A DNA stretch of 44,469 nt from NCBI GenBank assembly GCA_963766735.1, contig CAVYBU010000032.1, forward strand, positions 1 to 44,469. Reading direction: 5' to 3'. This stretch comes from an uncultured Chloroflexia bacterium. Its GTDB lineage: Bacteria; Chloroflexota; Limnocylindria; Limnocylindrales; CSP1-4. Positions 1 through 44,469 of the stretch are shown one piece after another (within the stretch, counting starts at the first letter, position 1; every line of letters begins with the position of its first letter). The position numbers and the translations under genes were made by a program. The notes below the pieces were generated by a model that saw nothing but the letters and a program-made list of their open reading frames with translations, was not told the DNA's origin and did no database searches.

Positions 1-218
1 CGCGCTCCGGGCCGGGAGCATTGCCTCGCCGCTGCCGGCCGATGGGTTGCCACACACGCCCCAGACCGATGCTGGACCGCGATCGTCCAAGGTGGGACGA
101 TACGGGTCCCTCCGGCGTCGGGAGCGATCAGCGGCGAGGGAGACGTCTATTGCGCGACGAGCAAGGGCGCGCCAAGCGGGGATCGGCGAAGGACGGTGGC
201 TCCGAGGTAGGGCCGCGG

Positions 219-3200
219 GTGCCCCTTGTTGTGCCCGCGAAGGTCCGCGCACCGGTCCCGGATGCGTTGCCTCGCGAGCGCCTGGAGGCCCGCCTGGCCG
301 AGGCCTTCGGCAAGCGCCTCACGCTCGTGGTTGCACCCGCCGGCTCGGGCAAGACGACGCTCGTCGCGCGGTTCGCCGCGACCAGTGGCGCGCCCGTGGC
401 CTGGTATCGGGCAGAGACCTGGGACGCGGACGAGGACTCGTTCGTCCGCCACCTCGAGGCGGCGCTGCTGTCCGCGTTGCCGGGGCTGCCTGGCGGCTGG
501 GTGACGATCGAGGACGCGGCACGCGCCATGGAGGCTCACCCCGGCCCTGCCCCTGCCCCTGCCCTTCTCGTGATCGACGACTTCCACGCACTCGAGGACA
601 CGGCGGCCGAAGCGGCGTTCGGTCGCCTCGTGGACTGGGGGCCGACCTGGCTCACGCTGGTGCTGGTGTCGCGCGTGGCTCCCGGCCTCAACCTGTCCCG
701 CCTCCGGGTTTCTGGAGACCTGCTGGAGGTGGGGACGGACGACCTGCGGTTCCGCGCCTGGGAGGTGGAGCAGCTCTTCCGCGATGTCTACCACGACCCC
801 GTGCCGCCGGCCGACCTCGCCGTGCTCGCGCGGCGGACGGAGGGATGGGCGGCCGGGCTGCAGCTGTTCCACCTGGCGACCCGAGGCCGGTCTGCAGAAG
901 AGCGTCGGCGGGTCCTGGGCGGCCCGGGCAGCAGTGGACGCCTGCTGCGCGAGTACCTGGCCCAGAACGTGATGGTCGGCCTGCCAGCCGAGCTGCGCGA
1001 GTTCCTGATGGACACGTGCGTCCTCGGGCGGCTGTCTGGGGGCCTCTGCGACCGGCTGCGAGGGACATCGGGCAGCGGGTTGCTCCTGGACGAGCTTGCC
1101 CGGCGAGGCGTGTTCACCGTTCCGGCCGAGGACGGGACCGACGCCTACCGCTACCACGAGGTCCTCCGCCAGCACCTCGATCGGATGCTGGTCGAGGAGA
1201 TCGGGGAGGCTGCGGCACGGGTGCGCCACGGCGCCGCGGGCCGGATTCTGGAGGCCGAGGGCGCGCTGCCCGAGGCCCTGCGCGCCTACTGTCGCGCAGA
1301 GGACTGGGCTGAAGTCCGGAGACTGCTCGGCGGCGAGGGCGAGCGCCTGGCTGCCAGCCTGGCCGCGAACGAAGCCGGGGGCTGGATCGAGGCGTTGCCG
1401 CCCGGCATCGAGCGCCACGACCCATGGGTGGCGCTGGCGGCCGCCCGTCGGGCCCGCAATGACGGGCGCTGGGCAACGGCGCTTGCCTCGTACGCCCACG
1501 CGGAGGCCGAATTCGGGCCAGCGCGGGCCTCGGATGTCCCGCGTCGGGAGCGCCTGGCCCTGGCGGCGTGGATGGATCCGTCTGCCATCCCGCCGGCGGA
1601 CGCCTCCGGGGTTCTGCGCGCCGGCCTCGTGCGGGAGCCCGCAGCCGTCGCCAGGGCCCACCGCGGTGGGGCTGATGCGGCCATGCCCGTCGCGCGTGGG
1701 CTGCTCGCACTGGCCGCGGGGGACGTATCACTTGCAGGGCGTCTGCTCGGTGAGGCGGCGAACGGCGGCGAGCCAGGCCCTGTCGCGTGCGCGGGGGCCC
1801 GGCTGGGCTCGGTCGTGTCCGCGCTCCTTGCGGGTGAGCCGCCCGATGCGCGGGCGTTCGATCGCGCGGTCGAGGACGCGGAACGGGCCGGTTCCCCGTG
1901 GCTGGCTCGACTTGGTCGCAACCTTGCGCAGCGACTGGGTCCGGGTGGGTGGGATCGGAGGACCACGGGAGGGCGCGGGGGGGTTGAACGCCCACCGGTC
2001 GGGAGTTCGGAACCGACCGAGGAGCCCTGGTCGCGTGCGCTCCTTGCGCTGGCGGCGGCGTGGGCCGCGCCGGACGGTCCGGAGACTGCCCTCGACGATG
2101 CCGAGCGCGCCGCGGACGGCTTCCGGCAGCTTGGGGCGGGGGTTCCGGAGGCGTGGGCCCGGGCAGTGGGGGCCCTGGCCGCGTCATGGGCGGGAGAGCC
2201 GGATGCGAGGGAGGCGGCTCTCGCCGCGGAGAGCTGCGGCCGGGCAACCGGGACGCCGGCGGCCCGCGGGCTCGCGCTTGCGGCGCTGACGCGTCTCGAA
2301 GGAACCTCAAACCCCGACCATCCTCAGTTCGCCGCGGTCGCGGCGGCGGACAGCGGGCTCGCCCTGCCGCGCTGGGCCTGCCCCGGGCGCCAGAGCCTGG
2401 CCGACAGCAGCCCGGGTCTGATCCGGAATGTGGAGGAGGAGCCTGGCATTGCCGCCAGCCCGGGATCCGGCAACGGTGTGGGTGAGGGTCAGGCCGGGCA
2501 GGCGGATACTGGAGGCGGCCACAGGCCGGGAGCGCCGGTTCGTATCCGTCTCCTGGGCGGGTGTGCCCTCGACGTCGATGGCCGGATGATCGCCCTTGAC
2601 CGCGCCAAGCCCCGCGTCCGCTCGCTGTTCCGGCTCCTTGCGCTTCATGCGGGAGGCCCCGTCCATCGCGAGGTCATCCAGGAGGCGCTGTGGCCCGATG
2701 CGGACGCAACCGCGGGGTCGCGCAGCCTGCACGTGGCCCTGACGGCACTTCGGCGCCACCTGGACGACGCGGCAACGCCGCTCGACGGACGCCTCGTGGC
2801 ACGCGAGGGAAACGCATACCGGCTGGACGTGGGACCGGACGACGTGGACCTCGGCCGATTTGACCGCGCGATCGCCGCCGGGCGGGCAGCGCGGGCGCGG
2901 GGCGAGGCCTCTGCCGCCCCATTCGCCCAGGCCATCGACCTCTACGGCGGCGAGCTGTTGCCCGAGGAGGGCCCGGCGGAGTGGGTGACGGAGCGGCGTG
3001 ACCAGTGCCGCACTCGTGTGGTGGAGGCGGCACGGGGTCTGGCCGAGGAGGCTCTGCTCGCCGGTGACCACGCGATGGTCGTGCGGGCATGCCGGTTCGG
3101 CCTGGAGCTGGATCGCTACCAGGACGCGTTCTGGCGAATGCTGATTCTGGCTCGGGAGCGTGCCGGGGAGGCCAGCGCAGCGTCACGCGATCGGCGTGAG

Positions 3201-3260
3201 TACGCCCTCGTGCTGGAGGCGCTGGGCGTTGCGGCTACGGGGGCGGCTCGGCCGTCCTGA
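219..3260 (+). CDS. MalT-like STAND NTPase transcriptional regulator with C-terminal wHTH + BTAD (SARP-type) domains
   Basis: Walker A APAGSGKTT, Walker B LLVIDDFH, MalT-type TEGWAAGLQL and YRYHEVLR motifs. C-terminal IRLLG...EALWPD...AIDLYGGELLP is the wHTH/BTAD pattern. ORF is open from 21; GTG 219 is my estimate of the start. Confidence 0.85.
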   Translation: MPLVVPAKVRAPVPDALPRERLEARLAEAFGKRLTLVVAPAGSGKTTLVARFAATSGAPVAWYRAETWDADEDSFVRHLEAALLSALPGLPGGWVTIEDAARAMEAHPGPAPAPALLVIDDFHALEDTAAEAAFGRLVDWGPTWLTLVLVSRVAPGLNLSRLRVSGDLLEVGTDDLRFRAWEVEQLFRDVYHDPVPPADLAVLARRTEGWAAGLQLFHLATRGRSAEERRRVLGGPGSSGRLLREYLAQNVMVGLPAELREFLMDTCVLGRLSGGLCDRLRGTSGSGLLLDELARRGVFTVPAEDGTDAYRYHEVLRQHLDRMLVEEIGEAAARVRHGAAGRILEAEGALPEALRAYCRAEDWAEVRRLLGGEGERLAASLAANEAGGWIEALPPGIERHDPWVALAAARRARNDGRWATALASYAHAEAEFGPARASDVPRRERLALAAWMDPSAIPPADASGVLRAGLVREPAAVARAHRGGADAAMPVARGLLALAAGDVSLAGRLLGEAANGGEPGPVACAGARLGSVVSALLAGEPPDARAFDRAVEDAERAGSPWLARLGRNLAQRLGPGGWDRRTTGGRGGVERPPVGSSEPTEEPWSRALLALAAAWAAPDGPETALDDAERAADGFRQLGAGVPEAWARAVGALAASWAGEPDAREAALAAESCGRATGTPAARGLALAALTRLEGTSNPDHPQFAAVAAADSGLALPRWACPGRQSLADSSPGLIRNVEEEPGIAASPGSGNGVGEGQAGQADTGGGHRPGAPVRIRLLGGCALDVDGRMIALDRAKPRVRSLFRLLALHAGGPVHREVIQEALWPDADATAGSRSLHVALTALRRHLDDAATPLDGRLVAREGNAYRLDVGPDDVDLGRFDRAIAAGRAARARGEASAAPFAQAIDLYGGELLPEEGPAEWVTERRDQCRTRVVEAARGLAEEALLAGDHAMVVRACRFGLELDRYQDAFWRMLILARERAGEASAASRDRREYALVLEALGVAATGAARPS

Positions 3261-3316
3261 CGCGCGCGGAGGAGCCGGGACTTCGCGATCGGACGCAGCC
3301 CCCCTCCAACGCATCC

Positions 3317-3336
3317 AGCCGCCCGAAGCGGCGGCT
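3317..3336. terminator. Possible hairpin between convergent genes
   Basis: AGCCGCC-cgaagc-GGCGGCT, a 7-bp stem between stops at 3260 and 3346. No U-tract. Confidence 0.3.
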
Positions 3337-3345
3337 CGGACCCGA

Positions 3346-5238
3346 TCAGTTCCTCTTGAAGAACTCGATCTCGGAGATGGAGATCGGCGCGGCTTCCGGG
3401 CCGTTGGTCGCGGTGATGGTTATCACCACGGAGTCCGCCTTTGACGCGGACAGATCGAACGTCTGCGGATCGGGAATGTCCTCGACCGTGATCTTCTGTG
3501 ACGAGCCATCCGGGAATGCGAACGTGAACTCCGCCGGACGCCTGGTGTCGACGAAGGCCTTGGCCGCACCGACGTGGAGGATGACGGCGCCCAGGTCAAC
3601 CTCCTCCTCGAAGGAGACGGCAATCGAAGGCGCCTTGTCGGTGCCCTGCCAGTCCGTGTTCGTCGCGGCATCGAACAGCAGGCGAGCCGGATGATCGGCA
3701 ACCTCGCTGCTGGCGGTGACGGACACCGGCCGTTCGATCTCGAGGGTCGGTGCGATGGCCTTGCGAACAGTGTCGACGATCCCCGGAACGCCGCCGCTGA
3801 CCGCCTGGCTGATCGTCCCCCGGAACGACGGGATACCGATGTAGCCGAAGATGCCCACTGCAACGACGAGGCCGAGCGCAAGCCCGATGAGGTTCCTGAC
3901 CTTGAGGCCCTTCCGAACGAGGCCCTTCGCGCCATCGCGGCCGGTCGGCGAGGACCCCGGCGCCATGGGGCCGATCCGCTCGCCGGCGGCGTACTGCTTG
4001 GGTGCCTTCGGGCTGCGGTGGAGGACACGCTTCCACCAGGGAGGTGGCTTCTCCGTGACCACTTGCGCCGCGCCGAGTCCGGCACCGCAACGGCGACAGA
4101 ACTTGCGGGTCGGGTCGTTGGCCTCGCCGCAGCTCCCGCAGATCCGGTCGCCTGGCTGTGCGATGCGCTGCTCGACGGTGGTGGTCGGGCGCGGGCGAGG
4201 CTGGACGACGGCGGTTGGCTGACGGGAAACAGGCTGGTCGACCTGGACCGCTTGGGGCGGGCGCGCTGCCGGTTGGGCCGGGGGGATCGGAGCCGCCGCG
4301 ATGGGCGGACGGGCGGCGGGCTGGGCAGACGCCTGCGCCGGGGCCTGCGCAGCTGGCTGGGGCGCCGCGGATGGCGGCGGAGCGCCTCCGGCGGCGCCGG
4401 AGGTGAAGGTGGTGGAGATCTTCTTCGACGGGCCGCCACGACGGGCGGCGGGTTCGGGCTCGGGTTCGGGTTCGGGTTCGGGCTCAGGCTGCGGCTCAGG
4501 CTCAGGCTCGGGTTCAGGCTCCGGCTCGGGTAGCGGCGCGGGTTCCGGCTCAGGCTCGGGCTCGGGCCCAGGCTCAGGTTCGGGCTCCGGTAGCGGCTCA
4601 GGTTCGGGCTCAGGTAGCGGCTCGGGTAGCGGCTCAGGCTCAGGCAGCGGCTCAGGCACCGGCTCAGGCTCAGGCAGCGGCTCAGGCAGCGGCTCGGGCG
4701 CCGGCTCCGGTTCGGGTTCCGGCTCGGGTTCCGGTTCGGGCTCAGGCTTGGGCAGCGGCTCGGGCTCAGGTAGCGGCTCGGGCGCCGGCTCAGGCTCAGG
4801 TTGCAGCTCGGGTTCGGGCGCCGGTAGCGGCCTAGGCTCAGGCTCAGGTTCGGGTTCAGGCTCGGGCTCAGGCTCAGGCAGCGGCTCAGGCAGCGGCTCG
4901 GGCGCCGGCTCCGGCTCAGGTTGCAGCTCGGGTTCGGGTGCCGGTAGCGGCTCGGGCTCAGGTCGCGGCTCGGGCGCCGGCTCCGGCTCCGGTTCGGGTT
5001 CAGGTAGCGGCTCGGCCTCCGGCTCGGGCGCGGGTTCGATCACCACGATCCGGTCCGAGGCCGACCACCCGCGTGAGGACGTCGTCGCCGGAACCTCCGG
5101 CGACTCGACCACGGCCTCCGGGACATCCTCATCCGCGGTTTCTGCCTTCTTGCCCACCCACTCCAGGAATTGGCCGCAGTCTCCGCAGAACGCATCCGCC
5201 GCATCGTTCCTGTGTCCGCAGTTCCCGCAGACGATCAC
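3346..5238 (-). CDS. CisA-like bitopic membrane protein: double zinc ribbons, long Pro-Glu linker, single TM, C-terminal discoidin/glycan-binding-like beta domain
   Basis: CGNC...CGDC...FLEW and CGSC...CRRC ribbons, [23 protein letters not shown]-terminal TASS...LFD...W...ISEIEF. Last gene of the CIS structural operon. GGGGAG upstream of the GTG start. Confidence 0.8.
4450..5037 (-). repeat. Coding (Pro-Glu)n low-complexity repeat with internal duplicated blocks
   Basis: About 190 codons of [10 protein letters not shown]. The block [21 protein letters not shown] occurs twice. Confidence 0.9.
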
Positions 5239-5320
5239 GCGCGCACTCCCCGAGTCCAGTGAGGATCATGCAGAGGATAGACGGGTTGCGATGCCGCCGA
5301 TTGCCGGGACGCCCGGCCCG

Positions 5321-5878
5321 TCAATCCCTGGCCGCCCCAGCGGACTTGACGATCTCGATCCGGTGCATGACGTGGGCAGGCTTGGCCGCCGCGACCATCG
5401 CGTCCAGCCGGGCCGTGTCAACCGCCTTCGGATCGGCAACGGAAACCCGCACCACGACGAGGGGTTCCGGCGAGCCTGGCAACTCGCCGCCCGGATCGAC
5501 CGACCAGCTCGTCCCTCCGTTCTCCGCGATCTCCACGGTGCCGCCGGTCTGGATCTCGACCTGGCCAGCGAGCCCGGCTGCCGTGCCACGCAGGCGGTAC
5601 AGGTCCACGGCCCGCAAGACGATCGCCCGCCGCCTCGGCTCGTCCCAGCTCTCGTCCAGCGCGATACCCACCCAGCCTGCCAGCCATGAAAGGAAGTCGT
5701 CCGGCGTCAGGTTCGGGTCGAGGTAGGCGTCGAAGTTGTCGAGTGTGCTGAAGATGGGCGCCAGCACGTCGTCCAGGCCGGCAAGGAAGCGCTGGGCGAA
5801 ATCATCGTCCTGGTACAGCGCCGGCAGCGCAGGGCCCAGCGGGTGGGGCGTCAGGAGCCCGGCAACGGAGCCACGCAT
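5321..5878 (-). CDS. CIS baseplate wedge / phage tail protein (P2 gpI-like, TIGR02242-type)
   Basis: LPALYQDDDFAQRFL...YLDP...FLSWLAGWVG...YRLRGT...KPAHV motifs. TGATG overlap with the baseplate J stop. Confidence 0.85.
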   Translation of the reverse strand: MRGSVAGLLTPHPLGPALPALYQDDDFAQRFLAGLDDVLAPIFSTLDNFDAYLDPNLTPDDFLSWLAGWVGIALDESWDEPRRRAIVLRAVDLYRLRGTAAGLAGQVEIQTGGTVEIAENGGTSWSVDPGGELPGSPEPLVVVRVSVADPKAVDTARLDAMVAAAKPAHVMHRIEIVKSAGAARD

Positions 5879-7824
5879 CACCCGCCCTCGACCATGACCT
5901 GGTGCTCGTAGCTGAACACGAGGGCGTGCGGCTCCACCTCGAGGCGCGGCGCCTGCTGTCCGCGCTGGCCCGTGACCGGGTCCGCACCGAACAGGCGCGC
6001 ATCCTCGACCATCTCCGTGCCGCGCAGCTGCTGGAGAACCGAGTACACCTCGCCCACGTTCACCGGGCGCCCAAACGGCCAGCCGGTCCCGTCCGGCCCA
6101 CCCGAGATCGGGTGGAAGTACTCGTACAGGGCCAGGAGCGCCTCCTCCTGGAGCCGGGTGGGGTTCGCCCGGGACCGTGCCTTGAGCTTGGCCACGATCG
6201 TGATGCCCCGATAGACGGGAGGCTCGACGATCGCCCGCGTGCCGATGACCCGGCTCTCCTCGAGCCGGTCGGTGATCTTCTGGAGGGTGTCCGGGTTGGG
6301 GACCAGCTGGTCGAAGCGAAGGCGCCCCAGGTCGGCAACGGCGGACGGCACGATGAGGACCCGGACCGACCCCGCGTCGGCCCCGTCACCGGCGGCGACT
6401 GCCCGTACGCGGGCGACCTCCGGCGCCGCCTCACGTGCAAGCTGCTCGTAGTCCTCGGTTGTGACCGCGCGGCTCCGGGCCCGAAGACGGATGGGCCCCC
6501 GGACCTTGGCATTCTCGATGTCTTCGGCATCGACGCCGCCCCGGGCGGGCCGCCGGTTCTCGACGCGCGAAACGAATGGGATCGAGGACTTGAGGACGGT
6601 GATCGCGCGCGCGGCGACGTTGCCGCGCCGGCCGCCGCCGATGCGGTACTCGCGCAGCCGCAGGTGGGCGCCCTTGGGGGCCACCGCGCCGTAGCGCCGG
6701 AACACACCATCGGCGAGCCGCACGGCAGGGCCGAGGCAGACCTCGCCCGTGGACAGGTCGAACACGAAGTGCCGGTCATCAGGACCGCTGGACGCGAAAT
6801 CGCCGACGTGCGTCCACTCGTCCCAGCCATCGTCCCCGGTGACCTCCAGGACGGGGCTGTTGCTACCCGGCACGACCGGGCCGCGCTTCACCGGGTATCG
6901 CTGCCCGGGCACACCCTCGGAGATGCCGACCTCCTCGGCATACACGAGTTCGGCATTCACGGCATCGACCGTGCCGCCGATCGTGATCGCCGTAAGGCCC
7001 TTGATGTTGGGCGAGGTGCTGTACGCCGGCTGTCCCTCGGCCTGCTCGGTGACGCGGGCCCGGAGCCAGCCGGCCCGCTGCTTCGTGATCAGCGACGCGA
7101 CGTGGCCTCGGGGAACGTGGATGGTCACGTCTCCGTCCCGGTTCAGGCCGCCGGTCGTGTCCGAGTCCACCTCGCACGGCTCCCATTCGTCGCCCGTCCA
7201 GGCCTCCCAGGCGAGCGGCGGGTTGGTCGGATCGACGCCCACGCCCTCGATGTCGGCCTTGAAGCGCAGTCGCACGGTGTTGGACGGCACGGCCTCGCTC
7301 AGGCCGATGTACAGCGCGTCGCCGGGCTTGGGCTCCTGCTGGAAGCAGAACACCTCAGCGCCCTTCTCGAGCGCGCTGCCGTGGTCCCGGAGCGTCTTGC
7401 CATCGATCATGGAGCCCAGTCGGGCGAGGCTGCTCGGGATGATCGCCAGGTCCTCGATCGTCGTGAACGCGATCGCCTCGGAGGTGTCCGTGCGGGCCGT
7501 CGCCGCCTGGGTCCCCGCCGCGATCAGCTTGACGTCCGGCTGGGGCGCGGAGAGCCAGAACGTCACCGCGGTCCGGGCGGCGGTCGGCGGGTACAGGCCC
7601 ACGCCGATGAGCTCCAGGAACTTGACGTAGTTCCGGTCCGGGATCCGGTTGAGCCGGTAGACGACCTGGTCGGTCATCCACGCGAACAGCTCAATCAGGG
7701 TCACCCCTGGATCGGAGACGTTGTGGTCGGTCCATTCCGGACAGCGCTGCTGGACGAGCCGCTTGGCGTCGTCCACCAGGTCCTGGAACCGGCGGTCGTC
7801 GAGGTTCGGGACCGGCAGCACCAT
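5878..7824 (-). CDS. CIS baseplate assembly protein (baseplate J / gp6-like, TIGR02243-type)
   Basis: MVLPVPNLDDRRFQDLV...WTDHNVSDPGVTLIELFAW, RAVTTEDYE and GWPFGR motifs. Start ATG 7824 lies inside the longer listed ORF. Confidence 0.92.
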   Translation of the reverse strand: MVLPVPNLDDRRFQDLVDDAKRLVQQRCPEWTDHNVSDPGVTLIELFAWMTDQVVYRLNRIPDRNYVKFLELIGVGLYPPTAARTAVTFWLSAPQPDVKLIAAGTQAATARTDTSEAIAFTTIEDLAIIPSSLARLGSMIDGKTLRDHGSALEKGAEVFCFQQEPKPGDALYIGLSEAVPSNTVRLRFKADIEGVGVDPTNPPLAWEAWTGDEWEPCEVDSDTTGGLNRDGDVTIHVPRGHVASLITKQRAGWLRARVTEQAEGQPAYSTSPNIKGLTAITIGGTVDAVNAELVYAEEVGISEGVPGQRYPVKRGPVVPGSNSPVLEVTGDDGWDEWTHVGDFASSGPDDRHFVFDLSTGEVCLGPAVRLADGVFRRYGAVAPKGAHLRLREYRIGGGRRGNVAARAITVLKSSIPFVSRVENRRPARGGVDAEDIENAKVRGPIRLRARSRAVTTEDYEQLAREAAPEVARVRAVAAGDGADAGSVRVLIVPSAVADLGRLRFDQLVPNPDTLQKITDRLEESRVIGTRAIVEPPVYRGITIVAKLKARSRANPTRLQEEALLALYEYFHPISGGPDGTGWPFGRPVNVGEVYSVLQQLRGTEMVEDARLFGADPVTGQRGQQAPRLEVEPHALVFSYEHQVMVEGG

Positions 7825-7826
7825 GG

Positions 7827-8225
7827 TCAGTCTCCTCCCGGGATCACGTAGAAGGGGAACACGAGGTTCCGGCGGTCGTTGGTGCGCCGGATCGAATAGC
7901 GGATGTCGATGTACATCACGGTCGCATCCCGGGCATCGAAGCTCACGAGGACGTCCTCGACGTCGATCCGCGGCTCCCAGCGCCGTAGCGCGGCCCTGAC
8001 CTCCGCGGAAATCGCCGAGGCGGTCGTGCCGTCCGCGGACGAGAAGACGTACTCGTGGATGCGGCAGCCGAACTCGGGTCGCATCGTCCGCTCGCCCGGC
8101 GAGGTCCCGAGGATGAGGCGAATGGCCTCTTCGATCTCGCGCTCGCGTGACACCAGCGCGATGCCTCCGGTCGCGTCGGTGCGGAGCGGAAAGGCCCAAC
8201 CTCGGCCGATGAACTCGTCGCTCAC
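7827..8225 (-). CDS. GPW/gp25-family baseplate protein
   Basis: FIGRGWAFP...ILGTSPGERTMRPEFGC...WEPRI...NLVFPFY. Confidence 0.93.
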   Translation of the reverse strand: MSDEFIGRGWAFPLRTDATGGIALVSREREIEEAIRLILGTSPGERTMRPEFGCRIHEYVFSSADGTTASAISAEVRAALRRWEPRIDVEDVLVSFDARDATVMYIDIRYSIRRTNDRRNLVFPFYVIPGGD

Positions 8226-8235
8226 GTCACTCTCC

Positions 8236-8625
8236 TCAGGCCACGGTCACGTCGGCCACGGTCGCCAGCGGCTGGCCCGGCACCTGGCCGCACATCGCCA
8301 CCTGGGAGCTGCTGGTGGCGATCGGCTTGCCTCCCGCCGTCACGGTGGGGCTGCCGCTGAGCACCCGTCCCTCCTGGAGCGTGGGCAGCATGAACGGGTC
8401 CGCGGGATGCAGGCCCACGTGGGGTGGCGTGTTGAACCCGGACGAGCCCATGACGGCAACGGGCTTGCCGCCGATCGTGACGGTGGCCTCCAGGCCCTGC
8501 AGCAGCGGGGCCGAGAACGGCATTGGGGCAGGGGAGGGCTGGGGTGCACCCGAGGCCGGGTTGGGCACCTGGTGGATCGCGCATTGGCCCTGGATCTTGT
8601 CGCCCATCACGAGGGGTTGTGCCAT
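8236..8625 (-). CDS. PAAR-like spike tip protein
   Basis: Repeated VTIGGKPVA / GSPTVTAGGKPIA, His/Cys candidate metal ligands, located between vgrG and gp25. Confidence 0.8.
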   Translation of the reverse strand: MAQPLVMGDKIQGQCAIHQVPNPASGAPQPSPAPMPFSAPLLQGLEATVTIGGKPVAVMGSSGFNTPPHVGLHPADPFMLPTLQEGRVLSGSPTVTAGGKPIATSSSQVAMCGQVPGQPLATVADVTVA

Positions 8626-8636
8626 CTCCTGCTCGC

Positions 8637-10321
8637 CTAGTTGAGCGCGACCGTCGCGCCCTTGATGACCGTCTGGCCGGAGGCCTTGATCTCGACCCCG
8701 GTCGCGTCAACGTTGAAGTTGCCCTGCGTCTTGACCTCGACATCGCCGGTCCCCTCGAGGAGCAACCTCCCGTCGAAGTAGACGTGGAGCTCGCCCGAGG
8801 TTTCGTTGAGCGAGATCCGGAACTTGTTGCCCGCCGTGATCAGCGCAATCCCTGCGTCGTCCTCGGAGTCGAAGAACACCAGCTTGTGGCCGGTCCGCGA
8901 CACGAACCCCACCCGCTTGACGCTCCCGGCGTCGAGCAGCCCGTCACCCAGTGGCGGCAGGTCCTGGCCGTTCCACATCCCGCTCAGGACCACCGGGCGG
9001 GAGACGTCACCGTGTTCGAACGCGACGAGAACCTCGTCGTCAACCGCGGGCAGCCAGACCATGCCGCTGTCCTTGCCCGCGCCTGGCATCGCGACGCGCG
9101 CCCAGGACGTGCTCTCGTCATCGGACAGCCACGGGAACTTGAGCTTCACCCTGCCCATGTTCATGGGGTCGGCGTTGTCGGTCGACCAGGCCGACCACCA
9201 CTCCCGGGATCCGATCGCCGCCGCCCGTCCCCTGCGACAGCAGCCCGTGGATCGAGCGGTCCTGCCGGCCGGTGAAGTCGAGAAGCGTCCGGTAGCTGCC
9301 GCTGCCGAACTCGTGACGGGAGCCCGTGATGACCCACTTGCCCTCGAGGGCGGGGTCGATGCCGCTGACGCTCACCGCGGCGCCCGCCTTGAGCGCGGGT
9401 GAGCCCATCGCGACCGCGGTCGCTTCGAACGCCGCGCTGCCCACCTGCTGGGCTCGCGCGGTGGCCAGCTCGTCGGCCGCCTCCTGGGAGCTCACGGGAT
9501 GGTCCACGACGGTGAGGGTCCTGCCGCCGACCTTGTCCGCGAGATCCGACGGGGTCATGGACAGCTCGGCGTTGGTGGCCTCGACGTCGGCCTGGCCGAT
9601 CACGGCCTCCTTGTTGTCGACGTCCCAGCCGCGGACCTTGACCTCCGCAACCTGGGCCACGGCGCTCATCCGCGCCCGGAATTCGAGCAGGTTGTTGCCC
9701 CACACCAGCTGCACTGGGTCCTCGGTCTCAAGATCGCCGGCACCCGGCGCCCCGGATGTCTCGGCGGGCCGCTTGAACAGCAGCGTGTCTTCGTCCACCC
9801 GGCAGTCGAAGCCGATCCGGCGGGCAAGGCCGTACAGGAAGTCCAGGTCCGACTGGTTCGCCTGGAGCATGTGCTCGACGGTGCCGCCAGAGTCGTCGAC
9901 ATCGGCGGACAGCCCCGCGTCGCCGGCGATCTGGGACGCGATGTCCGAGTACTTCGACGTCCTGGAAGGTCGCGGTCTTGCGCCCCGCGGCCAGGCGGTG
10001 CGACTTGTCGTAGCCGCGGGCGACAGCTCGGGCTCCCAGGGTGTCGTAGTCCGCCTCGATCGAGGTCACCTCGCCCGTGATCAGCGGCTCCGGACTGTCG
10101 CTCAGAAGTGACGCGGTGGAGACCTTGACCTTCTTGCCGATCTCCAGGCCGGCACGCCCGAGGATGTCGTGGCCCGGGTCCCGGAACACGAGGGTGAACA
10201 TGTCCGGCATGGCCATGCGGTCCACGACCAGGACGCTCTCCAGCTGGCCCTCGATGTCGGGCGACAGCTCCATGCCGTCGATCTCGACGATTCCCTGCGT
10301 GGAGGCGGTCGCGACGGGCAT
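8637..10321 (-). CDS. vgrG: VgrG-like spike (gp27/gp5 OB-fold), split by two +1 frameshifts at ~9955 and ~9183
   Basis: Three consecutive ORF pieces (MPDMFTLVFRD; QANQSDLDFL...VRGWD; GRVKLKFPWL...WARV...PAVDDEVLVAFEHGD). Removing one base at each site gives 1683 nt, or 560 aa in a single frame. Confidence 0.88.
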
Positions 10322-10330
10322 CGGTCGGGC

Positions 10331-11068
10331 TCAGGCGCCACGCGCCGCGTCGGCGACGGTCGGGATGAGGAGGACGGTGCCCGCCCGCAGCCGGAGCGGG
10401 TCGTCGATCCCGTTGAGCTCCGCGATCGCCCGCCAGTAGGCAGGCTTGCCCAGCTCCTGGAATGCGACGGACTGGAGCGTGTCGCCCTCGATCATCGTGT
10501 GCACGCGGCGGCTGTTGATCGAGTGCGAGGTCGGGTTCTGGGGGACGATGTCCTTGGGCTGGCCTTCGATGGTGATATCCACCTTGGCCTGGACCGGCGT
10601 CCCATCCTTGCGGAACACCGTGTAGTTCACGACGACGCTCTTGAGATACCCGCTGAAGGTGTCGAGCTGCTTGTTGCCACCCCACTGGAACGACACCAGG
10701 GGAGGGCAGGGCGTCATCTTGCGAATGGAGTCCTCGGTCGCGTGCGTCCAGCGCAGCAGGGTCGAGATCTTCGGCGTGACGTCGCCGGCTGCCGAGGAGA
10801 AGTCGTCGAAGAACAGCTGGGTCGTCAGCGTCATCGCGTTGGTGCCGCTGAACTGTGGGGTACCACCGGGCTTGGCCGCCGTCGAGTTGCGGGTGACGTT
10901 CAGCGTCTGCGTGAGCCGGTACTCCGTGGGATTGAACATGCACTCGATCTCGGTGGCACCATCGGGCAGGTTCGGGGGATTGCAGACGAGCTTCGCCTTG
11001 TCCGGCTTGACCAGGCCCAGCGTCTCCCCGATCGCTGAGGCTGCCGATCCGACCGCGTCCATGACCAT
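10331..11068 (-). CDS. CIS tube initiator with C-terminal LysM-like domain (Afp7-like)
   Basis: CMFNPTEY...PPLVSFQWG...FRKDGTPVQAKV...QNPTS; LysM-like EGDTLQSVAFQELGKPAYWRAIAELNGIDDP. Confidence 0.88.
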   Translation of the reverse strand: MVMDAVGSAASAIGETLGLVKPDKAKLVCNPPNLPDGATEIECMFNPTEYRLTQTLNVTRNSTAAKPGGTPQFSGTNAMTLTTQLFFDDFSSAAGDVTPKISTLLRWTHATEDSIRKMTPCPPLVSFQWGGNKQLDTFSGYLKSVVVNYTVFRKDGTPVQAKVDITIEGQPKDIVPQNPTSHSINSRRVHTMIEGDTLQSVAFQELGKPAYWRAIAELNGIDDPLRLRAGTVLLIPTVADAARGA

Positions 11069-11077
11069 CGCGCGGCC

Positions 11078-11563
11078 TCAGATCGAAGCGCCGACGGGGC
11101 CGGCGACCGACACTGCGCCGGCCAGCAGGCCACCCAGCGCACCGAGCCCGATGATCTCCTGGTAGGTGATCTCGAGCGTCTCGGTCGCGACGCTGTTGCT
11201 CATCAGGTCAAGGCTCGGGCCGCTCCACTTGACCGGGACGACCCCCGCCAGGTTCCAGGTCGTGATCTCCGAGCCACCCGCGGTCATGGCCGTGATGGCC
11301 ATCGTCTGGGGCAGGACCGCGATCATGTTGCTCTGCAGCCACATCATGAGCAACGGCGAGGTCGAGTCAACGGGCCGGCTGAGGCGCAGGTTCGTGTACT
11401 TGCACGGCCCCAGGATCTTGTGCGTGTAGCCGTTGACACCACCCTCGCGATATTCGGTGACCTGGTACTCGAACCCGAGGCCCTCGATCTTGGTCCAGAT
11501 CCCGAGCGGGATGAACCCGTCGATGGTGCACTTGTACGCGATGCTGACTGCGGGATCGCCCAT
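11078..11563 (-). CDS. Second tail tube protein (T4 gp19-like, Afp5-like)
   Basis: EGLGFEYQVTEYREGGVN...KYTNLRLSR...WNL...PVKWSGP...VATETLEI. Confidence 0.9.
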   Translation of the reverse strand: MGDPAVSIAYKCTIDGFIPLGIWTKIEGLGFEYQVTEYREGGVNGYTHKILGPCKYTNLRLSRPVDSTSPLLMMWLQSNMIAVLPQTMAITAMTAGGSEITTWNLAGVVPVKWSGPSLDLMSNSVATETLEITYQEIIGLGALGGLLAGAVSVAGPVGASI

Positions 11564-11572
11564 CGGTCCTCC

Positions 11573-13585
11573 TTAGAACGCGTCGAAGGTGAGGCCCTTG
11601 GCCTCGCGCTCGTGGATCACCTCGGCGCGGAGGTGGGTTCGGAGCCGCCCGAACAGTGCCCGGGCGAGCTCGTCGAGCTCGGCGTCGGAGTGCCCCTCGG
11701 CCGGTCCTTCGGCAGCCGGCGCCGCACCCTCGACCCGCTGGACGATCGGCGTCGCGGTGATCGAGGGGACTGCGGTGCCGGAGCCGCCGCCCGACGGTGA
11801 CGTCTGCACGGTGGGGGAGGCGGCGGGTGTCGGGGCGTCGCCCATGATCCGGCTCGCGACGGGGGTCGCGGCGGCCACCCGGCCGGGCTCGGATGCCGGC
11901 GCCGCCCACCTGGCAAGCGCGAGGGGAGGGGCGGTGGTCCTGACCGGTTGGTGACCTGGGCCGTCACCGGCACCGCTGGCGGCCGGCGCCCAGGGCTGCG
12001 GGACGGTGGATGGTGCCACCATGTTCCGCTGGAGGTCGGCCGCTGCTGACGAAGCCGATCCGGCACCCGTCAAGGATGAACCCGTGCCGTCCCGGGGCGG
12101 GAACGTGATCTCGCGCGGACCCGCGGCCCCCGCCGGTTCGCCGGGGCCCGGCGCCATGGCAGCGAGCGGGCCGATCTGGACCCGGGGCGGTCGTGAGTCC
12201 ATCGGACCGCCCGGCCCGGATGGCGCGGTCACGGTCGCCGGGAGCTGGTCATCGGGCGCCCAGCGGACCGCGACCGGGAGCGAGGAATCCGTCGGCGTGG
12301 CTCCGGGTGTCGTGGTCCGCGTCGACGCGCGCTGGGCGGTCACCGTGGTATGCAGCGGGGTCGGCCGCAGCGGCCGTGGGCCCACGAGTGGGCGCGTGGC
12401 GGACCCGGCGCTCCCCGGCGCGGCCCCGGATGGGGAGACCGTGGCGTCGACCCTCGGCGGGGCCGGTTCGGTGGGCTCGTCACGGCGCAGCCCGGCGACG
12501 GGCAGGTTCGGGAGTCGTCGCGCAGCGGTCGTGTCGCCGGCGTTGCCCGCGGCTGATCCATGCGACGCGGACATGTCCGCCATCGGTGCGTGTGCGTCCG
12601 GGACGGGCAGACCGTCCGATGCCGATGACCCCGCCGGCATCTGGGGCGGCGGACGCAGTGGGAGTCGCTGGGCGACGGCGCTCGCCGGCTTGACCGGCAT
12701 TGGGGCGCCCAGGCCCGCGCGGCGCGATGCGCCGGCCGGAGCCCCGGTATCGGCGGCGCCGCCTGCGGGCGAGGCAGGCTCGGTCGCGCTCCGCCGCGGC
12801 GACGCGTGCATCGCCGCGGAAGCTGCCTGGGCAGTCGACGCCGCGGGACCCGGGCGCGAACCAGGGCCCGGGGCCTCGGCCCATCGACTGATGGCCTTCG
12901 GCACGGGCAGGCTGCCACGCGACGCGGACCCGGCCGACGCGGCGCTTCTCTGCGCGGCAGTGGCCGGCCGGGATCCGGAGGCGGCGTTTCGCGAGACCCC
13001 GCGCGCCGGCAACGGTGCGAGCGTGGGTGTCGTTCGGGTGAGCGGCTGTGGCATCGGCGTGACGGTTGCCGCCGGGGGGACCGTGGCAAGCTGCCGGACG
13101 GGTGCGCGTTCCGGCTCCAGGGTCGCCGACGCGGACGCTCCCGCCTCGGGCCCGGCGGATCCGATGAACCCGTCGTCGGCGAACGGGGATGTCTCGACGC
13201 CCCCAGCAGTCCGGTGTTGGACCGGGCGGGTCGGCAGGGGAGCGTGTGAGGTCAGGCTGGGTACGGGTCGTGCGTGGGCGACGACCAGCCCCGGCGGCGC
13301 GGACGGGCCCGCGTCGTGGCCGAGGGGCTGGAGGATCGGTGGCAGCGGTCGATAGCCCGGAACCTCGTCCAGGAACGGCCCGCTGGGCGCCACGAGCGGA
13401 GCCGACCCGACAGTGCGCTGGATCGGCGGCAGGGCAGCCCACGCGCCCTGCGGGGCAGGGACGAAGACCGGTTCGGCGCCGGCGGCCGGACGCGCGTCAG
13501 CACCGCCGTCCCCCGTTGCGGCGGAGGACGGCCCGTCGGGCGACGTCCTGCGGCCGAACGGCCACGGCAGGCGCACGGGGCTCAT
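11573..13585 (-). CDS. Low-complexity Ala/Pro-rich CIS protein with a helical C-terminus; positional tape-measure or lumen candidate
   Basis: ATGA-coupled to the upstream small ORF. N-terminal WAALPPIQRT, C-terminal ELDELARALFGRLRTHLRAEVIHEREAKG. Function inferred from position. Confidence 0.65.
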   Translation of the reverse strand: MSPVRLPWPFGRRTSPDGPSSAATGDGGADARPAAGAEPVFVPAPQGAWAALPPIQRTVGSAPLVAPSGPFLDEVPGYRPLPPILQPLGHDAGPSAPPGLVVAHARPVPSLTSHAPLPTRPVQHRTAGGVETSPFADDGFIGSAGPEAGASASATLEPERAPVRQLATVPPAATVTPMPQPLTRTTPTLAPLPARGVSRNAASGSRPATAAQRSAASAGSASRGSLPVPKAISRWAEAPGPGSRPGPAASTAQAASAAMHASPRRSATEPASPAGGAADTGAPAGASRRAGLGAPMPVKPASAVAQRLPLRPPPQMPAGSSASDGLPVPDAHAPMADMSASHGSAAGNAGDTTAARRLPNLPVAGLRRDEPTEPAPPRVDATVSPSGAAPGSAGSATRPLVGPRPLRPTPLHTTVTAQRASTRTTTPGATPTDSSLPVAVRWAPDDQLPATVTAPSGPGGPMDSRPPRVQIGPLAAMAPGPGEPAGAAGPREITFPPRDGTGSSLTGAGSASSAAADLQRNMVAPSTVPQPWAPAASGAGDGPGHQPVRTTAPPLALARWAAPASEPGRVAAATPVASRIMGDAPTPAASPTVQTSPSGGGSGTAVPSITATPIVQRVEGAAPAAEGPAEGHSDAELDELARALFGRLRTHLRAEVIHEREAKGLTFDAF

Positions 13586-13740
13586 CCCTCCTCGGACAGG
13601 CGCTTGTTGATTCGGCCGATCTCCTCCACGAAACGGAGCCTGAGCGGATGCTCAAGATCGAGGATGGTGTCCATCGGCCAGTGGAAGTGGTAGGCGACGT
13701 ACGCGACCTCCTCGAACAGCCGGTCTGTCGCGTACGTCAT
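13582..13740 (-). CDS. Small DUF6760-like CIS protein (52 aa), absent from the ORF track; possible gpT-like frameshift extension
   Basis: Translated by hand: MTYATDRLFEEVAYVAYHFHWPMDTILDLEHPLRLRFVEEIGRINKRLSEEG. ATGA overlaps at both ends. Confidence 0.85.
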   Translation of the reverse strand: MTYATDRLFEEVAYVAYHFHWPMDTILDLEHPLRLRFVEEIGRINKRLSEEG

Positions 13741-14171
13741 GATTCCCCCAGGCGCTGCTCACCCGCCATGTCGACGGTGAACCCGTGGTTGCACGAGGGG
13801 CAGGTCACCGAAGCCTGGGTGTGACCCTCCTGGTTGATGCGCCGGTACAGGTCCTGCAGGAAGGCGAGATCGGAGGCGAACAGGCCCTCGATCACGCCCG
13901 TATGCACCTGAGCCAGCGTGCCGAGCTTGGTGATCACCCGGGACAGGAGGAGCACCGTGAGGTAGGCCTCGTTCTCGCGGACCCGGGGGTCCCGCTGGGG
14001 AATGATCTCGTCGCGGGCCGTCGCGAGGCGCATGACGCCCTCGCGGTGGACCGCCCCGGTCCCGTCGACGTAGCCGCGGGGGAGCACGAACGCATACTCG
14101 GTGCGGAGGGCATCAGGCACGTTCGCGCTCCCAGGCTCGATCGGGATCTCGGGCAAGGCCGCAGCCGTCAT
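13737..14171 (-). CDS. Tail assembly chaperone-like protein
   Basis: LRTEYAFVLPRGYVD...GVMRLATARDEI...LFASDLAFLQDLYRRIN...CPSC, directly after the tube gene. Confidence 0.8.
   Translation of the reverse strand: MTAAALPEIPIEPGSANVPDALRTEYAFVLPRGYVDGTGAVHREGVMRLATARDEIIPQRDPRVRENEAYLTVLLLSRVITKLGTLAQVHTGVIEGLFASDLAFLQDLYRRINQEGHTQASVTCPSCNHGFTVDMAGEQRLGES
13743..13749 (-). other. Candidate -1 ribosomal frameshift slippery heptamer G GGG GAA
   Basis: Minus strand CTG GGG GAA TCA TGA. The -1 frame reads GGA ATC ATG ACG TAC, in frame with 13582..13740. Confidence 0.6.
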
Positions 14172-14178
14172 CAACGGC

Positions 14179-14613
14179 CTAGCCCTTGCTCAGCGTCTCG
14201 CAGGAGAGGGTGGCCTCCTCGATCTGCACCCCGCTGGTGGTTGCGCCACCCTCGGAGAGCGAGATCTTGGACACCATCGCGTTGGTGAAGTTGTAGCGCA
14301 GGACCTCCGCGCCGAGGGTGTCCATCAGGATCACCGACCCGTTGCGGCGGTCCGGCGTTCCCTGCATCACCGCGGTGTGCCACTCCCACAGCTCGGTGGC
14401 GCCGGTGAGGCCCCGCTTGAGCGTGACGGTGGGGGTCTTGGGCTTGCCCGGCAGCTTGCCGATGTAGACCTTGCCCTGTTCGGTGACGTACGGGTTGTCG
14501 ACGATCTCCACCTCGCTCGAGATCCCCGAGACGGAGCTGAAGTTCGCGACGACGCCCAGACCGTCGATGTCGAGCAGGACGTTTCCCTGGAGAAGGGGAT
14601 CAACCGTGGGCAT
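14179..14613 (-). CDS. Major tail tube protein (T4 gp19-like, Afp1-like)
   Basis: FSSVSGISSEVE...KLPGKPK...VTLKRG...LWEWH...RRNGSVIL...RYNFTNA...IEEATL. Confidence 0.92.
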   Translation of the reverse strand: MPTVDPLLQGNVLLDIDGLGVVANFSSVSGISSEVEIVDNPYVTEQGKVYIGKLPGKPKTPTVTLKRGLTGATELWEWHTAVMQGTPDRRNGSVILMDTLGAEVLRYNFTNAMVSKISLSEGGATTSGVQIEEATLSCETLSKG

Positions 14614-14652
14614 GCGAGCCTCCGTTGGATGCCGTGGTGAGGTCGGTTGTCA

Positions 14653-16164
14653 CTACTCGCTGTCCGGCGAGCCAGAGAACTGGGCGATCCGGAACACCAC
14701 GAACTCGGCCGGCTTCACGGGCGCGATGCCGATATCGACGATCAGCTGCCCCGCGTCGCGGACCTCAGGCGGGTTGTTCTCGGCGTCGCACTTGACGAAG
14801 AACGCCTGGTCGGGCGTTGCCCCAAACAGGGCGCCTTCACGCCAGACCCGGAGGAGGAACGCATTGATCGTCCGCTTCACCCGACCCCACAGCCGGATGT
14901 CATTCGGCTCGAAGACCACCCATTGGGTGCCCTCGAAGATCGACTCCTCGACGTAGTTGAAGAGCCGCCGAACGTTGAGGTAGCGCCAGGACGGGTCGCT
15001 GGAGATCGTCCGTGCGCCCCACACCCGGATACCCCGGCCGGGGAAAGCCCGGATGCAGTTGATCCCGTTCGGGTTGAGCTGGTCGTGCTCGCCCTTGGTC
15101 AGGTTGAGCGCGAGGCTGATCGCACCTCGGACGACCTCGTTGGCCGGCGCCTTGTGGACGCCGCGGGTGTCGTCGTTGCGCGCCCAGATGCCGGCCACGT
15201 GGCCGGACGGCGGGACGAACTTCGCCTGGCCCGAGAGCGGGTCGAAGACCTTGATCCACGGCCAGTAGAGCGAGGCGTACTTGCTGTCGTAGCCGGCCTT
15301 GTCGACCCGCCACTCATTGACCTGCTGGGCGTTGAGCCCTGGCGGCGCGTCGAGGATGGCGACGCGGTCGCCCATCAACTCGCAGTGCGCGATCATCGCC
15401 AGCTGGACGGCCTGAAGGCCCTCGAGATCGATGATCCCCTGCTCGTACACGGACATCAGGTCCGGCACGCTGAGCATCGTCACCTCATCGACCGCCTCGA
15501 GACCGGCGAAGCCGGTGCGATCGGCCGAGCTGCCCACGTAGTCGTCAGGCGTCACCCGAGCGGGCACGGCGGCACCGCCCCCGGCGAGCGAGACGGTTCC
15601 GGCGGCCGGGGCCTCAATGCTGCCGACCTCCTCGATCGTGATCGTCTTCGACTGGGCCTTGACGACCGTCGCGACGTTCTGCTTGCCCCTGCCCGCGGTC
15701 AGATTGTCGAATGTCTCGACGGCCTTGCCGTGCGACTTGACGACGAGCTTGAACGTGCCCTCGGCCGCGTCAGCCGCGGGCTCGACCTCGACGCTGAGGT
15801 CGTTGCCACCGGGGCCCGCTTCGAGCGCGGCGACACGGAAGGCGGGCTTGCCCTTCTCGGCTGCACTCTGCAGCTCGGCGCTGGCAGCGGGCATGACACC
15901 GTCGGCGCCGACGCGCACGACATAGCAGGCGCCGCCGCCGTTGAGGAAGTAGCCGTACACGGCGTGCGCGAGGTAGGAGCCCTCCACGAACTCCCCGAAC
16001 CCGGATGTGAACTGACTCCAGTTCGTCACCAGCGTGGGAGTGTTCGCGGGTCCGCGGGCAGCCAGCCCTACAAACGCGGCAACAGCTGTGCCGACGCCCT
16101 CGATCGGGCGGGACCCAGCCTCCACCTCCTCGACGTAGACGCCAGGCGAGAGATAGTTCGGCAT
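14653..16164 (-). CDS. Contractile tail sheath protein
   Basis: YLSPGVYVEE...AAFVG, YWPWIKV, PPSGHVAGIWARND..RGVHKAPAN, RVWGART, WRYLNVRR, VFEPN, APVKPAEFVVFRI. Confidence 0.97.
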   Translation of the reverse strand: MPNYLSPGVYVEEVEAGSRPIEGVGTAVAAFVGLAARGPANTPTLVTNWSQFTSGFGEFVEGSYLAHAVYGYFLNGGGACYVVRVGADGVMPAASAELQSAAEKGKPAFRVAALEAGPGGNDLSVEVEPAADAAEGTFKLVVKSHGKAVETFDNLTAGRGKQNVATVVKAQSKTITIEEVGSIEAPAAGTVSLAGGGAAVPARVTPDDYVGSSADRTGFAGLEAVDEVTMLSVPDLMSVYEQGIIDLEGLQAVQLAMIAHCELMGDRVAILDAPPGLNAQQVNEWRVDKAGYDSKYASLYWPWIKVFDPLSGQAKFVPPSGHVAGIWARNDDTRGVHKAPANEVVRGAISLALNLTKGEHDQLNPNGINCIRAFPGRGIRVWGARTISSDPSWRYLNVRRLFNYVEESIFEGTQWVVFEPNDIRLWGRVKRTINAFLLRVWREGALFGATPDQAFFVKCDAENNPPEVRDAGQLIVDIGIAPVKPAEFVVFRIAQFSGSPDSE

Positions 16165-16263
16165 GCGTGGCCCTTTCGCCTTGGGGATCCCGACGAACGG
16201 ACGCTCTCACCCGGATCGGTGCGGAACAAGGCCCTGACGGGCGCGCGGAAGGGACGGCCCGGC

Positions 16264-16277
16264 TGCCCCATCGGGCA
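16264..16277. promoter_or_regulatory. Palindromic operator TGCCC-N4-GGGCA in the divergent sheath/DUF4255 region
   Basis: TGCCCcatcGGGCA, with a weaker copy GGCCCtgacGGGCG at 16230-16243. Confidence 0.55.
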
Positions 16278-16348
16278 ACCATCGGTGCCCCGATGCGTGC
16301 CCCGCGGCCGACTGGCGGGCGGGCGGCGCCGGGTTGACGATCGACGCG

Positions 16349-17068
16349 ATGATCCACGATGTCGATCAGCTGCTCGAGCGGCTCGTTCGCCGCGACGCCC
16401 TGAACGGGTCGGCGGTGGACCTCGTGTTCGACGCCCCCACCAAGGACTGGGTCGCGCGACGCAGTGGCCCTGCGGTGGACCTGTACCTGTACGACATCCG
16501 TGAGGACCTCCAGCGGCGCGTGCCTGCCTGGGAGGACGTCCGCAAGCCTGGAGGCCAGGTATCCGACCGGCGTCTCCCGCCACGGCGCTTCCGCCTTGCG
16601 TACCTCGTGACGGCATGGACCCAGCGACCAGAGGACGAGCACCGCCTCCTGTCGTCGCTGCTGGGCTGCTTCCTGCGCAACCCGATGCTGAAGCCGGGCG
16701 AGCTCGGCGGATCGCTGGAGGAGACGGACCTGCCCGTCTACATCGACGTCGGCCAGCCCGAGAGCCAGGAGCGATCGCTTGCCGACATCTGGTCGGCGCT
16801 GGGCGGCGAGCTCAAGCCGTCACTCGACGTCGTGGTGACGGCGCCCATCGCCGTCAGCCTGTCGGCGCCGTTCGGTCCGTCGGTGCTCGGAGGACCGGAC
16901 ATCGGGATCTCGGCCGGCGACGGACCGAGCGAACGAGCGTCCGGTCGACTCGCCGGTGGTTCGGGCCGGCCACCGTTGGAGTCGGCGACCGAGGAGATCG
17001 TCCCGCACGCCACCGGCAAGCCCGATCCCGACGTGCAGTCCCGGGCTCGCGGCACCCGCCGGCGATGA
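16349..17068 (+). CDS. DUF4255 / Pvc16-like sheath terminator (cap) protein
   Basis: MIHDVDQLL...FDAPTKDW...VDLYLYDIRED...YLVTAW...DEHRLLS...IWSALGGELKPSLDVVVT. Confidence 0.88.
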   Translation: MIHDVDQLLERLVRRDALNGSAVDLVFDAPTKDWVARRSGPAVDLYLYDIREDLQRRVPAWEDVRKPGGQVSDRRLPPRRFRLAYLVTAWTQRPEDEHRLLSSLLGCFLRNPMLKPGELGGSLEETDLPVYIDVGQPESQERSLADIWSALGGELKPSLDVVVTAPIAVSLSAPFGPSVLGGPDIGISAGDGPSERASGRLAGGSGRPPLESATEEIVPHATGKPDPDVQSRARGTRRR

Positions 17069-19218
17069 CCGACACCGCGCCGGCCAGCGCGGCGGCGGCC
17101 CCTGGTCCGGCGACGACCCCCGGCGTCCCGCCCGCGGCACAGCTGGCCGGAGACCCATCTCTGGCGTACCTGCACGCGCGCGTGGGGCTCCTCGAGGTCC
17201 GCGTCCGGGCCGCCGTTGAGCGGCGCCGCGCTTCTGATGCCGACCCGGAGGACCGGTTCCGCGGCCTGTACATCTCCGAGGCGCAGGTCGACGCGCTGCT
17301 CGTGGGTCCTGCGGCGCCCCTCGTCCCGGCCGCGGAGGAGGAGGTCGCCACCGGCCTGCTCGCGGAGCTCGAAGCGCGGGCCGCGGAGGCCGAACAGGCC
17401 GGGGCCCGGATCCGCCTGCGCGAGCTCGAGCGCGCGTTCGGCCTGCAGCCGGTGGATCTCGAGCTGCTCCTGGTAGCGCTCGCGCCCGACCTGGACCCGC
17501 GCTTCGAGCGTCTCTACGGCTACCTCCACGACGATGTGTCGCGGCGGCGGGCCAGCGTCGGCCTGGCGCTCGAGTTGTGCGGGTCGATCGGCCGTCCCGC
17601 GGCGAACCCGGCGCGCGGGCGCCTGGGGTCACTCGCCCCGCTGCTTGCCGCGCAACTGCTCATCGTGGAGGACGTCGACCGGCCCTCGCTGACGCGCTCC
17701 CTCCGGGTGCCCGACCGCGTCGCCGCCCACCTGCTCGGTGACGATTCCCCAGACCCGGCGGTCGAGGCTCTGCTCACGACGTCGATCGCGGTGAACCTGG
17801 ACGAGGTGGACGCGGTGACACGTGGCCTGGCGGCAGGCCTGCCTCTCGTGTACCTGATCGAGCGCCCTGGCGCCTCGGGCCGCTCGCTCGGCTGGACCGC
17901 CCTGGAGCGCCTGTCGCGGCCGGCGATCGCGCTCGACCTCGCGCGCCTCGCGCCGGGCGACGATCCGGTTGCCATCGCCGCCGCGGCGTCCCGCGAGGCG
18001 CGGCTGCGTGGAGGCGGGCTGGTGGTTGGGCCCGTGGAGGCTCTCGTCGAGCGAGGCGCCGCCGCGGTCCGCGCGTTCGCCGAGCTGCCCGGACCCGTGA
18101 TCCTGGTCGGCGGCCGGGACTGGGATCCGGCCTGGTCGCGCGAACCACCGCTCGTGCTCGACGCGCCCATTCCGACCGTCGCGCAGCGCCACGAGCTATG
18201 GGCCGAGTCGCTCAACGGCGACACGCCCGAGGGGTTCGACCCCGTGGTGGCCACCATCGCATTCCGCCTCGCGCCGGAGCAGATCGAGCGAGCCGCGGTC
18301 GCGGCGCGCCGTGCAGCAGCTGCCGCCGCACGCTCGATGACCGTCGCGGACGTTGCCGCCGGCGCTCGTGCCCAGAACGCCGCCGGCCTGGAGCACCTCG
18401 CCCGGCGGATTGTGCCCTCGGTCGCCTGGGAGGACCTGGTGCTGCCGTCCGTCGTCGAGCAGCAGCTGAGGGAGCTGACGGCGCGCGCGCGTCACCGGGA
18501 CCGCGTGATCGGGCAGTGGCGGATGGGCTCCAAGGGCGCCCGAGGACTCGGGGTCACCGCGCTGTTCGTGGGCGACTCCGGGACGGGCAAGACCATGTCG
18601 GCCGAGGTCGTAGCCGGGGACCTCGGCTTCGACGTCTACGTCATCGATCTCTCGACCGTGGTCGACAAGTACATCGGTGAGACCGAGAAGAACCTGGACC
18701 GGATCTTCACCGAGGCGGATCGCGTCAACGGCGTCCTCCTGTTCGACGAGGCGGACGCGCTGTTCGGCAAGCGGTCCGAGGTCAAGGACGCCCGGGACCG
18801 CTACGCGAATGTCGAGGTCGCCTACCTCCTCCAGCGCATGGAGCGCTTCGACGGGCTGGCGGTCCTCACGACCAATCTGCGTGCCAACGTGGACGAGGCG
18901 TTCGTGCGCCGGCTCGATGCGATCGTGGACTTCCCGATGCCCGAGGAGGAGCACCGCCACCGCCTGTGGGCCCGCAACCTGACGCCGGAGCTGCCGGTCA
19001 CAGCCGACATCGACCTCGAGTTCCTCGCGCGACGGTTCAAGATCTCCGGCGGCAACATTCGCAACGTGTGCGTGACCGCGGCCTACCTCGCGGCCGCCGA
19101 GGATCGGCCCGTGGGCATGCCGGACCTGGTACGGGCCACCGAGCGCGAGTACCGCAAGCTCGGCCGGTTGACCGTGGAAGCGGAGTTCGGCGAGTACCTG
19201 GAGCTCGTCAGCAGCTGA
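17065..19218 (+). CDS. CIS AAA+ ATPase (Afp15/Pvc15-like)
   Basis: LAPDLDPRFERLYGYLHDD, Walker A GDSGTGKT, VVDKYIGETEKNL, Walker B LLFDEADALFGKR, DRYAN. ATGA overlap with the DUF4255 gene. Confidence 0.93.
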   Translation: MTDTAPASAAAAPGPATTPGVPPAAQLAGDPSLAYLHARVGLLEVRVRAAVERRRASDADPEDRFRGLYISEAQVDALLVGPAAPLVPAAEEEVATGLLAELEARAAEAEQAGARIRLRELERAFGLQPVDLELLLVALAPDLDPRFERLYGYLHDDVSRRRASVGLALELCGSIGRPAANPARGRLGSLAPLLAAQLLIVEDVDRPSLTRSLRVPDRVAAHLLGDDSPDPAVEALLTTSIAVNLDEVDAVTRGLAAGLPLVYLIERPGASGRSLGWTALERLSRPAIALDLARLAPGDDPVAIAAAASREARLRGGGLVVGPVEALVERGAAAVRAFAELPGPVILVGGRDWDPAWSREPPLVLDAPIPTVAQRHELWAESLNGDTPEGFDPVVATIAFRLAPEQIERAAVAARRAAAAAARSMTVADVAAGARAQNAAGLEHLARRIVPSVAWEDLVLPSVVEQQLRELTARARHRDRVIGQWRMGSKGARGLGVTALFVGDSGTGKTMSAEVVAGDLGFDVYVIDLSTVVDKYIGETEKNLDRIFTEADRVNGVLLFDEADALFGKRSEVKDARDRYANVEVAYLLQRMERFDGLAVLTTNLRANVDEAFVRRLDAIVDFPMPEEEHRHRLWARNLTPELPVTADIDLEFLARRFKISGGNIRNVCVTAAYLAAAEDRPVGMPDLVRATEREYRKLGRLTVEAEFGEYLELVSS

Positions 19219-19270
19219 CGAGCATCCGCCGGCCCGACGCGGGCGCGACGACGTCGCATCGCAACGGGAT

Positions 19271-19384
19271 TCAGGCGTTGTCGCCGCCCAGGCTGAACGA
19301 CACCGACACGATCGTGGCGTCTCCGCCGACGTCGAGCGGCTGGATCCCGGTGAGGAGCGACCAGGCTCGCTCCGCCTCGGCCAG
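19271..19384 (-). pseudogene. Possible gene remnant without an ATG/GTG start
   Basis: Minus frame reads LAEAERAWSLLTGIQPLDVGGDATIVSVSFSLGGDNA* with nearly all third positions G/C. In-frame stop upstream at 19463-19465. Confidence 0.35.
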
Positions 19385-19427
19385 CCGGTGCCGGAGGCAG
19401 GCGGAACGTGCGCGGGGCTCGCGAGCG

Positions 19428-19443
19428 CTGCCCGTTGGGGCAG
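19428..19443. promoter_or_regulatory. Palindromic operator CTGCCC-N4-GGGCAG upstream of the DUF4157 gene
   Basis: CTGCCCgttgGGGCAG, perfect 6-bp arms. Confidence 0.55.
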
Positions 19444-19525
19444 ACTTCCGGGCTGTCCCACGTCAGGCCATTGCGGAGGCCCCGTCGGTGACGGATGATT
19501 CCGGTTGCATCAGGAGGACTGGCGA

Positions 19526-20137
19526 ATGCGCGACCACGATCTGACACCGCCCGCGCACCGGGCACCGCAGCGGAAGCCCGGTGGCACGACCCCGGATGGA
19601 GCGGGCCGCCACTTCCTGCCTGCCCGCTCCGCGGGCCTGGACGCTGCATCTCTGATGCACCTGCAGCGGGCCGCCGGCAACGCGTCGGTGGTCCAGCTGC
19701 TTGCGGGCGAGGAGGAGCAGTCGCCGGTCCACGACGTGGTGGGGTCCGGCGGGGGTGCGCCGCTCGACGCCGACACTCGCTCGACCATGGAGTCCGCCCT
19801 CGGCGCCAGCTTCGGGAACGTGCGTGTGCATACGGACGATCGGGCGTCGAAGTCTGCCGAGTCCGTGGGCGCCAGCGCCTACACCGTGGGCAGCGACGTG
19901 GTCTTCCGGACCGGCCAGTTCAATCCGTCCACGCCCACGGGCCAGCGGACCCTGGCCCATGAGCTGGCGCACGTCGTCCAGCAGTCCCAGGGACCCGTGG
20001 ACGGAAGCGATGCTGGCGGCGGGATCCGGCTATCGAGCCCGTCAGACCGCTTCGAGCAGGCGGCCGAGGAGACCGCCCAGGGGGTGATGGCCTCGGTCCA
20101 GCGGCAGGAGGAGGAAGAGGAGGAGGCGCAGATGTGA
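19526..20137 (+). CDS. Stand-alone DUF4157 (eCIS core domain) protein
   Basis: LQRAAGNASV, GAPLDADTR..ME..LG..FGNVRVHTD, AYTVGSDVVF, LAHELAHVVQQ (HExxH). RBS AGGAGG upstream of ATG 19526. Confidence 0.9.
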   Translation: MRDHDLTPPAHRAPQRKPGGTTPDGAGRHFLPARSAGLDAASLMHLQRAAGNASVVQLLAGEEEQSPVHDVVGSGGGAPLDADTRSTMESALGASFGNVRVHTDDRASKSAESVGASAYTVGSDVVFRTGQFNPSTPTGQRTLAHELAHVVQQSQGPVDGSDAGGGIRLSSPSDRFEQAAEETAQGVMASVQRQEEEEEEAQM

Positions 20138-20187
20138 CGGCCTCGGCGGTTCACGGGGCTCCATCGTGCAGCGCACCCTGACGATCC

Positions 20188-20832
20188 CTAGATCAGCCCC
20201 TCGCGGATGGCGTATGCCACGGCGTGCGTCCGGTTCCGGAGCTCCAGCCGCGACGTGATGTCATGGATGATGTTCTTCACGGTGCGCTCGGAGTAGAACA
20301 GGCGCCCGGCGATCTCCGAGGTGTCGTTCCCGTCCGCCAGCAGCCGGACCACGGCCGCCTCGCGCTCCGTCAGGCCAGAGAACGTGAGGCCACGCGGGGA
20401 CAGCACCTGCCGCTGCAGCTGGCCGACCTGACGAAGAAGCCGCCCCAGCAGATCCGGGGGCAGCGTGCCCTCGTCCGCCGCCGCGGACCGGATGGCCGCC
20501 GCGAGGTTGCCCGCGGTCGCCTCGCTCCGGCGCAGGACGCCCGTCACGCCCGCCTCGGCCGCCGCCAGGAGCCCGCGGTCGTCCACCCGGGACACCAGCA
20601 GCAGGATCCGCCGCACGCCGCGGCCCCGCAGCGAGCGCATCTCGCCAAGCGTCGTGCTGTCCAGGTCCTCCGCCACCACCAGCGCGACGACGTCGTCCGG
20701 GAGCTCCCCGTCCACGACGCCAAACCCCTGCGCCCGGCGTAGCTGGCTGGTGATGCCGGCCCTCGAGAGCGGATCGGCGGCAGAGACGTGGACCGGGATC
20801 CGGGCCTTGAACGGGACGGGTTCGGCGACCAT
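20188..20832 (-). CDS. LuxR/NarL-family regulator with atypical receiver-like N-terminus
   Basis: C-terminal LTERE...LLADG...EIA..LFYSERTVKN...LELRNRTHAVAYA. GGGGAGGT RBS before ATG 20832. Confidence 0.88.
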   Translation of the reverse strand: MVAEPVPFKARIPVHVSAADPLSRAGITSQLRRAQGFGVVDGELPDDVVALVVAEDLDSTTLGEMRSLRGRGVRRILLLVSRVDDRGLLAAAEAGVTGVLRRSEATAGNLAAAIRSAAADEGTLPPDLLGRLLRQVGQLQRQVLSPRGLTFSGLTEREAAVVRLLADGNDTSEIAGRLFYSERTVKNIIHDITSRLELRNRTHAVAYAIREGLI

Positions 20833-20964
20833 GGTGACCTCCCCAGGGTGGTGGGTCGGGACGAGGTGGACCACGGAGCGGGCCACCGGCCCGGGATGCC
20901 GAGCCGGACGCTACGCCGCCCCTCTGTCCGGACAGTCAACGTGGACTTAACGGGCAGTGCGGAT

Positions 20965-20980
20965 CTGCCCGAGTGGGCGC
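20965..20980. promoter_or_regulatory. Near-palindromic operator TGCCC-N4-GGGCG in the divergent luxR/COG1470 region
   Basis: cTGCCCgagtGGGCGc, with an extra GGGCA half-site at 20952-20956. Confidence 0.45.
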
Positions 20981-21046
20981 CAAGATCGTCCGTGCGGTCG
21001 CCCTTGGGGGCTGTTCGCGGGTGCGGCGCGCCGCTACACTGCCGCT

Positions 21047-22312
21047 GTGGGTGCCTCAGTCACGCTGGTCACGCCCGCCCTCGCTGTCGAGCCGGGCCAG
21101 GTCGCTTCCGTCGACATCAGGATCCGGAATACCGGGACCGTCGTGGACGAGTTCGCCCTCGACGTCCTGGGGGACGCGGCGGGCTGGGCCGTCGTCGAGC
21201 CAGCGTCCATCTCCCTCTTCCCGGGTGCCGAGGGCACGGCCAGGGCCGTGTTCAGCCCGCCCCGGGCCGCCGGCACGCCGGCGGGCATCGTCCCATTCGG
21301 GCTGCGTGCCCGGTCCCGCGAGGACCCGGCCGGATCCGCGGTCGAAGAGGGCACGGTCGAGATCGGCACGTTCCAGGATCCCTACGCGGAGCTGGTCCCG
21401 CGCACCTCCCGCGGCTCGCGGTCCGGCAGCCACGACGTTGCCGTTGACAACCGCGGCAACGCCCGGCTGTCGGCCGAGCTCGAGGCGACCGATGCCGACC
21501 GCCACCTCAGGTTCGACGTCAAGCCACCGGCCGTCGTCGTCGATCCCGGCATGGCAGCCTTCGCCAAGATCAAGGTCAGCCCCGCCAAGCGGTTCTGGCG
21601 TGGTCAACCGAAAACGCGGCCGTTCCAGCTGTACGTGAAGCCGGACGGCGGCGTGCCGATCACGCTCGACGGCACGCTGCTGCAGGAGTCCGTCCTGCCG
21701 CCGTGGTTCCTCAAGGCAATCATCGCCATCGTGGGCGTCCTCGTTTTGCTGGTCCTGATCTGGCTGTTCCTGCTCAAGCCCTCGATCGAGTCCGCCGCCT
21801 CCGAGGCCGTCGCCTCACCGCTGGCAAGCCTCCGGGGTGACGTCAACGCCGCGCTCGGCAACGCCGGCCTCCCAACGATGCCCGCCGATGGCGGCGCCGC
21901 CCCGCCCCCGCCCACCCCCGAGCCCACCCCGGCACCCACGCTCGCCCCCGGGGAGAGCGCGACACCTGAGCCGCCGCCCACCGCGCCGCCTACGCCGGGT
22001 GTCCTGATCCCGGGTCTCGGCAACCCGGTGGACGGCCAGCTGGACGAGACGAACAAGTCGGTGCCGGTCGCGGGCACCCTGTTCATCACGGACCTGGTGT
22101 TCTCGAACCCGAACGGGACCAAGGGCGCGGTGGTCGTCCTGCGTGACGCCACGCCGCTGATCCAGCTGAATCTCGAGAACTTCCGCGACTACGACCTCCA
22201 TTTCGTAACGCCGATCGTGCTCCAGGACGGCCAGAGCCTCAACCTCTCGCTGTCCTGCACGAGCAGCCCATGCACCCCCGCCGTCTTCTACTCCGGATAC
22301 CTGCGGCCCTGA
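21047..22312 (+). CDS. COG1470-like membrane protein: N-terminal Ig-like domains, single TM, Pro-rich linker, C-terminal beta domain
   Basis: VEPGQ...IRNTGTVVDEF...LFPG, VDNRGN, TM AIIAIVGVLVLLVLIWLFLL, ITDLVFSNP...LENFRDYDLHFVTPI. TACACT lies 6 nt before GTG 21047. Confidence 0.75.
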   Translation: MGASVTLVTPALAVEPGQVASVDIRIRNTGTVVDEFALDVLGDAAGWAVVEPASISLFPGAEGTARAVFSPPRAAGTPAGIVPFGLRARSREDPAGSAVEEGTVEIGTFQDPYAELVPRTSRGSRSGSHDVAVDNRGNARLSAELEATDADRHLRFDVKPPAVVVDPGMAAFAKIKVSPAKRFWRGQPKTRPFQLYVKPDGGVPITLDGTLLQESVLPPWFLKAIIAIVGVLVLLVLIWLFLLKPSIESAASEAVASPLASLRGDVNAALGNAGLPTMPADGGAAPPPPTPEPTPAPTLAPGESATPEPPPTAPPTPGVLIPGLGNPVDGQLDETNKSVPVAGTLFITDLVFSNPNGTKGAVVVLRDATPLIQLNLENFRDYDLHFVTPIVLQDGQSLNLSLSCTSSPCTPAVFYSGYLRP

Positions 22313-22323
22313 GGCGCGCAGGC

Positions 22324-24391
22324 TTGAGGGTCGGGGCGGCCGGCCTGGTCCTGGCGCTCCTGGCTACGGGATCCGCGGCCGGTCCCGCCGTCGGCACGGC
22401 CGGCCCAGTCGCGCCCAGCCAGACACCGGTCCCGGCCGCCGTGCCACAGCCGCCGGGCATGACCACCCTCGTCTCGCAGAGGTTTGGGGGCGGGTTCGCG
22501 GGTGGCGGCTCGCGCTCGCCGTCCATCAGCAGCAACGGGCGGTACGTGGCGTTCATGTCGGGGGCCGCCGACCTCGTTGCGGGCGACACCAACGGGGCGG
22601 TGGACGTCTTCGTCCGCGACCGATCCAAGGGCACCACGCTCCGGCTGCCGCTCCCCGGAGGGGCGCAGGTGCCGCCCACCGGCCTGGTGAGCGAGCCCGC
22701 CATCTCCGCGGACGGCAAGGTGGTCGCGTTCACGTACTCCGACACGTCCAGCGTTAGAGGCGCCATGTCCATGGTGTATGCGTGGGACCGCGACACGGGC
22801 AAGACCGAGCTGGTCTCGCGAAACGGCGAGACAGAGGCGAGGCAGAGCCGGGAGCCGTCCGTCTCGGCCGACGGCCGGTACATCGCCTACACGTCGGAGC
22901 AGCCCTTTCTGGTTGACTCCGACACCAACAACTACAACGCTGATGTCTTCCGTTTCGACCGCAAGAGCGGCACCTCGATCCTGGTCAGCGCGGGGTTCCA
23001 GGGCGTCACCCCGACGGGCGCCAGCGGCCAGCCGTCCATCTCTTCAGACGGCACCAAGGTGGCCTTCACGTCCGATGCCGGTCGGAGTCTCGTGAACGAA
23101 GACACGGGATCCGGTCTCCAGGTCTACCTGCGTGACATCACCGCCAGCACGACCGAGTGGATCAGCCGCGGCGTCGACTCCGGGATGCGAGGGGCACCGG
23201 CGAACGGGCCGTCTGAGGCTCCGGCGATATCGGCTGATGGCCGCTACGTGGCGTTCGAATCGAGGGCCGGGAACCTCGTCGATGTGGCCGGTTGCGCCGG
23301 GCTCGTGGCAGGTGTACCGGCGCGACCGGGAGACCGGCCTGACGGTGCTTGTCTCCGCGGACGCGTCCGGGGCTGCGCCCGCGGGCGGAAGCGGCCAGGC
23401 CGCGATCTCGCGTGATGGTCGGATGGTTGCATTCTCCGCGTCGGCACGGGACCTGGTTGCCGGGGTGCCCCTTGGATCGGTCCCGGCAGTCCGTCTCGCC
23501 GCCGTCGCGCTCCGGACGTCCGAGATCTACATCCGCGACATGACCGCAGGCGAGACGGCGCTGGTGTCCGTGGACACGGCCGGCGGACCGTCCGGGGCGA
23601 GGAGCCAGGGCTCTGCTGTCGCCGGGAACGGGCGCTATGTCGCCTTCTTCTCGGACGCGCCGACGCTTGTCGCCGGTGACGGGAACAAGCAAGTGGACGT
23701 GTTCATCCGGGACTTCCCGCCAGTGCCCGTGCTCAACCCCGCGGTCGTGGAGTTCGGCACGGGCGCGCTCGGGACGAGCCCGGTGCCGGGCGCCGCGGTC
23801 CTCACGAACGCGGGCTGGGGCACGTTGGCGGTCTCTGGCGCGTCCCTGGCGGGTTCCGCGAAGGGCGACTACTCCATCGCGGCCGACGGCTGTGCGAAGA
23901 GGATCCTGCATCGCGCCGAGGCGTGCACGATCACCATCGTGTTCACCCCCAAGGAGCCGGGTGTCAGGACCGCGACGCTCGAGGTGGCCGACAACTACAA
24001 GGGCTCGCCGCGCACGGCACGCCTCACGGGCGGTGGCTCGCTCGCCCTCCTGGAGCTGAGCCCGGAAGTCGCGCGGCCCGGGCTGGTGGTCATCGCCAAG
24101 GGAAGCGGTTTCCCGCCCGGGGCACAGGTCCGGCTGCGCTGGAGCCGCGGGATCAGCGAGGACCTGCCGGTGGTCACGGCCGATGGGCAGGGCGCGTTCA
24201 CCCGGCAGGTGCTGGTCTTCCACAACGACCTGCTCGGCAGGCGTGACCTCCTGGCCGAGTCGGCAGGCGGGCCGCCCTTCCCGCCCGTCGCGGCGCCGCT
24301 GCTGGTGACGGAACCGCCGATGGCCCCGCCCAGCTTCGAGGTCCTGCGGCGCCTCATCGACCTTCCGCTCGTCCTGATGATCCGGGGATGA
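22324..24391 (+). CDS. Exported TolB/PD40-repeat beta-propeller protein with C-terminal Ig-like domains; +1 frameshift at ~23292
   Basis: Signal-like N-terminus and repeated PSISxDGRYVAFxS / DVFVRD units across ORFs 22270..23415 and 23132..24391. Removing one T joins them. Start uncertain. Confidence 0.75.
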
Positions 24392-24398
24392 TGCAGAC

Positions 24399-25553
24399 AT
24401 GACCGATGGGGCCGGGCTGACCTGCCGCCGGTGCGGCTTCGCGAACGAGGGCAGCGACCAGTTCTGCGGCTCGTGCGGAGTCTTCCTGGAGTGGGAGAGC
24501 GAAGCCGCCGATGCCATCGGTGCCGGCAAGCCGCCCGCCGGCGTCCCGGCCACGCCCGTCGCCCCAACAGGCCCACGCTCCGCCCCGCCAGGCGACGACG
24601 AGGGGCTGTCGGCGCCCGTCACTCCCGCTGCAACCCCGCTCGCCCCGGTTGCCGAGGCCGGACCCCTGCTCCGGTGTCCCGCGTGCGGCATCGCGAACGC
24701 CGGGACCCGTACGTTCTGCCAGTCCTGTGGCGCACGTCTCGCGGAGACCGCCCGGGTGACGGAGGCATCGAAGGAGCAGATTGCGGCTGCGGTCGCCGCC
24801 AAGGCCAGGCCAAAGACCGTGCCGGTGGCGGGCGTCACCGCGGCACGCACGGAGCCCGCCGGAGGGAGCGCCCGGGGGATCGCCGGCTGGTTGATCGTTA
24901 TGGTGCTGCTGGGGCTCGTGGCCGGGGCCCTGGTCGTGATCGGCAGCGTGGTGCTCAAGAGTCCCGGACCCGCCACCGGGGCGTCCGAGGCCCCCAGCGC
25001 CGCCGCAAGCGCCGGCTCGTCGTCCGGGTCCGGGACCACCGATGCTCCCGTTTCATCCTCGGAGCCGGCCAGCGGCGAGCCGCCGGCGAAGGTCGAAGGG
25101 GCCGCGCTGGCGTTGACTGGCGCGACCGCGTCCTCCGTCGTGGGCGATCGGGCGAAGTTCCAGCCGGACAAGGCAATCGACGGGGACGTCAAGACGTGCT
25201 GGCAGGAGGGCGTCAGGACCGAGAAGGGCCAATGGATCGAGGTGTCCTTCGACACGGCCCGCGTCGAGGCCGTCGTGATCAACAACGGCTACGGGGCCTC
25301 GACCGCGCTCTACAAGGGCAACCACCGGCCCAAGAAGGTCCAGATCTCCGTCAACGGCGGCAAGCCCATCACGGTCACGCTCAAGGACACCGTGAAGGCC
25401 CAGCGGATCAGCCTGGGCGAGAACCCCGGCGCAACCCGGCTCCGGATCACGATCGTCTCCGTCTATCGGTCGGTCAAGACATCGGTCGCGGGGACGCCGT
25501 TCGATGACGCGGCCATCAGCGAGATCAGCGTAATCGGGACAATTGGCGGATGA
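24399..25553 (+). CDS. Second CisA-like protein: double zinc ribbons, TM, C-terminal discoidin/glycan-binding-like domain
   Basis: CRRC...CGSCGVFLEW, CPAC...CQSC, TM IAGWLIVMVLLGLVAGALVVIGSVVL, TASS...AIDGD..TCWQEG...RPKKV...AISEISV. Confidence 0.8.
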   Translation: MTDGAGLTCRRCGFANEGSDQFCGSCGVFLEWESEAADAIGAGKPPAGVPATPVAPTGPRSAPPGDDEGLSAPVTPAATPLAPVAEAGPLLRCPACGIANAGTRTFCQSCGARLAETARVTEASKEQIAAAVAAKARPKTVPVAGVTAARTEPAGGSARGIAGWLIVMVLLGLVAGALVVIGSVVLKSPGPATGASEAPSAAASAGSSSGSGTTDAPVSSSEPASGEPPAKVEGAALALTGATASSVVGDRAKFQPDKAIDGDVKTCWQEGVRTEKGQWIEVSFDTARVEAVVINNGYGASTALYKGNHRPKKVQISVNGGKPITVTLKDTVKAQRISLGENPGATRLRITIVSVYRSVKTSVAGTPFDDAAISEISVIGTIGG

Positions 25554-25625
25554 CCTGCTGGTGTCAGGCCCGCTATCTTCCGCCGGAGTAGAGCAGGCAG
25601 GGCGTCCCGCTCGGGAGTAGGGAAC

Positions 25626-26636
25626 GTGAGCGCGATCGGCGCGGCCCTCATGCGCGGTGTGGCGAGCCTCGGTGGCCCCCAGGTGGCGGCCGTCGTGGTC
25701 GCGGGCGGCCTGGTCGTCGGCGGCCTGGGCGGGGCGGTCATCGCATCGGGTGGGCCAGGCAGCCAGCCGGCCACCACCTTGGGGGAGCTTGCCGTCTACC
25801 CCTGTCCGGATCAGGGACCGGCGCTGCTGACCATCACGGGGGGCCAGAAGCTCCTGGCCACCGGGCGCACCGAGGACGGGACGTGGCTCAGGATCCACTA
25901 TCCGCTGCCCGGGCGGACGGAGGCCTGGGTCCAGGCGTCTCCGCTGTTGGTGAAGGGCGAGGCGGTCTCGCTGCCGATCGCAACCTGTGCTGCGGTGGTT
26001 GCTGCGGGTTCGCCGGACGTGAGGCCCCGCGCCTCGCTGACGGCGATCCTGAACCTCTCGCCGTCGCCGGCTCCCACGCCGACGCCGAGCCCGACGCCGA
26101 CGCCAAGCCCGACGCCGTCCCCCACGCCCAAGCCGACCGCCAAGCCCACGGCGAAGCCGACCGCGAAGCCCACTGCCGAAGCCGACCGCCAAGCCCACGG
26201 CGAAGCCGACCGCCAAGCCCACGGCGAAGCCGACCGCCAAGCCCGACCGCGAAGCCGACCCCGACCCTGCCGCCGCCGCCGACGCCCCCGCCCGACACGA
26301 CCCCACCCAAGATCGCGACCCCGGCGCTCTCGAGCTCCTCCATGTACCAGTCGACAAGTGCTCGCCGAGTTCGATCCTCGTCATCGTCGGCGTCACCGAT
26401 GCGCAGTCAAAGGTCGCGAGCGTGTCCATACGCGCCATCAACGCCCGACCGGGGCGAGGGTGGGGACGTGGACGAGCAGCGCCCGTCGGCGCCGCATGGC
26501 GAGTGACGCTCCAGGGCTCTGACTTCGACTTGGGGACGTTCCGCATCCAGGTCAACGCGACGGACTCGGCCGGGAACTCGACGGGCTTCACGACCACCAG
26601 CGGCCATCTTCAAGGTGCTGCGCGTGCATCCTATGA
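25626..26636 (+). CDS. Membrane-anchored protein with SH3-like domain, PT/AKPT repeats and C-terminal Ig-like domain; several frameshifts
   Basis: Hydrophobic N-terminus, GRTEDGTWLRI...AWV (SH3-like), (AKPT)n, then DTTPPKI... and FRIQVNATDSAGNS in other frames. The stop at 26634-26636 overlaps the next ATG. Confidence 0.55.
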
Positions 26637-28604
26637 GCCTCCTCGCCCGCCTCATCCCAAGACTCCTCGTGTTCGGCGTGGCGGCGGTGATCGGCGCCAT
26701 CGTCGCCTCCGTCGCCGTCGCAGCCGTGCAGGACCGCACGCCGCAGTCCACCGCCGGACTTGCCCCCGTCCCCGAGTTCACGATGACCGGCCCGGATACC
26801 CCCTCGGGCCCGGACATGCCCGTCGTGCCCGGGGCAGTCGTCGCCTTCAACGCGGTGCCGAGCGGCGAACCGCAGCCACTCGCGACCCTCTCGCCGGAGG
26901 ACCTCCTGGCCGCCTCGGCCGCGTTGCTCGGCGGTGAGCCCGTCTCCTTCGTCAACCCGTCCGGCTTCCCGCGCATCCCGCCCATCACCCAGTTCGACGG
27001 CGGCCCTTTCCAGGGCGCCAACTGCACGCTCGCGTCCGGGGCCATGCTGGTCCGAGTGGGCTCCGGCGTGGTTACCACGGGATCGACGCTCCGCACCCTC
27101 CAGGACGATCAGGACGGCGGGACGGGGCTTGGAGACCTCTCGGTCGCGCTCTGGCGCGGCTACGGGATCCACTACCCGAGCGGACTGATCCGCCCCGACC
27201 AGCTCAAGTCGCTGCTGGGTGCCGGGTACGGCGCCGTGGTCCAGGGCGACTACTCCAGGGTTCCCCGCGCCCTGCGGCTCCAGAAGGACTTCACGGGCGG
27301 CCACGCCATCTACCTGGACGGCTACTACCCGGGCAACGCCAAGCGCGGAATCCCTGAGGCCTACTACGTCATCGACCCGCTCGGCCGTCCGCAGTCCGGG
27401 TACGAGGGAGACTGGTGGCCGGCGTCGATCATCGATGCGTTCGCCGGTTCATTCGGCGGTGGGCGCGTCGCGGCGATGTGGGCGTTCCCGCCCGGCGGCG
27501 TGGCCCCCGAGGTGGTCGGCCCGGACGTGCTGCCGATCCCGGCCGGCCCGGGCGGCGGCAGCTCGGGTTCCGGTTCGGAGCCCGGATCCGATCCAGTTGC
27601 CTCCGGCGAGTCGCCATCCCCGGCCACACCGCCCGACGCGCCGATCAACGTGCTCGAGCCCGGCGACCTGACGGTCACGCTGCCGGCGGCCGATCCGCCC
27701 GCGTCCGATGCCGGCTCCGGCGGGCTCGAACTCAGGCCGGTCTTCGAATTCTGCTCTGTCCACGCCGAGGCCTCCGGGGTGTCCGACCGGCCTTGAGGCC
27801 GTCTTCGAGCGTGGCGCCATGGCCGAGCTCCGGTTGCCCGCCGGCCCGGCGGTCGACGTCCTGTTCGCGGATTCCGACCGGGCCAACGTTGTGATCGTCG
27901 GCTTCACGGTCGATCCGCCCGCCGTGGCGGACGTCCACTTCTGGAAGACGGGGGCTGGTCCGCAGGTCGTGCGATCCGCGTCCTCGATGTCGTCGGTCTC
28001 GCTGTTCGGGAAGACGGTCCTGCTGGCTCGCCTGGACGTGCAGGCGGACACGACGTACCAGTTCCAGGCGGTGGCCGGCAGCGGGCTGCTGGCGGGCAAG
28101 AGCGAGGTGGGGTCGTTCACGACGGGGAGCGGCGTCGAGCAGTTCGACGTGGTGCTGTCCCAGGCTGCCTCGCCGGTGTTCAAGCTGGGGACCGGCCTCT
28201 CGCCGTATCTGCACCTGGCCCAGGGCGCCTTCGTGCAACCGATGATCCCGCTGGGAGACCTTGGCGGCGCGACGTGCCTCGAGACCGCCGACTACGGCGG
28301 CAAGGGTTTCTGCCTGGAGGTGGGCGGCACGCCGCCGCCGTCCGTCTGCAACCGGGCCGAGGTGACCTATGCGCTGTCGGGGATCGACGCGGAGTCCGTG
28401 GCGATCCGCGCGTTCCCGGCCGTCGAAGGCGTGACCCCGGACGGGGCGATGACCTTGGACGGCGTCCTGGAGGCATCCGGAGCATGGCCGGCCGGTAGCG
28501 CGAGCGTGGGATGCCTGGCGTCGGGCCTGACGTACCGGATCGTGCTGGATGCGATCGGGGACGACCGGGGCGCCCTGGCCGTGGAGACGGTCACCGTCCC
28601 GTAG
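26633..28604 (+). CDS. Exported/anchored papain-like (C39-type) cysteine peptidase with C-terminal beta domains; +1 frameshift at ~27755
   Basis: N-terminal hydrophobic segment; Q (ITQFD), C (ANCTLASGAM), H (GGHAIY), D (YYVIDP) in papain-fold order. Removing one base joins 26615..27796 to 27708..28604. Confidence 0.65.
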
Positions 28605-28797
28605 CGCTCGCCTGAGCGCGCTGGGGCGTCGAGCGCGCCGGGCGGGTGCCGGGCGCGGCCGCACGGTGGGGCGGTCCAGTGGCACGCCGGGCGGGTGCGA
28701 GTGGCGCCGGTGGGTGCGCGAGGTGGCGCCGCTGGACGGGTGGCGCCGGTCCGGGCAGCGCAAGTCCCGGATAAGGGTGCCCCGGCATGCTTGCCCG

Positions 28798-29593
28798 ATG
28801 GACGACGTCGCGATCGGCCGGCTCGTGGGGGTCATTCGCCGCCGACTTGGGCTGCGCCAGACCGATGTTGCCGATCGCGCGAAGGTCAGCCAGCAACTGG
28901 TGTCCCTCCTGGAGACGGGCGGGCTCGGACGGCTCTCGCTAGAGGCGGCACGAGGGATCGCCTCAGCGCTCGGCGCAGAGCTCGTGGTCACCGTGCGGTG
29001 GCGCGGCCCGGATCTGGATCGCATGCGCGACGAGGGTCACGCCGCCGTGGTCGCGACGATCGCGTCGATTCTCAACGCCGAGGGGTGGCTGACCGCCGCC
29101 GAGGTGACCTATTCCGAGTACGGGGAGCGGGGCTCGATCGATCTGCTGGCCTTCAACCCGGCGGCGAGAATCCTGCTCGTGGTGGAGGTCAAGACCGAGG
29201 TCGTCTCGGTCGAGGAGACGCTCAGGCGCCACGATGCCAAGGTCCGGCTCGCGCCACGGATCGCGCGACAGCGGTTCGGCTGGAGTCTCCGTCGCGACAT
29301 GCCCCCTGCTGGCGATCACCGACACACGCACTGCTCGCCGCCGGATCGAACGTCACGACGGGGTGTTCGGCAGGACGTACCCGGTCCGCGGATGGGCGGC
29401 GCGGGCATGGCTCCGGAAGCCCGTGGCGGGGGCTGGTCTCCTGCTGTTCCTGACAGGTACCAGTCAGGCTGGTGGTCGGCAAGGTCCAGTCAGTTCGCGA
29501 CGCGTCCGCGTTGCTCGTCCGTCCGGCGCTGAGCACGCCGGACCGGCGCCAGTGGGCCGATCTCATCCGGATGGGCGCCCGAGTCCCGACTAG
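28798..29593 (+). CDS. XRE-family HTH fused to a PD-(D/E)XK nuclease-like domain; frameshift at ~29283
   Basis: RRRLGLRQTDVADRAKVSQQLVSLLETG (HTH), GERGSIDLLAF...LLVVEVKT (D...ExK). Continues as LLAITDTRTARRRI...RAWLRKP in the next frame. Confidence 0.7.
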
Positions 29594-29666
29594 CACCAGC
29601 CCCGCTGGTAGGTGGCGGGGTCTCCGCCTCCGACGCCCGCTTGCACCAGCCCCGCTGGTGGGTGAC
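29593..29666. repeat. Two ~24-bp direct repeats, each with an internal palindrome
   Basis: GCACCAGCCCCGCTGGT(A/G)GGTG(G/A)C at 29593 and 29643; ACCAGC/GCTGGT stem. Confidence 0.6.
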
Positions 29667-29731
29667 AGGACCTGGTGCCGGCCGTTACGGCTCGGCTACG
29701 GACCGGCCTGGTCCGGCCGGCGGCGGACCGA

Positions 29732-29806
29732 CCGCGCCCCGCAATCGCCCCCGCGCCCCGCAATCGCCCCCGCCACCCACGATCGCCCCCGCGCCCGCAA
29801 TCGCCC
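29732..29806. repeat. About four tandem copies of a ~19-bp unit
   Basis: CCGCGCCCCGCAATCGCCC twice exactly, then two degenerate copies. Confidence 0.75.
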
Positions 29807-29869
29807 CGCAACCGTCGACCTGCCTGGGCCCGCGCCGGTCGCCTCTACCCCTGCCGGTCGCCGCTACAC

Positions 29870-30982
29870 CTAGAACATCACCATCTGGCGCGCCGCCTCG
29901 CCGGAGCGCAGCCGGTCGAACGCGTCCTCCAGGTCCTCCAGCGGGAGGCGGCGGTCGATCAGCCGGTCGATCGGCAGGCGTCCGGCCAGGTAGGCCTCCG
30001 CGTACTTGGGGAAGTCGATGGCGGCCACTGCGGACCCGTAGTTCGAGCCCAGGATCCGCCGCCCTCCGTCCACGAACGGGAACGCCTCGAACGACGCGTC
30101 CTGCCCGAATCGCGTGAGGCCGACCAGCACGGCGGTCCCGCCCGGGGGCAGCGCGGCGATGGCCTGGGAGATGGTCGCCGGCAGCCCGATGGCCTCGAAC
30201 ACGAAGTCCGGGCCGCCGTGCCCTGCCGCAGCACGGATCGCGTCCACGGTTGCGCTGGGGTTGGCCGGATCAGCATGGATCAGGTGCGTCGCGCCCAGGT
30301 CGCCGGCAAGGTCGATCTTTGCCGCGCTGACGTCCACCGCGATGATCCGGGACGCGCCAGCGAGCGCCGCCCCCATCACGCACGAGAGCCCGACGCCGCC
30401 GAGCCCGATGACCGCCACCGTGGCGCCGGCCGGGACCTCGGCGGTCTTGACCACCGCCCCGACGCCGGTCGAGACGCCGCAGCCGATGAGGGCCGCGACC
30501 TCGGGGGAGACCCCGTCGGGCATCGGCACGACGGCCGTCGCGGGAACGACCTGTGCGGACGCCATCGTCCCGATCGACAGGTAGGCGAGAACGGGCGTGC
30601 CGTCGGGCCGGGACAGGCGCGTGGTGCCGTCGGCCTGTGCGTGGCGGAGGGACGGGGAGCCGGAGCACAGCCACTGGCGGCCCCGCTGGCATTCGCGACA
30701 CCGCAGGCACGGGGCATACCAGGACAGTGCGACGGACCGCCCGACGATTGACGCATCGACCCCCGGGCCAACCGCCTCGACGACGGCGGCGCCCTCGTGA
30801 CCCATGACGATGGGGCCTGGGCGCTTCCAGTGTCCGTCGCGCACGTGGAGGTCGGAGTGGCAGACGCCGGCGGAGGTCATGCGCACCAGGATCTCGCCCG
30901 GGCCCGGGTCCGCGAGTGACAGCATCTCGATGGAGACCGGCACGCCGGCCCGCTCGATGACCGCCGCGTTGACCTCGCGCAT
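29870..30982 (-). CDS. Zn-dependent alcohol dehydrogenase (MDR family)
   Basis: GVCHSD, GHEGA, structural CxxCxxC...C, GCGVSTG, GLGGVG. Confidence 0.93.
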   Translation of the reverse strand: MREVNAAVIERAGVPVSIEMLSLADPGPGEILVRMTSAGVCHSDLHVRDGHWKRPGPIVMGHEGAAVVEAVGPGVDASIVGRSVALSWYAPCLRCRECQRGRQWLCSGSPSLRHAQADGTTRLSRPDGTPVLAYLSIGTMASAQVVPATAVVPMPDGVSPEVAALIGCGVSTGVGAVVKTAEVPAGATVAVIGLGGVGLSCVMGAALAGASRIIAVDVSAAKIDLAGDLGATHLIHADPANPSATVDAIRAAAGHGGPDFVFEAIGLPATISQAIAALPPGGTAVLVGLTRFGQDASFEAFPFVDGGRRILGSNYGSAVAAIDFPKYAEAYLAGRLPIDRLIDRRLPLEDLEDAFDRLRSGEAARQMVMF

Positions 30983-31012
30983 CGTGTCCTCCAGGAGCGT
31001 CTCGTCGCCGCG

Positions 31013-34000
31013 TTAGCCGGTGTTCTGGAGGCCCGCGGCGATCCCGTTGATGGTCGCACCGATGACGGCCCTGGTGGCAGCCGCGCTGCGCGCGTCGAGC
31101 GATGGATCCCGGAGCCGGCCGAGCAGCTCCACCTGGACGGCCGACAACGCGTCGATGTACGGGTTGCGCAACTCGATGGAGCGGGCAAGGTCCGCATCAC
31201 CTGCCAGCAGCCGGTCCCGCCCGGTGACCAGGAGCAGCATGCGGACGGATCGCGCGTACTCCGCCTCGATCAGGCCCCGGATCGCGGTCGCCTCCGCACC
31301 CGACGCGAGGTCCGCGTATCGCCGGAACGTGCCGAGGTCTGCCTTGGCCAGCGACAGCTCGGCGTTGTCGAGCACGGATGCGAAGAACGGCCAGCCACGG
31401 TACAGGCGTGCCAGGTGATCGACGGCCTCCGGTCCGCCTCGCTCTGTCACGGCCTCGAGCGCGGTGCCCAGGCCGAACCATCCGGGCAGGTTCGCGCGTG
31501 CCTGTGACCAGGCGAACACCCACGGGATCGCGCGAAGCGAGCCGATGTCCTCACCACTCAGGGTCGGATCGGCAGAGGCGGGGGAAGCCAGCGACCTGGC
31601 AGCCGATGCCGGCCCGGCTGTTGTGCCGGCACCGGTCCTGGCTCCGGCCCGTGAGGCGGGTCGGGAGGAGGGCCGCGAGCCAAGCGCCAGCCCCGCGATC
31701 AGATCGATCGGCGTGGCGGCGCGGAAGAAAGAGCCGAACGCCGGCCGCTCCACGAGCGCCCGGTACGCCATCCTGGAGAATCCCGCCAGCTCCGCCATCA
31801 TGCCCGCACCGGCCGCCGATGCACGCGCAACCTCGGCGTCGTGCTGAGGCGTGGAGGCGAGCAGGGCGGCTGATGTCACCTGCTCCAGGTGGCGCTGGGC
31901 GATCGTCATGTCCGCGTAGTGCGCCGCGATCACCTCGCCCTGCTCGGTGAACTTGAGGCGGCCGTCCACGGAGCCCGCGGCCTGCGCAAGGATCGCCCGG
32001 TTCGCGGGTCCGCCGCCCCGCCCGATGGCGCCACCCCGTCCGTGGAACAGGGTCAGGGCGACACCATGGCGCCGCGCGGTCGCGACCAGCGCCTCCTGCG
32101 CCTGGTACAGCAGCCAGTTGGCGGCCAGGAACCCGCTCTCCTTGGACGAGTCCGAATAGCCGAGCATGACCTCCTGGGCGTCCCCACGCTCTCGCAGGTG
32201 GGCGCGATATGCGGGATCCGAGAGCAGCGCGTCCAGCAGGCCGGCCGCCCCCGCCAGCGCCTCCGCGGACTCCAGGAGCGGTACCACGTCCAACGCGGGC
32301 AGCGACGGCGGCAGATCGGCCAGGGCCGGCGCAGGCGACCCGAACGGATCGGGCTCCGCCGCACGACGCGCCAGCTCCAGCACGTTGGCGACGTCCTCCG
32401 GGGAGGTCGTGAACGAGATCACGTACCGGTGGCAGGCTCCCACCCCATAGCGCCCCTGGAGACGCGCGATGGACCGGAACGTGGCCAGGACCTCGCCCAG
32501 GGGAACGCCCGCCGCGACCTCCGTGTCCGGCCCGGCACCCATACGCAGGGCCGCAAGAGCCGCGCGGTGGACGCCGGCGTGCTGGCGAACCTCCAGTGAC
32601 GCGAGGTGGAAGCCGAACGTGGCGACCTGCCAGCGCAGGTCGGCGAGCTGACCGTGGGCCACCCTCTCGAGCCCGTCGGTGACCAGGGCTGCCTGCACCT
32701 CCGCAAGCTCCGCGTCGAACGCATCTGCGCTGGGGTAGCCACCGCTCCGGGGGGCGGTCTGGCCGGTGAGCGCGGCCCGCGTCCGCCGCAGGCGCTCCGC
32801 GATGGCGCCCAGCCGCTGCCGGTACGGCTCCTCGGGGAAGCGGCGCCGCAGGTGGCGCATGGTCTCCGGCAGCTCCTCGGCATCGCGAGCCAACCGGCTC
32901 CCCAGTGCCCGGTCGAGCCGATCCGGCGGGACTCGCGCGGCGATGGTCTGCATCAGGCGAGAAGCCACTGCCTCGTAGCCGCGGAACAGGTGCTCGGCCT
33001 GCAGGCGCGCGGCCTGGAGGGTCACCTCCGAGGTCACCCCCGGGTGCCCATCGCGGTCAGCACCGATCCATGAGCCGAACCGGAGGAGCGCCGGGGCCGC
33101 GACTGGCCGCGTCCCGGTGCGGCCGGTGTCGCCGGCATACACGGGCCGCAGAGCTGTGCCGGCCGGCTCGGGAGCTGTGCCGGCCGGCTCGCCGGACCCC
33201 CGATCGCCGTCGGCCACGGCGTCCAGCGCGCGGTCGACAGCCCGCTGGAACCGCGGCACGACGGTGAACAGCGTCTCATCGAAGATGACCAGCGCCGACC
33301 GCACTTCGTCCAGCGGCGTCGGGGCGACCGCGCGCAGGTCCGCCGTGTGCCAGAGCAGCGAGATCTCCTCGCGGATCCGGCGCCGCAGGTCGGCGTCCTC
33401 ATCCGGCGTCGTGAGCGGTGCGTCGAGCCCATCGAGAAGCCGTCGGATCCGTCGCAATGCCACCAGGAGGGTCCGACGCCGCGCCTCGGTGGGATGGGCC
33501 GTGAGCACGGAGTGGACGACCACGCCGTCCAGGATCGCCTCCCGGGCGCCCGCGTCGCGAGTGGTGGCGAGCATGCGGACGGCCTCGCCGATCGAGCCGT
33601 CGATCGCGTCACCGTGCGCTTGTCGGGCATGGTTGCGCAGGACGCGAATGCGGTCGCGCTCCTCGGCGAGGTTGACCAGCTGGAAGTAGAGGGTGAATGC
33701 CTTGACCACTTCGGCCGCCCGCCCAAGGTCCAGGGCCGCGATCTCCGACGTCAGGCGATTGCGCTCCAGGTCCGGCTCCGGGGGTGCCCCGGACCCGCCG
33801 CGGCGGAGCGTGATGGTGCGGCGGCGGATCCGCTCGACGAGAGCGAACAGGTCCGGACCACCCTGCTCCGCGATCACCTGCCCGAGCAGCGCTCCCAGCA
33901 GGCGGACCTCGTGGGCGACGGGATCCCTCGCCCGGCCCATGCCGGGGCCGGGTGGCTCCGCGGCGACGGCGGCAAACCGGTTCTCTGCCACGTGCCGCGA

Positions 34001-34063
34001 CGCTGCCGGAACGTGATCGCCGGGCGGGGAGGAACGCTTGGCATGCGGGACGCTGGGGGCCAT
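31013..34063 (-). CDS. ppc: Phosphoenolpyruvate carboxylase
   Basis: VLTAHPTE, GSWIGADRDGHP, QEVMLGYSDSSKE, FHGRGGAIGRGG, LRAIPWVFAWSQ, IAAGLQNTG. Start estimated at ATG 34063. Confidence 0.95.
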   Translation of the reverse strand: MAPSVPHAKRSSPPGDHVPAASRHVAENRFAAVAAEPPGPGMGRARDPVAHEVRLLGALLGQVIAEQGGPDLFALVERIRRRTITLRRGGSGAPPEPDLERNRLTSEIAALDLGRAAEVVKAFTLYFQLVNLAEERDRIRVLRNHARQAHGDAIDGSIGEAVRMLATTRDAGAREAILDGVVVHSVLTAHPTEARRRTLLVALRRIRRLLDGLDAPLTTPDEDADLRRRIREEISLLWHTADLRAVAPTPLDEVRSALVIFDETLFTVVPRFQRAVDRALDAVADGDRGSGEPAGTAPEPAGTALRPVYAGDTGRTGTRPVAAPALLRFGSWIGADRDGHPGVTSEVTLQAARLQAEHLFRGYEAVASRLMQTIAARVPPDRLDRALGSRLARDAEELPETMRHLRRRFPEEPYRQRLGAIAERLRRTRAALTGQTAPRSGGYPSADAFDAELAEVQAALVTDGLERVAHGQLADLRWQVATFGFHLASLEVRQHAGVHRAALAALRMGAGPDTEVAAGVPLGEVLATFRSIARLQGRYGVGACHRYVISFTTSPEDVANVLELARRAAEPDPFGSPAPALADLPPSLPALDVVPLLESAEALAGAAGLLDALLSDPAYRAHLRERGDAQEVMLGYSDSSKESGFLAANWLLYQAQEALVATARRHGVALTLFHGRGGAIGRGGGPANRAILAQAAGSVDGRLKFTEQGEVIAAHYADMTIAQRHLEQVTSAALLASTPQHDAEVARASAAGAGMMAELAGFSRMAYRALVERPAFGSFFRAATPIDLIAGLALGSRPSSRPASRAGARTGAGTTAGPASAARSLASPASADPTLSGEDIGSLRAIPWVFAWSQARANLPGWFGLGTALEAVTERGGPEAVDHLARLYRGWPFFASVLDNAELSLAKADLGTFRRYADLASGAEATAIRGLIEAEYARSVRMLLLVTGRDRLLAGDADLARSIELRNPYIDALSAVQVELLGRLRDPSLDARSAAATRAVIGATINGIAAGLQNTG

Positions 34064-34169
34064 GCGGGAGATGATGGAGCGTCGGCGGACACATCGCCAG
34101 CCGCCACGGGTTACGGTTCGACTACAAGGGCACCGTCCCGGTACCTCGCCGCAACCAACGAAGGTGGCG

Positions 34170-34937
34170 ATGACGTCTACTCTTGAGACCGCAAGAGAGA
34201 GGCAGGACGAGATGCTTGGGACACGACCCCTCCGGATCCTGGTCGTGGACGACGACCCCGCGATGGTCGGCGCCATCACCGCCCTGGTCGGAACCGAGGG
34301 CCACCAGGTCATCACCGCCTATGACGGACTGACCGCCGTCAAGCGGTTCCGGGAGGAGCGGCCGGATCTCGTCCTGCTGGACCTGGCGATGCCGGGTCCG
34401 GACGGGTTCACGGTCATCGGCCAGTTGCGCGCATCGGGGAACGTCCCCGTCCTCGTGGTATCCGGCGAGAGCGCCGAGGCCGCCAAGGTCAAGGCGCTCG
34501 GCATCGGCGCGGACGACTACCTGGTCAAGCCCTTCGGCAAGCAGGAGCTGCTTGCCCGGATCTCCGCAATCATGCGCCGCGTTGACCTGGCCGGGACCGG
34601 CCGGGACGGGGGGAGTGGAGAGGGTGCGCAGGCCGTCCTGACGGCCGGCTCGCTCACGCTGGAGCCCGCACGCCACGAGGCGCGGGTCGGGGCGATCACC
34701 CTGAGCCTCACGCCAACGGAGTTCCGCCTGGTGGAGGCGCTCGTCCGAGCCGGGGGCGACCTCGTGGCTCACCACCGCCTGGCCCGCGCCGGGTGGCCCG
34801 CGGAGCCGGATCCTGACCTGTTGTGGCTGAAGCCGCACCTCGCGCGCCTGCGATCGAAGCTGGAGGCGGTCGGCGGCCCACGCATCGTCGCCATCCGCTC
34901 CGTCGGATACCGGATCGAGGCCGACGAGGCCGCCTGA
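34170..34937 (+). CDS. OmpR-family response regulator (no adjacent kinase)
   Basis: ILVVDDD, DLVLLDLAMPGPDG, GADDYLVKPF, LTPTEFRL, wHTH ending SVGYRI. Confidence 0.9.
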   Translation: MTSTLETARERQDEMLGTRPLRILVVDDDPAMVGAITALVGTEGHQVITAYDGLTAVKRFREERPDLVLLDLAMPGPDGFTVIGQLRASGNVPVLVVSGESAEAAKVKALGIGADDYLVKPFGKQELLARISAIMRRVDLAGTGRDGGSGEGAQAVLTAGSLTLEPARHEARVGAITLSLTPTEFRLVEALVRAGGDLVAHHRLARAGWPAEPDPDLLWLKPHLARLRSKLEAVGGPRIVAIRSVGYRIEADEAA

Positions 34938-35014
34938 GGGGTGGAATCGAAACGACCCCGGGGGCTGGCCCGGAGTCGCGTCGGTGTGGTGGGGGAGTCG
35001 CCGCTCTCGTGGGA

Positions 35015-35233
35015 CTAGCCGGAGAGGGCGTGTCCTCGGGCGTCGTGCACCTGGTCGGCGCAGGCGACGCGACAGCCGCGGGCGTCGCGGCCGGCGATCG
35101 GTGCGAAGTGGAGCCACCCGTTGAGATCGGCGGCGTGCTCCAGGCGACAGCCGCAGGCTGAACAGGTCACGGGGCTGCTGGAACCTTCGACGGAACCGGC
35201 GAGTCCGTCGGTGCTGAAGGCGGGGTAGGTCAT
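35015..35233 (-). CDS. Small Cys/His-rich hypothetical protein (72 aa)
   Basis: Strong RBS GGGAGG upstream of ATG; CSACGC...WLHF...GCRVAC...H. Confidence 0.6.
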   Translation of the reverse strand: MTYPAFSTDGLAGSVEGSSSPVTCSACGCRLEHAADLNGWLHFAPIAGRDARGCRVACADQVHDARGHALSG

Positions 35234-35568
35234 GTTGGAGTCCTCCCGTTCGGGGCTCGTCCGGCAGGGGAGCCGGACGATGGGCTTCTGGAGGCCGGTG
35301 GGACCGACGGATCGCGATCAGATCCGCCGGACGTGCCGGATCGGGACGGATCCCTGACCGGGGGTGGATCGTGCGCCGTACCGCGCATCCGCGACGACAC
35401 CGCGGGGGCGACGCCCCGGTTGCGTTTGGGTTGCAGGCGGGCCGGGCCGCACGCACGGGCGGATGCGCTGCGCGCTACGCACGGCGGGATGCGCTGCGGC
35501 GCCCCGCATGGCCGGGCCTGCTGCGACGTGAGCTCCATCAGGCCGCAGGGATCCGGTCAATCGCCCGC

Positions 35569-35600
35569 GACGGCCCGCGGACGGCCCGCGGACGGCCCGC
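35569..35600. repeat. Three tandem 11-bp direct repeats upstream of nhaA
   Basis: GACGGCCCGCG twice plus GACGGCCCGC. Confidence 0.7.
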
Positions 35601-35618
35601 ATCGGCGATCATGGCGCG

Positions 35619-36950
35619 ATGACACGAGAATCCCCGCCCATCGACAGGATCCTGGCGCCGCTGCGGGCGTTCACGGATGGCAGCGCATCGGGTGGCGTGC
35701 TGCTCATGGTTGCCACGATCGTCGCCCTTGTCTGGGTCAACTCCCCCTGGGCCGCCTCGTACGACGCCCTGTTGCACACCGAGCTTGGGATCAGCCTCGC
35801 CGGGTTCAACCTCACCCATGACCTGCACTACTGGGTGAACGACGCGCTGATGGCGATCTTCTTCCTGGTGATCGGCCTCGAAATCAAGCGCGAGCTGCTG
35901 GTCGGCGAGCTCGGTTCGGTGCGCGGTGCGGCCCTGCCGGCCGTGGCGGCCGTGGGGGGCGCCGTGATCCCGGCGCTGGTCTTCGTCCTCGTGGTCGGGC
36001 TGGATTCGCCCGCGACGCGCGGCTGGGGCGTGCCGATGGCCACCGACATCGCATTCGCTCTCGGGATCCTCGCGCTCCTGCGCGGCCTGGCGCCGCTCGG
36101 GCTGCGGATCTTCCTCACGGCCCTCGCGATCGTGGACGACCTGCTGGCCGTGGTGGTCATCGCGCTCTTCTACACGGACCAGATCGACCTGGGCGCTGCC
36201 GCCGCGGCGGGCGGACTGATCGTCCTCCTGATGGCCATGAACTTCCTCGGGGTCCGCCGCCTGGCCGCGTATGCGATCCCCGGCGTGCTGCTCTGGCTCG
36301 CCGTCTCCGCGTCCGGAGTCCACGCGACGATCGCGGGCGTATTGCTGGCGCTCACGATCCCCGCGCGAACGCGGCTCGACGGTCCCTCGTACGTGGAGCG
36401 GGCCGGCGACCAGCTCCGCGAGGTCGCCGCGCGGTTCCGGAGCGACGCGGGCATCAAGGAGCGACACGCTGCGCTCTGGGAACTCGAGGACATCACCAAC
36501 CATGCCCAGGCGCCGATGCTTCGCATGGAGCACTCCCTGGAACCATTCGTCGCCTTCGTCATCGTGCCGCTCTTCGCGTTCGCCAATGCCGGCGTCCGGA
36601 TCCCGTCGGACCTGGGCTCCGCCCTGTCCCAGCCGCTGGTCATCGGCATCGTGATGGGCCTCGTGGTGGGCAAGCAGCTCGGCATCATCGCCGCCGCATG
36701 GCTCGTCGTGCGATCGGGGATCGCATCGCTGCCGAATGGCGTCGGCTGGAGGCACATGTACGGCGCGGCGTGGCTCGGCGGGATCGGATTCACGATGTCG
36801 CTCTTCGTCTCCGAGCTGGCGTTCCCGGAGGGGGCGATGCTGGAGGCAGCCAAGCTGGGGATCCTCGTGGCGTCCGCGATCGCGGGCGCTGGGGGCCTCG
36901 CCGTCCTTGTCCTCGCCAACCGGCGGGTCGTCGCGCCCGACGCGACCTGA
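35619..36950 (+). CDS. nhaA: Na+/H+ antiporter NhaA
   Basis: WVNDALMAIFFLVIGLEIKRE, GWGVPMATDIAFALG, ALAIVDDL, GIGFTMSLF. Confidence 0.95.
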   Translation: MTRESPPIDRILAPLRAFTDGSASGGVLLMVATIVALVWVNSPWAASYDALLHTELGISLAGFNLTHDLHYWVNDALMAIFFLVIGLEIKRELLVGELGSVRGAALPAVAAVGGAVIPALVFVLVVGLDSPATRGWGVPMATDIAFALGILALLRGLAPLGLRIFLTALAIVDDLLAVVVIALFYTDQIDLGAAAAAGGLIVLLMAMNFLGVRRLAAYAIPGVLLWLAVSASGVHATIAGVLLALTIPARTRLDGPSYVERAGDQLREVAARFRSDAGIKERHAALWELEDITNHAQAPMLRMEHSLEPFVAFVIVPLFAFANAGVRIPSDLGSALSQPLVIGIVMGLVVGKQLGIIAAAWLVVRSGIASLPNGVGWRHMYGAAWLGGIGFTMSLFVSELAFPEGAMLEAAKLGILVASAIAGAGGLAVLVLANRRVVAPDAT

Positions 36951-36951
36951 C

Positions 36952-38217
36952 GTGGATGTCTACATAGCTGGCGGAATCTTCCTCGTCGCCTATCTCCTGA
37001 TCGCAACCGAGCGTGTCGACCGAACCAAGGTGGCCCTGCTCGGCGGGATGCTCGTCATCGTGCTCGGGATCCTCGAGCAGGGCGAGGCCTTCGCCGCCAT
37101 CGACTTCAACGTCATCTTCCTGCTGGCGGGGATGATGGTGATGGCGGGAGCACTCCGCAAGACCGGCTTCTTCGAGTACGTCGCGGGCTATGCGATCCAC
37201 CTCTCGAAGGGCGAGCCGTTCCGCCTCCTGATCTTCCTCTCGATCCTGACGGCCGTGCTCTCGGCCATGCTGGACAACGTGACGACGGTCGTCCTGCTGA
37301 CGCCGGTCACGCTCGCGATCACGCGCACGCTCCGAGTCAACCCGTTCCCGTACCTGATCAGCGAGATCTTCGCCTCGAACATCGGCGGGACGGCGACCCT
37401 GATCGGCGATCCGCCCAACATCATGATCGGATCCGCGGCGGGCCTGAGCTTCGCCGACTTCCTGGTCAACCTGGCCCCAGTGGTCGCCATCATCTTCGTC
37501 GTGTTCCTGGGGATCATGCGGCTGACCTTCCGGTATCACATGGACGACGACGCCGACCGCCTGGATCGACTTGCGCTGGTGGATCCGTCGGCCGCGATCC
37601 TGGATCGCCCGCTGATGATCCGGATCCTGATCGTCCTCGGCGCGACGATGGTCGCCTTCGTCTTCCACTCGGCCCTGCACCTGGAGGCCGCCACGATCGC
37701 CCTCCTGGGCGCAACTGTGGTCATGCTGGTCGGCCGACTTGAGCCGCACGAGGCCCTGAGCGAGGTCGAATGGAACACGCTGTTCTTCTTCGTCGGCCTG
37801 TTCATCATGGTTGACGCGATCGTCCAGGTGGGGATCGTGGGCGGGATCGCAGATGCGGTTGCGAACGCGACCGGCGGCAATCTTCCAGCCGCCACGATCG
37901 CGATCCTCTGGTTCTCGGCGCTGGTCTCGGCGATCGTGGACAACATCCCGTACACCGCCACCGCGATCCCGGTCGTCCAGCAGTTGGCGGCGACGGGCCT
38001 CCCGGCGGAGCCCATGTGGTGGGCGCTGGCCCTGGGGGCATGCCTGGGCGGCAACCTGACGATCGTCGGAGCATCGGCGAACATCGTCGTGTCCAACGTG
38101 GCCGCGCGGGATGGCCACCCGATCACGTTCTTCCAGTTCTTCCGGTACGGGGTCGGAGTGGTTGCGGCGTCGCTGGTGATCTCGACGGTGTACCTGTACC
38201 TGCGGTACCTCATGTAG
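36952..38217 (+). CDS. ArsB/NhaD-family (SLC13/P-protein-like) anion or cation transporter
   Basis: LSAMLDNVTTV, SNIGGTATLIGDPPNIMIG, SAIVDNIP, ALGACLGGNLT. GTG 36952 follows the nhaA stop. Confidence 0.88.
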   Translation: MDVYIAGGIFLVAYLLIATERVDRTKVALLGGMLVIVLGILEQGEAFAAIDFNVIFLLAGMMVMAGALRKTGFFEYVAGYAIHLSKGEPFRLLIFLSILTAVLSAMLDNVTTVVLLTPVTLAITRTLRVNPFPYLISEIFASNIGGTATLIGDPPNIMIGSAAGLSFADFLVNLAPVVAIIFVVFLGIMRLTFRYHMDDDADRLDRLALVDPSAAILDRPLMIRILIVLGATMVAFVFHSALHLEAATIALLGATVVMLVGRLEPHEALSEVEWNTLFFFVGLFIMVDAIVQVGIVGGIADAVANATGGNLPAATIAILWFSALVSAIVDNIPYTATAIPVVQQLAATGLPAEPMWWALALGACLGGNLTIVGASANIVVSNVAARDGHPITFFQFFRYGVGVVAASLVISTVYLYLRYLM

Positions 38218-38260
38218 TGGGCGCCCGGTACGCTGTGCGCTTCATGGACCGGAGGCAATC

Positions 38261-39028
38261 ATGGACCTGGGCTTGAACGGCCGGCGGGCGCTCGTCGGCG
38301 GCGGGGGATCGGGGATCGGCGGCGGGATCGCCACGGCCCTGGCCGGCGAGGGCGCGCGCGTGGCGCTGGTGGGGCGGACGAGGTCACGGATCGAGGCCGA
38401 AGCGGTCCGCCTGGGAGGCGTAGGTGTTGTCGCGGATCTCGCGTCGCCCGATGGCCCGCGTGGCGCCGTCGAGGAGGCCGTCGCTGCGCTCGGAGGACTG
38501 GACCTCGTGGTCGTCAACACCGGCGGCCCTCCCGGCGGCACGTTCGAGACCCTCGGCGAGGCGGAGTGGGAGGCGGCGATCGCCGGGACGCTCCAGTCCA
38601 CGCTCCGTCTGATCCGGGCCTCCTTGCCGCACCTGCGGTCGGGCGTGAACCCGTCGATCCTCATCGTGCTGTCCTCGTCCGTCCGGGAGCCGATCCCGGC
38701 CCTCACGACGTCCAACGTCCTGCGACCTGGGCTTGCCGGCCTCGTCAAGTCGCTGACCGCGGAGATCGCTCCCATCCGGATCAACGGGCTGGCACCGGGG
38801 CGGATCGCAACGGACAGGATCGCGTTCCTGGACGGCAAGCGGGCGGAGGCGGCCGGCGTCACGCCCGAGGAGATCGCTCGGCGGACCCAGGCAACCATCC
38901 CGCTTGGTCGCTACGGGGACGTGGCGGAGATCGGCCGGGTTGGGGCGTTCCTGCTCTCGCCGGCCGCATCGTTCGTGACAGGGGCGATCGTGCCGGTGGA
39001 CGGAGGCATGATCCGCGCGCTGCCGTAG
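38261..39028 (+). CDS. Short-chain dehydrogenase/reductase
   Basis: GGGSGIG, VVNTGGP, SNVLR (atypical active-site motif), APGRIAT, VDGG. RBS GGAGG. Confidence 0.9.
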   Translation: MDLGLNGRRALVGGGGSGIGGGIATALAGEGARVALVGRTRSRIEAEAVRLGGVGVVADLASPDGPRGAVEEAVAALGGLDLVVVNTGGPPGGTFETLGEAEWEAAIAGTLQSTLRLIRASLPHLRSGVNPSILIVLSSSVREPIPALTTSNVLRPGLAGLVKSLTAEIAPIRINGLAPGRIATDRIAFLDGKRAEAAGVTPEEIARRTQATIPLGRYGDVAEIGRVGAFLLSPAASFVTGAIVPVDGGMIRALP

Positions 39029-39154
39029 GCCCACGACGCGTCCTGCAGGAGGGCGCCGGCGAGTCCGGACGTCAGCGACGGGTCCCACGGATGACCGGCG
39101 CAGCGCGCCTGCAGCAGCGTTGCAGGCGCGAGCGACCTGCGACGCGATCGGGCC

Positions 39155-40096
39155 TCAGCCTCCCAGCAGCTCGCCCAGCACGGAGCCCGCGGCCAGGTGC
39201 CGGTCGAGGCCTGTCCGCCGCAGCACGTCGTCCAGGTCGCCGATCGTCGCTGGGTCCGGACCCACGCCGGGCGCCCGGACAGTTGCATGGGCTACCGCCC
39301 CACGCCGCTGGTAGACCAGCTTCCGGATCGGCAGGTTGAGCAGGGCCTGGTTCTCGAACCGGATCAGCGTGGCGTAGCGGTCGAAGATGCCCGCAGCCCC
39401 GGCCCGGTCACCGGCGAACCAGCGCCGCACCACCGCGACCAGCACCTCCGGAAACCCGAAGCCCGTCATCGTCCCGTGGGTGCCCCGGCCCAGCTCCTCG
39501 ATGAGCATCCCGCCGCCGAGCCCGCCCAGGACCAGCACATCCGGCGATCCGGCGACGAGCCGACCCGCCTTCGGTGGCGTCGGCTCCTCCTCCAGCTTGA
39601 TGACGCGACACTGCGGCGACTCGGCCGCCAGCGACAGCAGGAAATCGGATGTCATCGGCACCCCGGAGCTCGCCGGGTGATCCTGCACGACGACCGGTAT
39701 CGAGATCGCCTCCGCGACGGCGAGATAGTGCCGGCGGAGCGCCGCGTCCGTGGGTCGGGCCAGCGGTGGCGGGGCCAGCATCACCGAGTGTGCGCCGGCG
39801 GCCTCGGCTTCCCGGGCGAACGCGATCGCGCGGCCCGTGGCGGCGTGCGAGACGCCGACGCAGACGGGGATCGTGCCCGCGGCGGCCTCGAGGACACCGG
39901 CCAGGACGAGCGAGCGTTCGGCGTCACCCAGCCGGCCGGCCTCACCGAGCACGCCCAGGATCGTCATCCCGTCCACGCCCGTCGCGCGGACGAAGGAGAC
40001 CAGGCCCGGGATCGACGCCTCGTCCACCGCTCCGTCGGGCGCAAACGGCGTCGGCACGATGTTCCAGACCCCGCGCAGTGCGCCGATGTCGCCCAT
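39155..40096 (-). CDS. Dihydrodipicolinate synthase family (class I aldolase) protein
   Basis: PTPF, GVLGE, Schiff-base lysine in VIKLE, GTMTG. Confidence 0.88.
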   Translation of the reverse strand: MGDIGALRGVWNIVPTPFAPDGAVDEASIPGLVSFVRATGVDGMTILGVLGEAGRLGDAERSLVLAGVLEAAAGTIPVCVGVSHAATGRAIAFAREAEAAGAHSVMLAPPPLARPTDAALRRHYLAVAEAISIPVVVQDHPASSGVPMTSDFLLSLAAESPQCRVIKLEEEPTPPKAGRLVAGSPDVLVLGGLGGGMLIEELGRGTHGTMTGFGFPEVLVAVVRRWFAGDRAGAAGIFDRYATLIRFENQALLNLPIRKLVYQRRGAVAHATVRAPGVGPDPATIGDLDDVLRRTGLDRHLAAGSVLGELLGG

Positions 40097-40176
40097 GCCG
40101 CCTCCCGGGTCAAACCACGCCGGGACCGAGTGGTCTCGTTCCGCACGAGGCTACACGACGACGGTACCCCGGGCTG

Positions 40177-41802
40177 TTACGGGAGGCGGATCCGGATATC
40201 GTCCACGGCGGCCTCGACCAGGCTCGCCCTCCCGCCATCGTTCGCGGCGACGATCAGGTGGATCGTCTGTCCCGCCCACCTCGCCACCGACACCGAGGCG
40301 GACGCCCAGGCCGCGTCGTCGTCGTTCGGGGCACCGCGCTCCTGGAGGACGACCGTCTGGGTGCCATCCTCCGCTTCGACGATCATCCGGAGGTAGTCCG
40401 TGGACGTCGCGTTGGAACGATGGGCCAGGTAGTAGCGGAAGGTCAGGTGGCCGAACTTCGCCGGGTCCGCGGGCAGCGTGATCGCCCGGCTCCGGATCGT
40501 GGTCCGGCCGCCATCGACGTCCCCGTAGTTCGCGCTGCGACCGGCTGCCGCTCCCGTCACGAGCGCGCGCCGGCCCGAGACCACAGTCCCGAGCTGCTTC
40601 CGCCCGTAGGAGGCCGTCGGCTGTGGGTTGCCGACCGCCCACAGGCCCCGGGTAGCGGTGTCCGTGCGGAAGGGGTTGCGCACCCAGCCCCGGTTGATCT
40701 CCAGGTCGTCGTACAGGGGACCGCAATCCGCCCGCCTGGCCGCGGTTCCGAGGGTCGCGTACGGGCACGCCGCGCGGTCGATCAGCAGCAGGATCGCGTC
40801 ACGGTTGCGTTCTGTCTGGGGGGTGATCACGGATTCGGGCGGGTAGTGGTCGGTCAGGACCGATCCCGTCTCGGGCGGATACAGCTCGAAGGTGTAGCTG
40901 AAGATCCGGTGTGCCCCGTACATCCAGTCGATCTGGTCGCCGTCGGTGACGTACATGCTCGACGACTGCTTGGCCGCGTACCCATTCAGCGCGGCCATCG
41001 CCCGGCCAAGGGAGACGAACGTGCTGTGATCGAGCGTGGTCATGTCCGGCGGGATGTCAGTCCGCGTGTAGCCGTACGGCCACAGGATGAGCCGGCCGTT
41101 GGTGTGGAGCGTGATGTGCGTCCGGATCTGCTGGACACCGCCGATCACGCGGCCGCTCACGAAGGCCCGGACGGCCCGCGTCTCGGGCGCAGAGAACGCG
41201 GCTGGACCGCGGTAGAAGATGGACTTGGGGTTGCCGGACGAGCCCGAACAGCATCCCCAGCGATACCCGTAGTTGCGGTTCAGGTCGGTGCCCACGGCCG
41301 TGGAGCCCGCGTTCGGCTGGCGGTTCTTGCGCCAGGCCCGGAACGGGGAGCCGGTCAGGTCGTACCTGAGGCCGTCCGGGTTGACCGCGAAGATGACGAA
41401 GATCTCGCGGGTATCGACCAGGCGCGTCACGGTCTCATCGGTTCCGTAATCCGCGGTCAGCCAGCCCAGGAGCGCAAGCGCCTGCTCGGTTGTCAGGTGC
41501 TCACGGGCGTGGTGGAGGGCATCGATCAGGACCTCGGGTTCGGCCTCGTCCGTCGCCACGTTGTCGCTGATCTTGGCGGCCCAGATGTCACGTCCCTGTG
41601 CGCTCTTGCCGATCGAGAAGACCGAGACGATGTCCGAATGGTCCGCTTGCACCTGCGTGATCTCGTCGACCAGCTCGGTCCAGTTGTGGTAGCCGCTCAT
41701 GGAGGTCGGGAAGTCCGGCTCCGCGGCCGCAGTCGGGCCGGGAAGGGCCGCCGGCACGATGAGCGCGACGGCGATGGCGAGCACGGTGATGATCGATCGC
41801 AT
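40177..41802 (-). CDS. Secreted M14 zinc carboxypeptidase (carboxypeptidase T-like) with C-terminal beta domain
   Basis: Signal peptide MRSIITVLAIAVALIVPAA; HHAREH, NPDG, WRKNR, DLNRNY, FSAPET, LHT, FELYP. Confidence 0.9.
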   Translation of the reverse strand: MRSIITVLAIAVALIVPAALPGPTAAAEPDFPTSMSGYHNWTELVDEITQVQADHSDIVSVFSIGKSAQGRDIWAAKISDNVATDEAEPEVLIDALHHAREHLTTEQALALLGWLTADYGTDETVTRLVDTREIFVIFAVNPDGLRYDLTGSPFRAWRKNRQPNAGSTAVGTDLNRNYGYRWGCCSGSSGNPKSIFYRGPAAFSAPETRAVRAFVSGRVIGGVQQIRTHITLHTNGRLILWPYGYTRTDIPPDMTTLDHSTFVSLGRAMAALNGYAAKQSSSMYVTDGDQIDWMYGAHRIFSYTFELYPPETGSVLTDHYPPESVITPQTERNRDAILLLIDRAACPYATLGTAARRADCGPLYDDLEINRGWVRNPFRTDTATRGLWAVGNPQPTASYGRKQLGTVVSGRRALVTGAAAGRSANYGDVDGGRTTIRSRAITLPADPAKFGHLTFRYYLAHRSNATSTDYLRMIVEAEDGTQTVVLQERGAPNDDDAAWASASVSVARWAGQTIHLIVAANDGGRASLVEAAVDDIRIRLP

Positions 41803-41880
41803 GCCAGGAGGGTGCCAGACCAACGCCAACGGCGGTAGACGGCCTTTCGGGCTATGGGTACTGCAATGGCCAAGCAGGTC

Positions 41881-41909
41881 TTGACAGTCGCACGTAGTAG
41901 TGTCACAAT
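41881..41909 (+). promoter_or_regulatory. Sigma70-type promoter with overlapping inverted repeat, likely leaderless, for the merR-vWA operon
   Basis: TTGACA (41881-6), 17 bp, CACAAT (41904-9), ATG 6 nt later. TGACA-N14-TGTCA dyad at 41882-41905. Confidence 0.7.
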
Positions 41910-41915
41910 CGGCGC

Positions 41916-42665
41916 ATGCACGATGACCCGTACAGCCTTGCCGACCTGGCCCGCCTGGCGGACGTGACCCCACGCACGGTCCGCTACTACGTGGCCCAGG
42001 GCCTGCTGCCCTCGCCGGAGGCCGCCGGCCCGGCGACGCGCTATGGCGATGGGCACCTTGCACGGCTGCGCCTCATCAGGCGCCTGCAGCGGGACCACCT
42101 GCCGCTGGCGGAGATCCGGATCCGCCTGGAGCGGATGGGGGACGAAGAGGTCCGGGCGCTGCTGGATGCGTCTGGCAACGTGACCCCGGAGCCGCCCCGG
42201 TCTGGCGAGGAGACGCTGGACTACGTGCGAACGCTGATGGCGAAGGCCGGCGTCTCGCCGCGCGTCCACGGCCAGGCGTCGGAGGCCGTCGCCCCATACG
42301 CCGCGTCGGCCGCGCCCACGACGCGGGCCATTCCGGGTCTGGCTGCCCTGCATGCCCCCGGGCCGCCCACCGGCGAACCGCCAGCCGGGTTCTTCAGGGA
42401 CCCGGCGGAGGAGGTCGCGTCGGGACACGTCGCGGACCACGCCACTCCACTCGCGCTCGCGCGGGCAGCTGCCACGGAGCCCGACGCCGCTGCGGAGCCC
42501 GCCGCTCCCTCCCGTCCGGTTGCCGGGGACCGCAGCACATGGGAGCGTCTCGTCATCAGTGCGGACGTGGAGATCCACGTCCGCCGGCCCCTGGACCGCA
42601 TCGCCAACAAGCGCGTCGACCAGCTCGCCCGCATCGCCCGGGAGCTGTTCGACGAGGATCCGTAG
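41916..42665 (+). CDS. MerR-family HTH regulator
   Basis: YSLADLARLADVTPRTVRYYVAQGLLPSP...Y...HLARLRLIRRLQ...LPLAEIR; C-terminal WERLVISADVEIHVR. Confidence 0.88.
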   Translation: MHDDPYSLADLARLADVTPRTVRYYVAQGLLPSPEAAGPATRYGDGHLARLRLIRRLQRDHLPLAEIRIRLERMGDEEVRALLDASGNVTPEPPRSGEETLDYVRTLMAKAGVSPRVHGQASEAVAPYAASAAPTTRAIPGLAALHAPGPPTGEPPAGFFRDPAEEVASGHVADHATPLALARAAATEPDAAAEPAAPSRPVAGDRSTWERLVISADVEIHVRRPLDRIANKRVDQLARIARELFDEDP

Positions 42666-42790
42666 CCGTACACGCGGGGCTTGCGGCCCCACCTTCCACC
42701 CGGCGACCGGACGCCGCCGAACGTCCTGCCGCCCATCGTGAGACCCGCCCCATTCGGGCCTCGAAGCCGCTTCGAGAAGGAGGCCCTTCC

Positions 42791-44119
42791 ATGACCACGC
42801 CCCAGACGCCGGACCACGGTCCGGCCCGACTCGCCGATCCCCGCCTGGTGGTCCGCCCGGACCGCCGGCTCATCCGCGCCCACGGCCGCAGCGAGCGTTT
42901 CCTGCTCGTGGATGTCGTCGCCCCGACCGTCGCCCCGGATCCGGAGCGCCGCCGCCCTCCGGTCAACCTCGGTTTCGTGCTGGACCGCTCAGGATCCATG
43001 GGTGGCCACAACAAGATCGCGCTCGCCAAGCAGGCCGTGGTGGAGGCCATCCACCGGCTGAACGCCCCGGATCGCTTTGCCGTGGTCACGTACGACGACC
43101 AGGTGGATGTCGTGGTGCCGGGCACCGAGGCCACCACGGCGTCCCGGGGCGCTGCGGCTGAGCGCCTGCGTTCGATCGGCGCACGCAACAGCACGGACCT
43201 GCACGGCGGCTGGCTGAGCGGCTGCGAGCAGGTTGCGGCGGGCCTGGCGGCCGAGGGCGTCAACCGTGTCCTCCTGCTCACGGACGGCCTCGCCAACCGC
43301 GGCGTCACCGACCACGAGGAGCTCGCGCGCCTTGCCTACGACCTGCGTCGCCGCGGGGTCACCACCAGTACCTTCGGCGTCGGAACGGACTTCGACGAGT
43401 CGCTCCTCCAGGCAATGGCGGACAGCGGCGGCGGCCACTTCTACTTCATCGGGGACGTGGCGCAGATGCGCGACCACATCACGAGTGAGGTGGGGGAGAC
43501 CCTGGAGGTCGTCGCCCGCGAGGTTGTCCTCGACCTGACGCTGCCTGAATCGGTGCGGGTGGCCCCTCTCTCGCCATTCCGCGTGGAGCAGAGCCCCGGC
43601 CGCGCCCGTGTCTACCTCGGCGACATGTTGTCGGGGCAGGTGCTCTCGGTCGTCCTTCGGGTCACCTTCGACTTCGGCGATGTGGGCCGCGAGGTCGGAG
43701 TGATCGTCCGCGTCTCGGACCGGGATCGCGCGTTCGAGACGGCCCTTCCCGCCCCGGAGCCGGTCTCGCTCGCGTGGCAGTATGCGGACCACGCCGCGAA
43801 CGACGTCCAGCCGCGGGACAAGGACGTGGACCGCGTCGTGGCACGGCTGTTCGCGGAACGGGCACGCCAGGACGCCGTGAACCTCAATCGCGAGGGCCGC
43901 TACGTCGAGGCGGGCGACCTGCTGGCCCGGGTCCGCGTCCGGATCGAGGAGTACGCGGGAAACGACCTCGAGCTTCGCGAGATGGCCCAGAACCTGCAGG
44001 AGGAGGCACCAGCCTACTCGGCGCCGATGGCCGAGATGGACCTCAAGCGGCGCCACTTTGCGGCGAGCAACTCGTCCCGGATGCGCACCGCGGACGGGAA
44101 GTCGATGCGCCGCCCCTGA
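42791..44119 (+). CDS. von Willebrand factor A (vWA) domain protein
   Basis: PVNLGFVLDRSGSM (MIDAS DxSxS), STDLHGGW, LLLTDGLAN, TFGVG. RBS AGGAGG. Confidence 0.9.
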   Translation: MTTPQTPDHGPARLADPRLVVRPDRRLIRAHGRSERFLLVDVVAPTVAPDPERRRPPVNLGFVLDRSGSMGGHNKIALAKQAVVEAIHRLNAPDRFAVVTYDDQVDVVVPGTEATTASRGAAAERLRSIGARNSTDLHGGWLSGCEQVAAGLAAEGVNRVLLLTDGLANRGVTDHEELARLAYDLRRRGVTTSTFGVGTDFDESLLQAMADSGGGHFYFIGDVAQMRDHITSEVGETLEVVAREVVLDLTLPESVRVAPLSPFRVEQSPGRARVYLGDMLSGQVLSVVLRVTFDFGDVGREVGVIVRVSDRDRAFETALPAPEPVSLAWQYADHAANDVQPRDKDVDRVVARLFAERARQDAVNLNREGRYVEAGDLLARVRVRIEEYAGNDLELREMAQNLQEEAPAYSAPMAEMDLKRRHFAASNSSRMRTADGKSMRRP

Positions 44120-44146
44120 GCCGTCCGGCGAAGCATTCGAGGAACC

Positions 44147-44174
44147 ACCGGCCCGGGCTTGCGCCCGGGCCGGT
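44147..44174 (+). terminator. GC-rich hairpin after the vWA gene (likely terminator)
   Basis: ACCGGCCCGGGC-ttgc-GCCCGGGCCGGT, perfect 12-bp stem. Confidence 0.65.
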
Positions 44175-44292
44175 CCTCATCCGGGACGCGATCGCCGCGG
44201 GAGCGCCGGTCCGCTCGGATTGCGCCGCCGGCCGCCCCCAAGCCTCACCGGACGCCCTTGACGCTGGTCCGGCATGAGCGCAAGATGGTCCA

Positions 44293-44378
44293 TGTAATCG
44301 ATTGCTGAGCGGTGGACGACTGGACGCGGACGGGTTGACCTCGGGCCAGTCAGCGGGTATGCTCGATAATCGATTGTT
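44293..44378 (+). promoter_or_regulatory. Sigma70 promoter flanked by two LacI-type operators
   Basis: TTGACC (44335-40), 17 bp, TATGCT (44358-63). AATCGATT-cored dyads at 44293-44306 and 44365-44378. Confidence 0.7.
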
Positions 44379-44469
44379 AGGGAACATGCCGACCCGTGGA
44401 CTGCTCGGCGGACGGTCGCCGGACGGGACCGAGGGGCCCCCGGCCAGGCGAGTGACGGGCGGGGCCACA

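Follow-up and report, generated by a model that had tools for sequence, protein, structure and literature searches.

The 44,469-base contig that we analyzed (the window, which is the whole contig) carries a chromosomal class IId contractile injection system (CIS), the cytoplasmic type of Streptomyces. The locus contains a full set of particle genes, a putative DUF4157 adaptor, LuxR and SARP regulators, a CisA homologue, and a second arm of membrane and exported proteins. We consider it likely that this is a Streptomyces-type cytoplasmic CIS in an uncultured Chloroflexota of the Limnocylindria group, that it is probably intact, and that it acts as its counterparts in Streptomyces do. An intracellular, membrane-docked action would follow by homology. 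For this cytoplasmic mode of action we draw on Streptomyces and, within Chloroflexota, on the imaging described for Roseiflexus (PMC12998442).

The host was assigned from the titles carried by its nearest relatives. Among the best 80 sheath loci, 65 were titled Chloroflexia, Chloroflexota, Chloroflexi, Anaerolineaceae, or a name beginning with Limnocylindr, 13 had names beginning with Dormibacter, and two were other, bearing out the suggestion in a preliminary description of this DNA that the host was not Streptomyces and possibly Chloroflexota. The genome is 3.6 Mb with 72% G+C and is 93.85% complete. A Cis11-like gene (E ≤ 1e-50) was present in 52 of 401 sampled Chloroflexota genomes, a count that takes in this genome and the unpublished genome G266. 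Because the cluster matches the Streptomyces type gene for gene, it represents a new host for a known machine and not a new machine; class IId systems in Chloroflexota are already described in published accounts (PMC12998442, PMC10020575).

Particle genes and class assignment

The particle parts listed in the preliminary description (sheath, two tubes, LysM initiator, VgrG, PAAR, gp25, two baseplate proteins, DUF4255, ATPase, and DUF4157) were all found, with strands and order as implied there (Pfam, PF14065, PHROGs). On the minus strand are the Cis2 sheath (14653..16164; Pfam; 8bky_A, E 7.2e-198), the Cis1a tube (14179..14613; Phage_T4_gp19), a second tube protein, Cis1b/Cis5 (11078..11563; Phage_T4_gp19; 9gtp_a, E 4.9e-23), the tube initiator Cis7 (10331..11068; CIS_tube and LysM; 9gtp_P, E 3.7e-35), the Cis8/VgrG spike (8637..10321; Phage_GPD and Phage_base_V on separate frames), a PAAR spike tip (8236..8625; PF05488, 32.9 bits versus a cut-off of 27), and the gp25-like sheath initiator Cis9 (7827..8225; phrog_261, E 2.9e-28; 9gtp_V, E 3.8e-48). 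These are followed by the Baseplate_J wedge Cis11 (5878..7824; 648 aa; Pfam; 9gtp_1K, E 1.5e-232 over the full length) and the short wedge Cis12 (5321..5881; 186 aa; Tail_P2_I; best PDB match 9gtp_E, 190 aa, E 3.6e-49). On the plus strand are the Cis16 cap (16334..17068; DUF4255/Pvc16_N; PF14065, 130.9 bits; 9gts_0A, E 4e-56) and the Cis15 AAA+ ATPase with a winged-helix domain (17065..19218; PF22977, PF00004). For Cis11 and Cis15 the position of the start codon was determined.

Three further minus-strand genes lie between the tube genes. A 145-aa tail-assembly-chaperone-like protein (13737..14174; phrog_508, E 2e-4) is 66% identical to the same-slot Streptomyces protein; its AF2 model (pLDDT 73) gave VIA matches to 3klu (Z 7.0, rmsd 6.2, 101 aligned) and to the HK97 chaperone 2ob9 (Z 6.1). 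The 52-aa DUF6760 protein (13582..13740; PF20546, E 8.7e-13), whose start overlaps the stop codon of the upstream gene (ATGA), was found in 78 of 80 related loci. The tape-measure slot holds a 670-aa Pro/Ala/Ser-rich protein (11573..13585; in 50 of 80 related loci) with no match in Pfam, NCBIfam, or PHROGs and with an N-terminus weakly similar to the same-slot 1020-aa protein of a Streptomyces cluster (E 7e-5). The CisA paper describes the S. coelicolor cluster as lacking a tape-measure gene; here and in Streptomycetaceae plasmid clusters, the slot is filled by the chaperone-like gene and a large variable gene.

The class assignment was based on protein matches and gene order. The S. coelicolor CIS was the best solved match for eight of the nine core proteins tested: sheath, Cis11, Cis12, Cis16, Cis7, Cis9, Cis1b, and VgrG, the last with the intact orthologue from G006 as query (9gtr_q, E 1.8e-81). 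The exception was the main tube, which had weak PDB matches (best 9r9h_B, 3e-9; the Streptomyces tube was third) and a median identity among relatives of 44%. The sheath matched two Streptomyces-type sheaths with E values of 7e-198 (S. coelicolor) and 8e-195, compared to approximately 1e-50 for Afp and PVC and 1e-16 for T4 gp18. This cluster also has an order in common with S. clavuligerus pSCL4, one Kitasatospora plasmid, and one Streptomyces sp. plasmid: sheath, tube, homologue of the 145-aa protein, DUF6760, large variable gene, tube(s), LysM, VgrG, (PAAR), gp25, Cis11, Cis12, and zinc-ribbon membrane protein. Both results bear out the earlier view of a Streptomyces-style system.

A defective prophage tail or R-type tailocin is extremely improbable. 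Every core gene does have a phage-tail homologue, including the chaperone-like and tape-measure-slot genes. However, the E value of the sheath against a pyocin sheath was 1.2e-13, in marked contrast to the Streptomyces value, and the presence of a DUF4255 cap, an AAA+ ATPase, and DUF4157 is characteristic of CIS. Pfam searches of the 37 reading frames of the window found no capsid, terminase, holin, endolysin, tail-fibre, TssJ/L/M, or ClpV families, so that the claim of no head, lysis, fibre, or T6SS membrane-complex gene held within the contig; no integrase was found either. The CIS cluster is flanked by housekeeping genes that are syntenic with relatives. To the left the sequence is limited by the contig end, and the rightmost 16 kb encode housekeeping functions (ADH, PEP carboxylase, NhaA, and others).

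We compared the cluster with CIS-Sc of S. coelicolor (sco4242-sco4263; PDB 8BKY and the CIS-Sc models 9GTP, 9GTR, and 9GTS), a class IId cytoplasmic system with CisA as partner and Sco4256-4258 as effectors. The two are alike in the particle gene set, a short Cis12 (186 versus 190 aa), a single-protein cap, the lack of a fibre gene, a protein with zinc ribbon, transmembrane (TM), and carbohydrate domains directly after cis12, a Sco4256-type PapD-like-domain and TM protein, and nearby LuxR and SARP/BTAD regulators. They differ in host (Chloroflexota and not Actinomycetota), in the cap and ATPase genes, which here directly adjoin the sheath, in the poor conservation of the main tube, and in the CisA homologue, which here contains a long linker of Pro/Glu repeats and is accompanied by a paralogue within an envelope operon of five genes. 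Afp, PVC, and AlgoCIS have the same core families and the DUF4255/ATPase/DUF4157 accessory set, but their Afp13-type fibres and long Cis11/12 are missing here and similarity is far lower, with sheath matches of about 1e-45 to 1e-50 and Cis11 matching at 1e-4 or not at all.

The CisA homologue and the second arm

The gene directly after cis12 (3346..5238, minus strand; 630 aa) encodes a CisA homologue, judged from its sequence. It scored 48.5 bits with NF047619 (cut-off 38) and matched Pfam DZR and Zn_Ribbon_1. From the N-terminus it has a zinc ribbon, a Pro/Glu repeat linker of approximately 250 aa, a second zinc ribbon, a PWWKR motif, one TM helix (451-469), and a C-terminal discoidin-type glycan-binding domain, an architecture like that published for Sco4242, which Vladimirov et al. 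describe as a Cys-rich Zn-binding region, a TM helix, and then a carbohydrate-related domain of roughly 150 aa. In the CisA paper the C-terminal domain is described as solute-binding-protein-like, unlike the discoidin-type scores here. Homology to CisA and Sco4256 was assessed against positional counterparts in three Streptomycetaceae plasmid clusters, with Sco4242 and Sco4256 taken from published descriptions. The Kitasatospora protein in the cisA position was 33% identical over 319 aa (BLASTP, E 2e-35), an alignment spanning the second zinc ribbon, PWW motif, TM helix, and C-terminal domain, and its N-terminal ribbon was 58% identical (E 1e-11). Beyond the zinc ribbons, the counterparts from S. 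clavuligerus and Streptomyces sp. were weakly similar (E 4e-6 and 4e-5). The Kitasatospora homology and the Sco4242-like architecture support the earlier claim that the cluster ends in a bitopic membrane adaptor more strongly than was first stated.

The N-terminal ribbon may contact the baseplate. Its motif was invariant in 19 of 19 aligned sequences, and in 25 of 80 related loci it immediately followed cis12. A complex prediction for Cis11, Cis12, and ribbon residues 1-45 scored 0.43 (runs of 0.44, 0.43, and 0.42), graded as weak support, with a best of 0.00 among three controls and a partner pLDDT of at least 69. When the method was calibrated, 58 of 80 solved complexes reached the mark, as did 2 of 110 mismatched pairs; at scores of 0.60 or below, seven of the 80 solved complexes passed, together with both passing mismatches.

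The post-cis12 protein could alternatively be read as a carbohydrate-binding substitute for a fibre on particles that are released by lysis and deliver cargo to competitors. Vladimirov et al. originally gave Sco4242 a fibre-like carbohydrate-binding role, Sco4242 is reported in purified particles (PMC10020575), and the gene here occupies the fibre position and encodes a glycan-binding domain at its end. In addition, relatives carry polymorphic-toxin-like cargo and putative immunity genes beside DUF4157 (see below). Against this, the protein has a TM helix with zinc ribbons on its N-terminal side, so that it would span the membrane of the producer and expose the glycan-binding domain on the outside, unlike a fibre assembly. 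CisA was shown to be membrane-bound and was absent from the particle structure (CisA paper), the reading frames of the window contained no lysis cassette by Pfam, and related Roseiflexus particles are described only inside cells (PMC12998442). We therefore regard an extracellular system as very unlikely.

The second arm, on the plus strand, consists largely of known CIS-associated families. All five proteins have a TM helix or N-terminal anchor. The first (21047..22312; 421 aa; BLASTP, AF2, Foldseek) is a bitopic member of the Sco4256 putative-effector family. It has two PapD/ASH-type Ig domains, a TM helix, a linker, and a Cys-containing beta-sandwich (AF2 pLDDT 85), and the Ig folds match the published description of a pilus-chaperone-like first domain and a TM second domain (PMC10020575). 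It was 41% and 37% identical to a Kitasatospora neighbour over its two halves (BLASTP, E 3e-69) and 39% identical to an S. clavuligerus cluster protein over 258 aa (E 2e-48). The claim that the locus had no fibre or toxin was thus partly right: no fibre was found, and in a search by structure the 421-aa fold resembled Ig domains and not fibres (Foldseek), but this protein is homologous to a putative-effector family.

The other four are an exported PD40 beta-propeller and Ig protein (22270..24391; Pfam; a single gene of approximately 700 aa in relatives), a 384-aa CisA paralogue with two zinc ribbons, a TM helix, and a NADase-type discoidin domain (24399..25553; PF25302, E 3.5e-19; NF047619, 103.6 bits), a membrane-anchored protein with a Pro/Thr linker (25626..26589), and an N-terminally anchored protein (26615..28604; a single gene of approximately 660 aa in three relatives). 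The intact orthologue of the last matched no Pfam family, and Atlas scores were at most 0.80. The expanded membrane-protein arm noted earlier is present; it is not new, given the CisA homologue, its paralogue, and the Sco4256-family protein.

We propose that particles would assemble free in the cytoplasm, as in work on Streptomyces. Upon a stress signal, which the outer glycan-binding domain of the CisA homologue may sense, the cytoplasmic zinc-ribbon part of the same protein would recruit the Cis11/Cis12 wedge to the cell membrane. The sheath would contract against the producing cell's own membrane, and membrane-active cargo, here the Sco4256-family protein, would damage the envelope and kill the producing cell. 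Roseiflexus, of a Chloroflexota-Deinococcota lineage, likewise has a class IId system in a Chloroflexota host; its published account describes unanchored particles inside cells, proposes cytoplasmic action, and reports no close cisA homologue (ISME J 2026, PMC12998442), whereas this cluster has one, as compared by description.

Frameshifts and the DUF4157 region

The frameshifts in the cluster are probably assembly errors. The system had been called complete, and all the listed genes are there, but in the assembly two one-base insertions (near 9955 and 9178) break VgrG into three frames. A single frameshift also affects each of three accessory genes, near 23294, 26181, and 27760 (HSP frames). 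Were these real mutations, and had a cargo island beside DUF4157 been lost, the cluster would be a decaying, non-functional copy. The five frameshifts fall in approximately 25 kb of CIS genes and none was noticed across the 16 kb of housekeeping genes. With strict thresholds, three frameshift-like junctions were counted in the window versus about 1.1 expected (0.675 versus 0.246 per 10 kb, approximately three times the genome rate), so some real decay is possible. Loss does occur, as 10 of the 24 other genomes from this genus lack the sheath.

Several results argue against decay. All five events consist of a single added base, neither stop codons nor deletions are present, and VgrG is one intact frame in five of five relatives. 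In all three runs covering 9955/9956, from three studies, the contigs did not have the extra base, and one was otherwise identical over 346 bases. One-base differences in run contigs were also found at 23294 and 26441-26601; the sites near 9178 and 27760 lie outside this read evidence. Frameshift-like junctions occur genome-wide (385 by a heuristic, 1.06 per 10 kb; 89 at strict thresholds, 64 of them of the same '+1' kind), and relatives' assemblies are broken in other genes. None of the remaining core genes is broken, and sheath identity with relatives is 89-92%. With the frameshifts probably errors, the organism itself probably carries an intact system, and we consider a decaying copy unlikely.

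The region beside DUF4157, by contrast with these results, speaks for decay. The small DUF4157 (eCIS_core) protein (19505..20137, plus strand; PF13699, E 3.7e-32), the only copy in the genome, may be a cargo adaptor like Sle2, by analogy with the role described for S. lividans SLP (PMC13277306). Only 50 bases separate it from the LuxR/GerE regulator (20188..20886, minus strand; PF00196; in 43 of 80 related loci), with no cargo gene between, and no annexin-type protein was found in the 93.85% complete genome. In five same-genus relatives, 2.4 to 22.6 kb of extra genes lie between the two, and those beside DUF4157 encode annexin-type cargo with PG_binding_1 or AHH nuclease, as in a 2858-aa annexin protein ending in AHH nuclease. 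Small partner genes nearby could be immunity genes.

The arrangement resembles that of SLP (J Bacteriol 2026, PMC13277306), in which a small DUF4157 gene also lies on the arm that diverges from the sheath. In the relatives, large variable proteins come after DUF4157, just as Sle1 comes after Sle2; unlike SLP, the window has no cargo gene after DUF4157, and the relatives' neighbours are annexin-repeat proteins and not coiled-coil tape-measure-like.

A SARP/AfsR-like regulator (3..3260, plus strand; NTPase, winged-helix, and BTAD; Pfam BTAD, AAA_22, Trans_reg_C) is divergent from the core operon, and its reading frame runs off the contig end. It is kept at the same position in five of five same-genus relatives, and the S. 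clavuligerus cluster is likewise flanked by BTAD regulators.

Gene content and class of the system

The window contained every component that the preliminary description had listed for a contractile injection system (CIS). The window is the entire contig C32 (44,469 bases, 72% G+C), which belongs to a 3.62-Mb genome in 35 contigs that is 93.85% complete. Because the G+C content is high, we called genes by third-position G+C and then scanned the 37 reading frames of the window against Pfam. A minus-strand operon running from 16164 to 3346 encodes, in order, the sheath, a tube protein, a 145-aa protein, a DUF6760 protein, a 670-aa low-complexity protein, a second tube protein, a CIS_tube+LysM initiator, VgrG, PAAR, gp25, Baseplate_J (Cis11), a 186-aa Tail_P2_I protein (Cis12) and, at the end, a 630-aa zinc-ribbon membrane protein. 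Divergent from the sheath is an arm encoding DUF4255 (recognized via PF14065), an AAA+ ATPase and a small DUF4157 protein. Next comes a LuxR regulator gene on the opposite strand, and then five genes whose products are membrane or exported proteins (21047-28604, plus strand; here, the second arm). The left end of the window encodes a SARP-type regulator, and housekeeping genes fill the window from 29.8 kb onward. Among the 37 reading frames, Pfam detected no head, terminase, integrase, lysis, fibre or T6SS membrane-complex families.

An XRE-type HTH gene (28549-29532) lies between the last accessory gene and an alcohol dehydrogenase gene; the C-terminal third of its product resembles out-of-frame sequence, and two relatives of the same genus (G006 and G014) are without it at the corresponding spot. 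A third relative, G010, carries a second divergent Sco4256-like and zinc-ribbon gene pair beyond its SARP regulator (L014:37-970). The window ends where G010 has this extra pair, and the same pair could adjoin the window outside.

The closest solved relative of the system was the CIS of Streptomyces coelicolor (CIS-Sc). We compared nine core proteins with all solved structures, ranking classes by E-values against solved chains rather than by a tree, and CIS-Sc (including 9GTP, 9GTR and 9GTS, confirmed as CIS-Sc in the paper describing CisA) was the top match for eight of them. The matches were the sheath (8bky/9gtp, E 7.2e-198), Cis11 (9gtp_1K, full length, E 1.5e-232, with the runner-up at 4.6e-6), VgrG (9gtr_q, E 1.8e-81, using the intact G006 orthologue as query), Cis16 (9gts_0A, E 4e-56), Cis12 (9gtp_E, E 3.6e-49; 186 aa versus 190 aa in CIS-Sc), gp25 (9gtp_V, E 3.8e-48), Cis7 (9gtp_P, E 3.7e-35) and Cis1b (9gtp_a, E 4.9e-23). 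The main tube was the exception, with only weak solved matches, among which the Streptomyces tube came third. A search of plasmids with Cis11 yielded 41 records, including 25 from Streptomyces, five from Deinococcus and two from Kitasatospora, and the gene order of the window, small genes included, was found in all three Streptomycetaceae plasmid clusters that we inspected (S. clavuligerus pSCL4, one from Kitasatospora and one from a Streptomyces sp.). As in class IId, the order sheath-tube-...-Cis11-Cis12 leads to a membrane protein gene, Cis12 is a short wedge protein and the Cis16 cap is a single protein; an Afp13-type fibre, which that class lacks, was absent from the Pfam matches. Based on these sequence comparisons, we conclude that the cluster is a CIS of class IId, in agreement with the Streptomyces style recognized in the preliminary description, and that it is a machine of known type and not a new kind.

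Two other kinds of contractile machine were considered and rejected. If the cluster were an R-type tailocin or prophage tail, its sheath might be expected to group with theirs. After CIS-Sc, the next lineage matched the sheath at 1e-119 and all others at 1e-51 or weaker, with Afp/PVC at about 1e-50, T4 gp18 at 1e-16 and pyocin at 1.2e-13, and fibre and lysis Pfam families were absent from the window. A type VI secretion system was dropped because TssJ/L/M, ClpV and TssB/C were absent from the Pfam matches of the window and the ATPase belongs to the WHD+AAA Cis15 type.

The 145-aa protein (13737-14174) resembles tail assembly chaperones. It had a tail-assembly-chaperone PHROG match (E 2e-4), and its matches among viral models included Mu gp41 and T4-like hub-assembly proteins. 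The folds nearest to its model (pLDDT 73) were YqbN (Z 7.0, rmsd 6.2, 101 residues aligned) and, at Z 6.1, the tail assembly chaperone of HK97; both Z values are middling. The protein is 66% identical to its Streptomyces counterpart. We do not propose a programmed -1 frameshift from this gene into the DUF6760 gene: the reading frames are compatible, but a slippery heptamer is missing and the genes share an ATGA start/stop overlap. The 670-aa protein had no family match, and its similarity to the 1020-aa protein that occupies this slot in Streptomyces was confined to the N-terminus (E 7e-5); CIS-Sc has no tape-measure gene according to the CisA paper. Among the best 80 of 569 related loci, median identity was 44% for the main tube (14179-14613), 80% for the sheath and 78% for the chaperone-like protein.

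The CisA homologue and its predicted docking

The 630-aa protein encoded after cis12 (3346-5238, minus strand) has the architecture of CisA (Sco4242), the membrane partner of CIS-Sc. Two zinc ribbons, the first N-terminal and the second followed by PWWKR, flank a Pro/Glu repeat linker of about 250 aa; one TM helix and a C-terminal NADase-type discoidin domain come next. In BLASTP comparisons with the Kitasatospora protein encoded in the cisA position, the part from the second ribbon to the C-terminus was 33% identical over 319 aa (E 2e-35) and the N-terminal ribbon was 58% identical (E 1e-11). Matches to the counterparts in S. clavuligerus (E 4e-6 and 6e-4) and the Streptomyces sp. (E 4e-5 and 6e-4) were weak and collinear. 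In Vladimirov et al., Sco4242 is described as having a Cys-rich, probably Zn-binding region just before the TM helix and a carbohydrate-related domain of about 150 aa beyond it. The 630-aa protein is likewise bitopic, with a Zn region before the TM helix and a carbohydrate-related C-terminal domain, and fits a family pattern that also includes a disordered N-terminus on the cytoplasmic side. From the Kitasatospora alignment, the collinear counterparts and this description, we conclude that it is a CisA homologue, as judged against positional counterparts and the published account of Sco4242 rather than the SCO4242 sequence. The idea of a mere CisA analogue with a different outer domain was dropped on the shared architecture and the clear homology in the plasmid clusters and Vladimirov et al. 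A 384-aa protein in the second arm (24399-25553) has a matching layout and is a paralogue of the CisA homologue.

The length of the CisA homologue varies greatly with its Pro/Glu linker (630, 651 and 817 aa in the window and in the G006 and G010 orthologues), and both zinc ribbons and the outer domain are fixed across the three. Two further relatives have a copy of the gene that is interrupted within the repeat.

In Streptomyces, CisA is membrane-bound with its N-terminus inside, is predicted to contact Cis11, and is needed for contraction and stress-induced death (CisA paper). By homology, we propose that the CisA homologue would play the same role for the cluster in the window. Its N-terminal ribbon is its most conserved stretch, with 16 invariant columns in 19 sequences from Chloroflexota and Dormibacterota, and the ribbon directly follows cis12 in 25 of the best 80 of 569 loci. 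Complex prediction with Cis11, Cis12 and ribbon residues 1-45 gave a score of 0.43 (runs of 0.44, 0.43 and 0.42), compared with 0.00 for the best control and with a partner pLDDT of at least 69; in the calibration, the mark was reached at scores of 0.60 or below by only seven of the 80 solved complexes, and by both of the mismatched pairs that passed. These predictions lend weak support to a contact between the ribbon and Cis11/Cis12, a hint rather than proof. The comparison across phyla singles out this N-terminal zinc ribbon of about 30 residues as a candidate for the still unproven contact between CisA and the baseplate.

A broader reading is possible, although we consider it rather doubtful. 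The ribbon (C..CG..N...D.FCG.CG.FLEW), a motif common to Chloroflexota, Dormibacterota and one Kitasatospora cluster, might be a family-wide module by which CisA docks to the baseplate, with the variable repeat acting as a leash that tethers it to the membrane. In Limnocylindria the adaptor would have been duplicated, with one copy placed in a five-gene envelope operon, so that one cytoplasmic machine could answer two cell-wall signals. If so, self-killing would serve something besides mycelial development, in a small-genome lineage not known as filamentous.

Second arm, candidate effectors and frameshifts

The first protein of the second arm fits the Sco4256-4258 family of putative CIS-Sc effectors. 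Its AF2 model (21047-22312, plus strand; 421 aa; pLDDT 85) has two PapD/ASH-type Ig domains, a long TM helix and a Cys-containing beta-sandwich, and the nearest solved folds found by Foldseek were ASH/PapD-type Ig domains, including FimC complexes, and not fibres. Along its whole length it matched the product of the gene adjoining the CisA homologue in Kitasatospora (E 3e-69), and its N-domains and TM helix matched an S. clavuligerus cluster protein (E 2e-48). Its homologues adjoin the cap gene in Dormibacterota loci. A general homology search returned only close relatives with uninformative names. PMC10020575 describes the Sco4256 family, in class IId clusters, as having a PapD-chaperone-like first domain, a TM second domain and a variable third; the putative assignment was made against this description and the cluster counterparts rather than the SCO4256 sequence.

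The other proteins of the second arm, besides the CisA paralogue, are a PD40 propeller with an Ig domain, a Pro/Thr-rich protein and a protein of about 660 aa without a family match (26615-28604), for whose orthologue an Atlas look-up gave scores of 0.80 or below, leads only. Each has an N-terminal anchor and therefore none is a cytoplasmically assembled fibre, in agreement with the earlier view that the window encodes no recognizable fibre. The arm as a whole is kept across the genus. The expanded membrane arm noted previously consists mostly of known CIS partners.

The stretch that holds additional genes in relatives is nearly empty in the window. In Streptomyces, small DUF4157 proteins pair with an adjacent effector (PMC13277306). 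The DUF4157 gene, the only one in the genome, is separated from the LuxR gene by 50 bases, compared with 2.4 to 22.6 kb in five relatives, where the stretch encodes annexin-repeat proteins carrying PG_binding_1 or, at the C-terminus, an AHH nuclease, along with small partners. Annexin-type proteins occurred in 16 of the best 80 of 569 related loci, and annexin domains beside eCIS genes were observed earlier by Geller et al. We found no annexin-type protein in the genome of the window, mainly by tblastn (PF00191 matched no control genome either). Because of the short gap and the lack of an annexin-type protein, the Sco4256-family protein is the only effector candidate in the window. The claim of no recognizable toxin is only partly right, given this putative effector.

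In the same genus, annexin-repeat genes lie beside DUF4157 at L015:3070-11646 (G010), L012:9814-12108 and 12790-14487 (G006) and L017:2381-4657 (G014). Their products range from 565 to 2858 aa; PG_binding_1 is present in some, one has a terminal AHH nuclease, and each has a partner of 220-240 aa without a family match. Gene and partner look like an exchangeable cargo/immunity island.

Several genes of the cluster are interrupted by frameshifts that are probably assembly errors. Relative to intact orthologues there is one extra base at five places: ~9955 and ~9178 (VgrG), ~23294 (PD40), ~26181 and ~27760. The comparison for VgrG was made at the protein level after blastn of this region matched only one of five relatives. 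The base at 9955/9956 was missing from contigs of three sequencing runs from three studies, one of them otherwise identical over 346 bases; a fourth run had no cover there. One-base differences were also seen in run contigs at 23294 and 26441-26601; among the 12 of 20 matches listed, none bears on ~9178 or ~27760. Joints in run contigs had sides of only 20-24 bases and were treated as chance. A composition-based scan counted 385 frameshift-like junctions in the genome, or 1.06 per 10 kb, compared with 1.35 per 10 kb on C32; with strict thresholds there were 89, of which 64 were of the '+1' kind. Real decay of the cluster would be in line with the three strict junctions on C32, against about 1.1 expected, but both the base missing from the run contigs and the genome-wide, mostly '+1' junctions count against it, and we regard decay as improbable. 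The assemblies of relatives have breaks in other genes.

Both VgrG insertions are in a TCGAC context, the second within GTCGAC, and could reflect a systematic base-calling or polishing error at this motif. Summed contig depth jumped to 23-1436 over a Pro/Thr-rich low-complexity stretch (25943-26609) in all four runs, probably due to cross-mapping from unrelated organisms; the jump coincides with the area of several one-base differences.

Distribution in Chloroflexota and Dormibacterota

Related clusters were found mostly in uncultured Chloroflexota. Among the best 80 of 569 sheath loci, 65 were from MAGs titled Chloroflexia, Chloroflexota, Chloroflexi, Limnocylindrales, Limnocylindria or Anaerolineaceae (74-92% identity), 13 were titled Dormibacter* (73-75%) and two had other names. 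The sheath was present in 14 of 24 other genomes of the genus and in none of 16 from the small-genome sister family. A Cis11-like gene (E <= 1e-50) was found in 52 of the 401 genomes sampled across the phylum and in 31 of the 217 genera, counting the genome of the window and the unpublished G266.

Class IId systems in Chloroflexota have been published: PMC12998442 reports intracellular particles of clade IId in Roseiflexus, and Chloroflexi IId clusters with homologues of Sco4256 are reported in PMC10020575. No paper combining CIS with Limnocylindria or Dormibacterota turned up in a literature search. Our results extend the Streptomyces-type, presumably cytoplasmic CIS, with its CisA and Sco4256 partners, to abundant uncultured Chloroflexota of soil and sediment and, going by related loci, to Dormibacterota. 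In several Dormibacterota-titled loci (L085-L101), the 10 kb around the sheath yielded neither the AAA+ ATPase gene nor the DUF4157 gene, and the cap gene is immediately next to the Sco4256-family gene.

What the first reader, a model, noticed from the sequence alone, without database searches (positions are those of the whole stretch)
13582..14171. Phage gpG/gpGT-type -1 programmed frameshift retained in a CIS chaperone gene
Seen: the chaperone ORF ends CTG GGG GAA TCA TGA. A -1 slip on G GGG GAA reads GGA ATC ATG ACG TAC directly into the 52-aa DUF6760-like ORF, predicting a fusion ...EQRLG-GIMTYATDRLFEE.... Established: long-tailed phages make gpG and gpGT by a frameshift in the gene pair between the tube and tape-measure genes, and GGGGGAA is a slippery sequence used by mycobacteriophage chaperone genes. 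Inference: this small ORF is the gpT-equivalent of the CIS. I am not aware of this being described for CIS loci.
Basis: partly seen in the sequence, partly recalled or inferred. Interest (0 to 1): 0.85.

Follow-up and report, generated by a model that had tools for sequence, protein, structure and literature searches.

The report
Frameshifted tail-chaperone gene pair in CIS
A bacterial phage-tail-like injection machine has most likely kept the phage trick of making two assembly-chaperone proteins from one gene by a programmed ribosome slip, which would give a function to a widespread small protein family of unknown role (DUF6760).

Summary
On the minus strand a 145-aa gene ends CTG GGG GAA TCA TGA (heptamer 13749-13743). 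A 52-aa DUF6760 ORF starts at an ATG overlapping that stop, in the -1 frame.

Comparative evidence supports a programmed -1 frameshift.
- Of 175 assessable related loci, 168 carry a slippery heptamer in the same frame, and 165 of these are G-runs.
- DUF6760 lies in the -1 frame in all but one low-quality locus.
- 42 of the 168 have no ATG/GTG/TTG from which DUF6760 could start.
- Nine of nine bacterial plasmid loci, from cyanobacteria (42% GC) to proteobacteria, keep the G-run.
- A hairpin 5 nt downstream shows covariation and frozen synonymous sites.
- The hairpin is absent exactly where the heptamer is absent and DUF6760 has its own ATG.

The upstream protein matches a phage tail-assembly-chaperone family in 41 of 41 relatives. 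DUF6760 resembles the -1 extension E' of phage P2 gpE+E' (hhalign 81%). Gene order matches P2: sheath, tube, E, E', next gene.

The window itself has an ATG, so free DUF6760 may also be made. No protein-level proof exists. I found no paper describing this for contractile injection systems (CIS).

The parts
14653..16164 (-). CIS sheath gene (503 aa)
   Evidence: Pfam Phage_sheath_1 7.1e-26 and Phage_sheath_1C 1.1e-19
14179..14613 (-). CIS tube gene (144 aa)
   Evidence: Pfam Phage_T4_gp19 5.8e-23
13737..14174 (-). Gene X: tail-assembly-chaperone-like protein (145 aa). This is the 0-frame product, the gpE/gpG equivalent.
   Evidence: PHROG phrog_508 'tail assembly chaperone' matched by 41 of 41 relatives, best E 1.3e-9, window 2.2e-4. 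No Pfam or NCBIfam family over cut-off. AlphaFold model pLDDT 83 resembles phage 'baseplate hub assembly protein, T4-like' models, E 2.6e-6 to 2.3e-4.
13743..13749 (-). Slippery heptamer G GGG GAA, read as CTG GGG GAA in the 0 frame
   Evidence: Sequence. In-frame heptamer in 168 of 175 assessable loci. The GGGGGAA motif is reported in SEA-PHAGES chaperone frameshifts (PMC10885494 passages).
13737..13740 (-). ATGA overlap: stop of X (13739-13737) and ATG of the DUF6760 ORF (13740-13738)
13696..13738 (-). Predicted stimulatory hairpin. The 12-bp stem has arms 13738-13727 and 13707-13696, with a 19-nt loop. It starts 4-5 nt after the heptamer.
   Evidence: strand folding MFE structure. 91.9% of cells paired in 82 distinct sequences, with pair 30-54 as GC63/AU4/CG4/GU3. 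Stem Tyr codons are TAC in 82 of 82, against C46/T35 for the next Tyr codon outside the stem. Mean z is -4.1 in class 1 against +0.17 in heptamer-less loci.
13582..13740 (-). DUF6760 ORF (52 aa) in the -1 frame, proposed to be the gpE'/gpT-equivalent extension
   Evidence: PF20546 9.4e-13. hhalign against the P2 E' segment gives 81% probability, E 1.2e-5, around a shared FHWP motif. 10 of 41 relatives weakly match PF06528 Phage_P2_GpE. P2 E' itself is PF06528 at 2.1e-22.
13582..14174 (-). Predicted frameshift fusion X-DUF6760 (about 197 aa)
   Evidence: Inference from the parts above; no protein evidence.
11573..13585 (-). Downstream 670-aa gene in the tape-measure position, with an ATGA overlap with the DUF6760 stop
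   Evidence: ORF. No Pfam, NCBIfam or PHROG family. Composition Ala 20%, Pro 16%, Gly 10%, with a helix-like C-terminus. In a Kitasatospora relative this position holds a 1243-aa DUF4157 protein.
11078..11563 (-). Second tube-family gene (161 aa)
   Evidence: Pfam Phage_T4_gp19 4.5e-25
16615..19218 (+). AAA+ ATPase gene, divergently transcribed, typical of CIS loci
   Evidence: Pfam AAA 2e-23, WHD 2.5e-28

Best explanation
The 145-aa gene X and the 52-aa DUF6760 ORF form a tail-assembly-chaperone pair of the phage P2 gpE/gpE+E' type (lambda gpG/gpGT type), retained in a contractile injection system.

Most ribosomes terminate at the TGA and make X. A fraction slips back one base on G GGG GAA. 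The slip is paused by the near-by stop codon and by a 12-bp hairpin 5 nt downstream. These ribosomes read on through DUF6760 and make a fusion of about 197 aa.

Shown:
- the sequence arrangement;
- its conservation across phyla and across GC contents;
- the lack of any ordinary start codon in a quarter of relatives;
- the covarying hairpin that co-occurs with the heptamer;
- the chaperone-family match of X.

Inferred:
- homology of DUF6760 to P2 E' (one 81% profile match plus weak Pfam hits);
- that slippage occurs in vivo, and its rate;
- that the X part holds the downstream tape-measure-like or cargo protein while the DUF6760 part recruits tube subunits (by analogy with lambda gpGT; recalled, not from a call).

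In this window the ATG at the overlap may also allow some free DUF6760 to be made.
For: 1. Heptamer. An in-frame heptamer is present in 168 of 175 assessable loci: GGGGGAA 103, GGGGGGA 32, GGGGGGG 25, GGGGGAG 3, GGGGAAA 2 and three others. It sits at the same offset in 122 of 134 loci.

2. Frame. DUF6760 is -1 in 78 of 79, 30 of 30 and 29 of 29 loci.

3. No start codon. 42 of 168 loci have no ATG/GTG/TTG between the heptamer and the conserved Tyr. The same holds for 6 of 9 bacterial plasmid loci (read). PGAP uses CTG, ATT, ATA or an internal TTG, and in Brasilonema it annotates no DUF6760 gene at all.

4. Which frame is conserved. Downstream of the heptamer the -1 frame reads G-G-(I/V/M)-x-x-Y consistently. 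The 0-frame tail varies in residues and in stop position.

5. GC independence. The G-run is kept in loci of 42-43% GC (Brasilonema, Nostoc, Pseudanabaena) as well as in loci of 65-67% GC, 9 of 9 bacterial loci.

6. Hairpin. Class 1: 91.9% paired, 0 of 500 shuffles reach the covariation score, and synonymous sites in the stem are frozen. Class 2, which uses a different register: 90% paired, with 15 double-sided cells against 3.6 +/- 1.7 in shuffles.

7. Folding z-scores. Mean z is -4.09 in class 1 (70 of 75 below -2) and -2.84 in class 2 (16 of 22). In the heptamer-less stand-alone loci it is +0.17 (0 of 7 below -2).

8. Protein identity. X matches phrog_508 'tail assembly chaperone' in 41 of 41 relatives. 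RefSeq names cyanobacterial and Rhodococcus homologues 'phage tail assembly protein'. DUF6760 against P2 E' gives hhalign 81%, E 1.2e-5.

9. Synteny. Sheath, tube, X, DUF6760, next gene mirrors P2 FI-FII-E-E'-T, whose -1 frameshift is annotated in the record.

10. GGGGGAA is the 'fivetwo' motif of about a thousand SEA-PHAGES chaperone frameshifts (PMC10885494 passages).

11. The best 120 of at least 8000 relatives of X are 118-166 aa, so the split form is the rule.
Against: - The window has an ATG at the overlap, and 126 of 168 heptamer loci have ATG/GTG/TTG there. Coupled re-initiation is therefore possible, and the G-run 4-5 nt upstream could serve as a Shine-Dalgarno site.
- Six clear stand-alone loci (plus L126, ambiguous) lack the heptamer and give DUF6760 its own ATG/GTG. 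The domain can therefore work as a free protein.
- GGGGGAA is not a canonical X XXY YYZ heptamer. It needs a G:U pair at the middle position. The literature support I saw rests on annotation, not measurement.
- X shows no detectable similarity to P2 gpE itself (hhalign probability 0.05). Only 4 of 41 relatives give weak Phage_TAC_7 hits.
- The 81-nt fold of the window has z of only -1.21 against dinucleotide shuffles.
- Related loci are kin, so the counts overstate independence.
- The downstream gene is not a recognisable tape measure.
- There is no protein or ribosome-profiling evidence. RNA-library contigs show presence only.
Confidence: 0.85

Rival explanations
1. Two ordinary genes that are only translationally coupled. 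Ribosomes terminating at TGA re-initiate at the overlapping ATG/GTG. The G-run is a Shine-Dalgarno site, the hairpin enforces coupling, and no fusion protein is made.
For: - ATGA overlap in the window.
- The next junction (DUF6760 to the 670-aa gene) is also ATGA.
- 126 of 168 heptamer loci have a canonical start at or near the overlap.
- Stand-alone DUF6760 genes with their own ATG exist in 6-7 actinobacterial loci and in two haloarchaea.
Against: - 42 of 168 loci have no canonical start.
- In class 1, 6 of 82 distinct sequences have CTG or GAG at the start position.
- The -1 frame is conserved as protein upstream of the supposed start.
- Stand-alone loci use other, varied Shine-Dalgarno-like sequences and have no hairpin.
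- The G-run is kept in 42% GC genomes without any start codon after it.
Confidence: 0.1
2. Transcriptional slippage. RNA polymerase adds or drops a G in the G-run, giving a minority mRNA in which X and DUF6760 are in frame.
For: The site is a homopolymeric run of 5-7 G.
Against: - Known slippage sites are longer A/T runs (recalled, not from a call).
- GGGGAAA variants have only 4 G.
- The downstream hairpin with a 5-nt spacer fits ribosomal pausing.
- RNA-library contigs X6 and X16 across the site carry no indel, although contigs drop rare variants.
Confidence: 0.03
3. Artefact or decay. The true gene is one in-frame ORF broken by a sequencing error, or DUF6760 is a dead remnant.
For: Two long-read metagenome-assembled genomes (MAGs) show frame anomalies here: L052 has X, DUF6760 and the next gene in one frame, and L029 has an indel inside DUF6760. 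8 of 41 'longer' relatives of X carry PF20546.
Against: - The same -1 arrangement appears in isolate genomes and complete plasmids, in 175 loci and in independent contigs.
- 40 of the 41 longer relatives are single-sequence clusters (the other has three members), and none of the eight that carry PF20546 has more than one.
- DUF6760 is well conserved, with Pfam over cut-off in 41 of 41.
Confidence: 0.01

Closest known systems
Phage P2 gpE / gpE+E' tail assembly chaperones (Pfam PF10109 Phage_TAC_7 and PF06528 Phage_P2_GpE)
   Same: - Contractile-tail context.
- Gene order: sheath, tube, chaperone, -1 extension of about 50 aa, next gene overlapping the extension's end.
- The extension shares a ...(V/I)(A)...FHWP...EL... 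core with DUF6760 (hhalign 81%; 10 of 41 weak PF06528 hits).
- The -1 frameshift lies a few codons before the 0-frame stop.
   Different: - P2 slips on a T-run (read), whereas here the site is a G-run.
- X is longer (145 against 91 aa), has a C-terminal CxxC ribbon-like tail, and shows no detectable similarity to gpE itself.
- The host machine is a CIS with an AAA+ ATPase, not a virion.
- The downstream gene is not a recognisable tape measure.
Lambda gpG / gpGT and the actinobacteriophage chaperone frameshifts on GGGGGAA
   Same: - Two products from one start by -1 slippage between the tube-equivalent gene and the tape-measure position.
- The identical GGGGGAA heptamer is reported for about a thousand SEA-PHAGES annotations (PMC10885494 passages).
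   Different: - Those are siphophage systems.
- No sequence similarity to X or DUF6760 was found in 50,697 phage records by tblastn.
- Lambda details are recalled, not from a call.
T4 gp26-like 'baseplate hub assembly protein' (Pfam PF12322)
   Same: The AlphaFold model of X resembles predicted structures of phage proteins so named, E 7.7e-5 and 1.4e-4, probability 1.00. 4 of 41 relatives give weak PF12322 hits.
   Different: - Those proteins are about 260-270 aa single ORFs.
- TM-scores are modest (0.38-0.47).
- No frameshift is known to me for gp26 (recalled).
Cis6/Afp6/Pvc6 spike plug
   Same: A small (about 50-60 aa) protein encoded among the tube and baseplate genes of CIS loci (PMC8894136 passages).
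   Different: Cis6 lies between Cis5 and Cis7. Here those two genes are 10 nt apart and DUF6760 lies upstream of the 670-aa gene. No sequence comparison was possible.

Membership tests
Tail assembly chaperone -1 frameshift pair (lambda G/GT, P2 E/E+E') | Two overlapping ORFs directly after the tube (major tail) gene and before the tape-measure gene | tested here: inconclusive
   The position after sheath and tube is met. The downstream 670-aa gene has no tape-measure family and is disordered. Relatives have a DUF4157 protein there, a type described as tape-measure-related in PMC11126660 (passages).
Tail assembly chaperone -1 frameshift pair (lambda G/GT, P2 E/E+E') | Second ORF in the -1 frame relative to the first | tested here: met
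   True in the window. 78 of 79, 30 of 30 and 29 of 29 relatives.
Tail assembly chaperone -1 frameshift pair (lambda G/GT, P2 E/E+E') | Slippery sequence in the 0 frame near the end of the first ORF, conserved among relatives | tested here: met
   G GGG GAA at 13749-13743. 168 of 175 loci have an in-frame heptamer, as do 9 of 9 bacterial plasmid loci.
Tail assembly chaperone -1 frameshift pair (lambda G/GT, P2 E/E+E') | Second ORF has no independent start | tested here: not met
   The window has an ATG at 13740-13738. The feature is met in 42 of 168 relatives. It therefore holds for part of the family but not for this locus.
Tail assembly chaperone -1 frameshift pair (lambda G/GT, P2 E/E+E') | First ORF belongs to a tail-assembly-chaperone family | tested here: met
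   phrog_508 matched by 41 of 41 relatives, best 1.3e-9. Pfam Phage_TAC_7 is only weak, 4 of 41. hhalign against P2 gpE is negative.
Tail assembly chaperone -1 frameshift pair (lambda G/GT, P2 E/E+E') | Extension homologous to a known -1 extension (P2 E', PF06528) | tested here: inconclusive
   hhalign 81% probability, E 1.2e-5, over 27 columns. 10 of 41 weak PF06528 hits, best 0.021, all below cut-off.
Tail assembly chaperone -1 frameshift pair (lambda G/GT, P2 E/E+E') | Both the short and the fused protein are made, and the fusion is needed for tail assembly | not testable with these tools
   Needs mass spectrometry, tagged expression and mutants.
Pfam DUF6760 (PF20546) | Score over the curated gathering cut-off | tested here: met
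   48.5 bits against 27. 41 of 41 relatives match.
Contractile injection system (non-phage) | Sheath, tube, spike, LysM hub and baseplate genes together with an AAA+ ATPase | tested here: met
   sheath, two tube genes, CIS_tube+LysM, Phage_GPD, Phage_base_V, Baseplate_J, Tail_P2_I, AAA.
Contractile injection system (non-phage) | No capsid, portal or terminase genes near by | not tested
   Only 20 ORFs of the window were scanned.
Cis6/Afp6 spike plug | Small gene between Cis5 (tube initiator) and Cis7 (LysM hub) | tested here: not met
   11078-11563 and 10331-11068 are 10 nt apart. DUF6760 lies two genes upstream.

The most novel reading that the evidence does not exclude
The -1 frameshift is an ancestral and mostly obligatory part of a very large group of contractile injection systems. 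These occur in at least five bacterial phyla: Chloroflexota, Actinomycetota including the Streptomyces model systems, Cyanobacteriota, Pseudomonadota and Bacillota. Haloarchaea may share it through a GGGAAAU heptamer. That would make it one of the most widespread programmed -1 frameshifts in cellular rather than viral or transposon genes.

In this reading, the X-DUF6760 fusion is the missing assembly chaperone. It would couple tube polymerisation to the disordered or DUF4157 'tape-measure-related' proteins, and so set particle length and load that cargo.
Probability: 0.5. Interest if true: 0.8.

Novelty: new member of a known kind. Interest (0 to 1): 0.72.

Why it matters
- It gives a concrete, testable function to Pfam DUF6760 and to an unnamed protein family with at least 8000 sequence clusters.

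- It corrects gene models. DUF6760 is currently annotated with CTG, ATT or ATA starts, truncated, or left out.

- CIS loci of the Streptomyces type are said to lack a typical tape measure (PMC10066040 passage). This finding suggests they do carry the phage chaperone module that normally works with one. That points to the gene that follows as the length-determining or lumen-loaded protein.

- 73 of 151 sampled Streptomycetaceae genomes carry DUF6760, and 29 of 29 loci read keep the heptamer. The prediction can therefore be tested in the existing Streptomyces CIS models.

- For people who engineer CIS for protein delivery, recoding or splitting these two genes would remove the fusion.

- It also adds a large set of natural G-run slip sites, with two alternative hairpin registers, for the study of frameshift stimulators.

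Tried and rejected
Complex prediction. A prediction of the tube protein (alignment A5) with DUF6760 (alignment A4) gave 'no answer': score 0.00 against a mark of 0.32, and the controls were not run. It says nothing either way about binding.

Structure and sequence searches that gave nothing useful:
- Foldseek of the X model against PDB had no match at E <= 0.001.
- A profile of X against PDB sequences gave nothing meaningful.
- Foldseek of the DUF6760 model (pLDDT 92) against BFVD had no match at E <= 0.001.
- NCBIfam found no family for X, DUF6760 or the 670-aa protein.
- tblastn of X and of DUF6760 against 50,697 phage records found no match.
- blastp of the 670-aa protein against the Kitasatospora DUF4157 protein found no hit.

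Search for natural in-frame X-DUF6760 fusions. The 'longer' search gave 41 hits. Of these, 40 are single-sequence clusters, and 8 carry PF20546. I read them as frame errors rather than a lineage. The 'near' search listed only the best 120, and none was fused. A rarer fused lineage is not excluded.

Reads:
- RNA-library contigs cover the junction, but they cannot show transcription, strand, level or rare slippage variants.
- Bins without cover and small-share runs (X17-X20) are not evidence of anything.
- One RNA contig joint skipping 13712-13920 comes from a contig at 90-95% likeness, probably another organism, and I did not interpret it.

Considered and dropped:
- DUF6760 = Cis6 spike plug. 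The position does not fit, and I had no sequence to compare.
- The G-run as a mere GC-bias product. It is kept at 42% GC.

Literature. Searches that found no description of a frameshift in CIS chaperone genes:
- 'contractile injection system' + 'tail assembly chaperone' + 'frameshift': 2 unrelated papers.
- 'DUF6760': 0 papers.
- 'contractile injection' + 'ribosomal frameshift': 3 papers by listing, none on CIS loci.
- 'tailocin' + 'frameshift' + 'tail assembly chaperone': 1 listed, on a megaphage.
- The word 'frameshift' occurs 0 times in PMC11126660, PMC13277306, PMC10066040, PMC6899500, PMC8213781 and PMC12210884.

For all papers I saw only listings, abstracts and the passages returned by 'find'. 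Supplements are closed. Proteomics tables of purified Streptomyces CIS particles could bear on whether a fusion was ever detected. Subscription-only papers were not searched.

Unpublished genomes. G227 (locus L089) and G553 (locus L118) are flagged unpublished. They are included in alignments A1, A2 and A6 and in the tallies.

Full report
**What is in the window.** The genes of interest lie on the minus strand. The order is:
- sheath, 14653-16164;
- tube, 14179-14613;
- a 145-aa gene that I call X, 13737-14174;
- a 52-aa ORF, 13582-13740;
- a 670-aa gene, 11573-13585;
- a second tube-family gene, 11078-11563;
- a CIS_tube+LysM gene, 10331-11068;
- spike pieces.

Further on lie Baseplate_J and Tail_P2_I genes and a divergent AAA+ ATPase. 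This is a contractile injection system (CIS) locus.

X ends CTG GGG GAA TCA TGA. The ATG of the 52-aa ORF overlaps the stop (ATGA), so the ORF is in the -1 frame. The 52-aa ORF is a clear member of Pfam DUF6760 (E 9.4e-13). The window comes from a Chloroflexota-like genome of 71% GC.

**Relatives: frame and heptamer.** I collected six sets of loci:
- 80 loci by similarity to X in one-genome-per-species contigs;
- 30 loci from 34 of 401 sampled genomes of the window's phylum that hold DUF6760;
- 25 loci from 22 of 401 sampled Actinomycetota genomes;
- 29 new loci from the 73 of 151 sampled Streptomycetaceae genomes that hold DUF6760;
- 15 IMG/VR contigs;
- 11 annotated plasmid loci.

DUF6760 is in the -1 frame relative to X in 78 of 79 loci, 30 of 30 and 29 of 29. 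The exception, L052, is a long-read MAG in which X, DUF6760 and the next gene all run in one frame. I read it as assembly error.

A single script over all loci except the plasmid ones gave 175 assessable junctions.
- 168 have a slippery heptamer in the X frame: GGGGGAA 103, GGGGGGA 32, GGGGGGG 25, GGGGGAG 3, GGGGAAA 2, and one each of GGGGGGC, CCCGGGG and AAATTTT.
- 7 have none.
- L078 and L131 are the same place fetched twice.

In the 82 distinct sequences of the window's own clade, the four G's at the core of the heptamer are invariant, although GGG is only 23% of Gly codons in the window's CIS genes.

The G-run is also present, in frame, in all 9 bacterial plasmid loci. These include three cyanobacteria with 42-43% GC, a Paenibacillus and four proteobacteria. 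GC bias therefore does not explain it.

**The decisive point: many relatives have no start codon.** In 42 of the 168 heptamer-bearing loci there is no ATG, GTG or TTG in the DUF6760 frame between the heptamer and the conserved Tyr. Typical -1 readings are GGIAGYP, GGVAGYP and GGIRGYP. Six of the nine bacterial plasmid loci are the same (read).

RefSeq's pipeline shows the difficulty:
- it starts the DUF6760 gene at CTG (Kitasatospora), ATT (Pseudanabaena) or ATA (Nostoc);
- in Rhodococcus it uses an internal TTG that cuts off conserved residues;
- in Brasilonema it annotates no DUF6760 gene at all.

Downstream of the heptamer the -1 frame reads G-G-(I/V/M)-x-x-Y consistently. The 0-frame tail of X varies (ES*, GS*, G*, E*, EL*, ESSATP*), and its stop wanders from directly after the heptamer to several codons later. 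Selection therefore acts on the -1 reading from the heptamer onward. That is what a frameshift product predicts and what a separately initiated gene does not.

**A downstream RNA structure.** In the window a perfect 12-bp stem (arms 13738-13727 and 13707-13696, 19-nt loop) begins 4-5 nt after the heptamer.

In 82 distinct sequences of this clade:
- 91.9% of cells pair, against 5-52% when the partner is slid by 1-3 columns;
- one pair formed by two synonymous third positions shows GC 63, AU 4, CG 4, GU 3;
- no shuffle of 500 reaches the covariation score;
- third positions inside the stem are frozen, with both Tyr codons TAC in 82 of 82, while the next Tyr codon outside is C 46 / T 35 and loop third positions vary freely.

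A second clade, which reads G-Y-P instead of T-Y-A, uses a different register: a 7+2-bp stem between the Tyr codon region and the Val-Ala codons 21 nt later. It has the same 5-nt spacer. In 40 sequences from several phyla 90% of cells pair. There are 15 cells with changes on both sides, against 3.6 +/- 1.7 in shuffles. One pair shows GC 21, AU 4, CG 2, UA 2 (the smaller set is).

I folded the 52 nt after the heptamer and compared each sequence with 100 mononucleotide shuffles:

| Class | Mean z | Sequences with z below -2 |
|---|---|---|
| First clade (T-Y-A) | -4.09 | 70 of 75 |
| Second clade (G-Y-P) | -2.84 | 16 of 22 |
| No heptamer, DUF6760 has its own ATG | +0.17 | 0 of 7 |

Heptamer and structure thus come and go together.

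Caveats:
- these sequences are related, so the counts are not independent;
- the stems also encode conserved residues;
- the window's 81-nt fold is only z -1.21 against dinucleotide shuffles.

**What the proteins are.** X has no Pfam or NCBIfam family. All 41 of 41 diverse relatives match PHROG phrog_508 'tail assembly chaperone' (best 1.3e-9; window 2.2e-4). RefSeq calls the cyanobacterial and Rhodococcus homologues 'phage tail assembly protein'.

An AlphaFold model of X (pLDDT 83) finds nothing in PDB. It resembles predicted phage proteins, two of them named 'baseplate hub assembly protein, T4-like' (five hits at E 2.6e-6 to 2.3e-4). Weak Pfam hits to Phage_TAC_7 and T4_baseplate occur in 4 of 41 relatives each.

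For comparison I read phage P2. Its order is FI sheath, FII tube, E, E+E' with an annotated -1 frameshift, then T tape measure overlapping the end of E'.
- P2 gpE is PF10109 and the E' extension is PF06528.
- The DUF6760 alignment matches the P2 E' segment with 81% probability (E 1.2e-5, 27 columns) around a shared FHWP core.
- 10 of 41 DUF6760 relatives give weak PF06528 hits.
- X itself shows no similarity to P2 gpE.

I conclude that the pair works like P2 E/E+E'. DUF6760 is probably homologous to E'. X is a chaperone-family protein of a different branch.

**The slip site.** GGGGGAA is not a canonical X XXY YYZ heptamer. After a -1 shift the Glu tRNA faces GGA. Passages of PMC10885494 report GGGGGAA as the only sequence of their 'fivetwo' motif, across about a thousand SEA-PHAGES chaperone frameshift annotations. 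They note that G:U pairing would make it fully complementary. The variants found here (GGGGGGA, GGGGGGG) are canonical.

In many relatives the 0-frame stop follows the heptamer directly, which would itself pause the ribosome. A tandem slip gives the junction ...RLGE-IMTY..., and a P-site-only slip gives ...RLG-GIMTY.... Both should be looked for.

**Evidence against, and the rival.**
- The window has an ATG at the overlap, and 126 of 168 heptamer loci have ATG/GTG/TTG there.
- The G-run could double as a Shine-Dalgarno site.
- The next junction in the operon is also ATGA.
- Six actinobacterial loci (L123, L127, L129, L132, L133, L134; L126 is ambiguous) lack the heptamer and start DUF6760 at their own ATG/GTG. 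Their X homologues share residues about 22-114 with X, then carry a long disordered tail instead of the CxxC segment.
- Two haloarchaeal loci also have an ATG, though with a GGGAAAT/C heptamer 12 nt before the stop.

DUF6760 can therefore work as a free protein. In this window, coupled initiation may occur alongside frameshifting. It cannot be the whole story for the family, for the reasons given above.

Transcriptional slippage is unlikely. The G runs are short, down to four, and there is no indel in RNA-library contigs, though that is weak evidence. Assembly error is excluded by the number and kinds of records and by independent contigs.

**Fused forms.**
- The best 120 of at least 8000 relatives of X are 118-166 aa and carry no Pfam domain.
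- Among 41 longer relatives, 40 are single-sequence clusters. The eight that carry PF20546 look like frame errors.

The split, frameshift-requiring arrangement is therefore the rule. This fits a need for both a short and a long product.

**The downstream gene.** The 670-aa protein is Ala/Pro/Gly/Ser-rich, probably disordered, with a short helical C-terminus and no family. In a Kitasatospora plasmid the same position holds a 1243-aa DUF4157 protein. PMC11126660 (passages) describes such a protein in Streptomyces davawensis as a tape-measure-related effector placed just upstream of the baseplate genes. PMC10066040 (passage) states that Streptomyces CIS clusters lack a typical tape measure. That the X/X-DUF6760 pair chaperones this downstream protein, and that DUF6760 recruits tube subunits, is inference by analogy with lambda gpG/gpGT (recalled).

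**Novelty.** None of my searches found a description of a programmed frameshift in CIS chaperone genes, or any paper mentioning DUF6760. Six CIS papers read by 'find' contain the word 'frameshift' zero times. Subscription papers and all supplements were not seen.

The mechanism and the proteins are of a well-known kind, the conserved chaperone frameshift of long-tailed phages. I therefore rate this a new member of a known kind. It is of above-average interest for four reasons:
- it sits in a cellular machine;
- it spans at least five bacterial phyla;
- it is misannotated in public records;
- it is directly testable in the Streptomyces CIS models.

**Limits.**
- There is no protein-level evidence.
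- The loci are related, and sampling was by similarity.

Noticed in passing
window 11573-13585 (-): A 670-aa Ala/Pro/Gly/Ser-rich protein, apparently disordered, with a conserved-looking helical C-terminus and no family. Its ATG overlaps the DUF6760 stop (ATGA). It is a candidate tape-measure or lumen-cargo equivalent. By eye, a 58-aa Deinococcus protein (L112 8973-9149) next to the X homologue has a similar C-terminal helix motif.
   Followed up: partly
L123, L127, L129, L132, L133, L134 (and L126): Actinobacterial loci without the heptamer and without the hairpin. DUF6760 has its own ATG/GTG. The X homologue has a long disordered tail ending ...IEEVGRS..R* instead of the CxxC segment. This looks like a split, stand-alone version of the pair.
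   Followed up: partly
L184 and L190 (Halogeometricum, Haloferax plasmids), about 36 nt before the DUF6760 match: Haloarchaeal CIS loci have an ATG-started, longer DUF6760 gene (89 aa). They also have a lambda-like GGGAAAT / GGGAAAC heptamer in the X frame 12 nt before the stop. Whether archaea frameshift here is open.
   Followed up: no
L082 (about 1410-1430), L152 (about 2840), L141 (about 2920): Divergent relatives without a G-run of the usual type carry other canonical heptamers in the right frame just before the X stop: CCCTTTA, AAATTTT (low-GC contig) and CCCGGGG. This may be chance, roughly 1 in 256 per codon position.
   Followed up: partly
window about 13752-13765 (-) and equivalents in the loci: A GGTGA(G/T)-like element complementary to the 16S rRNA tail lies 6-9 nt upstream of the heptamer in many relatives (for example AGGTGATC). 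It could be an upstream Shine-Dalgarno-like frameshift stimulator. The spacing is not constant.
   Followed up: no
L052 and L029: Two long-read MAGs show frame anomalies. In L052, X, DUF6760 and the next gene are in one frame. In L029, there is an indel inside DUF6760. These are probably homopolymer errors.
   Followed up: partly
BFVD hits: The same uncultured phage (Myoviridae sp. ctgXL3) supplies rank 2 for the X model (270-aa 'baseplate protein', E 7.3e-6) and rank 16 for the DUF6760 model (74 aa, E 1.4, not significant).
   Followed up: no
L111, L187, L188, L193, L183: RefSeq/GenBank gene models for DUF6760 use CTG, ATT, ATA or a truncating internal TTG start, or omit the gene (Brasilonema). 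These models probably need a ribosomal-slippage join.
   Followed up: yes
window 21-3260 (+), 20188-20886 (-), 3346-5238 (-): Flanking the CIS genes are three further genes. One is a large BTAD/AAA/Trans_reg_C regulator. One is a LuxR-family (GerE) regulator. The third is a 630-aa protein with zinc ribbons and an acidic repeat region.
   Followed up: no
tube genes of the loci: Tube-protein identity to the window falls abruptly from about 82-95% to about 38-45% between clades, while X stays at 64-75% (and DUF6760 at 71-75%) in the clades checked (L061, L067, L072). The chaperone pair is thus the more conserved part in those clades.
   Followed up: no
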